From assembly GCA_964016885.1 (NCBI GenBank), contig OZ024745.1, forward strand, positions 33,232,001 to 33,296,000: a DNA stretch of 64,000 bases. The letters run 5' to 3'. This stretch comes from Eledone cirrhosa (lineage: Eukaryota). Numbering within the stretch: the first letter of the stretch is position 1; every line of letters starts with the position of its first letter. The notes under the pieces were generated by a model, which did not search any database, had not been told where the DNA came from, and worked only from the letters and a program-made list of their open reading frames with translations. Shown piece by piece: positions 1-64,000 of this stretch. A program made the translations under genes and the position numbers.

Positions 1-529
1 CTTTGCGCAACTCATTTTTTTCTAAAAAAAAATTTTTTTACTGTGAATTTAAACACCGAATACGCTCACTCAGCGAGACAACAGCAGCAGCAACAGCAAT
101 ATAACAGCAACAGCAATACATCAACACAGCTTCACCAAAGCCAGAGAATTTATTTTTGCAGCACTCTTCCTGTGAGAAAATCCATTCGGAGGTTGGAAAT
201 TTCACGATATACCACAGAACAGAAACCACCTGCATTCATTCTCTGGAACACACTTTCTTTCCTGCTGTCATGTGATTGCACACCTGTGAACTATATTTTG
301 AACTTTGAGCTCTTCTATTACTTTTACTTTATTACATTGTATCTTTGGGTGATGGATAGATGGATGTCCAGTCGTTCTCTGGCCAAGAGCGGTTGGCTAC
401 CTTGATATCTATCATTGATTTTTCCAAACATTCTTTTGTCGTAATTTTCATGCCTGTTACAACATTCTCGCCAACTTGCTACATATTTTCATTTCGATTT
501 TTATACACTAAAATTCTGGCGGGAGGTTA

Positions 530-896
530 TGTAGCGGTTGTCTCCCTTGTTTTGATTGGGATCTAGACGGGAGGTGGAACCCTTTCTGCGACTTCCGGTC
601 AGAGCCCTATAAAACTAACAACTTTAAGCTTCCTTTCTCTCTTTGCCTTTTCGGCACCAGGTCGAAGAGCCTCTCATTTGGCTCTGCCATTAATTTGGCC
701 AACAGGCGCCTGGCTAAGGCCAGGCGCCCTCTGCCAGCCGCGTTTGCCTGGCAATCAAAACGGTAACTACTAACTTTGTTTCATTCTAACATCTATCTTT
801 GACATGTCAAGTATTCTATCTACCGTTAATTAAATATTATATACACAAACCATGTCTCGTTTTGTTACATTCATACAACCCAGTATCTTCGCTATA
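530..896 (+). mobile_element. 3' LTR of an LTR retrotransposon (internal part upstream, off the window edge)
   Basis: PPT-like ggcgggaggtta directly before TGTAGCG; ends CGCTATA (inverted terminus, CA mutated to TA); TATA-like ctataaaa near 607. Confidence 0.6.
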
Positions 897-3322
897 GTGT
901 CATATCTGTATCTGTTATAGTGTAGGAAGCTTCATTAGTTAGTCTTGTCTGTATAGTGTCACATCTGTATCTGTTATAGTGTAGAAAGCTTCATTAGTTA
1001 GTTACTACATCTGGTAATGTCTGTATAGTGTCATATCTGTATCTGTTATAGTGTAGAAAGCTTCATTAGTTAGTTACTACATCTGGTAATGTCTGTATAG
1101 TGTCACATCTGTATCTGTTATAGTGTAGAAAGCTTCATTAGTTAGTTACTACATCTGGTAATATCTGTATAGTGTCATATCTGTATCTGTTATAGTGTAG
1201 GAAGCTTCATTAGTTAGTTACTACATCTGGTAATGTCTGTATAGTGTCACATCTGTATCTGTTATAGTGTAGAAAGCTTCATTAGTTAGTTATTACATCT
1301 GGTAATGTCTGTATAGTGTCACATCTGTATCTGTTATAGTGTAGAAAGCTTCATTAGTTAGTTACTACATCTGGTAATGTCTGTATAGTGTCATATCTGT
1401 ATCTGTTATAGTGTAGGAAGCTTCATTAGTTAGTTACTACATCTGGTAATGTCTGTATAGTGTCACATCTGTATCTGTTATAGTGTAGAAAGCTTCATTA
1501 GTTAGTTACTACATCTGGTAATGTCTGTATAGTGTCACATCTGTATCTGTTATAGTGTAGGAAGCTTCATTAGTTAGTTACTACATCTGGTAATGTCTGT
1601 ATAGTGTCACATCTGTATCTGTTATAGTGTAGAAAGCTTCATTAGTTAGTTACTACATCTGGTAATGTCTGTATAGTGTCACATCTGTATCTGTTATAGT
1701 GTAGGAAGCTTCATTAGTTAGTTACTACATCTGGTAATGTCTGTATAGTGTCACATCTGTATCTGTTATAGTGTAGAAAGCTTAATTAGTTAGTTACTAC
1801 ATCTGGTAATGTCTGTATAGTGTCACATCTGTATCTGTTATAGTGTAGGAAGCTTCATTAGTTAGTTACTACATCTGGTAATGTCTGTATAGTGTCACAT
1901 CTGTATCTGTTATAGTGTAGAAAGCTTCATTAGTTAGTTACTACATCTGGTAATGTCTGTATAGTGTCACATCTGTATCTGTTATAGTGTAGAAAGCTTA
2001 ATTAGTTAGTTACTACATCTGGTAATGTCTGTATAGTGTCACATCTGTATCTGTTATAGTGTAGGAAGCTTCATTAGTTATTTACTACATCTGGTAATGT
2101 CTGTATAGTGTCACATCTGTATCTGTTATAGTGTAGGAAGCTTCATTAGTTAGTTACTACATCTGGTAATGTCTGTATAGTGTCACATCTGTATCTGTTA
2201 TAGTGTAGAAAGCTTAATTAGTTAGTTACTACATCTGGTAATGTCTGTATAGTGTCACATCTGTATCTGTTATAGTGTAGGAAGCTTCATTAGTTAGTTA
2301 CTACATCTGGTAATGTCTGTATAGTGTCACATCTGTATCTGTTATAGTGTAGGAAGCATCATTAGTTAGTTACTACATCTGGTAATGTCTGTATAGTGTC
2401 ACCTCTGTATCTGTTATAGTGTAGAAAGCTTCATTAGTTAGTTACTACATCTGGTAATGTCTGTATAGTGTCATATCTGTATCTGTTATAGTGTAGAAAG
2501 CTTCATTAGTTAGTTACTACATCTGGTAATGTCTGTATAGTGTCACATCTGTATCTGTTATAGTGTAGAAAGCTTCATTAGTTAGTTACTACATCTGGTA
2601 ATGTCTGTATAGTGTCACATCTGTATCTGTTATAGTGTAGAAAGCTTCATTAGTTAGTTACTACATCTGGTAATGTCTGTATAGTGTAACATCTGTATCT
2701 GTTATAGTGTAGGAAGCTTCATTAGTTAGTTACTACATCTGGTAATGTCTGTATAGTGTCACATCTGTATCTGTTATAGTGTAGGAAGCATCATTAGTTA
2801 GTTACTACATCTGGTAATGTCTGTATAGTGTCACCTCTGTATCTGTTATAGTGTAGAAAGCTTCATTAGTTAGTTACTACATCTGGTAATGTCTGTATAG
2901 TGTCATATCTGTATCTGTTATAGTGTAGAAAGCTTCATTAGTTAGTTACTACATCTGGTAATGTCTGTATAGTGTCACATCTGTATCTGTTATAGTGTAG
3001 AAAGCTTCATTAGTTAGTTACTACATCTGGTAATGTCTGTATAGTGTCACATCTGTATCTGTTATAGTGTAGAAAGCTTCATTAGTTAGTTACTACATCT
3101 GGTAATGTCTGTATAGTGTAACATCTGTATCAGTTATAGTGTAGAAAGCTTCATTAGTTAGTTACTACATCTGGTAATGTCTGTATAGTGTCATATCTGT
3201 ATCTGTTATAGTGTAGAAAGCTTCATTAGTTAGTTACTACATCTGGTAATGTCTGTATAGTGTCATATCTGTATCTGATGTATTGTAGAAAGAATCATTA
3301 GATGGTCACAACATCTGGTAAT
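897..3322. repeat. 72-bp tandem satellite, about 33 copies
   Basis: unit tgtctgtatagtgtcacatctgtatctgttatagtgtagaaagcttcattagttagttactacatctggtaa; register recurs every 360 bp (5 x 72). Confidence 0.97.
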
Positions 3323-3752
3323 AGGAAAGGCCTCCTTCAGTCTAGATTAACTATGGGTTTGCTTCTGGAATGTTCCTCTCTGGGGTGCAAGCCTAGACAA
3401 AGGTATTTTGTAGAAGACCAGCAGTTACCCATGCAAGGCTAATACATTTTGAAATCAGTGTCATCCCAACTCATTTTTGCCAGGTGAGGGGACTGGAGCA
3501 ATGTGAAATAAAATGAATTGCTCAAAAACACAATATGCTGCTTGGTTTGGGAATTGAACTCACAACCTTATGGACCCAACACCCTAATCATCAAATTACA
3601 AGTCTTCTGTGAATATCTGCATAGTTTCATACCTGTATCTGTTGTCGTGTAGAAAACTTTCCTAAGAGTGTTGAAAAAAATGAAAAAAAAAAAAATAATA
3701 CTTGATTATACTTAAGGAACAGTTCTAAGATATTTGGTTATTAGATTCTTAC

Positions 3753-3861
3753 AGGTGGAAATAAAAACTCATTCAGACTCAAATCTTCAAAAACTTGATT
3801 GCAGTTTTGCAAGAAACCATGCTCAGAGCAAATTTTTTTAAGTTGGTTGCATATCTTTTCC
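3753..3861 (-). CDS. dynein HC exon 42
   Basis: cag|[16 protein letters not shown]...[11 protein letters not shown]|gtaaga. Confidence 0.85.
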
Positions 3862-6675
3862 CTGAAATGAAAGATCAATAAAAAATACTGATTTAGTGAG
3901 GAATTTGAAGATTTGCTGGGAATATAATAAATATCCTAAATCTTGTATTGCAGAGAATGTATATCACCATCTCATCACCATTTTCCATGTTGGCGTGGAT
4001 TGGACAGGTCATCATGGTTTGAGATTAGACTGGGTGCAATGTCATGTTTTGCTCAACTGTTCCATATCTGTCTTGGAATCTGTGGCTGGATGCCTTTCCT
4101 AATGCCAACCAAATTGCAGAGTGTACTAGGTGCATTTTTTCATGGCACCAACATTGCAGAGCGTAATACTGTAATATACACCCACTTCCTTCTAAAAGTC
4201 TAAATCCATATTCAACTTATAAGTGCTAACAGTTACAACATTCTGAATTCATGCCTGTAAAATCCCTAACATCAATCTATTCTGAAATTTCAAAAGATTT
4301 ATTGACAAATTCTGACAGAATATTCTAGTGCATACATATCTCCTTAGTAAAAAAATTGAAAACCTCATTTGAGCAAAATAAAGCCATGACAAGCTATATA
4401 TTTATCATGGGCTCCTTTCTGAGGCAATCATTAATGGCTGGATGACCTTAGCACTGACCCTTTTAGTCACCTCTTATGATATACAGGGTTACAGTGTACC
4501 TATTCTAAGCTGGATACACACAGCATGCAAGACTTTATATGATCACATATATTCCAGTTGTATTCATAGTTTCCTGTTTCACCTGACACCAGGTATTTAA
4601 AATTTATTATCCTCATCATCATTTAAAGTCCATTTCTCTTGCTAGCAAGGGGTTGGATGAGTTGTCAACAGACTGAGTCAGTATCTAAGCAGAGCTACAG
4701 ACCTCCCAGATGGGCTAGAGGCCTGCATCTTGTTTAAATATGATGCCATGCTCTATCAAATGTATTTTATCATGGCACCAGCACTAAGGAGGTTGGCATG
4801 TCTTTGACACAGATGGTGAGTCCTCCTGATCTCCTGCTTGGCAGGTATAGGAAATGGCTGGATGCCTTTCCTATCACCTAACAAAAAACAAAAAAGCAAA
4901 AACAAAACAAAAATAAAACAGTAACAGTATAAAAAGAAGAGTACTAACCTTGTTTGAATGTTAAATGGGGGGCAGTAAGATAGAAAGGATGATGTCATAA
5001 TACAATTGTAGATTAATTTATCAGTGGACTCTTTCTCTATAAATGAATACCATTCTGATTCTTTTGATCTCAGACTGAAACCAAAGGGCAGTAAATAACA
5101 TATAACATCAAAGGTTAAACAAATCTGTAGTTGTCATAATTTTATATCTTCCAGTGTTGGTATGGGTTAGATGATAGTTGTTATTAACAAGATGAGAAAA
5201 TGTGAAATGAGGAGCAGAGATAATAATTGTTACTAACACGATGTAGTAGATGATGATGAAGATAGTGATGATGATGATGGTGATGATGATGGTGATGAAG
5301 ATAGTGATGATGATGATGATATGAAATAAATGATGATGATGATGGTGATGATGATGATGGTGATGAAGATAGTGATGATGATGATTGTGATGATGATATG
5401 AAATTGATGATGATGATAGTGATATGAAATGGATGATGATGATGGTGATGATGATGATGATGATGATGATGATAATGATGGTGATGATGATGGTGATGAT
5501 GGTGGTAGTGATGATGATGATGATGATGATAATAGTTGAAATACAAGTAAATGGTGTGAAACGAAGGATGAAGATAAACAAGGAATAGTGAAACTAATCC
5601 CACTGGACAATTTTCCCTCCTTTTTTAATAAAAATCTATATTATGGCCCTATAAACTCTTTCACCCCTCTTGCTCCTCCTTATCGTTTCATGGCAGTTTT
5701 TTCTATGCTTGTATGGGTTTGATGAATTTTTTTCCCAGCATAGCCTCCTTTCATTTGCTGCATGCACTCCTTCTATATCTCATCTATGGTTTATGATCAA
5801 TTCTGACTACCCTCCATATAATGTTACTATTTCCAATGATATATGAGGGTCAGCTGAAAAGTTCATAGGCTGACTATGAAGCAGTTCATAGTTTTACAGT
5901 GAAATCTTGCCAGCATTAATTTCAACTCTTATTAATAACTGCATTGTTTCTTTCTAGGGACTATGTTGAAAAATAAAAAAAAAATCATTTGGTCATTCCA
6001 TGAGAGTATCTTGGTCAGCCTACAAACTTTTCAGCTGACCCTCATAATGGCACTATAACTCACAGCTACACTCATAATGTAACTACAACACTATGTACTG
6101 AGGATGTAGCATGACCGAATGCTTAAGTTCTCTTCAAAATCATAAAGTCCTGAGTTTGATCCGGTTGTGTGACATCTGGGGCAAATGTCATTTACTATAG
6201 CTTTGAGTCCATTAATGCCTTATGAGTGAAACCGAGTAGATGTATACTGTTTGGAAGCTCATCAGATGGACTGGATCTGTAATTCAAAGGGCCAGCCTTG
6301 TCATGCTGAATGTCCTTAAAAACTCTGTTAAGGGTACACCTGTTTATGGAATGCTTAGTGTAAGTCTAAAGTCTGTCTTGAGCTCAGATGCTTATCTTAG
6401 TTTCCTTGGTGAGAAGTGAATGAGAGTATAAGACATCCCCCTGGACAGGACACCAGTCCATTGCAGAGTTAAACTCCCAGCTATTGCTGATACTCATTTT
6501 TCACCTGACTGTACTGGAGTAATGTTTGCCCCAACAACAACAACTACTACCGCTACTACTACTACTGCTACTACTGCTGCTGCTACTACTACTGCTACTA
6601 CTGCTGCTGCTACTACTACTGTTGCTACTGCTACTACCGCTACTACTACTACTGCCGCTACTACTACTACTGCCG

Positions 6676-6739
<64 letters not shown>

Positions 6740-9700
6740 CACTCCTACCACTACTACTGATACCTTTCAAGAAGGAAATTGGTAGCTTTTATTTCATCGT
6801 TCTTATTTTGTAGTTGTTGTTCAAGACTATGCTTTAGTTCTACAGCTTCTCTATATGGCTTCTGTAGACTCTCAATTTCTTTTTCAAGAACTGGGATTTC
6901 TTCTTCACTCAGTTTTGTCTCCATGTCTTCATCTAAATCAGACGTGATTTCAATATCCTGAAAGAATAGATTATCATCAAATTAATTTTAAAAGAAAGTT
7001 CATATATACGAGGAACAGCTGAAAAGTTCATAGGCTCCATGATACTCTCATGGAATGATCAAATGAGGTTATTTTTCAACAAAGTTTCTGGAAAGAAACA
7101 ATGCAGTTATTAATAAGAAGAGTTGAAATTAATGCATGCAAGATTTCACTGCTCTAGCATCACTCCTTCATAGTTAACCTATGAACTTTTCAGTCAACCC
7201 TCGTACACACATGTGGATTGGCAGTATCGGTAGAGAGTCTGACGCCATGCATTGTAGCAAAGAGTTACGGCCCTTTATGGTCTGAGTTCAAATCCCGCCG
7301 AGGTTAACTTTGCCTTTCATCCTTACGGGGTCGATAAAATAAAGTACCAGTAATATACTGGGGTAATTGCTGGCCTTGTGCCAAATGTAGAAATAATAAT
7401 TATCTATAATTAACCATAATTATCTTTCACTACCCTCCTCTCTTCCTCTCCTTAGGAGACTTGTCTCTTCTATATTTTATGTATTTTTGAAATGTCTCTG
7501 AAGAAATAAATGAAACATTTTTTTGATTTATGCTGAATAACTAATATCTGGATTTACTTTCGTACACTGAAATTTTACTTAACTGAGGATCTTTGGGTAA
7601 ACATGCATAAAACAAATAAAATTATTGTAAATTCTCTTTGAACTCTTGGATTTATTACACACACACAATTATATATTGGATGTGTAAAAGACAACAAAAA
7701 GCACCCAGCCCACACTGTAAAGTGGATGTGTAAAAGACAACAAAAAGCACCCAGCCCACACTGTAAAGTGGATGTGTAAAAGACAGCAAAAAGCACCCAG
7801 CCCACACTGTAAAGTGGATGTGTAAAAGACACAGCAAAAAAGCACCCAGCCCACACTGTAAAGTGGATGTGTAAAAGACAACAAAAAGCACCCAGCCCAC
7901 ACTGTAAAGTGGATGTGTAAAAGACAGCAAAAAGCACCCAGCCCACACTGTAAAGTGGATGTGTAAAAGACACAGCAAAAAGCACCCAGCCCACACTGTA
8001 AAGTGGATGTGTAAAAGACAACAAAAAGCACCCAGCCCACACTGTAAAGTGGATGTGTAAAAGACACAGCAAAAAGCACCCAGCCCACACTGTAAAGTGG
8101 ATGTGTAAAAGACACAGCAAAAAGCACCCAGCCCACACTGTAAAGTGGATGTGTAAAAGACAACAAAAAGCACCCAGCCCACACTGTAAAGTGGATGTGT
8201 AAAAGACACAGCAAAAAGCCCCCAGCCCACACTGTAAAGTGGATGTGTAAAAGACACAGCAAAAAGCACCCAGCCCACACTGTAAAGTGGATGTGTAAAA
8301 GACAACAAAAAGCACCCAGCCCACACTGTAAAGTGGATGTGTAAAAGACAGCAAAAAGCACCCAGCCCACACTGTAAAGTGGATGTGTAAAAGACACAGA
8401 AAAAAGCACCCAGCCCACACTGTAAAGTGGATGTGTAAAAGACAACAAAAAGCACCCAGCCCACACTGTAAAGTGGATGTGTAAAAGACACAGCAAAAAG
8501 CACCCAGCCCACACTGTAAAGTGGATGTGTAAAAGACACAGCAAAAAGCACCCAGCCCACACTGTAAAGTGGATGTGTAAAAGACAACAAAAAGCACCCA
8601 GCCCACACTGTAAAATGGATGTGTAAAAGACACAGCAAAAGCACCCAGCCCACACTGTAAAGTGGATGTGTAAAAGACACAGCAAAAAGCACCCAGCCCA
8701 CACTGTAAAGTGGATGTGTAAAAGACAACAAAAAGCACCCAGCCCACACTGTAAAGTGGATGTGTAAAAGACACAGCAAAAAGCACCCAGCCCACACTGT
8801 AAAGTGGATGTGTAAAAGACACAGCAAAAAGCACCCAGCCCACACTGTAAAGTGGATGTGTAAAAGACAGCAAAAAGCACCCACCCCACACTGTAAAGTG
8901 GATGTGTAAAAGACACAGCAAAAAGCACCCAGCCCACACTGTAAAGTGGATGTGTAAAAGACAGCAAAAAGCACCCACCCCACACTGTAAAGTGGATGTG
9001 TAAAAGACACAGCAAAAAGCACCCAGCCCACACTGTAAAGTGGATGTGTAAAAGACATGGCAAAAAGCACCCAGCCCACACTGTAAAGTGGATGTGTAAA
9101 AGACAGCAAAAAGCACCCACCCCACACTGTAAAGTGGATGTGTAAAAGACACAGCAAAAAGCACCCAGCCCACACTGTAAAGTGAATGTGTAAAAGACAC
9201 AGCAAAAAGCACCCTGCCCACACTGTAAAGTGGATGTGTAAAAGACACAGCAAAAAGCACCCAGCCCACACTGTAAAGTGGATGTGTAAAAGACATGGCA
9301 AAAAGCACCCAGCCCACACTGTAAAGTGGATGTGTAAAAGACAGCAAAAAGCACCCACCCCACACTGTAAAGTGGATGTGTAAAAGACACAGCAAAAAGC
9401 ACCCAGCCCACACTGTAAAGTGGATGTGTAAAAGACATGGCAAAAAGCACCCAGCCCACACTGTAAAGTGGATGTGTAAAAGACAGCAAAAAGCACCCAC
9501 CCCACACTGTAAAGTGGATGAGTAAAAGACATGGCAAAAAGCACCCAGCCCACACTGTAAAGTGGATGTGTAAAAGACACAGCAAAAAGCACCCAGCCCA
9601 TACTGTAAAGTGGATGTGTAAAACACAGCAAAAAGCACCCAGCCCACACTGTAAAGTGGATGAGTAAAAGACATGGCAAAAAGCACCCAGCCCACACTGT

Positions 9701-10580
9701 AAAGTGGATGTGTAAAAGACATGGCAAAAAGCACCCAGCACACATTGTCAATGTGGTTGGCGTTAGGAAAGGCATCCAGCTGTAGAAAACCTGCCAGAAA
9801 CACTCCTATACGGGCGAGACATGGTCACCCGGCCCAACCTGCCTCTAAATGGGATAAACCTATCCAACCTATGCGAGCATGAAAGATGGACATTAATCAA
9901 TGGTGATGATGATATATATATATATATATAAATTCAAGAGCAAATGACATATATAGGAATATATCAAACAATACACAGAAGATAATTTCTTAATGGCAAT
10001 AGAACTATGGTTCATCTTTGAATGGTGAAGTTCAAAATGGTGAGTCAGAATCATCAGCAAGAGAGAGCTTAATCCATACGAACTCACACATCTAAGCAAA
10101 TCTAAAGAATTTAAGGAATTTAAAAACATGTATTAGGGTTGATACAACTGACTAAACCTTTCAAGGCAGGGCTTCAGCATGGTCCCAGTCCAATGATGTA
10201 AGCCAGTAAAAAAATAAAATATTAGATTCAGCTGATACAACCCTTTCCTTGGGCTAAGTACATATATATATATTAGAAAGTGAGATTTTTTTACAAAATG
10301 AAAAATAACTGAGGTGTCCTACACGAGTGAAAGTCTAGAGAAAAAAAGATGAAATCGAAAATGCAACTGGAGTCTTATTTAAAAAAAAATATATATATTT
10401 ATTTGGTTCATCACAAATGTGAGAAAAACCACCAGACCCTCCATCTCAACTCTACTTTTGAAAAGCAGAAGAACTGTGAAACCAGTAAAGGAACCAAATA
10501 AATATATATATTTAAAAAAAATAAGACTCCAGTTGCATTTTCGATTTCATCTTTCTCCCCCCCCCCTCTCTCTCTCTCTC

Positions 10581-10620
<40 letters not shown>

Positions 10621-13600
10621 CAGAAACTGCTAACTTACATTGTCCGGTGTTGAATCGTGCTTGTTATTGTTTTTTCTGAAAATCTGTTCTTCAAGTTCCC
10701 TAACACTCTCATTAAATTCTTGTAGCTCTTTGTAGAATGTTGAGTAAACAATTAAAGCTAAGACATACTGTAATAGAATAGCAACATCTTTACTGGCATG
10801 TTTAGCAGCTGCCACAGTGATACCATCACCCGGTAGAACTTTACACACATCTTCAACATACACATCTATAGAAATAAAATACAGAGTGAGAAAATGTTTA
10901 CTCTTATATAAAAACAAAGTAATTATCAATAAGAACTTATGATTAGATACTTTCTTGTTTTGTTAACAACTCTTTTGTTCCTTCCCACATCCTAAATGCT
11001 ACAAAAGGTGACAGTCACTGCAACTCTAGCTGAACGGAATAGAATTCTAAAATAACAGGAATTATTATCAACAAACTATTTTTCATAGAGATCTAATAAG
11101 CAGATTAAAACTTAAGAAACTACACCCCTTACCTGATTGTATAGCAGCAGTCTGGATTGATTCTAAGTTAATTTGTATTTCTTGAGGTGATACATATAAT
11201 GATATTGCTGAAATAAAAACAAGAGGTGAGTAATGGTAAATAATGGCTTCTGATTTAGACACAAGGTCAACAATTTCAGGGCATTAATGGTACTTTATAT
11301 TATTGAACCCGTAAGGATGAAAGGCAAATTAACCTCGGCAGGATTTGAACTGTTACTACTGCTACTACACATTTTCAGGTAAGTGAATTGGAGTAACATG
11401 AAATGAGGCAGCATGGCTAAATAGTTAAAAAGTTTGTTTCACGACGATGAGGTTAGGTTCTGGGGCTAAGTAGTCCCTTGTGTGGTATCTTGGGCTTAGT
11501 CACACCTTGTGAGTGAAATTAGATGAAAAATGAAAGCCCCCCCCCCCCCCCCCCCACACACCTCTCAGATCAACTGTACCTGCATTCAAAGTGCTAGTCT
11601 TGTCACACACTGTGGCATGCCCAGAGCCCCCATTACAATTTTGGGATTGGAGGGGCTTAAGTATTTACAAGGTACACTCAAGAAGTTTTGAGACTTTTTC
11701 TTTTCAGACACTTTTAATTGACCTATGTAACTGTCACTCTAATACATCCTTGATAATAAGCTAACATGCCAAATCTTTTTATTTTTCAGGTTGAAGTTTC
11801 GAGCCGCTACAGCACTTTAAACACTATCTATCATACAGGTCTTGTCACAGCTGAATGGTTCCACAATGCAGTCAGGACGTGAGGATAACTTGGAGGCTTG
11901 ATATGCAATAAAGGTTTGTGTCAAGCTGAGCAAAAACGCTGTAGAAACCTATGAAATGGTCAAAACTGTTTACAGACTAGCTTTCATGAGCTGGGTGACA
12001 GTTTTCTGCTGGAACAAGAGGTTTCAGGAGGGTAGGGAGCAGGTGAAGGTTAACGAGGTGTGGCAGGGAGAGGGACATCAGGAGACCAAAGTTGGTTGAC
12101 AAAATCCGCAAATTTCTGAACAAAGACTGCCAATGTATCTCTTCTGATGATTGCTAAACAATTTGAAGTGGTTGAGGGCACTGTACACAGTCATTCATGA
12201 CGATCTGAACATGTGTAAAGTTTGTGCAAAGTTTGTTCCCAGGGTGGTCAATGAAGATCAAAGGCCAAGGCACTTTGATGACAGCAATGAGATGGTCGAA
12301 TTGATTGCTTCGAATCCAAATGTTCATGAGTCTCTGGTAACGTTTGACAAGAACTGGTCTACTGTTATGATCTAGAGACCAAGAGACAGAATATATTATT
12401 ACTGTGTTTTGATAATTTTTTCTACTTTTGGCACAAGGCCAGCAATTACCCAGTACATTACTGGTACTTTATTTTATCGACCCTGTAAGGATGAAAGGCA
12501 AAGTTAACCTTGGCGGGATTTGAACTCAGATCGTAAAGGGACGTAACTCTTTGCGTCAAAGCATGGCGTCTGACCCTCTACTGATACTGCCTTTGATAAT
12601 CATCATCATCATCATCATCATCATCAGGTTTAGCGTCCGTGTTCCACGCTTGCATGGGTTTGGACGGGGGTTTTCCCACTTGAGGCAAGAGTGGTTGTCT
12701 TGCTCGCATAGGACTGTCTGGCGGGTTTTCTACAGTTGGATGCCCTTCCTAACACCAACCACATTTACAGTGTGGGGCTGGGAGGTTTTTACCGTGTTGC
12801 CTACACGGCCACATTACAGCGTGGACTGTCTGGCGGGTTTTCTACAGCTGGATGCCCTTCCTAACACCAACCACATTTACAGTGTGGGGCTGGGAGGTTT
12901 TTACCGTGTTGCCTACACGGCCACATTTACAGCGTGGACTGTGTGTTTTTTGTCGTGACACCTACATGATCTCATTTGTTTCGGCCTGGATGTTGTGGGA
13001 CCAACATAACTGTACATTGAAAGGGGTGGTGTGGATGGGGTGGAGGTGGTGGGACGGGGGGGGTGTTTTGATAGAGATGCCTACTGACTGTAGTAGGTTT
13101 TTACTTTGTATAATGATTGACATAATAGCATTCATAGCGATTTACATTTTTGATGATATAACAATAGCTTGTTTTCTATTGTGTTTATTTGTACTTGTTA
13201 CTTATTTGAACAATAATTCATAATTTTTTAACTAACAAAATTTCAACAAGTTTCCCCATTATTGATGGGGCTTAAGCCCTAAAAGCCCCTTAGCACCGAA
13301 AGACTTGCTTGCTGAATTTCTTGAAAACTACATTAAGGATACATGTATTTATGGAATACTCAGTCCCTTACATGCTAATTTACTAAGCAAGCTGTTATAT
13401 TGATCGCATAACTGGAACACTCATCATTAAAAACTGACAGAGGTTCATTAATTTAAAAAAAAAAAAAAAAAAAAAATCGAAAGAATTAATTTATGATGAT
13501 TTGTTGTCTAAAGAAAGCAGAAGAGAAAAAAGTTATTTTTAGAAGAGACTAATTATCAACAAATATTCTTTAATAATAATATGTACAGCACTGTTTTATT

Positions 13601-16600
13601 TCTATTGTCAATTTTGTATATGAAGTTTAATTTAACTTAATTACTATCTGGTCTCTAATTACATTTTCAAAGTGGAGTTAAATTTTATGAAAATTTGATT
13701 TTAAAAATCTTAAATCATTGTTATATAGTATTTGAGTAATTAGTGGCTGAATTGGTAAAGAACCAGATAAAATACTTCAAGTTATTTAGTTAAAGAGTGG
13801 TAATGTGAGAGAATCTTTAGAGCGCCATTCAAAATACCTTGTGGTGCCTTGTGGTATTTGTTCTGGTGCTTTACATTTTGAGCTCAGATCTAGCTGGGGT
13901 CAAATTTGCTTTTCATAATTCCAGGATCAATAAATTAAATTCAATTTGATCAGCTATCCCCTCCCCACTAATTTCTGGTTTTGTTCATATACATTGTGAG
14001 TTCAAATTCTGCTAGGGTTCACTTCGCTTCTCATTCCTCCAAGGTTGATAAAATAAGTACCAGTGAAGTACTTGAGTTGGTTTATTTTAATATATATATA
14101 TATATATATATATGTTAATATTAAATTATTCACTCTGTAAAGTGGTTGGTATTAGAAAGGGCATCTAGCTGCAAAAACCATGCCAAATATGAAACATAAG
14201 AGGTTAGGACAGGGTTCCCTGATCAGTCAAGTATCGGACTCTAACAATTTGTCCAACCCATGCCAGCTTGTTAAGGAAACATAAAATAATTGTTTCTACT
14301 TTAGGCACAAGGCCAGCAATTACCCAGTGCATTACTGGTACTTTATTTTATCGACCCCGTAAGGATGAAAGGCAAAGTCAACCTCGGCGGGATTTGAACT
14401 CAAGGAAACATAAAATAATGATGATGTATTTTAACTTGAACAGGAAATCATATTAAAGTTCCAATTACTGGAATACTACCAGAAAAGTTTATCAGAAGGA
14501 GTAAAATTATCTAAGACACAAAACTAATGAAACACTTAAGAGATTATAATGTGATTTACTTTTACCTTGTATAATTGATGGCTTTAATCCTTGCTCAAAT
14601 GAAAAATTGTGTATCAGCTCAATAAACTTCTTTGACTCACTTAAAATATGTTGAATAGCTTTCCAAGAACATCGCAATTCTATAGAGTTTTAAGAAACAA
14701 TATTTTACTTGAGTGTTTATAACAAAACATTTGTATGGTATAATGATTAGCAAATTGTGATTTCAGCATTTAGTATTTATTTAAGATGTTAGAAATATTT
14801 AAATATTACAAATGATTATAATTTCAACATAGTTAATAATTTACTAAATCATTGTATTGCCATAAAATATTCTCATGTAAACATACAACAAAATTAAAAC
14901 AATGACAAAGTTAACATATTAAAAAATTTCTAAAATATAACAAACACTATATCAATTCTATAACTCTATGTTAACATTAAATATTCAGTTCTTTATGAGA
15001 GTCAGATGAAACGTTTATAGGCTGACCAAGATACTCCCATGGAAATACCAAATGAGGTTTATTTTTTAACATGATTCCTGGAAAGAAACAATGCAGTTAT
15101 AATAAGAATAGTTGAAATTAATGCATGCAAGATTTCACATCTCTAACATCATTCCTTCATAGTTTATGAACTTGTCAACCAACCCTCGTAAGTGCTAGTG
15201 TTGTTTCTGCTATTTTACTGTCTCAAGCTAGGATTATGTATTAAATCTTAACACCGGTAATGATTTAGCAGAAAATATCCCAAAACAGTTTTGTTAATAT
15301 ATAAAATAATAATGAAAATTATTGTGTACAGTGCTCAGGTGCACTACAACTTATCAAAGGTGCATGTATAGTACATAAAATAATGTACAAATGTCAGGAA
15401 AGTGAACAGAGTATGAGTCATGATATACACACAGACACATACACATGTGTGTGTGTGTGTGTATGGAGGGGAAATATCAGGTATAGTATGGCGAATTTCA
15501 GGAAGCATGGACATTTTGAAGGATGCAGTGTCCTGACAACTAACAACTGATCCAGGTAGTTTGTTTCATGCTTCAGATAGTTGTGAAAATTTGTAATATT
15601 GAACTAAAAACTTTGATATTTATTTTGATGCAGTCAATTATGCTAAAAATAATGTATATGTGTGGTGGTTAATTTATTCCATAATAATTAGAAAAATAGG
15701 TGCACACCAAAAATATGATGTGGTACGGGATATCAAGAGTTAATGTTTGCATTTTTCAAAAAAATTATTTTAATGAAATAAAATGATATGTTTTGATCAA
15801 ATTTGCTTTATTTACTGTCTAGACTTGTCTTTCACAAACTAAACTAAAATATACAAGTGCATCTTTGGTACACAAGTGGTAGAAGGTAAAAGATGTACCA
15901 GTATGTAAATAATTAAATGATGTATAAAAACCTTGTAGTATCATTGCATTTTTACAAAACTCTTAAAATGAGAAGTCAACTTCAACACTTACTGCTTTTA
16001 TAATGATCTGATGATATCAGTTGAATGTCTTGGTCTTCCACGGAGGAATTAAAGAAAGTCAGGGGATTCAGCTTTCCAGTCATTATCAAAACAATATTTA
16101 TTACGTGAACAACCAAATTGGGTGGATTAATAAATCCTCTTATGCTTTCTATACAGTTTCTGTCTATTTTGCTTTTCCAAAAGTATATCTGCAAATTGAA
16201 GGAAAAATAAGTTTAAATAGCACCACCACTACTGCTGCCACCATCACTGCCACATGGAATTCACATATGCTACACACATTTTAGTCAAATGACACTGCTA
16301 AAACATTTATTTGATATCCATAATGTATCTTGGACTACATTATCCAATATTCTGATCTTTTTTTAAAGACAAGAATTCATGTTTCATTTTGGCATGATTT
16401 CTAAGGTTAGATACCCTTCCTAATGCCAACCTCTTTACAGCATGTCTTGGGATCTTTGTATTGTAGTAGCAGCCATACCATCTTATAGGGCGGACTGGGT
16501 GTTTTTTTTTATATTAAGGTACCGGAACTACTCTATTTGTGAGTAGCACCTCATTACAACAATAGCGCACTCATTGAGCCCTCAGATTGGCTGTGAGTGG

Positions 16601-19600
16601 CATTAGCACTACCCCATTACATCACTAGTGCACTCATTGAACCCTTGGCTAAGCTGCAAATGGCACCACCTCTATTCCATTACAACACTAGGGCACTATA
16701 TGAATAATAAACAGAAAGTAATTTGACCTTTTCTTTAGATAGTTCAACACATTTCTGTTTGAAGAGGACTTGCTTCTTTGCTTTAGCCAAATCTTCTTCA
16801 ATTTGGTTTTCTTTCTTCTCCAGGTTTTCTGCCATTAATCTATGAAATTCTTCATCATAGGAATCATCATCATCTTGATGGTAAATTTGTTTGGGAAAAT
16901 AAAAAAGTCAAGTCAGTTATTTGTCAAAATTGATATCATGACCAAGTATTTTATTAAAGAATCAGTGACAGAAAGGAGGTTATGTAACATTCATGATTTC
17001 CTCAAAGTCATTAACAGTTTAAATGAGGCAAATTATCTTTAATCTTCCTCATACCAAACCACCTGAAACTGTCCCTGGTTCTATGATACACAACTTTGTT
17101 TTAAAATCTTCCATCATAATTTTATGCAAGTACTGTTGTTATGTTCCAAACATCAGCTTAATAATAAGAAACTTAGTTTCGTCCTTCCCTCTTTCATTCT
17201 TCTGTAGCCCTAGAGTCCTTGCTTTCCCCCCCCTTTCCTGTTTTTAAATATTTGTAATGTTTTTTAAAATTATTTTATAGTCATTCATTCATGTCACTCA
17301 TTTATTAAGTTATGTGTATTTCTTTGACAGCTAAAAATATTTGTTTGTCTACAAATGGTTAACAAGAGTAATTCTTGATTATTTAAAAAAATTATTTGAA
17401 AATGAAAGGCAGTATCTTTAATAGACATATGGTAACATAACAAAAGGGTTTACCTGTAAGTGACTCCAGGTAGCAACGTGGCACACACAAAGCTCCACAA
17501 TCATAAAGTTGTTTACATAGCAGTGATAATGTATTCTTAAATGTCACAGATAATACAGACACAGGCATAACTGTGCAGCTGAGAAGTTGGTTTTGTAACC
17601 ACATGGTTTTAGGTTCTATCCCTCTCTGTAGTACATTTGGTGAGTGTATTTACACTGGGCTGACCAATGTCTTGTGCCTGTCAGTGAATTTGGTCTGTAA
17701 AGAACTCCAGCTTTGTGTGTGTGTGGGGTGTATGTGTAAGGGGGTACCTGTGTGTGTGTAAAGGGGTACCTGTGTGTGTGGGGTGTGTGTGTATGGGGGT
17801 ACCTGTGTGTGGGGTGTATGTGTGTATGGGGGTACCTGTGTGTGTGTAAGGGGGGTATGTGTGTGGGGTGTGTGTGTAAGGAGGTACCTGTGTGTGGAGT
17901 GTATGTGTCTAAGGGGGTACCTGTGTGTGTAAAGGGGTACCCTTGTGTGTATGGGGTGTGTGTGTATGGGGGTATCCGTGTGTGGGGTGTGTGTGTAAGG
18001 GGGTACCCGTGTGTGGGGTGTGGTGTGTGTGTAAGGGGGTACCCGTGTGTGGGGTGTGTGTGTGTGTATGGAGGTACCTGTGTGGGGTGTGTTTGTGTGT
18101 GTATGGAGGTACCTGTGTGTGGGGTATGTGTGTGTAAAGGGGTACCCGTGTGTGGGGTGTATGTGTGTGTATGGGGGTACCCGTGTGTGGGGTGTGTGTG
18201 TAAGGGGGTACCGTGTGTGTGGTGTGTGTGTGTATGGGGGTACCTGTGTGTGTGGGATGTGTGTGTAAGGGGGTACCCGTGTGTGTGGGGGTGTGTGTGT
18301 AAGGGGGTACCTGTGTGTGTGTGCACACATATATCAGTTTACCACATGCAGTATAAACAATATGACCCCAGTTTTATAGCTTTAAATCTTTAGCATTCAC
18401 ATTACTCTATATATCATCATCATCATCCTCATTTTACGTCCGCTTTTCCCTGCTTGCAAGGGTGAGACGGGAACTGATTCTGGCTTGATTTCTACAGTTG
18501 GATGCCCTTCCTAACACCAACCTCATTTCTACAGCTGAGTAAACTGGAGCAATGTGAAATAAAGTGTCTTGCTCAAGGAAACAACACATCACCCAGTCTG
18601 AGAATTGAACTCACAACCTTTCGATTGCAAGGCCAATGCTCTAACCACTAAGCCATGTGCCTCCATATACTATTATATTTTCATGGTAAAGGCTTTACCT
18701 CACATAATATCGAATCTATGAGATTTTGAAAGTATTTATTTTGAGAACAATACCTTAACATCAGTATGAGTGACCAGTTACAGCCAGTTTCAACAGAAAG
18801 AGGTAGAGAATTCTGGCCGGTTTTGGCCAGTTTGAACATTAAAGGGTTAAAATAATTATAAATGTAGAACAGTAACTCTGAATAAAAAAAAACCTATAAC
18901 AGCATAGAAAGCAAATGTTAAATGATGATGTAAAAAAGACCAAATCATATTACCCTTTGTTAAGAGTTCCTTATTGTTTGTTTGGTCAAGAAAGTTGGTA
19001 AATTGATGGCTGTCAAGAATAGCTTTGATTTCTAAGTTCTGTCCCATTTGTGTCTTCAGGATTTCCACTTGTGTTGCTTTGTATATGATTTCTTCAAGAT
19101 ATTCCTCAGATTTCATCTTAGCAGTATTGTATTCTGCTGTTTTGGATTTCACATCTTTAGTCATACATTGCAGTCTTTCTCTGGTGTCTTTCAACATCAC
19201 GAGTGCTTTACTAGTTCATAATAGAAGAGGAAGTAGAGAGATTATATGATGTGGACAGCAGACAATGACTGGAACATCTTTGATCATAGGTCTGCTCAAT
19301 GAAGACTGACCAGAGACCAACAATAGCAATGGCAACAACAATAGCAACATTTATCTAAATTTGATTAAACTTACTTAATTTTCTCCATTTTCTCTTTTCG
19401 TTCATTACTTTTCAAGCCAATGAGATATTGAAAGCAGTGAAATAGCTGTTCATAAGTCTTTGTTGATATGAAACTTCTTTGGTTATTTGAGGGAGAAAAT
19501 GTTTGTTGACGTTTCAACCTAAACACAGACAAACAGTGGTTTTTATATAACCTCATTTCAAATAATCTATCTCAAACTTAACCAAATAGAAAGCAACCAC

Positions 19601-22600
19601 CACCACCACCACCACCACTGCTGCTGCCCTATGTTTATATTTAGTAAACATACATATGTCTCACTGTTGGTATTTTTCTATGATAAACATTAAATAACCA
19701 AATAGTTATAAAACAGAATTATGAAAAAAAGAGATACATTACCTAATATGGTCGAGAAGTAGACTTTGAGTATATGGTAAATTACAGACAGCTTGGTTAA
19801 ATACTTTCACTGGATCTGTGTTGCAATCTGAATATTCTACCTGAACAATTTCAATATTTGAGGCAAGGTTTCCAGTCCAAGGGGCTTTGTTGTATTCTTC
19901 AAACATAAATCTATGAATATTCATCAGGCATTTAACAATTCTGCTCCTGAAATGAAATTATTATGAGTATTGTGTATTTTCAATGGTTTCACATGAGTTT
20001 TTCATGACACTATTAAGTAGTACAAATGTTTGTGTATTATTTGTTTTCTGCTTTGATATGGAAGTGTCTTAATATTTCCTAACAGATGTAGTTATCTATC
20101 TGCTCATACCTAAGGACATATTCAGCATTTGTGCAGTTTGATGAACCAAAGCCAGAAATCAAAGACTTAGTTAATATTAGCTTAACTTTTCAAGACTATA
20201 TTTTTAATTTACCAATATTATATTACCTTAAATTATTATCATGGAATATTCCAGATTCATTTAAATAACAAGTCGTCATAGAAATGAGGGTGTTTTCTGA
20301 CCATTCGAGCAACCAATTTACCTGGCAACCTTTCAAGATTCCTGGATATTCTCTGGGAAAGAACAATGGGTTAAATGAATGTTAAGGTATAATTAAAATA
20401 TAGTGAGAGTGTAAAAACATAACAAATGTAGTTATATAGACATGTAGGATTAGGAGTAATCTATATCATAAGAAAAGCTGTTTCTTCATCTGTCTGTCTG
20501 TCACATATATATGTAGGAGTGAAAAGGGGAAGGGACCTCTTTTTTTTAAGTTGAGCGAAGGGAGATTCAGTTAATTTTGAGAATAATCAAATATTTGGAG
20601 TGATTAAGTAATGTAACTAACTTTCTCATTAAGTTGGTGTTTCGAACATAACTTAAGAAATGGTTCTTACAAAAAAACAATATTGGGAGGTTTGAAATTA
20701 AATATGGGGATTTTAAAACATAGTTTTTTTGTAAGAGAACTGTAGGCAATTTCAGGTAGGTTAGTATCAAAAGCGTTAATGTTAATGGTTATCTTTATTG
20801 GATGCAAATAATTTACCTATATAAATTAGACAGTAAAGGGTTTGAAGGAGTTAAATGAATGAGAATATGAAGGTTTTTTTTCACATTATCACAGAAATAA
20901 GCTGCCGGTTTAGTTGTTCTCTCCAAGTGGTCTTTCTTCAACTGCAGTTCCAGTGACTAAAATAAACAAAAGTCAACAATAATAGAAATACAAAGGCAGA
21001 AAAACAAAACAAAACAGATGAGTGAAGATGTTTGTAAAATAAATATATTTAACAATTAGAATGTTATATTTGTCACATAAAGCAGTTAGGGTTGCTGAAG
21101 AGTAATACAGAAACTACATAATGAGACAGCTGCAGCTGGATGGTGTCCATTGCCCCTATACCTGTGATTGGTACAGACTGGTTATTATTATGCTGGGAGG
21201 GTCAGGGTTTGGATTTGAAGGACAAGATTGATTTGTACTTTAAGTCTTGTGAGGTATATGTCTGGTGAGGGGGATTAAATGTAGATTTATGGATTGAATT
21301 TGCTTGAGTTTGTGGATAGCATTGGTTCAGCATAGATTTGTTTGCATTTAAGTTAAGGCAATTGACAATTATGATGAGGATGACTATCAATTGCCATAAC
21401 TTGGGTGCAAACAAACCAATGCTATCCACAAACTGAAGCTAATAAAATAGATTTACATTAGAGGTGAATTACATGATGGTATTGATATTTCTACTGAACA
21501 ATTTTTGTTGTTTCTTTGCCATAACTGGATGTGATATCAATTCTTTGATTACCTTATTTCAAATCAAAGACACTGTGTATAATTTTCAACATAATTATAC
21601 TTGTCCTTGTTTGCCTCACAAGTTCCAATCTTATTTCACATTAGAGTTGTTAGTGACTGCAAGGGAATCACCATCAATCCTGTATAATGTCTATTTTCCA
21701 TGCTTGCATAGGTTAGATGGGTTGTTACATTATGAGGCTAGATAGGTCAGGTGACCAGTCTTGCCTTTTCTGACACCAACCATTTTACAGCATCACCTTA
21801 TATGTACTGGATACTTTTTGTTGTGACTCCAGAACTATCACCTTATAGTATATACTGGGGGCATTGTTCGTGGCAAGATAAGATTAGTCCCTCCAAGACC
21901 CCAACCCCACATTCCCATTTTAGAACATGAAAAACAAGAAAATATATTTGCTAGAAGTTTCTATAAAAACCAACCTGGAACAGTGTAGAAAGTTCTTCTG
22001 TGGAGTAAAGTGTTGTGTAATCTTCAATAACGAGGAAATTGTTAATACAATCCAAATGCAGGGGATTTAATAAATTGTTCTCCTGTGGGATAGAAAAACG
22101 AAGCAAATTCATAGAATAGAGAGAATCCCCATCAAACTCATGCAAGCATGGAAAATAGACATTAAACAGTAATGATGATGATGATGATAGAATGGAGACA
22201 AAGTTTTATTTTCCAACTGACTGGTTTGAACCAATAAATGAGTACTCAATATAATTAATGCATAAAAAATGGTCAGGAGGACCCTTCAGTCATATCAAGG
22301 ACATGACAGCCTCCATAGTGTTGATGATCTCTTACTCATCATCATCATCAATTAACGTCTATCTTCCACACTAGCATGGGTTAGACGGGTCCCATTTAGA
22401 GGCAAGTTGGGTTGGATGACCGTGTCTCACTCATATAGGGTGTTTCTGGCTGAGGAGTCCACTTATTTACAACTCTGTATACTAGGTCATCTTGGCACAT
22501 ATTTTGATTAAATACACTCTACTGCCAATGAAGATATAATATATGCAGGAATAGGCACACTGAATCTCTGTTTCATAAGAGGTGACTAAAAGGGTTGATG

Positions 22601-24168
22601 TTAAGAAGAGCATTTGGCTGTAAAACATTGTCTAAAAAAATCCAGTCCAATCCATGCCAACATGGAAAAGTGGGTGTAAAAACGATAATGCTACTGCTGC
22701 TGACGATGATGAATCAGCATCACTAATAACAACAAGGTAAGTGTAGAATTTTTTTTTTCATAATTTGAAATAAACTTACTTTAAGGATCAATGCAACAGG
22801 ATTGTTCAAACTGCCAGCTTGTTTCACTGCCGTCTTCAGAACTTCAGACAGATCATTACCAGTAAACCATTCTATCTCTATAATTGTGGTGTTGGTCATT
22901 TCACATGTTAACATGTAGATGCTAACAATGTCACTGACAACACTACTGATTGTGAGAAGGTGACTCCTGTATAAATGACACAATATAAGACATATAGTAC
23001 AACTCATCATGGTAGTGATAAATACTCATTGTATATATATATATATGTGTGTGTGTGTATATATCATCATCATCAAACGTCTATCTTCCACGCTATGTAC
23101 ACACACACACACACATGCTTACGCACGTGCACAAGTATAGCTTTTTTTACAAAATGTTTTTTTTTTCCATTTCAGGTAGATGCACTCCATCATTCACTTT
23201 TCTAAAAAATAAATCATACACAAAACGCCAGCACCAACAGTTTTGCAAGAGATGTCAACATGAATGGACCTGTTATTTTTATCTAAAGACATTTTTTCCA
23301 ATTCCAACCCGCCCATCCCCTTAATCTATCTTATTTCTCATTCTTTCTTCGGATGAAGGACTAGCATCCGAAACGTTAAGACCCTCTTCCTGCTATATCA
23401 AGCATTAACCTAATATATCCGTTCCATATACTGTACAGATTGTGCTGTTATTTCAGTTTACCTTTTACATACATATATATATATACATTTTAAAAATTAG
23501 GATTGGTGCTCTGAAATAGCGATGTATACATGAATGTATGTATAGTATATTTGGCAATATACCGTATGTTTAATTCAAAACATTTTGAAGACCTTGCGCT
23601 ATCATTTTTAAAGTAGTGACTATGTCACTTCTTTTTTCAGCAAAGGAAGGGAGAGAAGCTGACAGATTCTGTTTCACACTGTTGGTGTTTCTCAAAGCAA
23701 CGTACTCCCCACCTCTGCGGAAAATTATAGAGGCTGGATTCTTATAGAATTCCAGTAATAAGCAGGAACTGATTATACAGAGCGATTGCCGGTCCTGCAA
23801 ATATTAAAAATTAGGAATGGTATATTGCCAAATATACTATACAGACATTCATGTATACATCGCTATTTCAGAGCACCAATCCTAATTTTTTATTTTTGCT
23901 GGATGGGCAATCGCTCTGTAGAATCAGTTCCTGCTTATTACTGGAATTCTATAAGAATCCAGCCTCTATAATTTTCCGCAGAGGTGGGGAGTACGTTGCT
24001 CTGAGGAACACCAACAGTGTGAAACAGAATCTGTCAGCTTCTCTCCTTTCCTTTGCTGAAAAAAGAAGTAAGTGACATAGTCACTACTTTAAAATGATAG
24101 CGGAAGGTCTTCAAAATGTTTTTAATTAAACATACCGTATATTGCCAAATATACTATACATACATTCA

Positions 24169-24205
<37 letters not shown>

Positions 24206-24579
24206 ATATATGTGTGTATATATATATGTATATATACCATGACCTCTGGCGTCACGCACTAATACAGAAGACTCGACCCCCCCATGAAGCATATAGACAA
24301 TATGCCGCCACACCCTCCCACTGCAAAGTGGTTGTGGAGGTACCAGCCAACACTGTAAAGTGGATGTATAGGTGTCATGGAAAAAAGCACCCAGTATTCA
24401 CTGTAAATGAGGTTGGTGTTAGGAAGGGCACCTAGCTGTAGAAATCAAGTCAGAATCAGTTCCCATATGAGTAAGGCATGGTCAGCCGACCGGACACTGC
24501 CCACAACAGGACAACTCGTCTAACCCATGCTAGCGTAGAAGAACGTATGATGTAAAACGTTGATGATGATGATATGTAT

Positions 24580-24610
<31 letters not shown>

Positions 24611-25656
24611 ACGTTTAACGTCCGTGTTCCACGCTTGCATGGGTTTGGACGGGGGTAGTCCCACTTGAGGCAAGAGTGATTGTCTTGCTCGCATAGGACT
24701 GTCTGGCAGGTTTTCTACAGTTGGATGCCCTTCCTAACACCAACCACATTTACAGTGTGGGTCTGGGAGGTTTTTACCGTGTTGCCTACATGGCCACATT
24801 ACAGCGTGGACTGTGTTTTTTTGTCGTGACACCTACACGATCTCATTTGTTTCGGCCTGGATGGCGCGGCACCAACATAACTTTACATAGAACGGGGTGG
24901 TATGGATGGGGTGGGGGTGGTGGTGGTGGGACGGGGTGTATTTTGTATATATATATGTATATATATGTATATATATATGTATATATATATACATATATAT
25001 ATACGTATATATATATATACATATATATATATACGTATATATATATATATATATCCAGTCCTAAATAAATGAGGTCGTGTAGGTGTCACAACAAAAAAAC
25101 CACACAGTCCACGCTGTAATGTGGCCGTGTAGGTAACACGGTAAAAACCTCCCAGTCCACACTATAAACGTGGTTGGTGTTAGGAAGGGCATCAAACCGT
25201 AGAAAACCCGCCAGACAGTCCTATACGAGTAAGACAACCAATCTTGCCTCAAGTGGGAAAATTCCCGTCTAAACCCATGCTAGCGTGGAAGATGGACGTT
25301 AAACGATGATGATGATGATGATGATACGTATATATATATATATATATATATTGTGAGTTCGATTCCTGGACCAGGCGATGCGTTATGTCCTTGAGCAAGA
25401 CACTTTATTTCACGTTGCTCCTTCTACCTGGAGTTGCGACCGATAGATAGTATTAGCAATTGGAAAGACCAACGGAAACATTGTTCCCTCGGTCCGATTT
25501 GACGAAAGTCGATCGTTCCTTTTTATATATATATATATGTATATATATACATAGTTACAATTTCAAGGAAATCGGTCTGATGTAACACCTCAAAAAACCC
25601 CTAAAAAGCTGAAAAAAACGCAGTTTTTCACCTATATATATGTATATATATATACG

Positions 25657-25690
<34 letters not shown>

Positions 25691-26433
25691 CGTATATATA
25701 TATATATATGTATATATATATACGTATATATATATATATGTATATAGAAAGGATGAATATAAAATGAAAGTGCTTTTTTTTAAAAAAGGAATTTATTAGG
25801 TATTGACATATGTTTCTGTAACAGACTGAATACCTATGTATCGCTGCTTGCGTAATCATATAATGTTAGCAAGTATTCGATAGCAAATGTATAATCAGTT
25901 GTCACTTCTTCAGAGATTTTGGATAAATTGGATAAAATCAGAAAAATTGAAGTATTTATATTAGTAATAGAGGAAGAAGAGAGGGGATAGTATATGACAG
26001 ATGGTAAATTAATTTACTGCTAAACAAGTATATAATGGGTTTCTAATGAGAATACCATGAGTAAATCTAAATAAGAATTTTGGGAGTGCCAATTTTAATC
26101 TCTACTTGACCAACTGGACAGTGGACAGGGCTGGTCATTTGGTGCAGTAGTATTAATTATAAAGTGTCAATTGGGGAAGGGGGAGATTTCGATTGCTACT
26201 AAATAACATCAATGCTAGTAGCCAGCTGGTATATGCATTAGGGAATTGAATCAAGAAATCAGAAATCTCATTTTATCTATAGCAGTTTGTATTAAAAGGT
26301 AAATAATAGAAGAGTTGATAGAATTAAGACTAATAAAGAATGTTCATATCTATTTTGACAATCAAACGGGGATAGAGACAGGCGTTCAATCCTGGTAGTA
26401 TTTATAATATGTATATATATATATATATATACG

Positions 26434-26511
<78 letters not shown>

Positions 26512-26514
26512 TAC

Positions 26515-26552
<38 letters not shown>

Positions 26553-26580
26553 GTATATATATATATATATATATATATAC

Positions 26581-26616
<36 letters not shown>

Positions 26617-26617
26617 G

Positions 26618-26648
<31 letters not shown>

Positions 26649-27052
26649 GTATATATATATATGTATATATATACGTATATAATTATATATATATATATAT
26701 ACGTATATATATATATATATACATATATACTTTAACTTTAATTATATCTCATAAAATAATACAACTGGTTTTTCCACATTATACATATTGTTAGCACCCC
26801 AAACACTTAAATTGGGTTTATATTTTAATATAACCTAATGTTTGTTGAGTGAGATGGTTACCAGTCAGAGTTTAGCTTTAAACTATCTCTGTTATTGTAT
26901 TAAATATATACGTATATATATATACGTATATATGTATATATATATATATACATATATACGTATATATATATATATATATATATACATATATACGTATATA
27001 TATATATATATATGTATATATATCTCCATATGTACGTATATATATATATACG

Positions 27053-27121
<69 letters not shown>

Positions 27122-30100
27122 GTATATATATATATATACATATATACGTATATATATACATATATATATAGGTGAAAAACTGCGTTTTTTCAGCTATTTA
27201 GGGGTTTTTTGAGGTGTTACATCAGACCGATTTCCTTGAAATTCTAACTATGTATTAGTCAGTCTCTTCTTCATACCGTGAGGAAAGAAAATCCAACATT
27301 TTCATGGCCCGCATTAGGTGAACAACTTCATTTTTTCAGCTTTTTAGGGCGTTTTTGAGGCGTTACGTCTAAATCGCAATCAGAGTTATTTCCCTTGGAA
27401 TATATTGTATTATTAGAAGTCTAATCTCCTTATAATATATAACCAGCAATTTCTCTGTTTGTCTGTCTGTCCGACAGTAGAAGCGCGTGCGAATGTTTTT
27501 TGCACACGCGTAGAGAGAGAGTGAGAGTGAAAGAAAGAGACAGACTACGAGAGGGGGATAGCGGGAGGGAGAGAGGGAGAAAGAGGGAGAGTGAATAGAC
27601 GCTAAAACACGTGCGCGCGTGCGAATGTTTTTGGCGCACGCGTAGAGAGAGAGTGAGAGTGAAAGAAAGAGACAGACTACAAGAGGGGGATAGCGGGAGG
27701 GAGAGAGAGGGGAATTGAGGAGTGCTACAGAAACATATATACATTTCTGTGTCATCATCATCATCATCATCAACGTTTAACGTCCGTGTTCCACGCTTGC
27801 ATGGGTTTGGACGGGGGTAGTCCCACTTGAGGCAAGAGTGATTGTCTTGCTCGCATAGGACTGTCTGGCAGGTTTTCTACAGTTGGATGCCCTTCCTAAC
27901 ACCAACCACATTTACAGTGTGGGTCTGGGAGGTTTTTACCGTGTTGCCTACACGGCCACATTACAGCGTGGACTGTGTGTTTTTTTGTCGTGACACCTAC
28001 ACGATCTCATTTGTTTCGGCCTGGATGGCGCGGCACCAACATAACTTTACATAGAACGGGGTGGTGTGGATGGGGTGGGGGTGGTGGCGGGACGGGGTGT
28101 ATTTTGTTAGAGATGCCTACTGGCAAGGCGGGTCTTCTCTGTTACTGAGTACCGCCAAAGGTCACGGTCCAGTGACATTGTCTTGGAGAGGTGTAAGTGT
28201 GTGAGGTCGGAGTTTATCAGCTCATCCCATGTTTTTCTAGGTCTGCCTATTCCGTGGCTACCGTCTATCTTTATTGCCCTGCACTTTGTAATACAGCTAT
28301 CGACTTTCATGCGCATCACGTGTCCATACCAACGCAGCCTTCTCTCGAGTAAACAACATCTGATCCCTCTTATCTCTAATTTTTTCCTTAGTTCGTTTAT
28401 GCTTTGCCGTTCACGTATATTACTGTTACACATCCAGCGGAGCATGCAAGCTTCGTTCCTCTCTAGTCTGCGTATATCCTCTGCACACAATGCCCAGGTC
28501 TCACTACCATGCAACATTGCTGTTCGTATGCAGGCATCGTACAACCTGCCTTTCATTTTTAGGGAGAACCCTTTAGCAGCTAATAGTGGTATAAGCTCTC
28601 TGAACTTTTTCCAACCAGTTCTGACTCTAGCTACAGTACTTTCAGAGCACCCTCCCCCACTGCTGATTTTATCGCCCAGGTAACGGAAGCTGTCCACTAT
28701 TTCTATAGAACCCTCTGCGCAATTGAAAGAGCTAGTATTTTGTGGGCACTTGCTGCTACTTATTGCACCAGAACACCGGCCACATGTAAAGTCTATGTTC
28801 TTAGTTAGCTTACCTGTGATCCCACTACATCTTTTATGCACCCATACTTTGCATTTAGGACATAAGATGGAGTTTCTACCTACGCCTTTCCTACATACCG
28901 AGCACGACCATTTCCCAGAAGGGACCGCCGCCTTGTTTTCTTTCCTACAAACTAGAACTTTGGTCTTAGCCAGGTTAATTTTAAGTCCTTTTGACTCTAG
29001 GCCGTGCTTCCATGTTTGGAATTTCTTCTCTAGCTCGGCCATTGATTCCGCTATGAGTGTCAGGTCGTCTGCGTATAGGAGTTCCCGTGGGCAGCCTGTC
29101 TTGAACTCCTCTGTTATAGCCTGAAGGGCAATAATAAATAGTAGGGGGCTGAGAACAGAGCCCTGATGGACGCCAACTTTTACGCTAAACTCTTCACTAT
29201 ATTCGTTGTTAATTCTAACCTTGCTGACTATTTCTTTATACATGGCTTGTATAGCCCTCACAAGCTATTCGTCAACGCCTAGTTTTCTAAGAGCCCACCA
29301 GATAATGGAGCGGGGGACTCTGTCGAAGGCTTTCTCCAGGTCGACAAAAGCTAAGTAGAGGGGTTTACCTTTAGCTAGGTACTTCTCCTGTAGTTGTCGT
29401 ACTATGAAAAGAGCGTCTGTGGTGCTTTTGCCTGACACAAACCCGAACTGCATTTCATCTAGATCAATTCTCTCTCTGATTAGTTGCGCTATTACTTTTT
29501 CCGTGACCTTCATGACCTGGTCGATTAATTTAATGCCTCTATAGTTACTCCTATCTAGGGCGTCTCCTTTACCCTTATAACAGTTAACGATGATGCTGCT
29601 ATGCCAGTCCTTCGGAACAACCCCATCCTGTACGACTTGGTTAACTATGCGGGTGACCATGGTGTGTCCCACCGTGCCAGATGCCTTCAGCATCTCAGCA
29701 ACTATTTCCGAAGGCCCAGCCGCCTTACCAGTCTTCATATCCTTGATTGCCTTACTTATTATACTCCCCTCGACTAACACTGCTGGTCCCTCTATCGGGT
29801 CGATATGGGGGAGACTGTCTTTCTCCCATTTATTCTCCTCATTTAGTAGCCTTTCATAGTAACACTTCCAAGCTACCTTCTTATCAGTGTCGGTGAGGGC
29901 AAGTATGCCATCATCGTTAAGTACACACTTCTCCCCGACAATATCACGGTTTTCCTTGACGTGTGTGTAATATATATATATATACACACACAGAAATATA
30001 TATACATTTCTGTGTGTGTAATATATATATATACTAGCAGAAAACCACACGGTAGGCGGTTTTCTGCTAGTCTATATATATAAAACTGAGGATGTCTGTC

Positions 30101-30749
30101 TGTGTGTGTGTGTGGGTGAGTGTCAATCCTAAAACTCGAGAAGTACCCAACCGATTTTTTTCAAACTTAACATGTGTATTACTTATGTTTCAGGGAGTGT
30201 TATGCACATACAATTCAACTTTTTGATCCCCTAGAGCCTGCATTAGTTGAAAAACTGCGTTTTTTCAGCTTTTTAAGGTTTTTTTGAGGCGTTACGTCAG
30301 ACCAATTTCCTTGAAATTGTAACTATGTATTAGTCAGTCTCTTCTTCATACCGTGAGCAAAGAAAATACAACTTTTTTATGGCTTCGGACCCGCATCAAG
30401 TGAAAAACTTCATTTTTTCAGCTTTTGAGGGCTTTTTTGAGGTGTTGCGTCTAGCCGATTTCCCGAAATTTCAAGGCATATTATGCACATAAAAAAAATT
30501 GCTTTTCTAGATCCCCTAGGGCCCGCATTAGGGGAAAACCTGCATTTTTCCTGTTTCATCGAGGAAAATCTTATCCAGCCATCAAGAGTATTCGGTTTAT
30601 TTTCTTTACATATTGTCCAGGCATGCAGTCTTTCCACGATTAGGTCTGTTGGCGGCCCGCGTTCCAAAATACCTTATCCCGTGCAATGCTGGGTACCACT
30701 GCTAGTATATATATGTGTGTGTGTGTGCATATATGTGTGTGTGTGTGCA

Positions 30750-30810
<61 letters not shown>

Positions 30811-33800
30811 ATATATGTATATATATATAATTCAAATAAAAAAAAATCTATGTATATATCCATATAGCATTAGAGAAACACATAGTATTTTGTACACATA
30901 TAAAAGGCATATAATATTTAGGAAACAGTAGATACTTTAAAGTGGAAAAGTTATCTTCCTTATGGTTGCCATTTCATAGTTCATAGAACCAGAGTGAAAA
31001 TCGATCTAAGCAATCAATCATCAATTACTATTGATTTTGATATAAAAACATATGAAACAGCTGCCATAAGGAAGATAATAACTTTTCCACCTTAAAGTAA
31101 TAATTAATTGATTAAATGTATGTATTTCTATTTAATCTTATATATTTGTCAAATGATAATAAACTTGTGTACTCTTAATATTATATAATCATTTCTACTC
31201 TAGGCACAAGGCCAGCAATTTGGGGAAGGGCAAAGTCAATTTAATTGACTTCAGTGCATTACTGGTACTTCATTTTATCGACCCCGTAACGATGAAAGGC
31301 AAAGCTAACCTCGGTAGCATTCAAGCTCAAAATGCCAAGGGCCATAACTCTGTGCCGCAAAGCATGTCCAAAGCTCTATGGATTCTGCCAATCCACCGCC
31401 TTCATAAATATTATATAATAAAAACAGTTTAATGAATAAAAGTCTGAAATATGTTTAAAAAGAAAAATGAAAAATAGCTACAAATATAAAAAAAAATATA
31501 TATATAAACAATGTAAAATGAGAGATTTTATATCATAAAATCATGGGTGATCTCAGGCAGATCGGTATTGAATGGGTTAAAACATGTTGCCACAGGGTTC
31601 CAGTTCAATTTTTACACAAAGCCAACTACTTGAAAGGATTAATCCTTTTTTGTTCTTTTGTCACTGCAGATGTTTTACATACATTTTTTTAAACAATTGA
31701 AGATCGGCTGAACTAAATATAATTGTTTTACTATTGGCACAAGGCCAGCAATTATCCCAGTACATTATTGGTACTTTATTTTATCGACCCCGTAAGGATG
31801 AAAAGCAAAGTTAACCTCGGCAGGATTTGAACTCAGACCATGAAGGGACGTAACTCTTTGCTGCAAAGCATGGCATCTGACCCTCTACCGATACTGCCAA
31901 TCCTCCGCCCTTCTGCCATTAATATATTTTTCTTTTTATATATATATAATTTAAATGGCTGAACTAAATATAATATTTACCTGTCATGACATGTAAGGAG
32001 TCGGTGGACCTTAGTAATCTGAGATATCACATGTTCAGAAGGAATTATTTCAAGGGGTTTCATTGGATGATCTGAATTATACATATCAATATGTCTTTGA
32101 ATGGTAGCTTCTAGTGGTAACAGACTTTCTGTTTGATATAAAACATTCTGAAGGAAACAAAATAACATAATAATAATATTATATTAAAAAAATAAATAAA
32201 TAAATAATAATAATTATTATTATCATTGCTGGACAGTATTAGTAAAGCTGTGCAGCATGTAGTTACATTCTGAGTTGAAATCCTGCTTAGGCTAGACAGA
32301 AAATTTATTAATAGCTGCTCAAGGTCAAACACTAAACACAAACTCGATAAGGAATATGTATAACCCAGAGGAAGCAAATAAGTGTAGGTTATGTGGGAAG
32401 AAGGTAGAAAGTGTGACACATATTGTGAGTGCCTGTGTTATGATTGCACAGAGGGAATATAAAAGGTGTTGCAATAAAGTGTGTTTACATCTCTATTGGT
32501 CTTTATGCAAGAAATATGGGTTTGTAACCACTGAGAAATGGTATCAGCACAAACTGAAGAAGGTCCTAGAAAATCAGACTCTTGTGGGACTTTACAATCC
32601 AATAAGATAGAGTTCTTGAAAATACATGGCCAGACATAACTTTGGTGGAGAAATGTAATGTAAGTGGGTGTTTGTTGATTGATATAGTTTGCTCAAGAGA
32701 TCATTACATCAGTAGTAAAGAAAACAAGAAAATTGTAAAGTATGCTGATTTGTGGAGAGAATGTGGAATATGAAAGCAAGAATAGTACCAATTGTTAGTG
32801 GAGCACTTGGGTCGGTGAGAGAGGACCTCCAGAAAAAAAAAACCTTGATAGAATTGGAATCAGACCCAGCATTACAACATTGTAGAAACAATATATTTGG
32901 GAAATATTCTGCAGAAAATATCCTGCAGAAAGTACTGTCTATCTGAAGTTACATAACTTTATAAGGAGTCAAATGATCCAGTGTTAATAAGATCATCACT
33001 GTGCAAATATGAATAATAATATCAATGAGATTCTTACATATGTATGTTTACTGAGTAAGGTAGAATGTGAAGATGGTCTATTTCTTGAAGGAATTGTGAT
33101 AAAATACCTAACATCTGGGGTTACCACCACACCAGGCCATTTCTATAAAAGAGAAAAGAATTTAAGAAAAATAAAGCATTTATAATTAAAAAGAAAGAAG
33201 CAATTTCTTGCAGGGGCATCAAACCCAGATATGTAAACGAGAGAATAATGTAGGATTGTATGGTATTCATGCCTTTATAGATTAATGTAAGTAAAATGGT
33301 TACAACTGTCTGATATCATTAAGATAACTCTGAAATAACTAAGTGTAAACTAGTGTATTAAGTACAAAACAGTGTAAGACAGTGTACTAAAGACAAGATA
33401 GTGTAAAAATATTACTAACTACTAGGCAATGTAAGGCAGTGTATTAAGTATAAGTGAAACGACAGATTCCTGGCTTGTCTGGGAGGTCTGTAGCCACTGC
33501 TTCAGTACTAACTTAGTCTATGCAGATCCATTCAACCCTTGCTAGCAGGGAAAGCGGACATTAAAACGATGATGATGATGATAATATAACACAGTGTACT
33601 TAATGCTAGATAGTGTAAGGTAGTGTACTAAATACAAAATGTACTACATACAAGGAAATGTACTAAATGCAAAATTATGTAAGATAATTTAGTAAGTACA
33701 AGACAGTAAACAATGTACAAAGTACAAGACAGATAAGTATTGCATCATATACACCGGTCTTTATTGCCACCACTGTCGCCACCACCATCACCACTACCAC

Positions 33801-35240
33801 CACTATCATCAACATCATCATCATCATCAAAATACAGGTTATTATAAATTGGAAGGGAAAACTATTAAATGACTAAATGAAATGACAACTTTTACATACA
33901 TCATTCACAATTGTTGTTAATAACTGCTTCAAGAATTTGCGATCTTCATTTCTGCTCACCGAGTCCAACAGAACATTCTGGATGTCATGGAACCATAACA
34001 AGATTATAAAACTTTCATTGGTCCTTTCTTTCAATGGAACTTTTGCCAATCCCTTAGAAGATAGTTTATCAATTTATATTTAGGTTTATAATAAAACTGG
34101 TTATTTTGAATATTTGGATTATAATATGGGTGTTTAAAAGTAATATTTCTGGAAAACTATTTATTTTTACTCATCAAAATATACTGAAATAGTTTATATA
34201 AGTTTAAAGTAAGACAGTGAATGTGGCTCGACCCCCTTAAAGTGTAAGAAGTTAAGGACTGAAACACTTGATTGAGTGAGGTTTCTTCTCTGAAGACTTT
34301 CTGCTGTCCACCTCTCTTGAGAGTTTCTTACCACTAAGATATTGCTCACTTCTTTTAAAATAGATAGTTTTTAAATTTCTTCATATAGGAATATTGGTAT
34401 TTTTGAGCACCCTGGTCCTATTAGAATTTACAATTTTAGGCCTTCTCTCAAGCAGATTATGAAATGTATTATTTCTTGAAAAATACAAAATTTTACTAAA
34501 CAACAACAACAATAATAAAGTACATCTATTTCTCTATGTTAACACTTTAGCATTCACATTACTCTAGATATACTATTATATTTTCATGGTAAAGGCTTTA
34601 TTTCGCATAATTATCTCACATAATATCGAATCTGAGATTTTGAAAGTATTTATTTTGAGAACAATACCTTAACATCAGTTTGAGTGACCAGTTACAGCCA
34701 GTTTCAATAGAAAGGGGTAGAGAATTCTGGCCAGTTTTGGCCGGTTTAATACAGGTCAGGTAATTTTTTGTTGTCAATAAAGTAGGAATAGAACCTGTTT
34801 TTCAGATAATCTGAGATCAGCATAGTTATATGATACCAACCCACCAAAGTACCATCCAATTCTATGATGACTAACCTTTTGTATTAAAGTATTTAGATAA
34901 AAAACTAATGTTACAGAAGAATATCTTTGTTAGGATATGTACTATACACCAGCTTAAAAATTTACTGCCTTGTACAGAATATTTCAAACCTTAAAACAGT
35001 GTTCCAAACTTTGAATGGTGAACATGTAGTGTGTGGAACCTGGTAAAGAGGACAGCTTCAATGTTGACTGTAAACCTGATAAAAGTCGACAAGATGCTTC
35101 AACTATATTATTGAATAGTTTCATGTCAATACTTGGTAGATCCTCTCCATTCACAGCTGCCTGTAATAAAATATACAAAAACTCATATATTTGTTGCTCT
35201 ATCAAAACTGTTTATGATAAAAAAACAACTACTGTATATA

Positions 35241-35285
<45 letters not shown>

Positions 35286-38200
35286 CACATATAGATGTGT
35301 TGTTTCCTTGAGCAAGACACTTTATTTCACATTGCTCCAGTTTACTCAGCTGTAGAAATGAGATGATAGGACTGGGTTCCCTATCATTTCACTGCAAAAA
35401 AGCACCCAGCCCACACTGTAAAGTGGACAGTGTAGGCGCCACGGAAAAAAGCACCCAGCACTCACTGTAAATGAGGTTGGTGTTAGGAAGGGCATCCAGC
35501 TGTAGAAATCAAGCCAGAATCAGACCCCGTATGAGCAACACATGGTCAGCCGACTGGCTACTGCCCACAACGGGACAACCCATCTAACCCATGCTAGCGT
35601 GGAAGAACGGACGTAAAACGGTGATGATGATGATGATGATGATGATATATATAAAGAAAAAATATTGATGGCAGAAGTGTGTGTGTGCGTGTGTGGGGTG
35701 AATATTTTGACAATTTCACCAACTTCAAAGTCTACATAAATAAGGTTTGGATTTTTGCCCATTTCTCAGACATAAAATAGTGGGGTTGGCTTATCGGTTT
35801 ATATTTGAGGCTATACAGTAAATATCTGATACAAGGGCATTGGTGATGACTAATATAGTAGAGAATCTTACAGTATTTAGTTTCAGTTTTTAGATTCTGA
35901 ATTCAAATCTTCTTAGAGTTGATTTATAAGTCCTTAAAACCTGCCTAACTTGGTACTCCTATAACATAGGTTAAGTTATAAGTCATCAGAGTCTAACTTG
36001 GGACTCCTGTAACATAGGTTAAGTCATAAGTCATCAGAGTCTAACTTGGTACTCCTGTAACATAGGTTAAGTCATAAGTCATCAGAGTCTAACTTGGTAC
36101 TCCTATAACATAGGTTAAGTCATAAGTCATCAGAGACTAACTTGGTGCTCCTGTAACATAGGTTAAGTCATAAGTCATCAGAGTCTAACTTGGTACTCAA
36201 GTAACATAGGTTAAGTCATAAGTCATCAGAGTCTAACGTGGGACTCCTGCATCTCATGTTTTATAAGTCATCATAGTCTAATTTGACACCAACTGTTTAA
36301 CTTGATACTCCTGCATCCCATGTTTAATATACAAGTCCTTATACACTAAACATGGGATGCAGGAGTACTAGGTCCTTAGTACTCCTACATCCCATGTTTA
36401 GTGTATAAGCCCTTAGTACTCCTACATCCCATGTTTAGTGTATAAGTCCTCATGAACTAGTATTCCTATATCCTCTGTTTGTTTCACTACAACTGTTACC
36501 CACCTCCACTCCATCTTACAGATATGAATAAAATATAACTGAAGAACATTTACCTCAAGTTTCTGTCTTAAAATTGTTGAAAGATCATTTTCACCTGGTT
36601 CTGGCAAACTGAATATAGCAAAATGTCGCTGAAATAGAGAAATCTAGAATGTTATTACTGAAATAAAATTTTGTTATAATAATAATAATGATTTCTACTT
36701 TAGGCACAAGGCCAGCAATTTTGGGGAAGGGAAAATCGATTAAATCGACCCCAGTGCATTACTAGTGCTTTATTTATCAACCCTTTGAGGATGAATGGTA
36801 AAGCTAACCTCAGTGGGATTTGAACTTAGAACATAAAAGGACGTAACTATATGCTACAAAGCATGGCGCTCTACCGATTCTGCTAGTTATTATCTGTCAT
36901 CATCATTATCATTCAACATCCATTTTTCCCGGCTAGCAGCAAAGGTAGGATTGGTTATCATAGACTGAGTCAGTACTTAAGCACAATTATGGTCCTCTTA
37001 GATGGACAGGAGGCCTGCATCTTGCTTATCCCTTTAGTGTTCAAACTGGTCAAAACCGGCCAGAATTCTCTACCTCTTTCTATTGAAACTGGCTGTAACT
37101 GGTTGCTCAAACTGATGTTAAGGTATTGTTCTCAAAATAAATACTTTCAAAATCTCATAGATTTGATATTATGTAAGATATTATGTGAGGTAAAGCCTTT
37201 ACCATGAAAATATAATAGTATATATAGAGTAATGTGAATGCTAAAGGGTTAAATGCATTCCTGCACTCTTCCAAGTGATTAGATGGACTGGGGCTGCATC
37301 CTACTTACATACTTTTCTGTGCTCTACTGAGTGCACAATCCATGAAGTATGTTATATTGTTTCTGACATAGTTGAAAAGACATCCTGACCTTTTGTTTGG
37401 CAGATTTTTATGGCTGGGTATAACATTTAACTTGAAAGCTGTAGACGGTAGTGAAGTTAATAGAATATCAAAATTCCATTGAAATTCTCTCAGACAATTC
37501 CTTCACAGAACCCTAAATACTAAAATGTATATATAATCTGTTAAGTAAATGATGTACCAGAAGTCTTTGGTTCAGCTGTTCTAGGTGGCATCCAGGATAT
37601 GTCATTTCTGCAATCAAACAAAGATCTTCAATATATCTCATCTCAAAAGGTGGACTTGAGTCACAAATCACATTTTCATCTAGTATTTGACGAAGAAACT
37701 GAAATGAGAAATCATAATTAAAAATTCCTACAATTTGTTTGTCTTAATATTGATCTGTTGATATCAATATTGATCTATAGGCATTGATATTGCGAGTTTT
37801 ATATCATAGAACTAGAGATGGTTTCAGGCTGTTTGGTATCAAATGGGTTAAATTGAAGTGTTACAAGGATTAGTGTCTAAAGCTGAATTTCCAGACCCAG
37901 TTTATCTTAGCTCTAAACACTTACCTTAACATCGATATATAGATTATAAATAAAATGGACCAATTACCTCATTACATCTTTTGGTACCATATTGGTCTCC
38001 TTTTGGAATGTTGATATCTTCAATAAATACTGCAAGTCTTTTCTTGTCTTTTGCTCCATAGACAACACCTGTGAAAAGAATCATATCTAGTTTAACCTTA
38101 GCTTCATCTGTAGTTGGTTGAGATGATTGACACCTCTCACTTGTAATATTTTGATATTACATGAAGGATCCATAGAAGTTGTTGATAGCTCCTGTGATCT

Positions 38201-41200
38201 TGGTGACATAATTAGCAGAAGAGGAGGGTGCTCTGAGAGTATAATAGCTAGAATAACGATCAGATGGAAGAAGTTTAGAGAGCCATTCCTACTGTTGACA
38301 ACAAGAGGTTTTTCCCTACATACAAAAGACAACTGTATGATGTCTGTGTGTGAAGTGTGATACTGCATGGTAGTGAAATATGGGTAGTAACTGCAGTTAA
38401 CTCCTACTTTAGCTGAGAAAATGCCTTAAAAAGCTTGTTGTTGTCTCCGAGGGTAATATTTGTCTTTTAGTCACTTTAACACTACATGGGGAATTGCAAA
38501 GACAATGTTAGCCTTAAGAAGTGTTATGTTTTGGGAAGGAAATAAGAAATGAATTTATGAAATCTTACCTTGTCTGTGAATAACATTGGAGTTGAAGAAA
38601 TCAAACAGATGTGATGTTGTGGTTGAGCCACTAGACACAAATCTTTTCAAAACAAATTCACCCGAATCTAAACATTAAAAAAAAATTTTTACATCTATAT
38701 TTTCAATCGAAATTATTATTAATTCTGATGGCATGACTTTTCAAACCCAAACCGTCAGCCTTAAACCCAATCCATTAACCATAAACCCAACCAGTTACCC
38801 TTAAACCTAATCTGTCATCTTTAAACACCATCTGTTAACCATAAACCCAAACCATCAACCATAAACCCAGTCCATTAACCTTAAACCCAAACTTAACTTT
38901 AAACCCAAATCATTAACCATAAACTCAAACCATTAACCATAAACCCAAACCTGATCTGTTAACCTTAAACCCATACTTAACTTCAAACCTAATCTATTAA
39001 CTTAAAGACTCATCTGTCAAAATAATGTTTTCTGGTCTATAAAACACATTTCAAATGGATTCATATGATCATAACTAACTCGATAAAATCTTTAGAATAT
39101 CAACATGACTACCTGAAGATCAACTGCTTATGCCAGTCAAAAGACATTTTCATCTCAATAAATCCAGTCTACCTAACTGTTTATGAATATTGGCAAAGTC
39201 ATTAAAATGTTGAATTAAATACCTTGGTATTATAACAAGAATTGATGTGGAGTGTGACAAACATGTTGGATTGTAGCAGTTTTATTAATCACAGCTTAGC
39301 AGAGTTATTTAGATGTAGTGAGAAAGTAATGTTTGTTAATTTGTATGATTGTAGTTAAACATAAAAGGATTACAAAAGGAATGCGCCATTGTACCAGGCT
39401 CGAGGCAGGCCGGCATGCCAAAGTGCAAATCTCACAATTACATATTGTACGTGTCGTTCCTTCGAAGTTCAGGATGCAAGAGACAGATTCTTCAAATCCT
39501 CGCGGGGAATTTCTCCCTGAGGGTGCGTAGGGATACATTCTCTTCTGCTGGCGCTGATTGGCTGAGCTGAGCCAAATCACGCACAGAGAATGTATGTGAG
39601 CCCGCGGAATGTAGGTCACTACAATACTCCCCCTCTAGTCGTAAGATGATACAGATTAAATCAGCAGCGAAAAATGCTGAAAGAGCACATCAGTGAAAAA
39701 ATAATTGAACAGAAGAATGCATGCAAGAAAAAAAATGAGGCGCTAAGGGCCGTGTTGAGCCGCTGTGTCAAATGACTAGCTGTTTTGTAATTTATAGGTG
39801 ACCACCAAGGGTCTAACAGAAAACGGATAAAGTCTGACATGGGCAAAGTTGCTGTTCTTGCATTAAATGTTAATAGTAAGTGTTGTACCAGTAGCTGTGG
39901 ATGAAGCTTTTATGGTAGTTTACCAGTGCTGGCAAGAAGATGATGGGTAGACGAGAAAATGTTGGCCTCCCAGATGTATTGCCAAAAGTGCTAGGCAGCC
40001 AGGAAAAAATGGCTGGTTGCTTTGAAAAGAAAAAAGCAAGTTGAATCTGTAGGTGGGTAGTAGTTGCAGTGTAAATTCCATAATTCTGGCGAATCCATAA
40101 AAGTGGTGGAAATGCTGACAGGTCCAGTTCCATTTGTTGTTTTCCCAGTGAGTCGGGTAAAGTAACAAGATGGAGGTTGTTATGCTATAGGACGATGATT
40201 GTGCAACGAGATGTAAAGCTGTTTGAATCCAGCTGCAATTAGCAGTTCTCGTGTTGCGGTGCCTGTTTGAATCCAGGTGAATTAAGCTCTATGAGTCGCT
40301 AGCATGTGTCGGCACCTCAACCAGGTGAAAAGGGATCTCGCAGAATATTATGTTTGAAGAACATATACTAAGAACAACATGTTGGTGTGTGTCAAAGAAA
40401 TGTGTGTGCATATGCAGGCATGTAATACAGCAAATAATGTGTGGGTGCAGTCATATATAGAATGATAAAGAAAATGATGCAGTCATATATACAATGATAA
40501 AAAAAAAAAAAAAAAAAAATGTTCATATAATGCAGTTCTAAAAGAATAAATGTCCAAACATTGCCTGTAAAAAGAAAAAGAAAGAAAGAATTGTTTCCTT
40601 AACAAAAAGTTCGCTTTTTCTTTTCCTTAAAATTTCTTTGTGATTGCTCTTACTAGGAAGCTAGTAGAGTTGTTGTTATCAAAGCAAAGTCACAGTAGAA
40701 TCGAAGTTGCACGCCGAAGAGCTGAGAGTCACCATGTGAGTTTGGTGTTGTGCTTGCTTGTTATTGCAGAAAGCCGTATCGAAAGAAAAATGTCTCCAGG
40801 CTATAATTTTGAAAATACAGCCAATTTTTTCCTTTCCAAGATGTCGTTGGCGGGTTCATAAAAGTTAAACCACGTGTTGTTCTTTTTTTAAAAAAAAAAC
40901 TACTTCCATTTTTTTCCTTAACGGTAGAGACGATAGAAGAGGTGAAAGCATAGAAGTAAACAATATGATGTGTGGTGGTTTGCGTCGGTAAAGGCTATGA
41001 AGCTGCCACATAGTTATTCCGTTGTCTATGGTTAGTGGTTAACCGATGTTGTCACTGCTGCTGATGGTATGTTAGAGGAAATAATGTAATTGTTATAATT
41101 AGTAGCGCCACGAGTAATCAGTTTGGTAGAAAGATGTGTTTATGTTATATCGACAAACGAGTAACATGATAATAATGTCAACAAGAAGAATGTTCGTGAG

Positions 41201-44200
41201 ATGAAATTGAAATGTATGTTTATTTTTGTTGTAGCACAAAGTAATGTTTGTTAATTTGTATGGTTGAAGTTAAACATAAAAAGGTTACAAAAGGAATGTG
41301 CCATTGTGTCAGGCCCAAAGCAGGCCGGCAGGCCAAAGTGCAAATCTCACCGTTACACATTGTACGTGTCGTTCCTTCGGAGTTCAAGCAGCAAGAGACA
41401 GATTCTTCAAATCCTTGCGGGGAATTTCTCCCTCAGGGCGCGTAGGAATACATTCTCTTCTGCTGGCACCGATTGGCTGAACTGAGCCAAATCACGCATA
41501 GAGAATGTATGTGAGCCCGCAGAATGTAGGTCACTACAGTATTTATTCAAGAACAGATACAGATTAAAGAGTATATTAATTGATTATAATGCTAATTTTG
41601 TTACCTTATAGTCAACAAAACACAAAATAGACTGACATCTTATCCCAGGGTGAAGTATCTTTCAATAGTTTATTTTCAGTTGGAAAAGAATTGACTACAG
41701 AGTTGTGAGACAGATGAAAATTAAGTCGAGAAAGTTACAGTGTAACAAAGGTAAATTTTAATGTATTTATATTATTATTATTCAAATATAGTTTGAGTGG
41801 GGAAATTGACAGCAGAATTGGTAGAGCACCAGACCTAATGGGGTTAACATATTTTCATCCTTTTGAAGTCAATAAAATACAAGGTGGCATATTGGCAGAG
41901 CAGTTAGAACATTGGATAGAATACTTTGTGGTATTCATTCTGGCTGTCATTGCTGAGTTCAAATCCCATTGAGGTCAACTTTACCTTTCATTGTTCCAAG
42001 GTCGATGAATAAATACCTGTCCAGTGTTAAGGATGTTGGACTTACGATCATACTGTCATGGGTTTGATTCCTGGACTGGGTTTTGTGTTGTGTTCTCAAG
42101 TAAAACACTTCATTTGATATTGCTCAAGTATACTCAGCTGAAAATGAATATCAGCAACAGCTGGGAGTTTAACCTTGCGATGGGCTGCGGCCTGTTCAAG
42201 TGGGAGTCTTGCTACTCTCAGTTGTTTAATTCCATGGAAACTGGGATAAACACCTGTCTGATGAGCCTCTTGGCTTGAAACAGACTTTAGACATTTTTTT
42301 TCTATATCTTTTTCTTATTTCTTCTTCTTCATTCTCTCTTTTTCTCAGGAAGAAATCAGCTGTGTTCAGACATGGAGAGGGGATGGGCTCTGCCATGTTT
42401 AAAATGCCCAAGACACACTGTATGTCATTACAGAGCCCCTATGACTTCTCCAGGAATTATGTTACAATACATACAAAATACAATACTAGGTCAAGTACTT
42501 TGATTGTTCCTATCACATGATGCCTAACAGCTGATTCTTTGGTTATCAATCTGTTGTCCTATCAACATTGCCATCTATGATCCTCAGCAATAATCTAGGA
42601 ATAACAATAATAAACCAGAAACTTACCTAAAGTTGACATGAAGGCATTTATTAATGAGGTCTTTCCAGACCCTCTGGGACCACTTAACAGGAAATGGAAA
42701 CCATTCTGTGTGAAATTATTTATGAAGTATTTTATAGGGATCTGAAAATAAAATATTTAATAGGATCCTTAAATATAAATTTTCAATTGGAAACAAAAAA
42801 TAAAATACTAACTCTTAATGTCCTGTACTACATGAAACTGCATTAGCAAAATATTCTTGAAAAGTACAAAATAGTACTATGATTGTAATATGTTAAACAG
42901 TCTTTACTTTAACACTGTAAACTTCTACAATGACCTATCCACTAATAAAGACACTAGAAACATTTGAATTAAGTAACCCTACTTTAAAACATTTTCTATG
43001 AAACCATTAGAAGATGCTAAGAGTTAAGCAGAGTTCTCAAAGTACAAAATTAAATAGGGAGTAAAAAATACAATATTAACCTTTCTAAGGAATAACACTA
43101 TTTTGAAAATATTTTGAATAATCAAATAATTTTGAAAATAATCAAGGATTTAGAAAGATTTAGAAATATAAACTAACTTTCTTATTAAGCTGGTGTTTGG
43201 AACATAACTTACTTAAGGTTTTTATATAAAATTAAGATGAAAGGTTTTTAGAAAAATATAAATACTTGAAAATAAACAGGGGCAGTATCAAATACTTTGG
43301 TAGCAAGAGGATTAAATAGAGACCAAAAAGTACAATAACATATATATATATATAGTGTAGGTGAATCGTTCTTTGTTATATATATATAATTAAGAATGGT
43401 TTCTTGAAGCGAATCAGGAAGAAACTACAGTTAAATAAGGTACTCATTGCATTAGTAGAGAAGATAAATAATTATTTCATATAGAAATGACTTCTACAGG
43501 ACTATAACTGTTTCATTTGTTTGAAATCATCAGGAATATTCCTAATGATTTCAAACGAACAACAGTTCTAGTCTTGTAGAAGTCATTTCTATATGAAATA
43601 ATTATTTATCTTCTCTACTAATGCAATGAGTATCTTATTTAACTGTGGTTTCTTCCTGATTCGCTTCAAAAAACCATTCTTATATATATATATATATATA
43701 TGACGATGATGATGATGAGGACAACTTACTGTTCTTAGTGTGTATACATATTCTCTGTTGAAGTTATCTTGTATAACCGGAGACTCTTCAAGTGATCTAG
43801 AAAAATTAATCGTCTTGAATTTATCAAATGCATTGTGAAGTTCAGAGTGGAAGGATGAAAGGCAAAGTCAACATGGGTGGGATTTGAACTCAGAACATGA
43901 TTTATTTAGTCCAATGCTCTACCAATTCTCATCAATCACTCATCAATATTTATCCCTTTAGCGTTTACATTACTCTATATTTACTATTATATTTTCACAG
44001 TAAAAGCTTTACCTCACACAATTATCTCACATAATATCAAATCTATGAGATTTTGATATTATTTATTTTGAGAACAATACCTTAACATTAGTATGAGCAG
44101 TTGGTTGCAGCCGGTTTGAACAGAAAAGAGAATTCTGGCCAGATATGGCTGGTTTAAATGCTAATGGATTATATCTTAATATCATCCTCATCATATCATT

Positions 44201-47200
44201 TAACATCCATTTTCCATTCTATTGACCTCTAACACATGTTCCTGCACTCTACAGAGTACACCGGGTGCATTTTATCATGGCACCAGCACTATTTATATAT
44301 TTATAAGATAGTCAAAGGAGGAAGACATTATCTTTAACCATTACAGGACCTTCCAGACTGGTGAGAATGATGCCTTGCTTGAACATCCAGGAAAAACTTG
44401 TAACAGAGAGGGAACTGTAGGAATGATCCAAATCCTATAAAATGGAATGAACTTTGCTAAAGGGCGCCCATAGAACCAAGTGGTGATGAAGATGATGGTG
44501 GAGGTGGTGGTAGTAGTGTTGTTAAATGACACAGAAAGAAACCAGGACTTTTTCCCAAACTTACTTTATGTTCCAGTTCTCCCATTCTCCTGATTCATCA
44601 ACAAAAAAGTCAAACAAATAAACATCATTTTCATCTTCAGGACATCTAAAATATAGAATTATTTCTGAAGTAAGTTTTTGAAATAAAAGGAAGAAATTAG
44701 TATTTAAAATTAAAACATTTTCATCATTGCTATATATATCATATATCAAGCCTTTTGGTGCTAAGGGGCTTTTGGGGTTTATGCCCCTCCAATGTGGAAA
44801 CTTGTTGAATGATCTTAAAGTTTTGTTAGTTAAAAAATTATGTATTACTATTCAAATAAGTAACAAGTACAAATAAACACAATAAAAAGCAAGCTTTTGT
44901 TATACCATCAAAGATATCAATAGCTGTGAATGTTATGTCTATCATTATCAAAACACACAATGTATTTTTAAAAAGCAAAAAACAAATACTTATAATTTAT
45001 TTCAATATACTTGTGCTCTGGTTTTTACTACATTGATTTCCTATTGGCTCTCTGTTAGTACGATGATGTTTTTAATTTCTTTCTTAGTCTTGTATTGGGG
45101 ATAAAAGGCGCGAGCTAATAATAATAATACACATGCACAATATATGTGTATTATACACTAAAGGGGAAAGTTGATTACATCAATCCCAGTTCTTTACTGG
45201 TACTTAATTTTATCAACCCAGGAAGTATGAAATGTAAAATTGCCTTCAGTGTGTTTTGAAGTCAGAATTTAAAAGGTCATAACTAGATTCCACAAAGCAA
45301 CCTGTTCAATGCTTTAATTATTCTGCCAATCCACTGTCCTAAACATCACCTTAAGAATGAGAAAGTTGGTTATATTACTAAATCTCACGGAATTATCCAT
45401 TTTCGAAATGATTTGAAAATTAAAGGCAGTGTTTTTCATTAGAAATATGGTAATAAAATAATTAAATAATACTAGAGTTCTTTTTTTTCAAGTTTATACT
45501 TACAGATTGGTTCTTAATTTCAGAATGAATTCATTGAAGTGGAGTCTATCATTGCTGGAGAGATGGCCACCAAAAGACCACAACAGGCTGAATATAAAGA
45601 GCTTCTTAATATGACTATCATTAGAAATTGTGTGGCAGTTGGACAGTAGAACTGTTAGTATCTGAAGAGATGTAATAATCATACCAACTTCCGTAAAATG
45701 GACCGAGTCCCTGGCAAATACAAGAAGTGATTTAAAATGTTGTCATTAACTTTAAAGACAGTTCAAATTGATTGTAGTATTTGAAAAGATAAACATGCAA
45801 ATATATGTAAGGAGAAAAAAACGTTATTTAGTTTCAATGATGTATTTGTATAAATTAGATTTATATTTTTAACTGTTGGTCAATCAATGATAAATGTTGA
45901 TTGCCAGCTAAATTATTTATAAAAATATACTGAACCGAAAACCAAACCAAACAGTGAGTGTGTTTTACTAGTTTTTGGCAATATGAGGACATGACCTTCT
46001 CCAAATATAACAATAGTTATTTAATTTATATTTGCAATGTGTATGCAAATATATATGGAATGTGTATGCAAATATATATGGATCTGTCGATCAATTGGTT
46101 ATTGATTAGGCGAAACCTGCTGATGAAGCCACATGCGCCAATTGTGCACTGTAGCATAATAAATGCAGACTGTGGATGCTGTGCACTCTCTTGCTGCATT
46201 AGGTGTGGCCAAAACTCGAGTACAAGTATAGATTTATGGTACCCATTTACGTGTGTTGTATTGAAGTAAATAACCTTACCTATTGAGGATGCTGAGATGC
46301 AACCGGTACTAGCAGTGAAACTTATGCTAGTCCCTTCAACTTATATATATTGATGAGAATACAATAATGTTAGAAATGTATAGGAATAATTTCTCATGTT
46401 TTACTCTGTGATGGAAATTGAAATTATTTCCACTTCACACTTCATTCCATAGGCTTAAAACTATCTTTGGTTATGTAATATTACATAACTATACAGTCCA
46501 CCTCCTTAGGTCACAGCCTCATTAGATGTACCAAAACATTGACTGTTAAAAACACTGTGTGTGTGTGTGTGTGTGTAATTAAAAAAATATATACAAGTAT
46601 CTCACTTTATTTCTGTCTTGAAGAATTGAATGACAGAATCCATACTGGTTTGGTAACATTGCATTAGAATCTGACAATAGAAGAAACATTATTTACTCTC
46701 TTGCATTAAGGAAAACAAGACCAGATTATATGAAATGCAATCTTTATTGTGGTGAACTGGAAGTGATGTCAAATGTAATTTAGTAACGTTATGGACCTAA
46801 GTCTTTAACTCTTTAGCATTTACATTACTCTATATTTACTATTGTATTTTCACAGTAAACACTTCATCTCTATGCTCTATGAGATTTTGATATTTATTTT
46901 GAGAACAATACTTTAACATAAGTATGAGTAGCTGGTTACGGCTGCTTTGAACAGAAAGAGGTGAGAGAATTCTGGCTGGATATGGCCGGTAAATGCTAAA
47001 GAATTAAAGTTAGTAGAGTTATCAGCTTGATTCAGAAGTTTCTGGAAACAGAAGAATAATCAGAGACTTTACCTTTGAATTGTAATTTCTAAATTTCTAA
47101 TACTATTTCATATTTTATTTAGCCAGAGAGTCAGTCAAGTATACCAACCCAGTCACACTTACCTCTGCAATATCATAGCCATTCTTGGATGAATTAATCT

Positions 47201-50200
47201 AGACAAAAACAAAACAGAAAACAAACAAAAAATATGATATCAGTAACATTGATATACATAATATCTGGTGTAGACATACTGGAGCTTGATATCAAAGGAC
47301 CCTTATTTATATATAAAGGACCCTTATTTTTATATAAAGGACCATTTTTATATAAAGGACCATTTATATATAAAGGACCCTTAACTTCTGATGGAGCTGT
47401 AGTTGAGCTGTCCTGATTTGAGAGAGATGTGAAGAGAGGGGGCAAGAGAAAGGGGGGAGAGAGAGGGAGAGGTAACACCAACCTCAGTACTGAATTGATA
47501 TTTTATTTATTGATGTCAAAAGGATGAAAAGCAAAGTTGACCTCAGTAGGATTTGAATTAGGAGTGCAGTGAGCAGGAACAAATACTGAGGCATTGTGTT
47601 GGTGACAGGAAAAGCACCCAGTCAACCCTGTAAAGTAGCTATGCTGGTGACATGATGAAAAAGCACCCTTGAACATCTAACAGCCCACCCTGTTAGATGG
47701 TTGTTTTCGTGCCACAATAAAAAGCACCCAATCCTCACTGTAACATGGTTGGCATTAGGAAAGGCATCTAACTGTAGAAACCAAACCAAAATACAGATCT
47801 GTATGTGGAAGACATGGTTACCAGACTTCAATTGTCTCCTAATGTGAAAACCTTTTGAACCCATGCAAGTGTGGATGATGATGATAATGTCAGTTTGCTG
47901 TTTTACCAGTCATACTAGGTTAAATTTAAAACAACCATACCTCTCCCCAAACAAAATGTGTCCTAGTGCCACTGCTGCTGCTGCCTTATAAGTAGGTTGG
48001 GATATTTGCCCATTTCTCCGACATAAAATGGGGGGGTGGAGACATATTTGGATTATCTTATATTTATACATATATGGTACATACTTGAAGACCTTTATAT
48101 TTCTTTGCTTTGATCCACGATTTGGTCAACACTTCCCATGTAACAAGACCATCAAAATAAACCATACCCTGAAAAATAATTCATACAAATATTGGTTTCA
48201 GTTATAGGTACAGAGCCTAAAATGTTGGCAGAGTGAACAGTACTTAACTTGGTATTTTATTGACTATAGCAGGATGAATGGTAAAATCTTGGCAGGATTC
48301 TATCACAGAATGTAATGAAATGGAACTAAATATTACAGAGCATTGTTTGATAATTTACTGATTCTGTCAGAAATATTGCAATATTCAGAGATGACTAGAG
48401 TTTGCAATGGTAAGAAATGGTTTAAGAATCCTTCTTGTGACTTAGATAAAGATAGGTTGTATATTAGAGATAATATATAATCTAGAACATTCTCTACCAA
48501 TGTTTCTCAAAGTGGATTCCATTAAAAAATACTGAAGTTTTAATAAAATTTAATAAAAAATTATTACATAAAAAAAAAAAAATTCTCTCTCTAGTAATAT
48601 TTTTGTACCATATAATGTCTTATTAAAATTAGAATGGTGGGGATTGTTTGCAATATATGGTTATGGATTCTGTAATTTGGGGAAAATCATATAAGGGTTT
48701 TATGACAAAATATGTATGGGGACCACTGTTCTATACTGTGATATAAACCATACCAATTTAGCTATGGTTGTTGGTGATGCTGAGTCTATAGAATCTGTTT
48801 CTATAAAGGTCTTCACGTTGCCATTCATTGCAATTCTGTCTCCATTCTTCAATTGGATCTGGGGAGAAAAACAGACAAAATTTGTTTCAAAATTTAATTT
48901 ACATAAAAAAATACATGTCAATAACGATATTTTAAACTGATTTAGTTTAAAGTCACCCATAGACTTTACAGGTTGTGGGTCTGATTCTAGGACATGTCAA
49001 TGCATTGTGTTCTTGAGCAAGATGCTTCATTTCACATTGATTTTCACAATAGAACCATGGCTCCTACAATTAAAACATCCAAGATATGAGATGCAACTTC
49101 GTAGGAAGCCAGATAAACCTATGTAAGTGTGAGCTGTAACAACAATAACATAGCCTTTAAAGGCTTTCCTATAACACAAGGAAACCTTTATATAATCACT
49201 TGGTCTGCTAAAAAGAGAAGCCAAATCATGCCTTAAAGAAAGGAAACATTAGAAATTGTAGCCCTAGATACACTATGAAAAAAAGAAAAAAAAAAGCCAG
49301 ATGGTTTGAACTAAGTATCTAAAGAGTTAGAATAAATATTACAAGGAATTTTATCTAATGCCCTAATGCCAAATTACGACATTAGAAAACTATAATTCAA
49401 CATGAGACAAGCTATTACTGATTGTGTATGTTGGACCTCTAACAGTTCTGACAATGAGGGTTCTGGTTGTTTGAACAATGGAACAGACTTCTTGAGAAAT
49501 TAATGTACATATGGCTGAGTATTCCACTGACACACAGCATTATTGTAGTTCTGATGGAGATTCAACAGGCCCTATGAGAAGGGGTTCAGCTGATACTTTG
49601 TTCCGGGGCCCAAGAGCTAAGAAGGCCCCACAGCAACCATGCAACATTAATTTTGAGAAAAATCTTTGCCTACATTGGGCCCCAAAGGGGTCTTGTACTT
49701 CCTTGCAAAACTTCTCTTGTAGGCCCTGAGATTCAGCATGTGAATGAGTGGCATAGTTGGCTAACCCTTTGAATTACATGCCGGTACAACTCACATTTTT
49801 GCCAGCTGAGTAGATTGGAGCAACGTGAAATAAAATATTTTGCTCAAGGGCACAACACGCTCACAGGAATCAAACTCACAATCTCACAATTGCAAGTTGA
49901 ACACTTTAACCACTAAGCCAGATGGCTTCACAAAAAAGTGGACAGACATCTACAGGGATATGAATCATACATCTCTCATATGCTGCATAAGCACATTTAA
50001 CTATTATGACAAAAGGACTCTGGCTATCATTGGTTGTATTATTGTTAAGTTACCTGTTTGTTGCTGAACATACTGGTCAACTGGTCAAGCCAGGTCTCAT
50101 TTAAAGGTGAATCTATTAGAAACCAGGTTTTGAGGTTGTTCTGAAATTGAAAATACAAAAGTTCAGTAAAAATTGATTTACCAAATGACTGACTTAAACT

Positions 50201-52990
50201 TATGTTGTTATCAACATGAATTACACAACACTGGGAGTTCTGACACATTCAGTAGGTTGGAAAAATTATAAAACGATCAAGAAAGCTTTCCACTGATCCA
50301 TTATGTGAGGTTGAGTCTTCAATGATGTCTCAATAACCCAATGGGTTACAGGATATTTTCATATTTCATTTTGCTAAGTAAACTTCCTGTAAACTCCAGA
50401 CATGTTATACATATGATCACCACTGTTACACAACGCAAACACTAAAACATGATCATTAATGTTTACACCAAGGGTGGTGGATTGGCAGTATCGGTAGAGG
50501 ATTGGATGCCATGCTTTGCAGTATAGAGTTACGGCTCTTTATGATCTGAATTCAAATCCCGCCGAGGTTAACTTTGCTTTTCATCCTTATGGGGTCGATA
50601 AAATAAAGTACCAGTAATGTATTGGGTAATTGCTGGCCTTGTGCCAAAAGTAGAAACCATTATTGTTTACACCTCTCATAAATATGTGACCAGCAGTGTT
50701 ACACTATATTCATGCATGAACACGAATGTTACACCCCACACACCTGTGACCAGTGGTGTTATACTATTCTCAAACAATCACTAATGTTACACTCCCTAAC
50801 ACATCTGTGATTAATAGTGTTACATTTACACACACACACACACGAGAGTTAAGAATGGTTGTCCACAAATACAACAGAGTTCCAATCACAAGATATCAAC
50901 CACTGACCTCTAAGCTGGCATAACCATAACTAATATCACTGTTTGTGTCCTAAATATATATAATATAAACAAATAGGAAGAAATAAACTGAATATTCTCT
51001 GTTGGATGTGAAATGTTTGTATGAACGACAAAGTACAGATGTATTGACAGAAAAACTAGATTTAAGAGGAATTAGATGTAATATGCAAGAGAAATGGCTG
51101 TGTTTGTAAGGACATGTAATGCATATGGATGATGACAATTGAGTAAAAAAATGGCAGGAGATCCAAGCAGAAAAAAAGAAAGTTGTGAAAGAGAAAGAAC
51201 AAAGAAAACATGTGCAGAGATGGTGGAAGCTGGTATCAGGATGATGAACCTGTGAAAGAGATAACACACATACACAAGCAATCGTCATCCATGCACATCA
51301 CATGTCTGTACCAATGCAGTCTTCTCTCTTGTACACCACTTCAAAAATATATGTATTCAATCCTACCTTGTTTGCTTTCTTGAATGAAGACATAAAAAAT
51401 CCATCAATGAATTGTGAGTTGGAATCCATCCAACCAAATATTGGTTCCAAACTTTCAAATGACATTGGGTTGATTCTGATAAGTTTACAATTGTTAGGAT
51501 CTGATGATTTCATACCATAATTGGACATAGTTCTCATGTGCTGACTTTCATTGAATGCTTCTGCCAAAGTTTGAAGACATGTCGTCTTACCACTACCAGA
51601 AGGACCAACTACTAAAATACCTGTATAAAAATGGAATCTATATGAGAAACAGGTATGTCAATTCAAATCTTTATAGTATCTTTACTAGTGGACAGATCAT
51701 TGTAAACATTTGCAGCATTATAGTAAAGCCTTTAATATTTAATATGATGAGTTTTATTTTGAAATGTTGAAGCATGTTATTTTAATGTTGTACAGGGTGT
51801 TAAGAGTTAATCTGGTCATATATTTTGGTGTGTTGTATTTGTGAGGTTCCTAGCAATAATTATTGTATTTGTTACATGTGCTTATATTTCCATTCTAAAA
51901 GAATTGTGAACAATTTATAATGTTATTTAATTATATATTTAAAACAAATAAAATAATCATATCTGCAATTAAATAAGACGCTAGTATGTATAAATTACCG
52001 TCAAAATGCTTGGAGAGAGAGTTTAACTGCAAACATTTTGCAACCCATTCTTCAGTTACAGTCAAATTCTTTTGTTTTGCTTTATCAGAGATAATGGTTT
52101 CCAAATCCAAGGATTTTACAGATTTGTTTGGTATAGATGAAGTTCCATAAATGCATGTACTCACTAGATATTGGAATTGAACTAATACCTGGAAATAATC
52201 AATGTGGTTTGTAGACTTTAACTTATGTAGTTCTAGTATGAATGGAAAGGAACATAAAATTCAAAGTTAAAAAATTTCTCTTTAGATTAAACACAGTTCT
52301 TGATGTACAAAGACTATATTTAGAATACACACAAGCTAACCTATAGCTGTCACTCAGAATCACATAAATATTTGCTCTACAGGTTTATATATACTTATAT
52401 AACCTGTATCGAGTTCTCTCTGGATTTGGGTCTTTGTATTTGCCACCTCATAAACCTAAAATGAGGTTCAAAACTGTGTGAAAACATCTCTGATGAAAGC
52501 TGGTATCACTAATGGAGACTGGAAACAAGATGCCAATTATTGAACTCTCTGGAGCATTATATGAAGGAAAAGTACACTTTGAAATAGCTTGATGAAATTA
52601 TGAAAGGTTCAAAAGGGATGTGAGGAAGGGCTTGAAAGTGGAATTGCCAGGAAGCATGGAAGACCAAGGAGAGCTGACATGCAATGAGTGTGGGAGAGAC
52701 TGGCTCGGTAAAGCTGGATTAAAGAGTCACAAAATGAGACATATAAAAAGAGCTGATGCAGATTACGTTGGTGTGTATGATATAACAATCTGCCACTAAT
52801 GTGGTACTGTCTGCCAATAAGCAGGAGGCCTGAAGTGACACATGAAAGTATATGGCAACCAGCCATCGATTCTTGTTACCAAAAGCCATGTTTGTAACAT
52901 CTGTGCCAGAGAATGTAGGACTCTTGCAGGCCTAAAAAGTTACATCTCTGCTACACATACTCAGAAGTGATTTGAAAATTTAAGCAATGG

Positions 52991-53054
<64 letters not shown>

Positions 53055-54240
53055 TATCATCGCTTAATGTTCATTTTTCGATGCTGGCATGAGTAAGACG
53101 AGTTATCTTGTTGTAAGCAATGTCAGGTCAGGTGACCATGTCCAGCTTATACAGAACCGATTTTGGTTTGGTTTCTACAGCTAGATATATATTAGAATGT
53201 ATGTTTAAAATACCATAGCATAGTATTTAAAACATTTAGACATAAGCTAATTAGGCACTCAAAATGTGTGTGTATATAACTAACAGGTTCATAGGAGCAA
53301 AGGTTATTGTACCAATAGAAAACAAATGCCAAAGAGAGGACACAGCTTAGACTATTGTTGAAAGTATACAAGTTGATACTAACATTATTGTCTAATGCTG
53401 GACATAATATCTCCTCAATAGACTGTACTAATGAAGACATATCTATATCTTTAACAGGATTTTCTGAAGATTCTTTCATTGTTGAACTGATCTGAGACTG
53501 TCTTGAAGTGGTGCTGGGTGTTGCTGAAATAGATAAGACAACAACTTGATAATTAGGACTTTAGATTGCTTTAACCCTTTTGTCACTGTATTCCTAATGA
53601 AATACACTCATTTCAATTAATTAATGAAGAATTTTGAGGGATTTACTAAAAATATTAATTATTTTATTATTAAGATAGTAATTTAAACATATGGTGCTTA
53701 TATAAAAATTATGTTGGAAAATTTTAATTTAATTTGATAGAACCAAAGCCAGTGTTGGCGAGGTTAGAACCAAAAGGGTGTTGATAATATATATTGTGGA
53801 AGAGTCATTTTAGTTATTAAAAACATATTTAAACTGCTAAGTTCACTGAGTTGCAGTTAAACCGTGTGAGTGACCATGTTTTTGAATTGTCAGAATGATT
53901 CTTCCACAGTGTAATTGATTTAGTTTCAACACAGTCTTGGATCAAGTAACTTGCCAGACAAATACAACTTACTGTTGGAGGGAAAGGGACTGGTGAGAAG
54001 AAGGGAAGAACTTACTCCTAAACTAGAGACCTGTTGAATGGGTGTTCAACCGAGGGATGGATTAAGTTTACCACTCAGTTTGGATCGTAGGGTATGTATA
54101 GCTTTTTATAGATCTGACAGGGTTAACTGTTGGGTTACTGCACTTTGGTGGGTGTTGTTTTGCAACTACTTATTTGGCATCAAGGTGATTTATTCACAGG
54201 CTATACTCAATATCTAGAGCTAATTCCACTATTAGACATC

Positions 54241-54327
<87 letters not shown>

Positions 54328-54931
54328 TATACATAATGGAGTGGTCTGGTAGGGTTTTCCTACTGAATTGATGAAAGGTTAGTGGAGCCCATATGAAGAT
54401 AAACTTGTTAAGAGGTTCTTTCATCATTTGAATTTATAGACTTAGTGGATGCCAACCAAGGGCAACAAAATTGCTTTTAGTATAAATATAAAGTAAAGTA
54501 GACATGAGATTCTTGCCTTTGTCAGTTGCTGTCGATACCTGGCTTTCTGGACGAACTGTATCAGGTTTCTCTCCAGATTTGTCTTCTAGGGCTTTTCTAA
54601 TCTGATGAGCTCGTCTAATGGTGGCTATCATTGATGACAGACTAAACTTGGGTATCTGACATTCTGACTTGCTATGAAAAGATAAGTGAAGACTTGGCTT
54701 TTAAATAACTATGGATAAATTATTATGAAATACTATAAGCAAACAATTGTCAACATGACTAACAATATACAAAGCTCAATTTTCAGTTTTTAAGTACTGA
54801 GAATATATATACAGTGAAACCTCAGAGTGAAATCTTGTTTTGTTCTTTTTAATATATAGACTCTGCTATAGCATAAAGTGCTAATATTAGTAACTTCCAC
54901 AGTAAACTACAAATTTGCTGAATCCCCTAAT

Positions 54932-54968
<37 letters not shown>

Positions 54969-57900
54969 AATGAACCAATTCCGTCAGAAAAGTCCAGGAA
55001 AAAAGAGTGCTCTATGTAGGTAACAGAGCTTAATAGTTATGTAATAAACAACATAAGGCAATTATTTCATTTACCAGTGGTTTCTTAAAAGCAAAAAAAA
55101 ATTGCTTTCAATCATCAGAATGAAAAAATCCTGGAGTATTTATTGATGTTGGATTTTAAAAACAAAAATGCAATCTATATCGTATGTATATAGATATAGA
55201 TTGCATTTTTGTTTTTAAAATCCAACGTCAATAAATACTCCAGGATTTTTTCATTCTGATGATTGAAAGCAACATTTTTTTGCTTTTAAGAAACCACTGG
55301 TAAATGAAATAATTGCCTTATGTTGTTTATTACATAACTATATATATATATATATGCAGAAATCCCAGCAATTACCCTCTATTGGGTAAATGCTAGTACA
55401 AAAATATCATTTATTAATGTGTGGTACAATCTAAACTGGGATATATAAATATGAGGGTTCCACTTCGAATATTTAATTTAAAAAAATGGTATGTGCACAC
55501 CCACACATTTAAAACCCCCAGTTTAGCTAGGTCTAAAGCCTTGGCAAAAACAATCTGGGATCTGAAACGTGCTAATATTGAATACACAGTACAATGGTCC
55601 GTCCATACCGGAATGAAAGCTGCCCCTGTGAACTATGTTTGGCGGAGGTAATTGAAATAGTGACCGGAAAGGACCTAAATTCCCAGCATGATAGGATATT
55701 TAATTGCAAACATAAGATTCTAAAAATCTTCGCTAAATACAAACTGGACTAGAACAAGATTCAATCCCTAATGCCCAGGTTTTACTATATCCTATTTGGT
55801 ACATTTCCTGTGGAATTTGAACTTTTCACACCCAATGGATTCAGTAATATTCAAAGCAATCCCATTTTCTTAATTCCTTTCCTCCTTACCCACTCTAGCC
55901 TACTCTTAACCTCTGCCTTATCTTTCTCTGTCCCTCTCCTTATACCTTCTCTACTCCCATATATGGTAAACATCAAAACCTTCACCTATAACAATGGTCA
56001 AAGAATAATTATTCCACATCACAGCCCACAGATTGATAGTGTGAAACTCTTTACTCCCACTCCCTCTCATCTCTACTATCACACTAACTGACTCTATCTC
56101 ATTCTATTTTTAACATATTTACATATTCTTAAACGAAAATCTCATCACTGAATTATACCCCGTAGTGAATAGGTTTTCTGAAGAAGTGTAATAAATAATT
56201 AAGTATTTCATATGATTGAACAATATATATTGTAGTCAGCATAAGTAGACAATTTATAATAGACACAGAATCATATGTCAAAGCAAATAAACCCATAATC
56301 TCTTCATGTCAACATTTTATTTTTCTTGGTGCAATACTTGCTTATATATATATATTGTATTGTTATTTACTTACAGTTGAAGTTCAGCTAAAGAGACAAT
56401 CTCTAATAATCTTCCTGCCAGAATATTTCCACACTTGAAACCAGCAGCAATAAAATATCCCCTTAAAATACAGTAAATATCTGGTTTAAGGAGAGACACT
56501 GTTCGAAATACTGATTTAATCTTCCGAGCAAATTGCCAGTTTGATTTGCCAGTTTGATTCAATGGTGCAGTCATAAAGAAGAAAGTTCTTGGATTCACTT
56601 CAAATGTCTACAGGAAAATCAGTAAATGGGAGAATGTAAAACCTGAGAAATGTAATAAATATTTTCTCCTTACATTTTATTAACTTGTACAACATTTGGG
56701 AAATGAAAGGGTAAAATATTATACCTACTACATGGTCAATACATTAACCCTTTCATTACTATATTTCTAATGAAAATATACTGTTTCAAGGAATTAATAA
56801 AGAATTTTGAATGATTTACTAAAACCATTAATTATTTCATTCTTAAGATAGTTTTATGTAAGAACAATTTGTTACAAATACTATGCTAGAAGATTTTAAT
56901 TTAACTCTTTCATTACTATATTTCTAAAAAGATACACTGTCTAGCCTCAGCCACTACCAACACCATCTCCATTACCAATCCATTAAATAAGTTTCTAGTG
57001 ATACAGGCTGTACTAAACATAGTATACAAACAGTATATCTTAAGGGACTCTGCTTCATGGTGCTGGCTGACGGGATGGAGAAGACATTGTCCCGGAGGAT
57101 GGCAAGGGAGATGTACTGGAACAGCCACTCCACCTCGTGTGGCTTGGAATTGCAGGCAGCCAATTCCACTCTGATAGCTGTGAGCAGGGATATGGTCTAG
57201 GGGCCAAGAATGCCTGAAGTCTCCACTGCCACAGGCTCAACCATGAACCTATAAGAGAGAAGCCGATACTTGGACAATTTACCTTCTTAGGCCTGGTCGG
57301 CAGTGAAGCCTGAGCTGGATGAGGAGCCAACTCTCGCGAAACAAGAAGATTGTCATGTTGTCTGGCATGCAGTCCAGCTTCACTATCTTAAGCTGGGAAG
57401 AGAAGCCTGCCTATGTATTTTAATTAATTTTGAAAATCATCAAGAATTTGGAGGGATTTAGTTAAAACAGATTCTGTCATTATTAAATTAGTATTTGTAA
57501 CATAACAAAGGCTCTTAAAAAAATATAAGCAATTTAAAAAAAAAAATCATAGAACCAGGGTCAGTTTTAGTAGGTTGGTATCAAAAGGGTTAAGTACCAG
57601 TTAATGTATTGGAGTTGATATAATTGACTAAAAATCTGAGAAGGTGGTAGCCCAGGATGACCACAGATGAATGACTAATAAAAGAAAAAAAAAAAAAAAA
57701 TCAAAGAAAAGAAAATATATGTCATCATCATCATCACCATTTAATGTCTATTTTTTTCCACATTTGCATAGTTGAAACCACATAAGCTTCTTACCTATAG
57801 TGATATATATTTTATGTATAAAAACAAACTAGCAGGAGACTCAGGAATAAATCTCACGCAAGATGGTTGGATATCATCCATGAGCTTGGCTGGTCTCGCT

Positions 57901-60224
57901 TAGGGATCCAGCTGCAGATGGTTACTTCTGACAGGACCTGCTGGAAGGAGTACTTGAGGACTCTGGCCCTGTGACACTCTCAGGAATAATAATAAAGAGA
58001 AGAAGAAGAGAAAGAAAAAGAAGATTACTTACCAATTTCCTGTAGATATCATTTACTACATTGTTCTTCCTTCTGACAACATCTAGAACTACAGCAATCA
58101 GGTCCATCACAACATCTAAACATTTGTGTGAAAGTTTGTTTCCATCATTAAGACATAGCCAGCATCCTTCCTGGCAATTAGAAAGAAAATAATGGTTTCT
58201 AATTTAGACACATGGCCAGCAATTTTTAGGTGTAGGGGAAAGAAAAGACGATGGATGATCGATAAGATCCCAGACTGCATTTGGGTGGAGCTTGTCAAAT
58301 TGGACCAAGGAAACAATGTTTCCATGGGTCTTTCCATTGCTGATACTATCCACTGGTTGCAACGCCAGGCAGAAAGAGCAATATGAAATAAAGTATCTTG
58401 CTCAAGGACATGATGCATCGCCCAGTCTAGGAATCAAACTCGCAACATCACAATTGCAAATCCAATTCTCTAACCATTAAATCACATGCCTTCACATGAG
58501 GTAGGGGAAAGTCAATTATATCAGCCTCAGTACTTGACTGGTACTTTATTTTACAGTACTTTATTCTCCTCCAAGGCACAAGAATGGACAAGGTTGTTTG
58601 TGAAAAACCAGCATTCACCCATACATACCGGTTTCCCCTCTTCACACCATCGATGTTGTCCAAGGGAAAGGCAATGGCTGATACAGCTTGGCACCAGTGA
58701 CCTCACAACTCATTTCTACAGCTGAGAAAACTGAAACAATATGAAATAAATTGTCTTGCTCAAGGACACAACGCATCACCTGGTCCGGGAATCGAACTCA
58801 CAACCTCACGTTCGCAAAGCCAACACACTAACCACTGAACCAAGAAGATATAACAATGATAATTCCTCGTACCATTGAAGCACCTTGAATAATTCTTTGC
58901 ATACTTGATGGATGAAAGTGTGGAAAACATCTCAGCAGATGGTAAAACTGTGCAATGGTATTGGCTACACCCTGCGAATGGAAGGAAAAACAAAGAAAAT
59001 TTAGCAGGGAACTTTGGATAATGTAGTCCTAGATGCATTGTGTCTGGAAAGAAAGATAGAAGTGTAACAGTCAGTACAAGATTAAGATTGGCTAGCTCAG
59101 AGCAGACATGGGTGAAGCAACAACAGCACAACTATGACAATCAGCAGCAGCACAACAACAACAATATTGCAATAACAACACGCTAACAAGGAGCATGTGT
59201 GCAGGCCAAATGCCTGTTAGAAATAGCAGTTAAATCTCTCTCAAATTACACCTTCTCATTTTACAAAAAGGAAGTACTGTAATCCTAAAGTCACTATGTC
59301 AATAACAAGGTCATAGGTGTCAATAACAAGGTCATAGATGTCAATAACACTTGAGATTCAATATCATACAGTATTGAACCCAAGAGTCATTATACCATTA
59401 GATTAAATTCTTCAGCATTTGTTTTGGGTCTCTGCCCACTACGTTCAAATCTCACTGAGGTCAATTTTACTTTTTATCCATTCAGAGTTGATAAATAAAA
59501 TTCCAGCTCAGTACTTTGCTGAATCTGTTTCAGCTCTAATTTTTCTGAGTTCAAATCCTGCCTTCTGTCACCAGAAAAGTGGGGTTACTTTTGCCAGGAG
59601 TTATTTCTGGTAGATAGTATCAGAATTAGAAAGAACAATAGAAAGTTTCCTTGGTTAAATCAGATCATCAGCTTCTTTCTTTATCTACCATTTCAGTCAC
59701 TCCACAGCTACGACAACATGTATGAAGAAAAAAAATCAGGTTTGAAATCAAATATAAAGAGTCACCTTGATAGTTTCTTTCTTGCCAACATCAGGTGTAC
59801 CAACCAGGCAGACTGGCTGTAGGTTTTGAACGGCCAGGAATATGGACAAGAAACATTTGTCTGTCACCGGAGTTATGATAATGCTTGGGTTGCTTCCACA
59901 AAACTCATTGCCATAGATAAGATGGTGATCAAGGATGTCAAGGTGAGGCTTCACTTCTGTTTCTGACAAAAAAAAAAAAAATGAAAGATTTAAAATATTT
60001 CATCACACTGGGCAACAATTTTTTAGTATTGAATGAAATAGATATGTTGTTTAGCCCCATTTCAGCCCTGATCCAGTAGAACTATGATCAAAAGTGTTCC
60101 AGTAGTGACTGTTCCATCAACCTGTCTCTTTGTAGATATATTTCTCGTATTTCTCTCTTTCTGTGCCTTCTTCCCATCCTTCTTTTAAGTTCCTGAAAAC
60201 ATACACGCACGCATGTGCACTCAG

Positions 60225-60260
<36 letters not shown>

Positions 60261-61626
60261 TATGACACACTTACCATTGTTTGGTCCCAAGTAACACTTG
60301 AGGTAACGTCTCCAGTCAAAGTCGGTGCAATGTTTTACTTTTCTCTTACATATTGTATCAAGTGTGTCTCGAAGAGAAAGAGTTTGCTGTAAGTACAAGG
60401 TAAATAGACAGAAGGTAAGGTATAAAGGTAGATTGAGTAAATTGAGTGTTAAGTGTCTTTTTAAGAGATACAGGTGTTGTTGAGGAATCTGAACTTGATT
60501 TCTTGGTCAGTAAGCTCACTTTTCTATTTTATCCAATGCCCTAATAAATGATTTTTAAGTTAAGTACAAGGCCACATATTTGGGGAAAAGGAGCATTTGA
60601 TGAAATCAGACTCAGTACTTTATTTTATCAACTCTGAAAATGATGATAATATTAATTATAACAATGATAATGGTTTCTAATTTAGGCATATGACCAAACA
60701 TTTAGCAGAAGGATATAGTTTATTATATTTTAGTCATAAACAGCAACTAAAATGGTTAGCATCAGGAAGAGCATTCAGGGGTAAAACATTGCCTTAAAAA
60801 AGAATAGTATGATAGGTATGAAGTTTGTGATGAGGTCTACAAGGCTAACCCCTGTTTAGAAAGGAAGATGGCTTTAAAATGCATGTTCTATTGTTGTGAT
60901 GTAGTTGTTTATAAGGAACCCTCATATTTGATTGGTACATATAAGAATGGGCTGAAAAGTTTATATGCTGACTATCAAAGAGTGATGCTAGAGTTGTGAA
61001 ATCTTGCATGCATTAATTTCAACTCTTCTTATTAATAACTGCATTTTTTCTTTCCAGGAACTATATTGTAAAAATATACCTCATTTGGTCATTCCATGAG
61101 AGTATCTTGGTCAGCCTATGAACTTTTCAGCCACCCATTGTATATTGTAGTGATGCTAGAGCTGTGAAATCTTATGTGCATTAATTTCAACTCTTCTTAT
61201 TAATAGCTGCATTGTTTCTTTCCAGGGACTATGCTGAAAAATAAACCTCATTTGGGCATTCCATGAGAGTATCTTGGTCAGCCTAAGAACCTTTTCAGCC
61301 AACCCTCATAATCTATTGACTCTGATCAGTTATCGCCAGCAAAAATTGAACTTAGGATGTAACTTTGTACCATTTTTAACTAAATAATATTTCCTACTTA
61401 CTATTACTATCTTTTCACTTCTGAGTCGTACACGTACACTTTTGGTATCACAAGAACTTTTTGAAAACGAACGATTGAACAATGTTGATAGTTTGTTATA
61501 AATATTGCAGAACTTTTTGTAAATCTTGAACAAAGCCTTGCGTTCCTGCTTCAATTCCATAATTCCTTTCTCTACTTCTCTCGACCATAAATACAGGACA
61601 GCAAGTTGACATATTTGAGTTGGATA
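3753..61626 (-). CDS. Divergent dynein heavy chain gene, partial: 42 exons, linker end-AAA1-AAA4-stalk/MTBD-pre-AAA5; continues beyond both window ends
   Basis: Spliced exons join in frame with no stops (5955 nt). Dynein landmarks appear in the correct order: [86 protein letters not shown]. Confidence 0.93.
4949..5074 (-). CDS. dynein HC exon 41
   Basis: cag|LRSKESEW...[22 protein letters not shown]|gttagt; matches LxGExxRW...SYLGPF. Confidence 0.92.
5250..5580. repeat. (GAT)n degenerate microsatellite
   Basis: direct reading. Confidence 0.95.
5844..6044. mobile_element. Tc1/mariner-type MITE (~200 bp); further copies ~7009-7203, ~14996-15188, ~60942-61140, ~61150-61308
   Basis: ~30-bp TIRs TGAGGGTCAGCTGAAAAGTT.../...AACTTTTCAGCTGACCCTCA flanked by TA on both sides. 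Confidence 0.85.
6531..6758. repeat. (CTA/CTG)n microsatellite
   Basis: direct reading. Confidence 0.95.
6764..6957 (-). CDS. dynein HC exon 40 (stalk CC2)
   Basis: cag|DIEIT...[26 protein letters not shown]...ATNFLLE|gtatca. Confidence 0.88.
7213..7400 (+). mobile_element. tRNA-derived SINE family A; copies ~12420-12596(-), ~14290-14403(-), ~31190-31402(-), ~31724-31912(-), ~36690-36890(-), ~50472-50662(+)
   Basis: A-box-like TGGCAGTATCGG and B-box GAGTTCAAATCCCG, then conserved tttgcctttcatcc..ggggtcgataaaata core; many dispersed copies. Confidence 0.85.
7677..9740. repeat. 46/48-bp minisatellite (~43 copies) inside a SINE/RTE-tail repeat
   Basis: unit tggatgtgtaaaagacacagcaaaaagcacccagcccacactgtaaag; runs into the usual repeat tail (gttggcgttaggaaaggcatccagctgtagaaa...gatgatgat, ~9750-9912). 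Confidence 0.95.
10639..10865 (-). CDS. dynein HC exon 39 (MTBD end / CC2)
   Basis: tag|...[23 protein letters not shown]...VRELEEQI...PDN|gtaagt. Confidence 0.9.
11133..11207 (-). CDS. dynein HC exon 38 (MTBD)
   Basis: cag|[24 protein letters not shown]|gtaagg; phase 1-1. Confidence 0.78.
11667..12390 (+). mobile_element. mariner transposon remnant (left TIR + degenerate transposase N-half)
   Basis: [19 protein letters not shown]...[10 protein letters not shown]; [18 protein letters not shown]...[15 protein letters not shown], typical mariner motifs with stops and frameshifts. Confidence 0.85.
12600..13068 (-). mobile_element. RTE 3'-end copy with internal duplication; other copies ~24580-24945(-), ~25060-25325(+)
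   Basis: near-identical to the 3'UTR of the RTE at 27753-28106; (GAT)n tail. Confidence 0.85.
14566..14679 (-). CDS. dynein HC exon 37 (MTBD)
   Basis: tag|[25 protein letters not shown]...|gtaaaa. Confidence 0.88.
15993..16188 (-). CDS. dynein HC exon 36 (MTBD)
   Basis: cag|[36 protein letters not shown]...|gtaagt. Confidence 0.9.
16728..16873 (-). CDS. dynein HC exon 35 (stalk CC1)
   Basis: aag|DDDSYDEEF...[11 protein letters not shown]...SKEK|gtcaaa. Confidence 0.82.
17715..18322. repeat. GT-rich minisatellite with GGGTACC core
   Basis: repeated aagggggtacc(t/c)gtgtgtgggg units of variable length. Confidence 0.9.
18385..18850. mobile_element. TTAA-flanked piggyBac-like MITE interrupted by a family-B SINE (~18414-18665); copies ~34540-34750, ~37029-37252, ~43953-44170, ~46805-47007
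   Basis: ends resemble TTAA|CCCTTTAG...TAAAGGG|TTAA; shared internal sequence in 5 copies. Confidence 0.75.
18954..19210 (-). CDS. dynein HC exon 34 (stalk CC1)
   Basis: tag|[20 protein letters not shown]...KELLTK|gtaat; coiled-coil character. Confidence 0.88.
19375..19518 (-). CDS. dynein HC exon 33
   Basis: tag|...[33 protein letters not shown]|gtaagt. Confidence 0.9.
19743..19946 (-). CDS. dynein HC exon 32
   Basis: cag|[11 protein letters not shown]...[12 protein letters not shown]|gtaaat. Confidence 0.88.
20227..20352 (-). CDS. dynein HC exon 31 (AAA4)
   Basis: cag|[22 protein letters not shown]...|gtaat. Confidence 0.92.
20817..20956 (-). CDS. dynein HC exon 30 (AAA4)
   Basis: tag|...[18 protein letters not shown]...|gtaaat. 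Confidence 0.9.
21975..22082 (-). CDS. dynein HC exon 29 (AAA4)
   Basis: cag|[36 protein letters not shown]|gttggt. Confidence 0.9.
22780..22966 (-). CDS. dynein HC exon 28 (AAA4, P-loop absent)
   Basis: cag|[16 protein letters not shown]...[20 protein letters not shown]|gtaagt. Confidence 0.88.
23998..24038 (+). ncRNA. type I hammerhead ribozyme, intact core
   Basis: gct-CTGAGGA-acac(caaca)gtgt-GAA-acag(aat)ctGT-C-agc; three helices, GUC cleavage triplet. Confidence 0.75.
27425..30070 (+). mobile_element. non-autonomous Helitron-like element split by the RTE insertion
   Basis: 5' a|TCTCCTTATAATATAT..gtctgtctgtcc; 3' hairpin ending CTAG|t at 30070. Confidence 0.55.
27753..29961 (-). mobile_element. 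5'-truncated RTE-clade LINE (RT, Cys/His finger, C-terminus, 3'UTR, (GAT)n tail)
   Basis: ORFs 29265-30050 and 28107-29261: [56 protein letters not shown]; one in-frame TAG at 29265-29267; cagaaa(c/t)atatatacatttctgtgt duplicated at 27728-27752 and 29991-30015. Confidence 0.95.
30071..30705 (+). mobile_element. non-autonomous Helitron; related fragments at ~27170-27419(+) and ~25550-25633(-)
   Basis: starts TCTATATATATAAAA with gtctgtctgt; subterminal cccgtgcaatgctggg hairpin; ends CTAG|T. Confidence 0.8.
31981..32147 (-). CDS. dynein HC exon 27 (AAA4 start)
   Basis: cag|NVLY...IDMYN...[24 protein letters not shown]|gtaaat. Confidence 0.9.
32290..32946 (+). mobile_element. degenerate R4/Dong-type non-LTR retrotransposon 3' end (CCHC + restriction-like endonuclease)
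   Basis: [31 protein letters not shown]; LWDF; PDI; [19 protein letters not shown]. Confidence 0.85.
33038..33142 (-). CDS. dynein HC exon 26
   Basis: tag|[18 protein letters not shown]...KHTY|gtaaga; phase 0-0. Confidence 0.8.
33900..34052 (-). CDS. dynein HC exon 25
   Basis: aag|GLAKV...[24 protein letters not shown]...VND|gtatgt. Confidence 0.85.
34990..35160 (-). CDS. dynein HC exon 24
   Basis: cag|AAVNGE...IVEAS...[18 protein letters not shown]|gtttga. Confidence 0.9.
35945..36285. repeat. 48-bp tandem repeat (~7 copies), followed by short tandem/inverted ~36-bp units to ~36460
   Basis: unit taacttggtactcctgtaacataggttaagtcataagtcatcagagtc. Confidence 0.9.
36554..36628 (-). CDS. dynein HC exon 23
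   Basis: cag|[25 protein letters not shown]|gtaaat. Confidence 0.9.
37558..37698 (-). CDS. dynein HC exon 22 (AAA3)
   Basis: cag|FLRQILDE...[10 protein letters not shown]...LNQRLL|gtac. Confidence 0.88.
37968..38068 (-). CDS. dynein HC exon 21 (AAA3 Walker B)
   Basis: cag|[34 protein letters not shown]|gtaa. Confidence 0.92.
38157..38395 (+). mobile_element. old RTE fragment (another at ~51000-51300)
   Basis: [37 protein letters not shown], homologous to the 28107-29261 ORF. Confidence 0.85.
38569..38667 (-). CDS. dynein HC exon 20 (AAA3)
   Basis: tag|[33 protein letters not shown]|gtaaga. Confidence 0.88.
38745..39010. repeat. degenerate ~21-bp tandem repeat (ttaaccataaacccaa)
   Basis: direct reading. 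Confidence 0.75.
39314..41538 (-). mobile_element. non-autonomous LTR retrotransposon, two ~310-bp LTRs (39314-39623, 41230-41538)
   Basis: TGTAG...CACTACA termini; PPT agagggggagtat (minus) next to 39623; PBS-like tggcgcta (minus) near 41103-41110; no long internal ORF. Confidence 0.85.
42627..42741 (-). CDS. dynein HC exon 19 (AAA3 Walker A)
   Basis: cag|IPIKYF...[22 protein letters not shown]|gtaagt. Confidence 0.93.
43730..43796 (-). CDS. dynein HC exon 18
   Basis: tag|[22 protein letters not shown]|gtaagt. Confidence 0.85.
44565..44645 (-). CDS. dynein HC exon 17
   Basis: tag|[26 protein letters not shown]|gtaagt. Confidence 0.92.
45504..45710 (-). CDS. dynein HC exon 16
   Basis: ...[29 protein letters not shown]...|gtaagt. 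Confidence 0.92.
46115..46227 (+). ncRNA. degenerate hammerhead with long stem II insertion
   Basis: acctg-CTGATGA-a-gccacat...gtgtggc-c-AAAAC-tcga-GTA-caagt; G12 changed to A. Confidence 0.5.
46606..46670 (-). CDS. dynein HC exon 15
   Basis: cag|[21 protein letters not shown]|gtgag. Confidence 0.85.
47163..47198 (-). CDS. dynein HC exon 14 (36-nt symmetric micro-exon)
   Basis: strong polypyrimidine tract + tag|[12 protein letters not shown]|gtaagt; phase 0-0. Confidence 0.65.
48085..48168 (-). CDS. dynein HC exon 13
   Basis: cag|[28 protein letters not shown]|gtatgt. Confidence 0.9.
48754..48858 (-). CDS. dynein HC exon 12 (AAA2)
   Basis: cag|[35 protein letters not shown]|gtatg. Confidence 0.92.
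50054..50140 (-). CDS. dynein HC exon 11 (AAA2)
   Basis: cag|[29 protein letters not shown]|gtaac. Confidence 0.9.
51367..51620 (-). CDS. dynein HC exon 10 (AAA2 Walker A)
   Basis: [22 protein letters not shown]...RINPMS...IFG...FIDGFF|gtagga. Confidence 0.95.
51999..52188 (-). CDS. dynein HC exon 9
   Basis: cag|VLVQFQYLV...[18 protein letters not shown]|gtaa. Confidence 0.9.
52350..52970 (+). mobile_element. degenerate LINE C-terminus with C2H2-like fingers
   Basis: [14 protein letters not shown] and [18 protein letters not shown] fragments with frameshifts. Confidence 0.55.
53384..53523 (-). CDS. dynein HC exon 8
   Basis: cag|[10 protein letters not shown]...[17 protein letters not shown]|gttagt. 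Confidence 0.85.
54245..54322. repeat. (GA)n microsatellite
   Basis: direct reading. Confidence 0.97.
54517..54671 (-). CDS. dynein HC exon 7 (probable GC donor)
   Basis: tag|[21 protein letters not shown]...TATDK|gcaaga; phase fits the next exon only with the GC donor. Confidence 0.75.
55065..55125 (-). ncRNA. type I hammerhead ribozyme (inverted copy, on the dynein pre-mRNA strand)
   Basis: reverse complement of 55249-55309, differing only in loop II. Confidence 0.8.
55249..55309 (+). ncRNA. type I hammerhead ribozyme, intact core
   Basis: tttcatt-CTGATGA-ttgaaagcaa(loop)ttgcttttaa-GAA-acc(act)gGT-A-aatgaaa; 7-bp helix I, 10-bp helix II, GUA triplet. Confidence 0.82.
55360..56340 (+). 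mobile_element. Penelope-like element 3' remnant (GIY-YIG endonuclease fragment, 3'UTR, HHR-like motif at 56173-56284)
   Basis: PLLGKC*YKNIIY*CVV...H.HTFK...[10 protein letters not shown]...YTVQWS resembles the Neptune-type PLE endonuclease; stops present. Confidence 0.7.
56375..56607 (-). CDS. dynein HC exon 6 (AAA1)
   Basis: tag|[13 protein letters not shown]...[13 protein letters not shown]...AGF...LAELQL|gtaagt. Confidence 0.92.
58033..58170 (-). CDS. dynein HC exon 5 (AAA1, degenerate Walker B)
   Basis: cag|[21 protein letters not shown]...IYRKL|gtaagt; aligns to GAWxCFDEFNRI. Confidence 0.9.
58873..58971 (-). CDS. dynein HC exon 4 (AAA1)
   Basis: cag|[33 protein letters not shown]|gtac; phase 0-0. 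Confidence 0.82.
59766..59962 (-). CDS. dynein HC exon 3 (AAA1 start, degenerate Walker A)
   Basis: [50 protein letters not shown]; cag acceptor, gtga donor. Confidence 0.92.
60275..60386 (-). CDS. dynein HC exon 2
   Basis: cag|[37 protein letters not shown]|gtaagt; DFDW motif. Confidence 0.9.
61402..61626 (-). CDS. dynein HC exon 1 in window (linker end)
   Basis: tag|[32 protein letters not shown]...SEKIVI|gtaagt. Confidence 0.88.
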
Positions 61627-61774
61627 CTATAATTTAAAAAAAAACAACAAAAAATTAATATATATCATATATATAAATAAATCAGTAGGTACCATAAACA
61701 GGAGTTCATTGAGTGTAAATAGTGTGCTTAGATGATACATTCTTTTGTGTATATATATATATATATATATATAT

Positions 61775-62101
61775 GGAGGCACATTGCTTAGTGGTTAGAG
61801 CATTGGCCTTGCAATCGAAGTTCAATTCTCAGACCGGGTGATGTGTTGTTTCCTTGAGCAAGACACTTTATTTCACATTGCTCCAGTTCACTCAGCTGTA
61901 GAAATGAGATGATAGGGACCCAGTCCCTATCATTCCACTGTAAAGTGGACGTGTAGGTGCCACGGCAAAAAAAGCACCCAACACTCACTGTAAATGAGGT
62001 TGGTGTTAGGAAGGGCATCCAGCTGTAGAAATCAAGCCAGAATCAGTTCCCGTCCCACCCTTGCAAGCAGGGAAAAGTGGACGTAAAATGATGATGATGA
62101 T
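61775..62101 (+). mobile_element. tRNA-derived SINE family B with RTE-like 3' tail; copies ~62745-63172(-), ~35296-35645(+), ~18414-18665(-)
   Basis: A box (T)GGCTTAGTGG and B box GTTCAATTC, central tccttgagcaagacact domain, tail gttggtgttaggaagggcatccagctgtagaaa...(GAT)n. Confidence 0.85.
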
Positions 62102-62217
62102 ATATATATTATACATGTATAATATATATATATCATCATCATCATCATCATCGTTTAACGTCCATCATCATCATATATATATATATAAGTAGTTCCACAA
62201 CAGTTAATTCACCATTT

Positions 62218-62259
62218 CCGAGAACAATTTGTTTCACCTTACACGGATCATCAACTCGA
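62218..62259 (-). ncRNA. degenerate hammerhead ribozyme
   Basis: tcgag-TTGATGA-tccgtgtaaggt-GAA-acaaattGT-T-ctcgg. Confidence 0.55.
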
Positions 62260-62621
62260 TCTAAAACTGTTGTGGAACTACTTCTACCAAACTCGTCCCA
62301 CGGATTGAGTGCTCTACTACTACCACCAGTGCTCTGCTAATATATATATATATATATACATATATATTATATATTATATATATATTATTTAGTGTCTAAA
62401 TTCTGTATTATGGAATCATGCTAATATCCGTTAAAATTATACAACTAGTGTACACCTGTTTTTAAAGTGATGGCTGTTTTAATAATTACAGAGAATGCTG
62501 ACTCCATTAAAAAATGAGTTGCAAGAGATGTCAACATGAATGGACTTGTTATTTTTATCTAAAGACATTTTTTCCAATTCCATCCTGCCTGTCCCCTCCA
62601 TCTTACTTATTTCTCATTCTT

Positions 62622-62657
62622 TCTTCTGATGAAGGACTAGAATCCGAAACGTTAAGA
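62622..62657 (+). ncRNA. minimal hammerhead ribozyme (PLE type); mutated copy at 23346-23381
   Basis: tctt-CTGATGA-a-gga(ctagaa)tcc-GAAACGTT-aaga; loopless palindromic helix III. Confidence 0.65.
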
Positions 62658-63173
62658 CCCTCTTCCTGCTCTATCAAGTGTTAACCTAATATATCCCTTC
62701 CATATACTGTACTGATTGTGTTGTTATTTCTGTTTACCTTATATCATAATCATCAACACCGTTTTACGTCCGTTCTTCCACGCTAGCATGGGTTAGATGG
62801 GTTGTCCTGTTGTGGGCATATGGGTTGTCCTCATATGGGAACTGATTCTGGCTTGATTTCTACAGCTGGATGCCCTTCCTAACACCAACCTCATTTACAG
62901 TGAGTGCTGGGTGCTTTTTTTCCGTGGCGCCTACACATCCACTTTACAGTGTGGGCTGGGTGCTTTTTTGCCGTGGCACCTCCACGACCACTTTGCAGTG
63001 GAATGATATGAACCCCAGTCCCTATCATCTCATTTCTACAGCTGAGTAAACTGGAGCAATGTGAAATAAAGTGTCTTGCTCAAGGAAACAACACATCACC
63101 CGGTCTGAGAATTGAACTCACAACCTTTCGATTGCAAGGCCAATGCTGTAACCACTAAGCCATGTGCCTCCAT

Positions 63174-63283
<110 letters not shown>

Positions 63284-63490
63284 AGTTAGTGGTCTGGTGA
63301 CTGAGCTCACACCATTTCACAGCTTTTTGTCGGAGTGTATAATAATGATTATATAATTATTTATATCATAGACCGATTACATAACATATTGAAACAGATG
63401 TAAGGCTTTCCAGTATTCAATAAACGAGTTATTGAATATCAGCAAACATGGTTTTTTTTTTTATTAACCTGTGCATGTGTGTGAGTGTAA

Positions 63491-63534
<44 letters not shown>

Positions 63535-63616
63535 TATTTTCCGTTTAGGTTATGTAACTGTTATAGAAACACGTGTCAATAAATTCCTTTCAACTAAACT
63601 GTATCCATTCAAATCT

Positions 63617-63619
<3 letters not shown>

Positions 63620-63666
<47 letters not shown>

Positions 63667-63706
63667 TAAAATATATATATAAATAAAATATATAAAATAT
63701 ATATAT

Positions 63707-63759
<53 letters not shown>

Positions 63760-63775
63760 TATATATATATATAAA

Positions 63776-63807
<32 letters not shown>

Positions 63808-63862
63808 TATATATATATATAAAATATATATATATATATATATATAAAATATATATATATAT

Positions 63863-63907
<45 letters not shown>

Positions 63908-63912
63908 TATAT

Positions 63913-63967
<55 letters not shown>

Positions 63968-63988
63968 TATATATAAAACATATATATC
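63620..63988. repeat. (TA)n microsatellite (others at ~25632-25745, ~26405-26730, ~26903-27170, ~52998-53051)
   Basis: direct reading. Confidence 0.97.
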
Positions 63989-64000
63989 ATCATCATCATC

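Follow-up and report, generated by a model that had tools for sequence, protein, structure and literature searches.

The window, the whole 64-kb stretch of DNA analysed here, lies in the introns of a minus-strand gene, probably dynein heavy chain-like, to judge from weak Pfam matches that follow the expected order; a protein search with a host exon returned one weak fungal match. A first-pass annotation had listed twelve hammerhead ribozyme (HHR) sites in these introns and supposed several unrelated families among them. All twelve are type I HHR derivatives, with cores 3–8 nt off the coordinates it gave, and they group into nine families, most of which appear to be 3′ ends of Penelope-like elements (PLEs):

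10259..10554, plus strand: family G, inverted arm 10259–10409 and direct arm 10414–10554
23099..23465, plus strand: family A copy 1, a decayed minimal HHR (U4>G at 23350)
23496..24167, arms on both strands: family C, sitting within the TA tract that belongs to family A copy 1
23496–23809, minus strand: family C inverted full unit, core 23695−, U3:A8
23817–23886: family C partial unit
23887–24167, plus strand: family C unit, core 24001+, followed by (TA)n
25742..26422, minus strand: family H, very young, the 3′ end of a Hydra-type PLE
43377..43696, arms on both strands: family F fold-back with one intact core (43533−) and one decayed (43537+)
46081..46350, plus strand: family I, type I HHR with a long arm, core 46120, G12>A here
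54967..55341, arms on both strands: family B fold-back, tail 54967–55032, intact cores 55118− and 55256+
55343..56355, plus strand: family D, old Hydra-type 3′ end with GIY-YIG (55343–55735), 3′ UTR and HHR
62187..62338, minus strand: family E stub, short inverted arm plus tail, core 62254− (C3>U)
62519..62743, plus strand: family A copy 2, its minimal HHR intact (core 62626), at the 3′ end of a Neptune-type PLE

The window motifs display the CUGANGA, GAAA and NUH core elements, helices I and II and the palindromic helix III that define type I HHRs, except in family H, where helix I is reduced to 1 bp. Our structural descriptor, whose strict core is CUGANGA or UUGANAA and whose relaxed core also admits UUGAUGA, was designed with the twelve window sites already known, its independent test being 600 kb elsewhere. 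In the window it finds seven intact strict-core motifs (10458+, 24001+, 23695−, 43533−, 55256+, 55118− and 62626+) versus a mean of 0.13 in 200 local dinucleotide shuffles, and eight relaxed-core motifs, the addition being 62254− (UUGAUGA), versus a mean of 0.31; none of the 200 shuffles reached the observed count, so that the shuffled control proposed by the first-pass annotation gives a frequency quite unlike that of the real sequence. The four sites originally listed with pairing helices, at 23998(+), 55249(+), 55065(−) and 62622(+), are all descriptor-intact. The label “degenerate”, attached to the other eight, suits 23346, 46115 and 56173, but not 10455, 23658 and 43500, which are intact under the strict core, nor 25801, which belongs to a complete core starting at 25913−; 62218(−), with its C3>U change, fails the strict and passes the relaxed descriptor. 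Both 10455 and 23658 have a U3:A8 core, a known compensatory variant in type I HHRs of metazoan PLEs (PMC4209133). The four sites that fail the descriptor are recognizable as family members: 23350+ (U4>G, family A), 46120+ (G12>A; the helix II arm of its family measures 84 nt), 56178+ (GAAA>GAAT; family arm of 83 nt) and 25801−, and intact counterparts of 46120 and 56178 exist within their families. In all, six cores in the window are decayed. Two other readings were discarded, namely 46115 as a circularly permuted core, since it is a decayed long-arm type I HHR, and 25801 as a relic with a deleted core, since the core is complete and its arm spans 90 nt. The Rfam scan proposed as a check, when run on the window, produced no hammerhead match at the gathering threshold and none among the 150 listed of 152 matches at E ≤ 10. 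Folded in isolation, the motifs have energies no better than shuffles (z −1.6 to +1.5), and the three-helix fold is the minimum-energy structure for 55256 alone; such unremarkable folding is expected for minimal HHRs, yet lends no support. We regard the window motifs as real type I hammerhead motifs, whose self-cleavage is predicted from sequence.

Their insertion anatomy is equally regular. The five inverted duplications previously noticed are all present (10259–10554, 23496–24167, 43377–43696, 54967–55341 and the short-armed 62187–62338), and the abutment on TA microsatellites is found at 12 of the 14 ends examined, the exceptions being 10554, which passes first into C and CT repeats, and 62740, which passes into ATC repeats. 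Elements are nested in each other's TA tracts, and their 3′ ends are fixed in two positions, with or without a tail, and joined to (TA)n. Traits of endonuclease-bearing (EN+) PLEs, namely 5′ truncation, an adjacent inverted truncated copy and an optional tail at one end, are all present. Helix I was considered as a general pivot of the fold-backs and rejected, the junctions being scattered in the 57 of 144 matches that have an inverted match.

The PLE origin suspected by the first-pass annotation is borne out by seven of the nine families, which in other copies join reverse transcriptase (RT)/GIY-YIG sequence, five of them Hydra-type and two Neptune-type. Both RT and endonuclease (EN) lie upstream of families A, B, D, E, F and H and EN only upstream of G, while none was found for C and I. 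This continuity implies that most sites are 5′-truncated ends of coding PLEs; none of the fetched copies is a full-length element that retains its start codon. The clade calls are provisional readings of motifs by eye, and Pfam did not recognize the GIY-YIG fragments. Family A copy 1 is 91% identical to a Neptune-type element in L202, and in copy 2 a palindromic ACGU replaces helix III. The RT/EN upstream of the family in L017 and L202 has DKG plus a CxCCxxC linker; on motifs alone (DKG and a CX2-5CxxC linker before the endonuclease, both present in L202), the family A parent would belong to the Neptune clade. The fixed 3′ end was found in 19 of 20 copies, with a TA/CA run following in 19 of 19. 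Family G, with 1832 candidates in a first look, has a minimal type I HHR at 10458 with a U3:A8 core and a GIY-YIG ~1.1 kb upstream in L120 and L292, the upstream sequence being common to L293 and L294; it is probably the 3′ end of another Neptune-type PLE, its clade being read from the endonuclease remnant only.

Among the Hydra-type families, family B is the 3′ end of an element with a microsatellite-rich 3′ UTR of ~3 kb, linked to RT/EN in L192 (where linker and CxxC motifs are readable) by a chain via L197 and L196; its helix III is of the type listed for Hydra-1_oBim, and its fixed 3′ end, found in 21 of 25 copies, is followed by a TA/CA run in 19 of 21. The GIY-YIG remnant reported at 55360 is real, spanning 55343–55735, frameshifted and with linker and CxxC still readable, but it is part of the older family D element ending at 56355, separate from the 55256 palindrome; family D has a decayed long-arm HHR (core 56178) and, in other copies, RT and EN upstream. 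Family E is linked to RT/EN in L393, L395 and L401, linker and CxxC motifs being read in L409, and family F to EN or RT/EN 2.7–3.9 kb upstream in L403 and L405, a Hydra-type linker being read in L403.

Family H merits separate treatment. Its ~1,800 copies include some that are 100% identical, and the window copy is 98% identical to L286, where an RT/EN frame stays open for 711 codons and shows the Hydra-clade motifs DKT, a CxCX5C linker and CxxC and CxH around E and N, together with (TA)n insertion; the N-terminus, where the clade has its RWK motif, is absent from every fetched copy. This frame, the longest found, is 5′-truncated and accompanied by an inverted arm; Pfam did not recognize its protein. 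The fixed 3′ end is followed by a TA/CA run in 15 of 15 copies. The core, CTGAAGA at 25913, is followed by a 90-nt arm II and a predicted cleavage after 25805. Relative to a sister family with a normal helix I, family H has two short insertions that may have driven the two strands of this helix apart, and its arm II contains an 8-bp complement of the helix I 3′ strand, through which the ribozyme may rebuild helix I as a pseudoknot.

Family C stands at the other end of the range. Its 318-nt unit is non-coding (longest stop-free frame 52 codons) with a GC content of 0.36, and the tandem junction was found in 18 of 30 copies retrieved with a 3′-end query, two or more HHR-bearing units being present in a minority. 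A 317-nt sister unit forms dimers and a 4-mer, and other tandem units of 319, 469 and 490–517 nt occur in the flanks. An inverted arm accompanies 20 of 30 copies (one spurious distant match excluded), and 3′ ends fall at unit positions ~282 or 318; contigs from three public runs have TA-rich loose ends at two matching places and a joint going back 311. The 5′ ends in the 3′-anchored sample are scattered along the unit, many past the cleavage site; an apparent pile-up 5–22 nt past that site, which had suggested that HHR cleavage sets them, was an artefact of the query start. Within the C group, the one in which compensatory helix changes were counted, 8 of 14 pairs are changed on both sides, including C3:G8 to U3:A8, so that the helix covariation called for earlier exists. 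Across 16 rows, 92% of cells are paired versus 18–43% in slid alignments; the rows (15 from 48 descriptor-passing variants, the window otherwise providing only two arms) were hand-picked, a choice biased towards pairing, and the relatedness of the sequences raises the shuffle control. Low GC and one type I HHR in each 170–400-nt non-coding tandem unit define non-LTR retrozymes, and family C has these features; no RT/EN partner was found in the copies examined. Family C alone is shown to be a non-coding, retrozyme-like repeating unit, and its insertion anatomy is that of a PLE, as read from genomic sequence. For family I, no coding partner was found within 1.5 kb at the 15 loci examined.

Could all nine families be independent short non-autonomous elements, retrozymes or SINE-like, spread via small circular RNAs? 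The tandem junctions, the multimers and the short frame of the 318-nt unit give this idea its outline for family C, the one family shown to be a short non-coding element of the kind envisaged by the first-pass annotation. It is refuted for A, B, D, E, F, G and H, which run into RT/EN, and families E and F hold 500–600 nt of upstream sequence in common among position-ordered copies. An impression from 14 incidental copies that E and F always start at helix I was dispelled by 60 position-ordered ones, many of which extend 500–600 nt and some of which reach RT/EN. As an account of all families, it is improbable.

Genome-wide, the picture is the same. Evenly spaced samples totalling 600 kb hold 43 descriptor matches versus 1.05 in shuffles, a 40-fold excess that vindicates the suspicion of a genome-wide feature. 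The density of ~70 per Mb (interval 42–103), an estimated ~2×10^5 motifs in all, is a lower bound, since long-arm forms add five in the same 600 kb. Exact patterns occur 82,783, 31,149, 7,373 and 4,556 times in the genome, and their reversed counterparts 0, 0, 0 and 5 times. The matches lie just upstream of (TA)n, as the supposed targeting would have it, with (TA)5 within 200 nt downstream in 35 of 43 versus 16% of random positions. Adjacent inverted copies are likewise enriched (4 of 25 matches versus 28 of 2000 controls); in the first version of this test only 13 matches survived masking (3/13 versus 11/1500), and it was repeated with 25. A few matches in the random sample are simple repeats (the L157 pair). 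These figures also bear on whether the host has domesticated the intronic ribozymes for pre-mRNA regulation. Five of 13 HHR arms, including the intact cores 55118 and 23695, lie in host sense, as such a role would have it, but the window, with 7 in 64 kb, differs little in density from the genome as a whole, six cores are decayed, and sense arms in palindromes would pair with their own antisense arm, which makes domestication very improbable. Chance matching in AT-rich, palindromic DNA, which the unremarkable folding energies and the simple-repeat matches might suggest, is refuted by the shuffle excess, the exact-pattern counts and the covariation and has next to no chance of being right.

We are thus highly confident that the sites are type I HHR motifs at the 3′ termini of nine repeat families, of which seven are PLE-linked, and that target-primed reverse transcription, mostly halting early, likely placed them in TA microsatellites. 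By analogy with mechanisms described in PMC11167929 and PMC8557442, the endonuclease would nick AT-rich DNA and the RT would initiate at either of two internal positions of the RNA, both downstream of the HHR; priming of a second cDNA on the opposite strand would yield the inverted arm. Given a start downstream of the HHR, even short stubs would retain it. Family C likely borrows the PLE machinery, its own starting material being a circular or multimeric RNA. For the HHRs, weak cleavage is predicted, in dimers or with the assistance of protein; within host pre-mRNA the inverted arm would mask them. A bolder reading, in which family H, the youngest, has an active HHR of new topology (the 8-bp arm II pairing serving as pseudoknot helix I in place of the strand ahead of CUGA), family C links retrozymes to PLEs and the genome holds the densest natural hammerhead library, as judged against the published counts found, seems to us unlikely.

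These elements matter in several respects. Their scale is large, at ~70 descriptor-intact motifs per Mb, all missed by Rfam here. Most long introns would hold such motifs and fold-backs, which would bear on pre-mRNA integrity and the supply of double-stranded RNA. With young, near-intact Hydra elements and a non-autonomous 318-nt unit side by side, whether PLE proteins mobilize retrozymes can be tested directly. Family H, in turn, is a test case for the importance of the HHR to a PLE that is spreading.

Elements of this kind are already known, and what is unusual here is mainly their abundance together with two odd families. The phenomenon has been described for other animals (PMC4209133), in whose main text Octopus is absent, and the supplement of PMC8557442 contains an octopus Hydra element with an HHR and a (TA)n preference. 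In a literature search of mostly openly accessible papers, we found neither a cephalopod-wide HHR census nor a hammerhead that draws its helix I from within arm II. The metazoan PLE HHRs (PMC4209133) resemble ours in falling into numerous consensus families within a genome, the majority being lone motifs of truncated PLEs, in their opposite-strand pairs 100–700 bp apart, and in the extra base after A9, the palindromic helix III and U3:A8; several families here differ from those described there in having helix II arms of 50–97 nt. That paper counts in thousands (~9,000 minimal HHRs in Xenopus tropicalis, 4,000 in coelacanth), whereas our ~2×10^5 comes from a different descriptor; counts of >6,000 in Acropora and 126,247 in axolotl were also obtained with other descriptors, and the giant squid genome paper gives 235 Rfam hits.

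Animal non-LTR retrozymes (PMC7229834; bioRxiv 10.64898/2026.07.22.740005) are matched by family C in its 318-nt non-coding unit with one type I HHR and in its GC of 36%, dimers and short multimers, and coexistence with PLEs. Unlike retrozymes as described there, family C mostly occurs as one or two units dispersed in (TA)n, is known here from genomic DNA alone, no RNA data set being listed among the holders of its sequence, and has fixed 3′ ends, a 36-nt tail, inverted arms (a PLE signature) and an intronic site. In PAc, a Poseidon element of Anolis carolinensis (PMC11167929), two internal RT starts would likewise explain tailed and untailed fixed ends, targets are AT-rich and both strands are extended; its HHR is protein-assisted and dispensable for insertion in vitro. 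PAc belongs to a different clade, and its HHR overlaps the ORF start.

Neptune elements (PMC8557442) share with the family A parent DKG, the Cys-rich linker before GIY-YIG and microsatellite targeting, and family A has their minimal HHR with an ACGU palindrome; family G is placed with them by its endonuclease remnant only. The closest likeness is to the Hydra clade, including Hydra-1_Obim (PMC8557442), in DKT, the CxCX5C linker and CxxC/CxH around E and N, and in (TA)n insertion, the family B helix III type, inverted 5′-truncated arms and tails. The Hydra elements described in that source are few families of <3 kb, whereas here at least five Hydra-type families share one window; their copies number tens of thousands at most, their 3′ UTRs reach ~3 kb and their tails ~110 nt, and in one family the hammerhead dispenses with a normal helix I.

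Hammerhead ribozymes (HHRs) are strongly overrepresented in the window, whose GC content is 35% and in which (TA)n tracts are abundant. Our own type I descriptor, which requires the core, a helix I of at least three Watson–Crick pairs and a helix II within 45 nt while permitting a palindromic helix III, finds seven sites with a strict core (CUGANGA or UUGANAA) and eight with a relaxed one, whereas 200 controls with dinucleotides shuffled locally average 0.13 and 0.31. Eight of the 12 loci proposed in the first-pass annotation are recovered in this way, and the remaining four are family members that fail the descriptor:

23350, plus strand: HHR site, U4 changed to G
46120, plus strand: HHR site, G12 changed to A, helix II arm (arm II) of 84 nt
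56178, plus strand: HHR site, GAAA changed to GAAT, arm of 83 nt
25913, minus strand: HHR site, arm of 90 nt, without a normal helix I

All five inverted duplications of that annotation are present, as is its GIY-YIG remnant. An Rfam scan of the window returned no hammerhead family at the gathering threshold, nor among the 150 of 152 matches listed at E ≤ 10, and individual motifs show no folding advantage over shuffled sequence.

The surrounding host gene, which runs on the minus strand with exons between 10633 and 61626, probably encodes a divergent dynein heavy chain-like protein, because its weak Pfam hits (AAA_6, AAA_5/AAA_7, AAA lid, AAA_8) come in the expected order. Other repeats in the window are as follows:

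946–3322: minisatellite, 72-nt unit, 33 copies
7677–9756: minisatellite, ~48-nt unit, 44 copies, the unit being a piece of a repeat dispersed across the window
28107–30071, minus strand: near-intact LINE-type reverse transcriptase (RT; Pfam RVT_1), spread over two frames and carrying a PHD-like finger; related copies lie at several other loci
18594–18657, 49861–49922 and 63105–63162, minus strand: tRNA-like heads of a SINE-like dispersed repeat with many window copies

The proposed genome-wide density is borne out. A sample of 60 evenly spaced stretches of 10 kb contains 43 strict-descriptor matches, a few of which are simple repeats, spread over 23 stretches, versus 1.05 in 20 shuffles. This density of 70 per Mb (bootstrap interval 42–103) extrapolates to 1.2–3.1 × 10^5 strict-descriptor HHRs in 3.0 Gb, and exact whole-genome counts agree. 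Long-arm forms add five in the same sample (control 0.1). The commonest group has 82,783 exact matches (control 0), with 14 seen in the sample versus 16.6 expected; it comprises many subfamilies differing in helix II and has no copy in the window. Among the nine window families (A–I), exact patterns match 31,149 times for F, 7,373 for E, 4,556 for H with a sister family (control 5) and 297 for the core of C. Clustering of 144 incidental matches yields 34 clusters, 17 of them singletons. Short descriptors miss further families because their helix II arms span 49–97 nt; we noted at least 10 such families (e.g., at loci L137, L138, L146, L153 and L181).

The suggested enrichment near (TA)n and in inverted repeats holds: of the 43 sample matches, 35 have (TA)5 in the 200 nt downstream (16% for random positions) and only 30% have it in the 200 nt upstream; an inverted copy occurs within 800 nt upstream in 4/25 matches versus 28/2000 controls. 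Copies share a constant 3′ end, frequently an optional tail, and a variable 5′ end; wherever this end was located, it is followed by a TA or CA run, in 19/19 copies of A, 19/21 of B and 15/15 of H. Family C is itself inserted in the TA tract of a family A copy (23099–23465, plus strand). Alongside the fixed ends, tails, TA junctions, truncation, inverted arms and nesting observed here, the literature leads us to infer that AT-rich DNA would be nicked, that reverse transcription would start internally, downstream of the HHR, and end early, and that both strands would be primed. Cleavage of HHR monomers is predicted to be weak, improving as a dimer or with protein.

The claim of several unrelated families linked to Penelope-like elements (PLEs) stands, as longer copies of A, B and D–H lead into RT and/or GIY-YIG sequence, with clades read from motifs. 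In A the upstream sequence is a Neptune-type frame that contains DKG and a Cys linker, in G a Neptune-type endonuclease remnant, and in D, E and F Hydra-type frames; B reaches its Hydra-type frame through a ~3-kb microsatellite-rich UTR. Family H has a 711-codon open, 5′-truncated frame with DKT, CxCX5C, CxxC and CxH, which Craig et al. (2021; PMC8557442) give as Hydra marks. The family B protein at L192 closely resembles Hydra-1_Obim as printed in that paper's supplement, and the helix III type is the same, suggesting that the host is an octopod, for which a protein search gave no confirmation. A coding link was absent in the 15 family I loci examined.

The unit of family C is 318 nt long, with 36% GC and no stop-free frame beyond 52 codons. 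Among 30 copies retrieved with its 3′ end, a head-to-tail junction is present in 18 and an inverted arm in 20, and copies end near unit position 282 or 318; some hold two full units, and a 4-mer of a sister unit also occurs. In contigs from three public runs, all of one sample, loose TA-rich ends occur at both fixed ends, along with a tandem joint. Covariation in the C group alters 8/14 pairs on both sides, including core pair C3:G8 to U3:A8, in 16 hand-picked rows whose descriptor-based choice and relatedness favour pairing. One copy adjoins a broken RT frame via an inverted fragment, which we read as nesting (L050). Judged by sequence, family C would work like a non-LTR retrozyme, putatively mobilised by PLE enzymes. 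Further tandem HHR units, 469, 490–517 and 317 nt long and in some cases including inverted dimers, represent more retrozyme-like families (positions in oriented loci):

L192, 1044–2497: tandem HHR units
L195, 3448–4950: tandem HHR units
L205, 5504–6020: tandem HHR units
L291, 4410–5360: tandem HHR units

Family H (25742–26422, minus strand) accounts for 40 of the first 100 matches to the joint pattern, hence ~1,800 copies, six others being identical to the window copy over 151 nt. Its sister has a normal 5-bp helix I; relative to it, H has 8 extra nt upstream of the core and another 7 nt inserted behind the cleavage site, and keeps one pair of helix I. The post-cleavage-site strand has an 8-bp complement within arm II, which 19 of 21 distinct copies keep intact, while a distal pairing of 7 bp persists in 16/21; no other family among the loci scanned has such a complement (shuffles, 0.1 per 600 kb). 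An active ribozyme is nonetheless disfavoured, since folding favours the extended arm II (−25.5 vs. −20.7 kcal/mol, pseudoknot energy left out), the copies compared show no compensatory change, the complement could have arisen by a template switch with no selection involved, insertions near C3 are described as impairing cleavage (PMC3088659), and HHR mutants had no effect on insertion in vitro in PMC11167929. A dead HHR within an active element is likelier. A separate dispersed repeat (25547–25634, 27169–27371, 30236–30453) flanks the TA tracts of H on both sides, inverted.

A literature search found neither a cephalopod HHR census nor a topology like that of H. Cervera and De la Peña (2014; PMC4209133) describe a comparable situation for other animals, with opposite-strand pairs and U3:A8 among its features, Craig et al. 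(2021) an octopus Hydra element with an HHR and (TA)n preference, and a 2026 preprint (bioRxiv 10.64898/2026.07.22.740005) animal retrozymes derived from PLE pLTRs. Elements of this kind are already known; notable here are their scale and the two families C and H.

Follow-up and report, generated by a model that had tools for sequence, protein, structure and literature searches.

The window analysed here, i.e., the whole 64,000-nt stretch of the Eledone cirrhosa contig OZ024745.1 between positions 33,232,001 and 33,296,000, contains a dynein heavy chain-like gene (6.7-61.6 kb) on the minus strand and, inside it, a long palindrome carrying two hammerhead motifs. Upon a Pfam scan of 23 translated segments, the domains AAA_6, Dynein_AAA_lid, AAA_7 and AAA_8, the last one with a weak match (E 0.0064), were found on the minus strand, in this order from 60 kb down to 22.8 kb. 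They flank the palindrome on both sides and bear out the original prediction that the minus strand is the sense strand of the gene. Joining the GT donor that follows 31981 to the AG acceptor that precedes 22966 keeps the reading frame, the downstream exon occupying 22966-22780, and the palindrome apparently resides within an intron of about 9 kb, some 520 nt from its acceptor. The gene looks divergent, with an AAA4 devoid of any recognisable P-loop and a weak Pfam match. Searching with one dynein exon for homologues among proteins of up to 2000 residues gave no match, the nearest exon retrieved chance matches only from the PDB, and none of the five short exon candidates matched Pfam. Other repeats are distributed along the same region. 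A frameshifted LINE fragment comprising RVT_1 and a PHD finger (28107-30071, minus strand), which we take to be RTE-like, occurs within the intron of the palindrome, and a short zf-RVT match at 32296-32610 on the plus strand probably corresponds to the end of another non-LTR element. An inverted SINE-like pair (24572-24760 and 25157-25345), located just upstream in the pre-mRNA, represents a further source of dsRNA, and a weak tRNA match of 29.9 bits (18594-18657, minus strand) is likely the head of a tRNA-derived SINE.

The features of the palindrome and of its surroundings are the following:

22967 to 31980, minus strand: inferred intron of the dynein heavy chain-like gene, GT-AG, with a continuous frame, delineated from the sequence
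23466 to 23485: left TA-rich tract, likely target site
23492 to 23821, minus strand (dynein-sense): left arm of 330 nt, made up of a 314-nt monomer and a terminal redundancy of about 16 nt
23492 to 23528, minus strand: 3' extension ("tail") of the left arm only, 37 nt beyond the stop point of the right arm
23658 to 23698, minus strand: type I hammerhead with U3 (23695) and A8 (23690), predicted cut after 23661
23819 to 23821: head-to-head junction, 3 nt common to the 5' ends of both arms
23819 to 23890, plus strand: 72-nt segment that also forms the 3' terminus of the left arm (23563-23492), with 71 of 72 positions identical by BLAST
23819 to 24170, plus strand: right arm of 352 nt, made up of a 317-nt monomer (37% GC) and a terminal redundancy of about 34 nt
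23998 to 24038, plus strand: type I hammerhead with C3 (24001) and G8 (24006), GUC triplet, predicted cut after 24035
24168 to 24237: right (TA)n/(TG) tract, likely target site

The palindrome, which is long and imperfect, extends from 23487 to 24175 between the two TA-rich tracts. The description initially given, a unit of about 330 bp followed by its inverted and circularly permuted copy with TA tracts on both sides, was confirmed by self-BLAST, in which 23522-24177 matches its own reverse complement and reveals the inverted arms, and by the alignment of the arms. These are about 95% identical and differ, along the paired stretch of 292 columns, by 14 substitutions, the last of which sits on the microsatellite border, and by 2 indels. 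Both consist of circular permutations of one monomer, each slightly longer than one unit: in the right arm the first 34 nt recur after 317 nt, and in the left arm the first 16 nt or so after 314 nt. Beyond the arm ends, the sequence wraps into the monomer's own start and not into an ORF. At the 5' end of the right arm, 56 nt have no mirror at the center of the palindrome. The 37-nt tail may be longer by as many as 7 nt, its boundary with the (TA)n tract being ambiguous, and no target-site duplication is resolvable within the microsatellite at the right flank. The monomer is devoid of any long ORF, the longest ones starting with Met being 74 and 41 codons, and the ORFs of the arms gave no match in a Pfam scan. 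Further copies of the monomer were absent from the 64-kb window as searched by BLAST and nhmmer, and no partner element was identified there.

The two hammerheads had been located at 23998-24038 on the plus strand and 23658-23698 on the minus strand, and these coordinates are exact. Both motifs agree with the type I core consensus (UGA between positions 3 and 8, A9, G12A13A14, A15.1-U16.1, H17 and a Watson-Crick 3-8 pair), both have GUC as the cleavage triplet, and both build an open helix I of 3+6 bp, a helix II of 4 bp and a helix III of 4 bp. The core of the minus copy departs from that of the plus copy at two positions, U at 23695 versus C at 24001 and A at 23690 versus G at 24006, while the remaining core positions and the proximal helices are identical. 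The claim that two core substitutions leave the helices unchanged stands as regards these two changes and the 17 modelled helix pairs, all canonical in both copies, but a third change occurs in the distal part of helix I, where U at 24047 versus C at 23649 results in a G-U instead of a G-C pair in the predicted fold. Helix I is interrupted by an internal loop, its distal part reaching approximately 23975/24059 in the plus copy. In both copies helix II possesses an A10.1-U11.1 pair, versus the usual G10.1-C11.1. Helix III is palindromic and intermolecular pairing is possible, at a predicted -10.6 kcal/mol. A three-helix descriptor allowing either 3-8 pair yielded 7 matches in the window, compared to 0.15 on average for 100 shuffled windows. 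In Rfam, neither motif was matched at E values up to 10, nor was the 121-nt ribozyme stretch; Rfam is not diagnostic here, its models at gathering level having also missed all other hammerhead motifs of the window and returned a weak tRNA-like match only. Matches to miRNA families over the palindrome, far below their thresholds, reflect hairpins and TA repeats.

Three more head-to-head elements occur in the same gene, at 55033-55341, 43377-43696 and 10345-10554, all with TA flanks, a longer left arm and an unrelated sequence; the monomer of the 24-kb palindrome shares no similarity with them (local scores of 18-19). The element at 55033-55341, whose left arm extends to about 54969, possesses arms of 97% identity, a 64-nt left-arm extension and type I hammerheads on both strands (55256 plus, 55118 minus) with a helix I of 7 bp, a helix II of 10 bp and the consensus C3-G8 pair. 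The palindrome at 43377-43696, also located between TA tracts, shows a left-arm extension of about 38 nt; the hammerhead boxes are kept on its minus copy (43533) and broken on its plus copy, and its status as a ribozyme is doubtful as helix II does not form. In the element at 10345-10554, inverted arms of 65 bp surround a U3-A8 hammerhead-like motif (10458, plus strand), the minimum-energy structure of which is not a hammerhead, and the left-arm extension reaches about 70 nt. In all four head-to-head elements (10.3, 23.5, 43.4 and 55.0 kb) the extended arm is the left, dynein-sense one, an arrangement expected by chance in 1 case out of 8 (two-sided). In addition, the gene contains two copies, 23243-23471 and 62519-62748, of a unit of 230 nt bearing a minimal hammerhead of Penelope type on the plus strand. 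These copies are 91% identical and share the same two ends; the 23.3-kb one carries a U4 to G change and stops immediately at the TA tract flanking the 23.5-kb palindrome.

The two core changes of the minus copy correspond to positions 3 and 8 (C3 to U and G8 to A), the partners of one and the same core Watson-Crick pair. The chance that two substitutions fall on positions 3 and 8 and stay Watson-Crick amounts to 1 in 2460 for the 41-nt motif and to 1 in 165 for the 11 conserved core positions, figures which were computed post hoc and assume equal rates, and which become 1 in 820 and 1 in 55, respectively, if all changes are transitions. In natural hammerheads, C3-G8 covaries to U3-A8 and U3-A8 ribozymes are active in vitro, as reported in PMC3088659. 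Some 1,300 U3-A8 motifs have been described from Penelope-related sequence of Schistosoma, together with dual motifs lying 100-700 bp apart on opposite strands (PMC4209133), and in a Penelope-like hammerhead single mutants at position 3 or 8 are dead, the double swap leading to a partial rescue (PMC11167929). The covariation seen in the minus copy is the same as in the natural variants presented in PMC3088659 and PMC4209133, with the difference that here both alleles coexist in one insertion, in otherwise identical 41-nt ribozymes. The gene-sense hammerhead is a compensated U3-A8 covariant, likely still functional, rather than a knocked-out copy, because the second change restores the 3-8 pair. 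The reading of the minus-strand core (TTGAGAA) as lost through two mutations is not upheld, since disabling selection would need one change only and the second one re-forms the pair. Two other origins of the differences were discarded: CpG decay, neither core site being located in a CpG, and A-to-I editing, as an A/G difference at a non-border site accounts for just 1 of the 14 substitutions between the arms.

With respect to folding, the minimum-energy structure predicted for both copies is an alternative pairing, lying 5.7 kcal/mol (plus) and 3.1 kcal/mol (minus) below the hammerhead fold in a model that treats equilibrium folding and not kinetics, and that leaves tertiary contacts aside. 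Because of these alternative folds and of the A10.1-U11.1 pair, both copies may be slow, or dependent on a dimer or a protein. The circular monomers of both arms fold with a z-score of -4.4, none of 100 shuffles being equally stable. Transcription of the dynein-like gene would produce the antisense arm before the sense arm, and the two would then zip, within the pre-mRNA, into a duplex of about 300 bp hiding the ribozyme whatever its core. The hairpin predicted for the pre-mRNA reaches -504 kcal/mol for 741 nt, and for three nascent prefixes ending just past the ribozyme, the predicted probability is 0.000 for helix II and 1.0 for the inter-arm duplex.

These data bear upon the explanation originally put forward, according to which the dynein pre-mRNA is protected from cleavage by inactivating mutations that the host has selected in the core of the sense strand or, in a weaker form, the host tolerates a slower U3-A8 ribozyme. 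It is true that the variant copy is located on the gene-sense strand, that U3-A8 hammerheads may cleave slower than C3-G8 ones, and that within a 119-nt stretch (23922-24046 region) just two substitutions occur, both in the core. Retrozymes are moreover depleted from the introns of Xenopus, according to a preprint (10.64898/2026.07.22.740005) in the searched text of which no strand analysis appears. Against this, the second change restores the 3-8 pair, it is the variant, of the two copies, that is predicted to be nearer the active fold, and the sense-strand motif at 55118 keeps a consensus core and has the hammerhead as its minimum-energy fold. The predicted inter-arm hairpin would also shield the ribozyme, and a host whose ribozyme is buried in this way would need no core mutation. 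Finally, the strand bias that had been anticipated finds no echo in the window, where the motifs point the opposite way: uncompensated core changes affect none of the three sense motifs (23695, 43533 and 55118) and two of the six antisense ones (23350 and 43542 changed; 10458, 24001, 55256 and 62626 unchanged). The numbers of this tally are small and its 43-kb and 10-kb motifs weak; 43533 and 43542 were counted on their core boxes alone, since helix II does not form, and the descriptor match at 45413, a probable chance match outside repeats with long loops, was omitted. Host selection on the sense core is considered very improbable, in its strong as well as in its weak form.

The reading that we hold with good confidence is that of head-to-head, non-coding hammerhead monomers of about 315 nt, likely inserted into (TA)n by Penelope-like enzymes, in which the gene-sense hammerhead is compensated and likely still cleaves. 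An inverted, 5'-truncated, head-to-head copy (pLTRs) and a tail of 30-40 bp at one end are typical of Penelope-like insertions (PMC3846280, PMC8557442). The purified Penelope-like protein from Anolis cuts and extends both strands, favouring AT-rich DNA, uses uncleaved RNA, and begins at two internal positions separated by the length of the 30-40-nt tail (PMC11167929). The palindrome displays the same organization, i.e., a head-to-head inverted 5'-truncated copy, a 37-nt tail within the expected 30-40 nt, and a TA-rich target on both sides. Compared to the insertions with inverted pseudo-LTRs described in these three sources, it shares the head-to-head arms, the short junction overlap, the 3' extension at one end only, the AT-rich target and the hammerhead inside the repeat. 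It differs from them by wrapping to the monomer start rather than into an ORF, by the absence from both arms of the RT and GIY-YIG ORF that characterizes autonomous Penelope-like elements, and by a hammerhead of the canonical long-helix-I type, theirs being minimal.

The following scheme would account for this anatomy. A Penelope-type RT/endonuclease acting in trans would cut the microsatellite on both strands and prime two cDNAs, one from each start site, the sites being 37 nt apart in the monomer. The template would be a tandem RNA, or a circular multimer; a non-coding template of retrozyme size, tandem or circular, is suggested because the sequence past the arm ends wraps into the monomer start. 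The earlier proposal that the permuted ends fit reverse transcription of such a template thereby gains support from the permuted, terminally redundant arms. The truncated 5' ends of the cDNAs would finally be joined through the 3 nt that they have in common. The templates of the two arms were probably distinct monomers, one C3-G8 and one U3-A8, in which case the variant predates the insertion. This probable origin relies mainly on the compensated pair and is slightly favoured by the substitution counts, with 1 difference over 72 positions in the junction overlap versus 14 events over 257 elsewhere (Fisher p 0.21) and a likelihood gain of 2.2.

Two other origins have to be weighed against this trans-insertion. 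Should the arms have been identical at insertion, either from one circular monomer copied twice or from fold-back self-priming, all their differences, including the 3-8 swap, would have arisen in place. Self-priming has been proposed for such palindromes (PMC3846280), and the counts do not reject a uniform divergence (P of 0.13 for at most 1 difference in 72), but for divergence in place one has to assume either that a compensatory double change occurred by chance (1 in 820 to 1 in 2460) or that an intronic copy was under selection for ribozyme activity, and a simple fold-back does not yield the 56 unmirrored 5' nt of the right arm; this origin is accordingly judged unlikely. Even less credit, though the difference is slight, is given to a twin priming of LINE type, in which a reverse transcriptase not belonging to Penelope would have acted on the tandem transcript of a retrozyme. 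Twin priming is compatible with the head-to-head geometry and with the duplicated junction segment, and an RVT_1 fragment (28107-30071) lies in the very intron of the palindrome. However, the palindrome has neither poly(A) nor a resolvable target-site duplication, its 37-nt tail, TA target and hammerhead fit the Penelope-type description, and the same pattern recurs in three other elements of the dynein-like gene.

As to its classification, the monomer corresponds to a non-LTR retrozyme by its non-coding nature, its size within 150-450 bp, its GC content below 50% and its type I hammerhead. The arms, inverted and with a direct redundancy of 16-34 nt, do not form the head-to-tail array of at least two complete ribozyme units that defines retrozyme arrays. 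On these sequence features, the palindrome is best filed as a retrozyme-like derivative, i.e., a non-autonomous, hammerhead-bearing insertion of Penelope type, and not as a retrozyme array. It resembles the metazoan non-LTR retrozymes, as presented in PMC7229834 and 10.64898/2026.07.22.740005, in size (314-317 nt), GC content (37%) and lack of coding capacity, in its type I hammerhead with a palindromic helix III, and in its stable predicted circular fold and signs of a tandem or circular template. It differs from them in its inverted arms with a tail in place of a head-to-tail array, and in a circle predicted from the fold alone. The same preprint contends, on the grounds of co-occurrence and homology, that the retrozymes of animals are non-autonomous elements derived from Penelope. 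No description of head-to-head retrozymes was found among the main texts of freely accessible papers that the literature search covered; the word "inverted" is absent from the main text of PMC7229834, as is "tail" from the searched text of the preprint 10.64898/2026.07.22.740005. Among the papers listed for octopus hammerhead ribozymes, none deals with such insertions as judged from title and beginning of abstract, and the one listed for retrozymes and cephalopods treats Penelope clades.

A broader and more tentative idea, rather doubtful at present, is that the head-to-head geometry is self-silencing. Retrozyme monomers would be inserted by the two-start-site Penelope mechanism from heteromeric tandem RNAs, intact sense hammerheads surviving in introns only inside palindromes, and unshielded ones only in antisense orientation. 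The silencing would operate from either direction, because the arm antisense to the ribozyme is transcribed before it. In the window, all three sense motifs occur in palindromes, and the three motifs devoid of a complementary copy (10458, 23350 and 62626) are all antisense, a distribution with a chance of 1 in 8. Were shielding of this kind to apply across the whole genome, it would account for the tolerance of active ribozymes within introns.

All of the components encountered here have already been described, namely the retrozyme-like monomer, the inverted Penelope-type insertion with its tail, and the U3-A8 covariation. What is distinctive is the combination of a retrozyme-sized monomer with the anatomy of a Penelope insertion, and the occurrence of both core alleles in a single insertion. 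The palindrome corrects a misreading, in that two changes in a hammerhead core can amount to one compensated pair, and it offers a natural matched pair for comparing C3-G8 with U3-A8 in an identical scaffold. In addition, the anatomy of the insertion, with its tail, inverted arm and TA target, adds to the case that the retrozymes of animals travel with Penelope-like machinery.

Follow-up and report, generated by a model that had tools for sequence, protein, structure and literature searches.

A DNAHX-type dynein heavy chain with an extensively degenerate AAA1 site in the octopod Eledone cirrhosa

A class of dynein heavy chains that does not move is already known, and the octopod gene described here adds to it. 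The DNAHX subfamily was found to be non-motile by cryo-EM (Chai et al., bioRxiv 10.1101/2025.01.18.633724, a preprint): as described there, the sea-urchin protein traps ATP in AAA1, is locked in the pre-powerstroke state, forms a phi heterodimer with another, unnamed heavy chain and is present in sperm. The preprint also reports that AAA1 is variable across the subfamily; a role in transport and a link to external fertilisation are its proposals. Its main text and supplement legends make no mention of cephalopods, and a literature search that left subscription journals mostly uncovered returned, among the matches listed, no study of a DNAHX gene in these animals. An earlier description may concern the same proteins. 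Kollmar (2016, PMC5100056) characterised class-12 (DHC12) by a tail that resembles those of class-3 (DNAH5/8) and by a stalk lacking the typical microtubule-binding site, and put it at a suggested outer-arm position; the passages on this class leave the ATP sites unanalysed. DNAHX is probably Kollmar's class-12, the two being matched by description and not by sequences, and the main text of the preprint does not mention that class. DNHD1 (class-11) is, according to the same preprint, an orphan chain on which cilia and sperm flagella depend and whose degenerate AAA1 is devoid of Walker B residues; the preprint also places its insertions at other sites than those of DNAHX and describes it as having evolved separately, and it is on this description that we set the two apart.

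The window analysed here is a 64,000-nucleotide stretch of the E. cirrhosa genome that contains part of one dynein heavy chain gene. Splicing against the Octopus bimaculoides protein XP_052821622.1, with other predicted proteins as guides, gave a homology model of 94 exons and 15,129 nt that encodes 5,042 aa and has a single terminal stop; its donors are 91 GT and 2 GC, its 93 acceptors are all AG, and the two alternative frames of the coding sequence contain 358 and 460 stops. Exactly 42 of the 94 exons lie in the window, from 61626 to 3753 on the minus strand (3753..61626, model residues 1924-3908), covering the end of the linker, AAA1 to AAA4, the stalk and the start of AAA5, and the gene overruns the window by about 55 kb upstream and 34 kb downstream. 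The initial annotation, made from the sequence alone, had proposed an intact, stop-free reading frame of 42 exons, which agrees with the window portion of the model; the span that it gave, 48754..59962, does enclose the degenerate motifs (apart from a last glycine codon at 48168), but the gene extends far beyond it.

That annotation had also listed five degenerate motifs of the AAA1 site. All five are present on the minus strand, the first four in the stated places, and their assignment to the canonical motifs holds in a 51-sequence alignment. (i), Walker A reads GTPDVGKK (59801-59778) in the exon that also encodes the N-loop (59766..59962; PF12774, E 1.9e-8); Lys2096 is kept and the Thr2097 position is now Lys. 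(ii), Walker B reads WLCLNDGN (58161-58138, exon 58033..58170), the DE pair having become ND (Asp to Asn, Glu to Asp). (iii), sensor I reads FMTAPLNQ (56577-56554, exon 56375..56607), with Asn changed to Pro and the PGY loop gone. (iv), sensor II reads KFSLSSM (54649-54629), with Arg changed to Ser, in an exon with a GC donor (54517..54671). (v), the AAA2 arginine finger, SPTTIAKL/G, is interrupted by an intron, 48777-48754 (exon 48754..48858) being joined to 48168, and its Arg is now Lys2567 (codon AAA, 48759-48757). In three of the motif exons, those of Walker A, sensor II and the arginine finger, read-derived contigs (run X1) carry no letter that differs from the assembly; the Walker B and sensor I exons lie outside this comparison, and its reads possibly come from the assembly's own sample.

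Scored over seven catalytic residues, the E. cirrhosa AAA1 has lost six, so that the claim of a site dismantled at every catalytic position is right except for the Walker A lysine. All 20 canonical dyneins scored keep 7/7. Sea-urchin DNAHX keeps 6/7, ten of the eleven molluscs other than octopods keep 5 or 6 (Lymnaea 2/7), amphibian DNAHX 3-4/7, Argonauta hians 3/7 and two Octopus proteins 1/7. Judged by sequence, the AAA1 of E. cirrhosa and the two Octopus proteins is the most stripped among the 31 DNAHX sequences compared. A-to-I RNA editing is extensive in cephalopods. Since cephalopods recode microtubule motors in this way (bioRxiv 10.1101/2022.09.25.509396), one may ask whether editing restores the catalytic residues and makes an editable motor, and a single A-to-G step would indeed recover each of two among the six (Asn2142, AAT, to Asp; Lys2567, AAA, to Arg). 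We nevertheless regard this as hardly credible: Thr2097, Glu2143, Asn2195 and Arg2270 are out of A-to-G reach, editing of both reachable codons would yield just 3/7, the three other octopods have Ala in place of the Walker B Asp, and no Ala codon can be edited to Asp, and the insertions of the stalk and microtubule-binding domain (MTBD) described below would be left untouched.

The rest of the ring and the stalk tie the protein to DNAHX. AAA2 and AAA3 have intact Walker A motifs, GPSGSGKT (51606-51583, exon 51367..51620) and GPRGSGKT (42681-42658, exon 42627..42741), while the AAA4 P-loop (exon 22780..22966) is degenerate, more so than in other DNAHX. Two exons (19512..19888) encode the DNAHX-diagnostic AAA4S (pre-sensor II) insertion, a segment of 79 aa that is homologous in sequence to the 77 aa of sea-urchin DNAHX and compares with 25 aa in four canonical chains. 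The stalk and MTBD exons (6764..19210) bear DNAHX-type insertions in CC1 (136 aa, against 135 in sea-urchin DNAHX and 91 in canonical chains), CC2 (85, against 87 and 64), pre-H3 (46, against 76 and 24-32) and H5 (66, against 73 and 36), the boundaries of the last two regions being our own assignment. The Pfam MT stalk (PF12777) has no match at E 1e-5 in the two octopod orthologues searched, whereas chicken DNAH5 matches at 2.6e-43; MTBD-like helices can still be aligned in octopod DNAHX. With a length of 5,042 aa (5,020 and 5,025 aa in orthologues), the chain falls on the DNAHX side of the difference in size between that subfamily (>5,000 aa) and other chains (~4,500 aa). The sea-urchin protein (Lytechinus variegatus XP_041462850), itself longer than 5,000 aa, shares the AAA4S insert, those of CC1, CC2, pre-H3 and H5, and the degeneracy of AAA1 sensors I and II and of the AAA4 P-loop. 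Unlike the E. cirrhosa protein, it retains Walker A GKT, Walker B DE, the Asn of sensor I and the arginine finger. The octopod chain falls short of it by 230 aa, its pre-H3 insert is smaller, and identity between the two is just 31%.

The closest full-length relatives of the E. cirrhosa protein are octopod proteins, at 78% over 5,042 aa (XP_052821622.1 and O. sinensis XP_036354691.1); other orthologues are CAI9717935.1 (O. vulgaris) and GAB1604755.1 (A. hians). They show the same motif losses (GTPD[AV]GKK, WLCLADGN, SPMTITKLG), except that Argonauta, unlike E. cirrhosa, keeps the Walker A Thr and the Walker B Glu. The next end-to-end relatives are those of Lottia (33%) and XP_041462850, which, as XP_041462850.1, carries the V2221, S2322, T2324 and K2393 named in the preprint, and DNAH5/8 give piecemeal matches only, at 22-28%. 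A PDB sequence search returned nothing but canonical dyneins among the best 60 of 83 matches. Trees of 51, 31, 21 and 27 rows were built from hand-picked sequences; the pool was the roughly 300 proteins retrieved, less partial and redundant matches. In the 51-row motor tree, E. cirrhosa falls within a 31-row DNAHX clade (support 1.0) whose sister is DNAH5/8, as it is for the sea-urchin protein, the position of octopods inside the clade being unresolved; another motor tree recovers the clade with XP_041462850 at 99.7, and the tail tree recovers it at 1.0 with DNAH5/8 tails as sister (0.997). A PMSF (site-mixture) motor tree of 21 rows puts the octopods beside the other molluscs (SH-aLRT 96; DNAHX clade 100), while under homogeneous models they move to the base of DNAHX in both motor and tail trees. 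At 75 diagnostic columns, E. cirrhosa has the DNAHX state at 46, the canonical state at 9 and neither at 20. Canonical DNAH5/DNAH8, sister in motor and tail trees and identical in domain order, differ by their 7/7 AAA1 residues, normal stalk and MTBD and length of ~4,600 aa; neither the intact AAA1 nor the normal stalk and MTBD is found in the E. cirrhosa protein. On these sequence comparisons, the gene is a clear orthologue of DNAHX, an already described degenerate class, by clade and by insertions, and this reduces its novelty in the way the initial annotation had foreseen. DNHD1, which that annotation had offered as precedent, is not the nearest one. The two features of class-12 also hold in octopod DNAHX, the tail by its tree position and the stalk by the PF12777 search, and DNAHX is in this way linked to Kollmar's overlooked class.

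The octopod branch is long, and the trees contain no labelled DNHD1, class-13, DNAH3/6/7/12/14 or DYNC2H1 sequence, so that long-branch attraction could have drawn a member of another orphan class (DNHD1/class-11 or class-13) towards DNAHX. We consider it very improbable: the DNAHX inserts are homologous in sequence and not in length only, the octopods take a mollusc position under PMSF, and a second degenerate dynein chain found elsewhere in the E. cirrhosa genome, which may be a DNHD1-type gene, lies outside the DNAHX clade, its grouping with the octopod sequences being rejected by an AU test (p 3.5e-28). The genome also has canonical genes of the DNAH5/8 type, three in number, whose motifs are intact. 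A better-conserved second DNAHX copy was not found with a 210-aa Lottia AAA4 stretch, whose 17 genomic matches (best 39% identity) lie at canonical dynein loci; this search also missed the short divergent exons of the window itself and therefore excludes only a well-conserved copy.

The evolution of octopod DNAHX has been fast and yet constrained. From the mollusc ancestor, the root-to-tip distance in the PMSF tree is ~1.57 for octopods and 0.23-0.31 for three other molluscs, a branch about five times longer, and per domain E. cirrhosa is 27-45% identical to Lottia, whereas a bivalve reaches 56-75% and the sea urchin 41-65%. So long a branch might be that of a pseudogene, or of a gene decaying without selection. 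Against this, the 94 exons have canonical splice sites and neither stop nor frameshift, with the nearest orthologues 22% divergent; at least three other octopods have intact orthologues; neutral evolution would, by a rough estimate, have left ~37-44 stops on just the terminal branch, and none is seen; and substitutions avoid conserved sites, E. cirrhosa and Argonauta being identical at 1109/1430 DNAHX-conserved sites and at 416/773 variable ones. Decay without selection thus has very little probability and, by the stop expectation and the comparison of conserved sites, selective constraint on octopod DNAHX continues. The view of the initial annotation that this is a selected non-motor protein and not a pseudogene gains support from the intact frame, the constrained sites and, by analogy, the nearest characterised relative, non-motile by cryo-EM.

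An AAA1 without Walker B acids, sensor I, sensor II and arginine finger cannot drive a powerstroke. By analogy with sea urchin, we propose that the octopod orthologue is likely a non-motile partner that keeps other axonemal dyneins inactive while a flagellum, probably that of sperm, is being assembled. If the sea-urchin structure is a guide, the C-terminal cap would be pinned by the AAA4S insert, which would keep the ring in the pre-powerstroke state, binding of microtubules by the kinked stalk would be poor, and pairing with another heavy chain, through the DNAH5/8-like tail and the ring, would give an autoinhibited phi-shaped dimer; a transport role in flagellum assembly would follow the model of the preprint, unproven for sea urchin too. 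E. cirrhosa retains no more than 652 of the 944 columns that are near-invariant in DNAHX, so that the function may have drifted from that of sea urchin. Carried further, the orthologue would have been repurposed or largely relaxed in octopods, for example as a nucleotide-free element of the sperm tail or cilium without a phi dimer; the long branch, the low identity to Lottia, an AAA1 at 1/7, the further decay of the AAA4 P-loop and the internal fertilisation of Octopus (PMC11753710) speak for it. We hold it unlikely, because the DNAHX insertions are all still there and, apart from a shorter one at pre-H3, almost unchanged in length, the constrained sites are still the same ones, and AAA1 has also decayed in Lymnaea and amphibians, in line with the variation reported across the subfamily.

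The non-motile partner proposed here may differ from the sea-urchin protein in its nucleotide: because the Mg-coordinating Thr is now Lys and the Walker B Asp is now Asn, the octopod AAA1 may fail even to hold Mg-ATP, and it offers a natural test of whether the locked state needs trapped ATP. It is tempting to speculate, though the idea is tentative and has the odds against it, that octopod DNAHX is an end point of dynein decay, with an AAA1 free of Mg-ATP, evolving at about five times the mollusc rate and serving as a structural chaperone or sperm-tail component in an internal fertiliser; if true, the locked dynein shape would need no AAA1 nucleotide and DNAHX would not be tied to broadcast spawning. 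The internal fertilisation of octopuses in any case weighs against the link to external fertilisation put forward in the preprint. The range of DNAHX is extended to cephalopods, and the octopod orthologues, which carry the source labels 'DNAH5' or 'DNAH8-like' (NCBI) with their degeneracy unmentioned, can now be relabelled.

The dynein heavy chain gene of the window (G000:C5:33232001-33296000 in the Eledone cirrhosa assembly) was modelled by spliced alignment to Octopus bimaculoides XP_052821622.1, using the window and 150 kb of neighbouring sequence; one upstream exon, missed in the alignment, was placed by hand. This homology-based model predicts a protein of 5,042 aa (15,129 nt, 94 exons) with no internal stops. 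Junction segments equal those of the reference in length at 75 of 92 positions (34 of 41 inside the window), and 42 exons fall in the window, the same number as in the initial annotation. By Pfam, the window exons match dynein AAA1 (PF12774), the AAA2 lid and AAA3. Only two of the model's 93 introns have GC donors, one of them at the end of the sensor II exon (window 54517).

Searching with the Walker A exon led to an Argonauta protein (72% identity). Octopus sequences were retrieved from this in turn, followed by Lottia and amphibian ones, mostly longer than 5,000 aa and well above the length of DNAH5. The Lottia query retrieved an unbroken family, from a placozoan and cnidarians to amphibians (39-82% identity), before identity fell sharply to 24-29% for canonical chains. 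The family includes Lytechinus variegatus XP_041462850.1, which, according to the accessible text of Chai et al., was solved by cryo-EM from sea-urchin sperm and named DNAHX (bioRxiv 10.1101/2025.01.18.633724); its V2221, S2322, T2324 and K2393 agree with the residues given there. The DNAHX clade includes the window protein in all four trees. Under homogeneous models (three trees), the long octopod branch drops to the clade base or stays unresolved; in an LG+C20 PMSF tree it groups with other molluscs (SH-aLRT 96, to be taken with caution because this tree came from a quick search). Independent evidence comes from the DNAHX insertions present in the predicted protein: AAA4S, 79 aa (77 in sea-urchin DNAHX, 25 in canonical chains); CC1, 136 (135, 91); pre-H3, 46 (76, 24-32); H5, 66 (73, 36); and CC2, 85 (87, 64). 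At 75 diagnostic columns, the window protein agrees with DNAHX at 46 and with canonical chains at 9. It is a DNAHX member on every feature that sequence can test, and such clear orthology to a characterised degenerate class lowers the novelty initially proposed.

A six-frame scan recovered four of the degenerate motifs first reported, in place on the minus strand; the fifth, the AAA2 arginine finger, is present and interrupted by an intron. A 51-row alignment was used to score seven catalytic residues (Lys and Thr of Walker A, Asp and Glu of Walker B, the sensor I Asn, the sensor II Arg and the AAA2 arginine finger), with motif names and roles that we take from general AAA+ enzyme knowledge and the DNAHX paper. 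Canonical dyneins keep all seven residues (20 of 20). The view that every catalytic position is dismantled holds for six; the Walker A Lys remains. The window gene thus retains 1/7 against 6/7 in sea-urchin DNAHX, with three in Argonauta, two in Lymnaea and three to four in amphibians. RNA editing could restore at most two of the six. The P-loops of AAA2 and AAA3 are intact and that of AAA4 is gone. Lys2393 of the sea-urchin protein (P0232, XP_041462850), described as "sensor II", aligns under MAFFT within a ~30-aa insertion that is confined to echinoderm and hemichordate DNAHX and looks like a duplicated sensor II helix; because of this lineage-specific insertion, the register of the motif is uncertain.

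The octopod gene has evolved rapidly: root-to-tip length is ~1.57 vs 0.23-0.31 in other molluscs, and it retains only 652 of the 944 columns that are near-invariant in DNAHX. By contrast, DNAH5/8-type AAA1 exons of the same genome share 75-89% identity with bird DNAH5. Yet the substitution pattern indicates that the gene is maintained. Under neutrality, ~37-44 stops would be expected on the terminal branch (~0.10-0.12 changes/site), a rough figure that leaves mutation bias and indels out of account, and none is observed. With site classes defined on 27 non-octopod DNAHX rows, identity to Argonauta is 78% at DNAHX-conserved sites vs 54% elsewhere, and identity to O. bimaculoides 88% vs 70%. The proposal of a selected non-motor protein rather than a pseudogene is supported by the intact, stop-free frame and by substitutions that still spare DNAHX-conserved sites. 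Judged by its sequence, the gene is a genuine pseudo-motor dynein, intact and under selection, and a described subfamily gains a member.

As described in the available text of Kollmar 2016, class-12 dyneins have a DNAH5/8-like tail and lack a typical microtubule-binding site (PMC5100056). Both features hold in the window gene, and DNAHX is therefore probably class-12, a match by description rather than by sequences. Octopus is not mentioned in the main text or supplement legends of the DNAHX paper, as far as these are accessible, and its species-tree figure may include one; the same text ties DNAHX to external fertilisation (bioRxiv 10.1101/2025.01.18.633724). O. vulgaris is described as having internal fertilisation (PMC11753710, accessible part). 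Sequences of Littorina, Pomacea, Lymnaea, Rhinatrema and Ambystoma lie inside the DNAHX clade in the 51-row motor tree. Fertilisation is also internal in these animals.

In the accessible text of Chai et al., the sole state in which sea-urchin DNAHX was observed is the pre-powerstroke one, with AAA1 occupied by ATP; its AAA4S insert touches the C-terminal cap, a stalk fold-back is predicted, and phi dimers with a different heavy chain account for 13% of particles. Their proposal is that DNAHX silences and ships inner-arm dyneins while the flagellum grows (bioRxiv 10.1101/2025.01.18.633724). We consider this mechanism, with reasonable confidence, the likeliest for the octopod gene, for which sequence features alone are established here. 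Octopod DNAHX would be a pre-powerstroke-locked partner, its AAA4S insert resting on the C-terminal cap, forming a phi dimer with another heavy chain, and would silence and ship inner-arm dyneins during flagellar growth. Its AAA1 may be nucleotide-free, because the site is more decayed than that of the sea urchin.

Elsewhere in the genome, the PF12774 profile matched 96 places, which we grouped into 19 loci. Of the matched places, 16 were covered by 30 retrieved loci; all 16 carry canonical motifs, and three are DNAH5/8-type. Motif reading and trees identified a second degenerate heavy chain on the plus strand of G000:C26 (~7.42-7.56 Mb, L046-L066), with Walker A GAPSVGKT, Walker B WALLDNVN and a fairly normal MTBD. 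It is placed outside the DNAHX clade, and its grouping with octopod DNAHX sequences was rejected by the AU test; it is a candidate DNHD1-type (class-11) or class-13 gene. On contig C19, two DNAH9/17-type genes at 6.71 Mb and 6.80 Mb (L005, L006, L028) lie ~90 kb apart on opposite strands with near-equal scores, which suggests either that they arose by a recent inverted duplication or that one is a duplicate made in assembly.

The window introns also carry repeats. A LINE-type retrotransposon remnant (28110-30071, minus strand) lies within the 9-kb intron 31980-22967 and has two adjoining ORFs with a stop between them, which together encode a PHD-finger-like zinc finger and reverse transcriptase (PF00078). 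There are also two homogeneous minisatellites: at 946-3322 a 72-bp unit is repeated 33 times (97% matches), and at 7677-9756 a unit of ~48 bp is repeated 44 times (94% matches), the latter producing long repetitive open frames.

What the first reader, a model, noticed from the sequence alone, without database searches (positions are those of the whole stretch)
55033..55341. ~310-bp palindrome presenting the same intact hammerhead on both strands
Seen: arms 55033-55181 and 55193-55341 are near-perfect inverted copies, each with a full CUGAUGA/GAAA/GUA core, 7-bp helix I and 10-bp helix II. The minus copy lies in the dynein pre-mRNA about 400 nt upstream of exon 7. Inference: its antisense arm is transcribed first, so a long hairpin should sequester the ribozyme. 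That would protect the host intron and create a dsRNA substrate for ADAR or Dicer. The U-A pair at 10.1-11.1 is less usual than G-C.
Basis: partly seen in the sequence, partly recalled or inferred. Interest (0 to 1): 0.78.

Follow-up and report, generated by a model that had tools for sequence, protein, structure and literature searches.

The report
Back-to-back Penelope retroelement ends in intron
This mirror-image sequence in a dynein intron is real and belongs to a repeat family with thousands of estimated copies; it is likely two back-to-back ends of a Penelope-type jumping gene, a known layout whose ribozymes are predicted to stay silent, so it is ordinary.

Summary
The palindrome is real: 149-nt arms, three mismatches, one type I hammerhead per arm, inside a 1,703-nt dynein intron. 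The arm is a high-copy repeat (roughly thousands of copies). The minus copy runs about 64 nt further (a one-sided tail to 54969), and both ends abut (AT)n. Helix III is only 3 bp with a self-complementary sequence, the dimer type. Reads from other animals show the family continuing 5' of the centre and other head-to-head joints at many truncation points. This is the published layout of Penelope-like element (PLE) insertions: inverted 5'-truncated ends, tail, (TA)n target, hammerhead. No reverse transcriptase was linked to this family; a same-type hammerhead lies 30 nt behind a PLE-like endonuclease frame in another organism. Folding supports sequestration by the hairpin, but as a by-product of insertion, not a protective device; the lone arm is predicted to be mostly misfolded anyway. 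Cleavage, editing and small RNAs were not testable. Two more such palindromes lie in this window, and the scan found the same layout before in other genomes. Ordinary.

The parts
54932..54968 (.). (AC)n(AT)n microsatellite, left part of the inferred target site
   Evidence: sequence; family reads end in (AT)n at 54977/54979
54969..55032 (-). About 64-nt one-sided 3' tail of the minus copy; part of the repeat family, absent from the plus copy
   Evidence: summed contig depth 1.3e5-5.3e5 over 54980-55035 against 7.6 for a unique flank contig; one contig of organism B spans 54981-55052 with 1 mismatch
55033..55181 (-). Left arm: 5'-truncated copy, sense to the dynein pre-mRNA
   Evidence: family continues beyond 55180 in 469 and 391 reads of X7 and X8
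55065..55125 (-). Type I hammerhead, predicted cut after 55072 (GUA); helix III 55073-55081
55182..55192 (.). 11-nt AT-rich spacer at the head-to-head joint; not family sequence after its first base
   Evidence: loose ends at 55180 and 55194 differ from it
55193..55341 (+). Right arm: 5'-truncated copy without tail, antisense to the pre-mRNA
   Evidence: the family often ends at the mirror position 55033 in (AT)n: 248 reads in X6, 233 in X7
55249..55309 (+). Type I hammerhead, predicted cut after 55302 (GUA)
55342..55356 (.). (AT)n microsatellite, right part of the inferred target site; hides any target-site duplication
   Evidence: sequence
54672..56374 (-). Host intron (GT..AG, 1,703 nt) of a dynein heavy chain gene, AAA1 region
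   Evidence: Pfam AAA_6 on the upstream exon, dynein match E 0.0015, in-frame exon join

Best explanation
The palindrome is two 5'-truncated, head-to-head copies of a high-copy hammerhead-bearing repeat lying between (AT)n runs in a dynein intron, likely the ends (pseudo-LTRs) of a Penelope-like retroelement laid down in one insertion. Shown: repeat status, truncation at the centre, the one-sided tail, two recurrent 3' ends about 64 nt apart, and other head-to-head joints in the family. Fold-back copying of the first cDNA is the main alternative. The hammerhead is inherited cargo, kept by selection on the mobile family, and likely works as a dimer or with the element's protein. In the pre-mRNA it is predicted to be zipped into the 149-bp hairpin and silent; this is a by-product, with no host function needed.
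For: Depth over the element reaches 1e5-1e6 against 7.6 in flanks; 3871 of 12.8 M and 3590 of 12.6 M raw reads lie on 221 bp, roughly 1,000-5,000 copies for assumed genome sizes of 1-5 Gb. The family continues 5' of the centre, and ends in (AT)n at 55033 and near 54970. 12 of 16 listed centre joints in other copies are within 10 nt of symmetric; 5 opposite-strand joints are seen on the single arm, 4 of 5 within 8 nt, in contigs of X2 and raw reads of X7 and X8. Both arms share a letter that 96% of family depth lacks (55135/55239), which points to one template. 0 of 31 variable positions fall in the 19 core and helix III positions (P 0.037), and 6 fall in the 8 loop II/N7 positions (P 0.0002). 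A tandem dimer is 5.1 kcal/mol more stable than two monomers. The layout matches PMC3846280, PMC8557442, PMC4209133; cleavage and extension of both strands and two RT starts are reported in PMC11167929. In L074 a hammerhead with the same helix III type and GUA site lies 30 nt after a frame whose relatives are RT/GIY-YIG-like proteins.
Against: No coding frame was linked to this family: no genome was held, and the family-specific pattern found 0 metagenome matches. L074 shares no DNA similarity with the family outside the motif, its helix II is imperfect, and Pfam named neither its frame nor 9 of 9 relatives as RT or GIY-YIG. The tail is longer than the published 30-40 bp. The G10.1-C11.1 pair typical of PLE hammerheads is absent. 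No target-site duplication can be read. 19 of 59 variant rows were hidden, and loop II is a slippage-prone U run. The exact spacer of this locus was not recovered in listed reads.
Confidence: 0.82

Rival explanations
1. A self-contained non-autonomous palindromic element (MITE-like or retrozyme-like) that moves as a 310-bp unit.
For: Near-perfect terminal symmetry and high copy number. Some joints recur in several samples (55128-55134 in X2, X7, X8), so a few palindromes may be shared loci or have been re-amplified.
Against: Centres vary across at least 16 listed joints, the family continues 5' of the centre in hundreds of reads, and the tail is one-sided. There is no head-to-tail tandem as in non-LTR retrozymes; only one copy of the family is in the window.
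Confidence: 0.08
2. A host-selected device: the isolated arm cleaves well, and the antisense arm is kept to switch it off or to feed ADAR or Dicer.
For: The core is intact in both arms; the bare 61-nt core has the three-way junction as its lowest-energy fold, with helix III paired about 50% of the time. Sequestration is predicted.
Against: Arm age explains the intactness: 3 differences in 149 nt, all apparently new in the left arm. Two older palindromes in the window have decayed cores in one arm. The active fold is under 1% in the arm context. Related ribozymes are weak alone (PMC4209133, PMC11167929).
Confidence: 0.06
3. Assembly or library fold-back artefact at this locus.
For: No listed read or contig spans the exact spacer or the (AT)n junctions; one X3 contig has 9 nt fewer at 55182.
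Against: The arms differ at three places where the right arm has letters known from the family. Unique flanks are present with 0 mismatches at single-copy depth. The tail is one-sided, head-to-head joints occur in raw reads of other animals, and two diverged palindromes of the same build lie nearby.
Confidence: 0.04

Closest known systems
Endonuclease-positive Penelope-like element insertions with inverted pLTR and tail (Adineta vaga Pen2a, PMC3846280; Fig. 2 legend of PMC8557442)
   Same: Head-to-head inverted 5'-truncated copies, a tail on one end only, (TA)n target bias that hides duplications, hammerhead near the 3' end.
   Different: No ORF in this insertion and none linked to the family here; tail about 64 nt rather than 30-40; no readable target-site duplication.
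Metazoan PLE hammerheads with small palindromic helix III (Cervera and De la Pena 2014, PMC4209133)
   Same: Type I topology, long helix II, short palindromic helix III suited to a dimer. The paper already reports dual motifs about 100-700 bp apart on opposite strands.
   Different: Helix II is 10 bp and helix I 7 bp (paper, Schistosoma min-HHRs: 7-8 and 4-5); U10.1-A11.1 instead of G-C; not matched by Rfam models.
PAc (Poseidon of Anolis carolinensis), PMC11167929
   Same: Two recurrent 3' ends that define a tail; AT-rich target; hammerhead upstream of the ends.
   Different: In PAc the ORF starts inside the hammerhead; no open frame is visible in this arm or tail. PAc was assayed; this one was not.
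Non-LTR retrozymes (PMC7229834, search listing only; 10.64898/2026.07.22.740005, part 1)
   Same: Non-coding, type I hammerhead, proposed PLE derivatives.
   Different: Retrozymes are head-to-tail tandems; this is a single head-to-head pair.

Membership tests
Type I hammerhead ribozyme | CUGANGA, GAAA and UH core in canonical order with helices I, II, III | tested here: met
   helix III is only 3 bp and +0.4 kcal/mol alone
Type I hammerhead ribozyme | Match to a curated Rfam hammerhead model | tested here: not met
   no hammerhead family among 1 match at gathering score or 46 matches at E up to 10
Type I hammerhead ribozyme | Core conserved while loops vary across copies | tested here: met
   0 of 31 variable positions in 19 core/helix III positions; N7 and loop II vary; 3 of 4 helix changes keep pairing; 40 of 59 rows seen
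Type I hammerhead ribozyme | Self-cleavage after GUA | not testable with these tools
   needs in vitro transcription
EN+ Penelope-like element insertion | Inverted, 5'-truncated head-to-head copies with variable truncation | tested here: met
EN+ Penelope-like element insertion | Tail on one end only | tested here: met
   54969-55032, about 64 nt, longer than the published 30-40 bp
EN+ Penelope-like element insertion | AT-rich or (TA)n target | tested here: met
   both ends here, and loose ends of the family
EN+ Penelope-like element insertion | RT plus GIY-YIG ORF in the family | tested here: inconclusive
   none in the arm or tail; no genome held; indirect support only from L074
EN+ Penelope-like element insertion | Target-site duplication | tested here: inconclusive
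   hidden by (AT)n on both sides; no empty allele among listed joints
PLE minimal hammerhead (PMC4209133) | Palindromic helix III and long helix II | tested here: met
   ACCACUGGU forms an 8-bp self-duplex at -8.2 kcal/mol
PLE minimal hammerhead (PMC4209133) | G10.1-C11.1 pair after an extra nucleotide | tested here: not met
   U-A here; the U is C in 15-25% of family depth in X2, X7, X8
Non-LTR retrozyme | Head-to-tail tandem units each with a hammerhead | tested here: not met
   one inverted pair, no tandem copy in the window
MITE (definition recalled) | Fixed length and fixed, symmetric termini | tested here: not met
   variable centres, one-sided tail, 5' continuation
Conserved intronic hammerheads of amniotes (recalled) | Single-copy motif conserved at an orthologous intron | tested here: not met
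   high-copy repeat; the orthologous site in other species was not examined

The most novel reading that the evidence does not exclude
This family's hammerhead, with a 3-bp helix III and 10-bp helix II, cuts as a monomer. Head-to-head insertion then disarms it co-transcriptionally, so palindromic copies are tolerated in introns while solo sense copies are purged, and the thousands of hairpins form a major ADAR hyper-editing substrate class. Together with the shared-template signature and the two 3' ends, the family would also be a genome-scale record that separates two-sided priming from fold-back copying in PLE insertion.
Probability: 0.1. Interest if true: 0.5.

Novelty: new member of a known kind. 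Interest (0 to 1): 0.2.

Why it matters
As a single locus it matters little: it is one of many such stumps, with three in this window alone. Its value is as data on an open question, how PLEs build inverted ends and tails and what their hammerhead is for. A family with thousands of copies, two defined 3' ends and near-symmetric joints allows a census that could separate two-sided priming from fold-back copying, and could test whether orientation in introns is under selection.

Tried and rejected
No whole genome was held, so no genome-wide census. Rfam: no hammerhead match; the miRNA matches lie far below their gathering scores and reflect the hairpin only. No RNA holder was listed among 8 runs; this says nothing on expression. 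Family-specific pattern in metagenomes: 0 matches. Viral contigs: 4 matches; none passed the helix filter, and L001 was read and looks like chance. Homologue search with a dynein exon: 0 of 466 candidates. P0012 had no meaningful match among solved structures. Weak blastn hits at 12142, 38020 and 46479 looked like chance on reading. A>G excess in laid reads was not taken as editing: the runs are DNA or of unknown kind and pool many copies. Look-up of earlier findings by sequence gave one unrelated note. Paper searches listed no description of this family; 'Octopus + Penelope + hammerhead' gave 5 papers, 4 listed, none on it. Subscription papers and Repbase/Dfam were not searched. Supplements were not read.

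Full report
Observation. The palindrome is as described: arms 55033-55181 and 55193-55341, 149 nt, 98% complementary, 11 nt apart, with three mismatches outside all helices. Each arm holds a type I hammerhead in canonical order. My scan found these two in 64 kb and none in 30 of 30 shuffles. Rfam has no hammerhead match. The host is a minus-strand dynein heavy chain gene. The intron is 54672-56374, the flanking exons join in frame, and the sense cut site (55072) is 400 nt from the 3' splice site. The exon number could not be checked. The organism is an animal; its repeats recall an octopus, but that is from memory and no call tested it.

First, helix III is A-U, C-G, C-G with a 3-nt loop, and its sequence ACCACUGGU is nearly self-complementary. 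Alone it is unstable (+0.4 kcal/mol); two copies pair at -8.2, and a tandem dimer beats two monomers by 5.1 kcal/mol. Second, the arm is a high-copy repeat. Summed contig depth reaches 1e5-1e6 against 7.6 for unique flank contigs; the tool warns that this is no copy number. Raw reads give 303 and 284 per million, about 1,000-5,000 copies for assumed genome sizes of 1-5 Gb (reduced-representation data, rough). Third, the element is not symmetric: the minus copy runs about 64 nt further, to about 54969, and this tail is family sequence. Both ends abut (AT)n.

Family anatomy from reads. X1-X3 are one sample and may be the source of the window; X6-X8 are other animals of one study; X5 is a second organism. 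The family continues 5' of the centre (469 and 391 reads), so both arms are 5'-truncated at the same point. It ends in (AT)n at two places, 55033 (248 and 233 reads) and near 54970. Other copies have head-to-head joints elsewhere: 16 distinct centre joints were visible (15 of 36 joint rows and 12 of 32 rows of table 5c shown), 12 of them within 10 nt of symmetric; several cluster at 55128-55137 and may be few loci. On the single arm, 5 of 6 joint rows were opposite-strand, 4 of the 5 within 8 nt. Both arms share a letter that 96% of family depth lacks (55135/55239), so they likely come from one template; the three arm differences look new in the left arm, one being a CpG change. Among 31 variable positions (40 of 59 rows shown), none is in the 19 core and helix III positions (P 0.037), six are in loop II or N7 (P 0.0002), and three of four helix changes keep pairing. 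The exception is U10.1, which is C in 15-25% of depth in X2, X7 and X8; a one-base deletion in the helix I U run also occurs at few starts. The hammerhead thus looks selected in the mobile family, which says nothing on selection at this locus.

Link to PLEs. PMC3846280 (passages) describes inverted pLTRs, most often head to head, with palindromic joints read as self-priming, and a tail on one end. PMC8557442 (passages) describes inverted 5'-truncated copies, a 30-40 bp one-sided tail, hammerheads in pLTRs and (TA)n target bias. PMC4209133 (parts 1-2 of 4) describes PLE hammerheads with long helix II and palindromic helix III, dual motifs 100-700 bp apart on opposite strands, no cleavage by a single S. 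mansoni motif and low cleavage by dimers. PMC11167929 (parts 1-2 of 4) shows a PLE protein cutting and extending both strands of AT-rich DNA, two RT starts that define the tail, and a hammerhead that cuts only with the protein and is not needed for insertion in vitro. I could not reach a coding frame of this family. Indirectly, in L074 a hammerhead with the same helix III type and GUA site begins 30 nt after the stop of a frame with 34 relatives among 104 candidates. These carry RT-like and GIY-YIG-like motifs by my recalled reading, and Atlas neighbours of P0012 at 0.96-0.99 carry HTH_animal, GIY-YIG and RVT_1. Pfam itself named none of them so, and L074 is not DNA-similar to the family.

Mechanism. 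Most likely one insertion: nicks on both strands of (AT)n each primed copying of the element RNA, one from the tail start and one from the proximal start, and the two products were joined head to head. The shorter arm ends exactly at the family's second preferred end, which this model predicts. Fold-back copying, as proposed in PMC3846280, explains the symmetry and shared letters equally well but needs a cut at that same site. I put these at about 55:45. Both are inferred.

In the pre-mRNA the antisense arm comes first, and equilibrium folding of growing transcripts pairs 95-98% of hammerhead bases with their mirror from 55100 onward; the active fold is negligible in the hairpin. Sequestration is therefore predicted. 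Protection as a purpose is not supported. The active fold is 0.13 of the ensemble for the bare core, 0.022 with short flanks and 0.009 in the arm. Only one sense copy exists per strand, so no cis dimer is possible. Splicing survived intron cleavage by a slow hammerhead in work cited by PMC2995048 (passages). Against my reading, the bare core does have the junction as its best fold, so monomer cleavage is not excluded. Editing is plausible for any such duplex; 10.1101/2020.01.19.911685 (passages) reports high editing in octopus, and PMC3846280 reports small RNAs from PLEs. No RNA evidence was available here.

Generality and artefact. The window holds two more head-to-head palindromes between (AT)n runs with hammerhead-like cores decayed in one arm: 43377-43696, and about 23490-24177, the latter with a one-sided tail. 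A minimal hammerhead lies at 62626. The scan holds 43 notes in at least 13 genomes under these words (unchecked AI notes). An artefact is unlikely, but the exact spacer and the (AT)n junctions were not bridged by listed reads.

Verdict. A real, fairly young, dead-end insertion of a known kind. Interest 0.2. Other papers seen: PMC6962438 (passages; 235 hammerhead 1 matches in giant squid), 10.64898/2026.07.22.740005 (part 1 of 5), PMC7229834 (search listing only). No supplements were read; those of PMC8557442 and PMC4209133 may hold the parent family.

Noticed in passing
window 43377-43696: Second head-to-head palindrome (92.5%) between (AT)n runs; CUGAUGA core at -43533 cut off just upstream by the centre, right-arm core decayed; no tail; a different family.
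   Followed up: partly
window 23490-24177: Third palindrome (90%) with a hammerhead-like motif at +24001 (CUGAGGA, palindromic helix III, GUC), core mutated in the left arm, a one-sided tail of about 45 nt, and an extra inverted 3' end at 23819-23890.
   Followed up: partly
window 62626-62653 and about 23349-23376: Minimal hammerhead with almost no helix III (GAAACGUU) in a dispersed repeat; the second copy has a mutated core.
   Followed up: partly
loose end at 55086 (X3) and loose end at 55084 (X4): Subfamilies share helix III and the 3' part but carry a different helix II sequence; by eye the X3 one still pairs.
   Followed up: no
window 28110-30071 (-): Reverse transcriptase in two frames followed by a PHD finger, a LINE-like insertion in the dynein gene.
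   Followed up: no
window 18594-18657 (-): tRNA-like match at 29.9 bits, probably a SINE head.
   Followed up: no
window 7578-9824 (-): Long low-complexity open frames (716-749 aa) without Pfam match in a strongly skewed region.
   Followed up: no
window 21298-21443, 24344-24813, 30933-31099: Older, about 70% identical palindromes; no hammerhead core found by the scans.
   Followed up: no
L011:32-74, L021:973-1015, L111:285-339: Type I hammerheads with the same ACCACUGGU helix III in unrelated metagenome contigs; L111 is 57% GC and was not characterised.
   Followed up: partly
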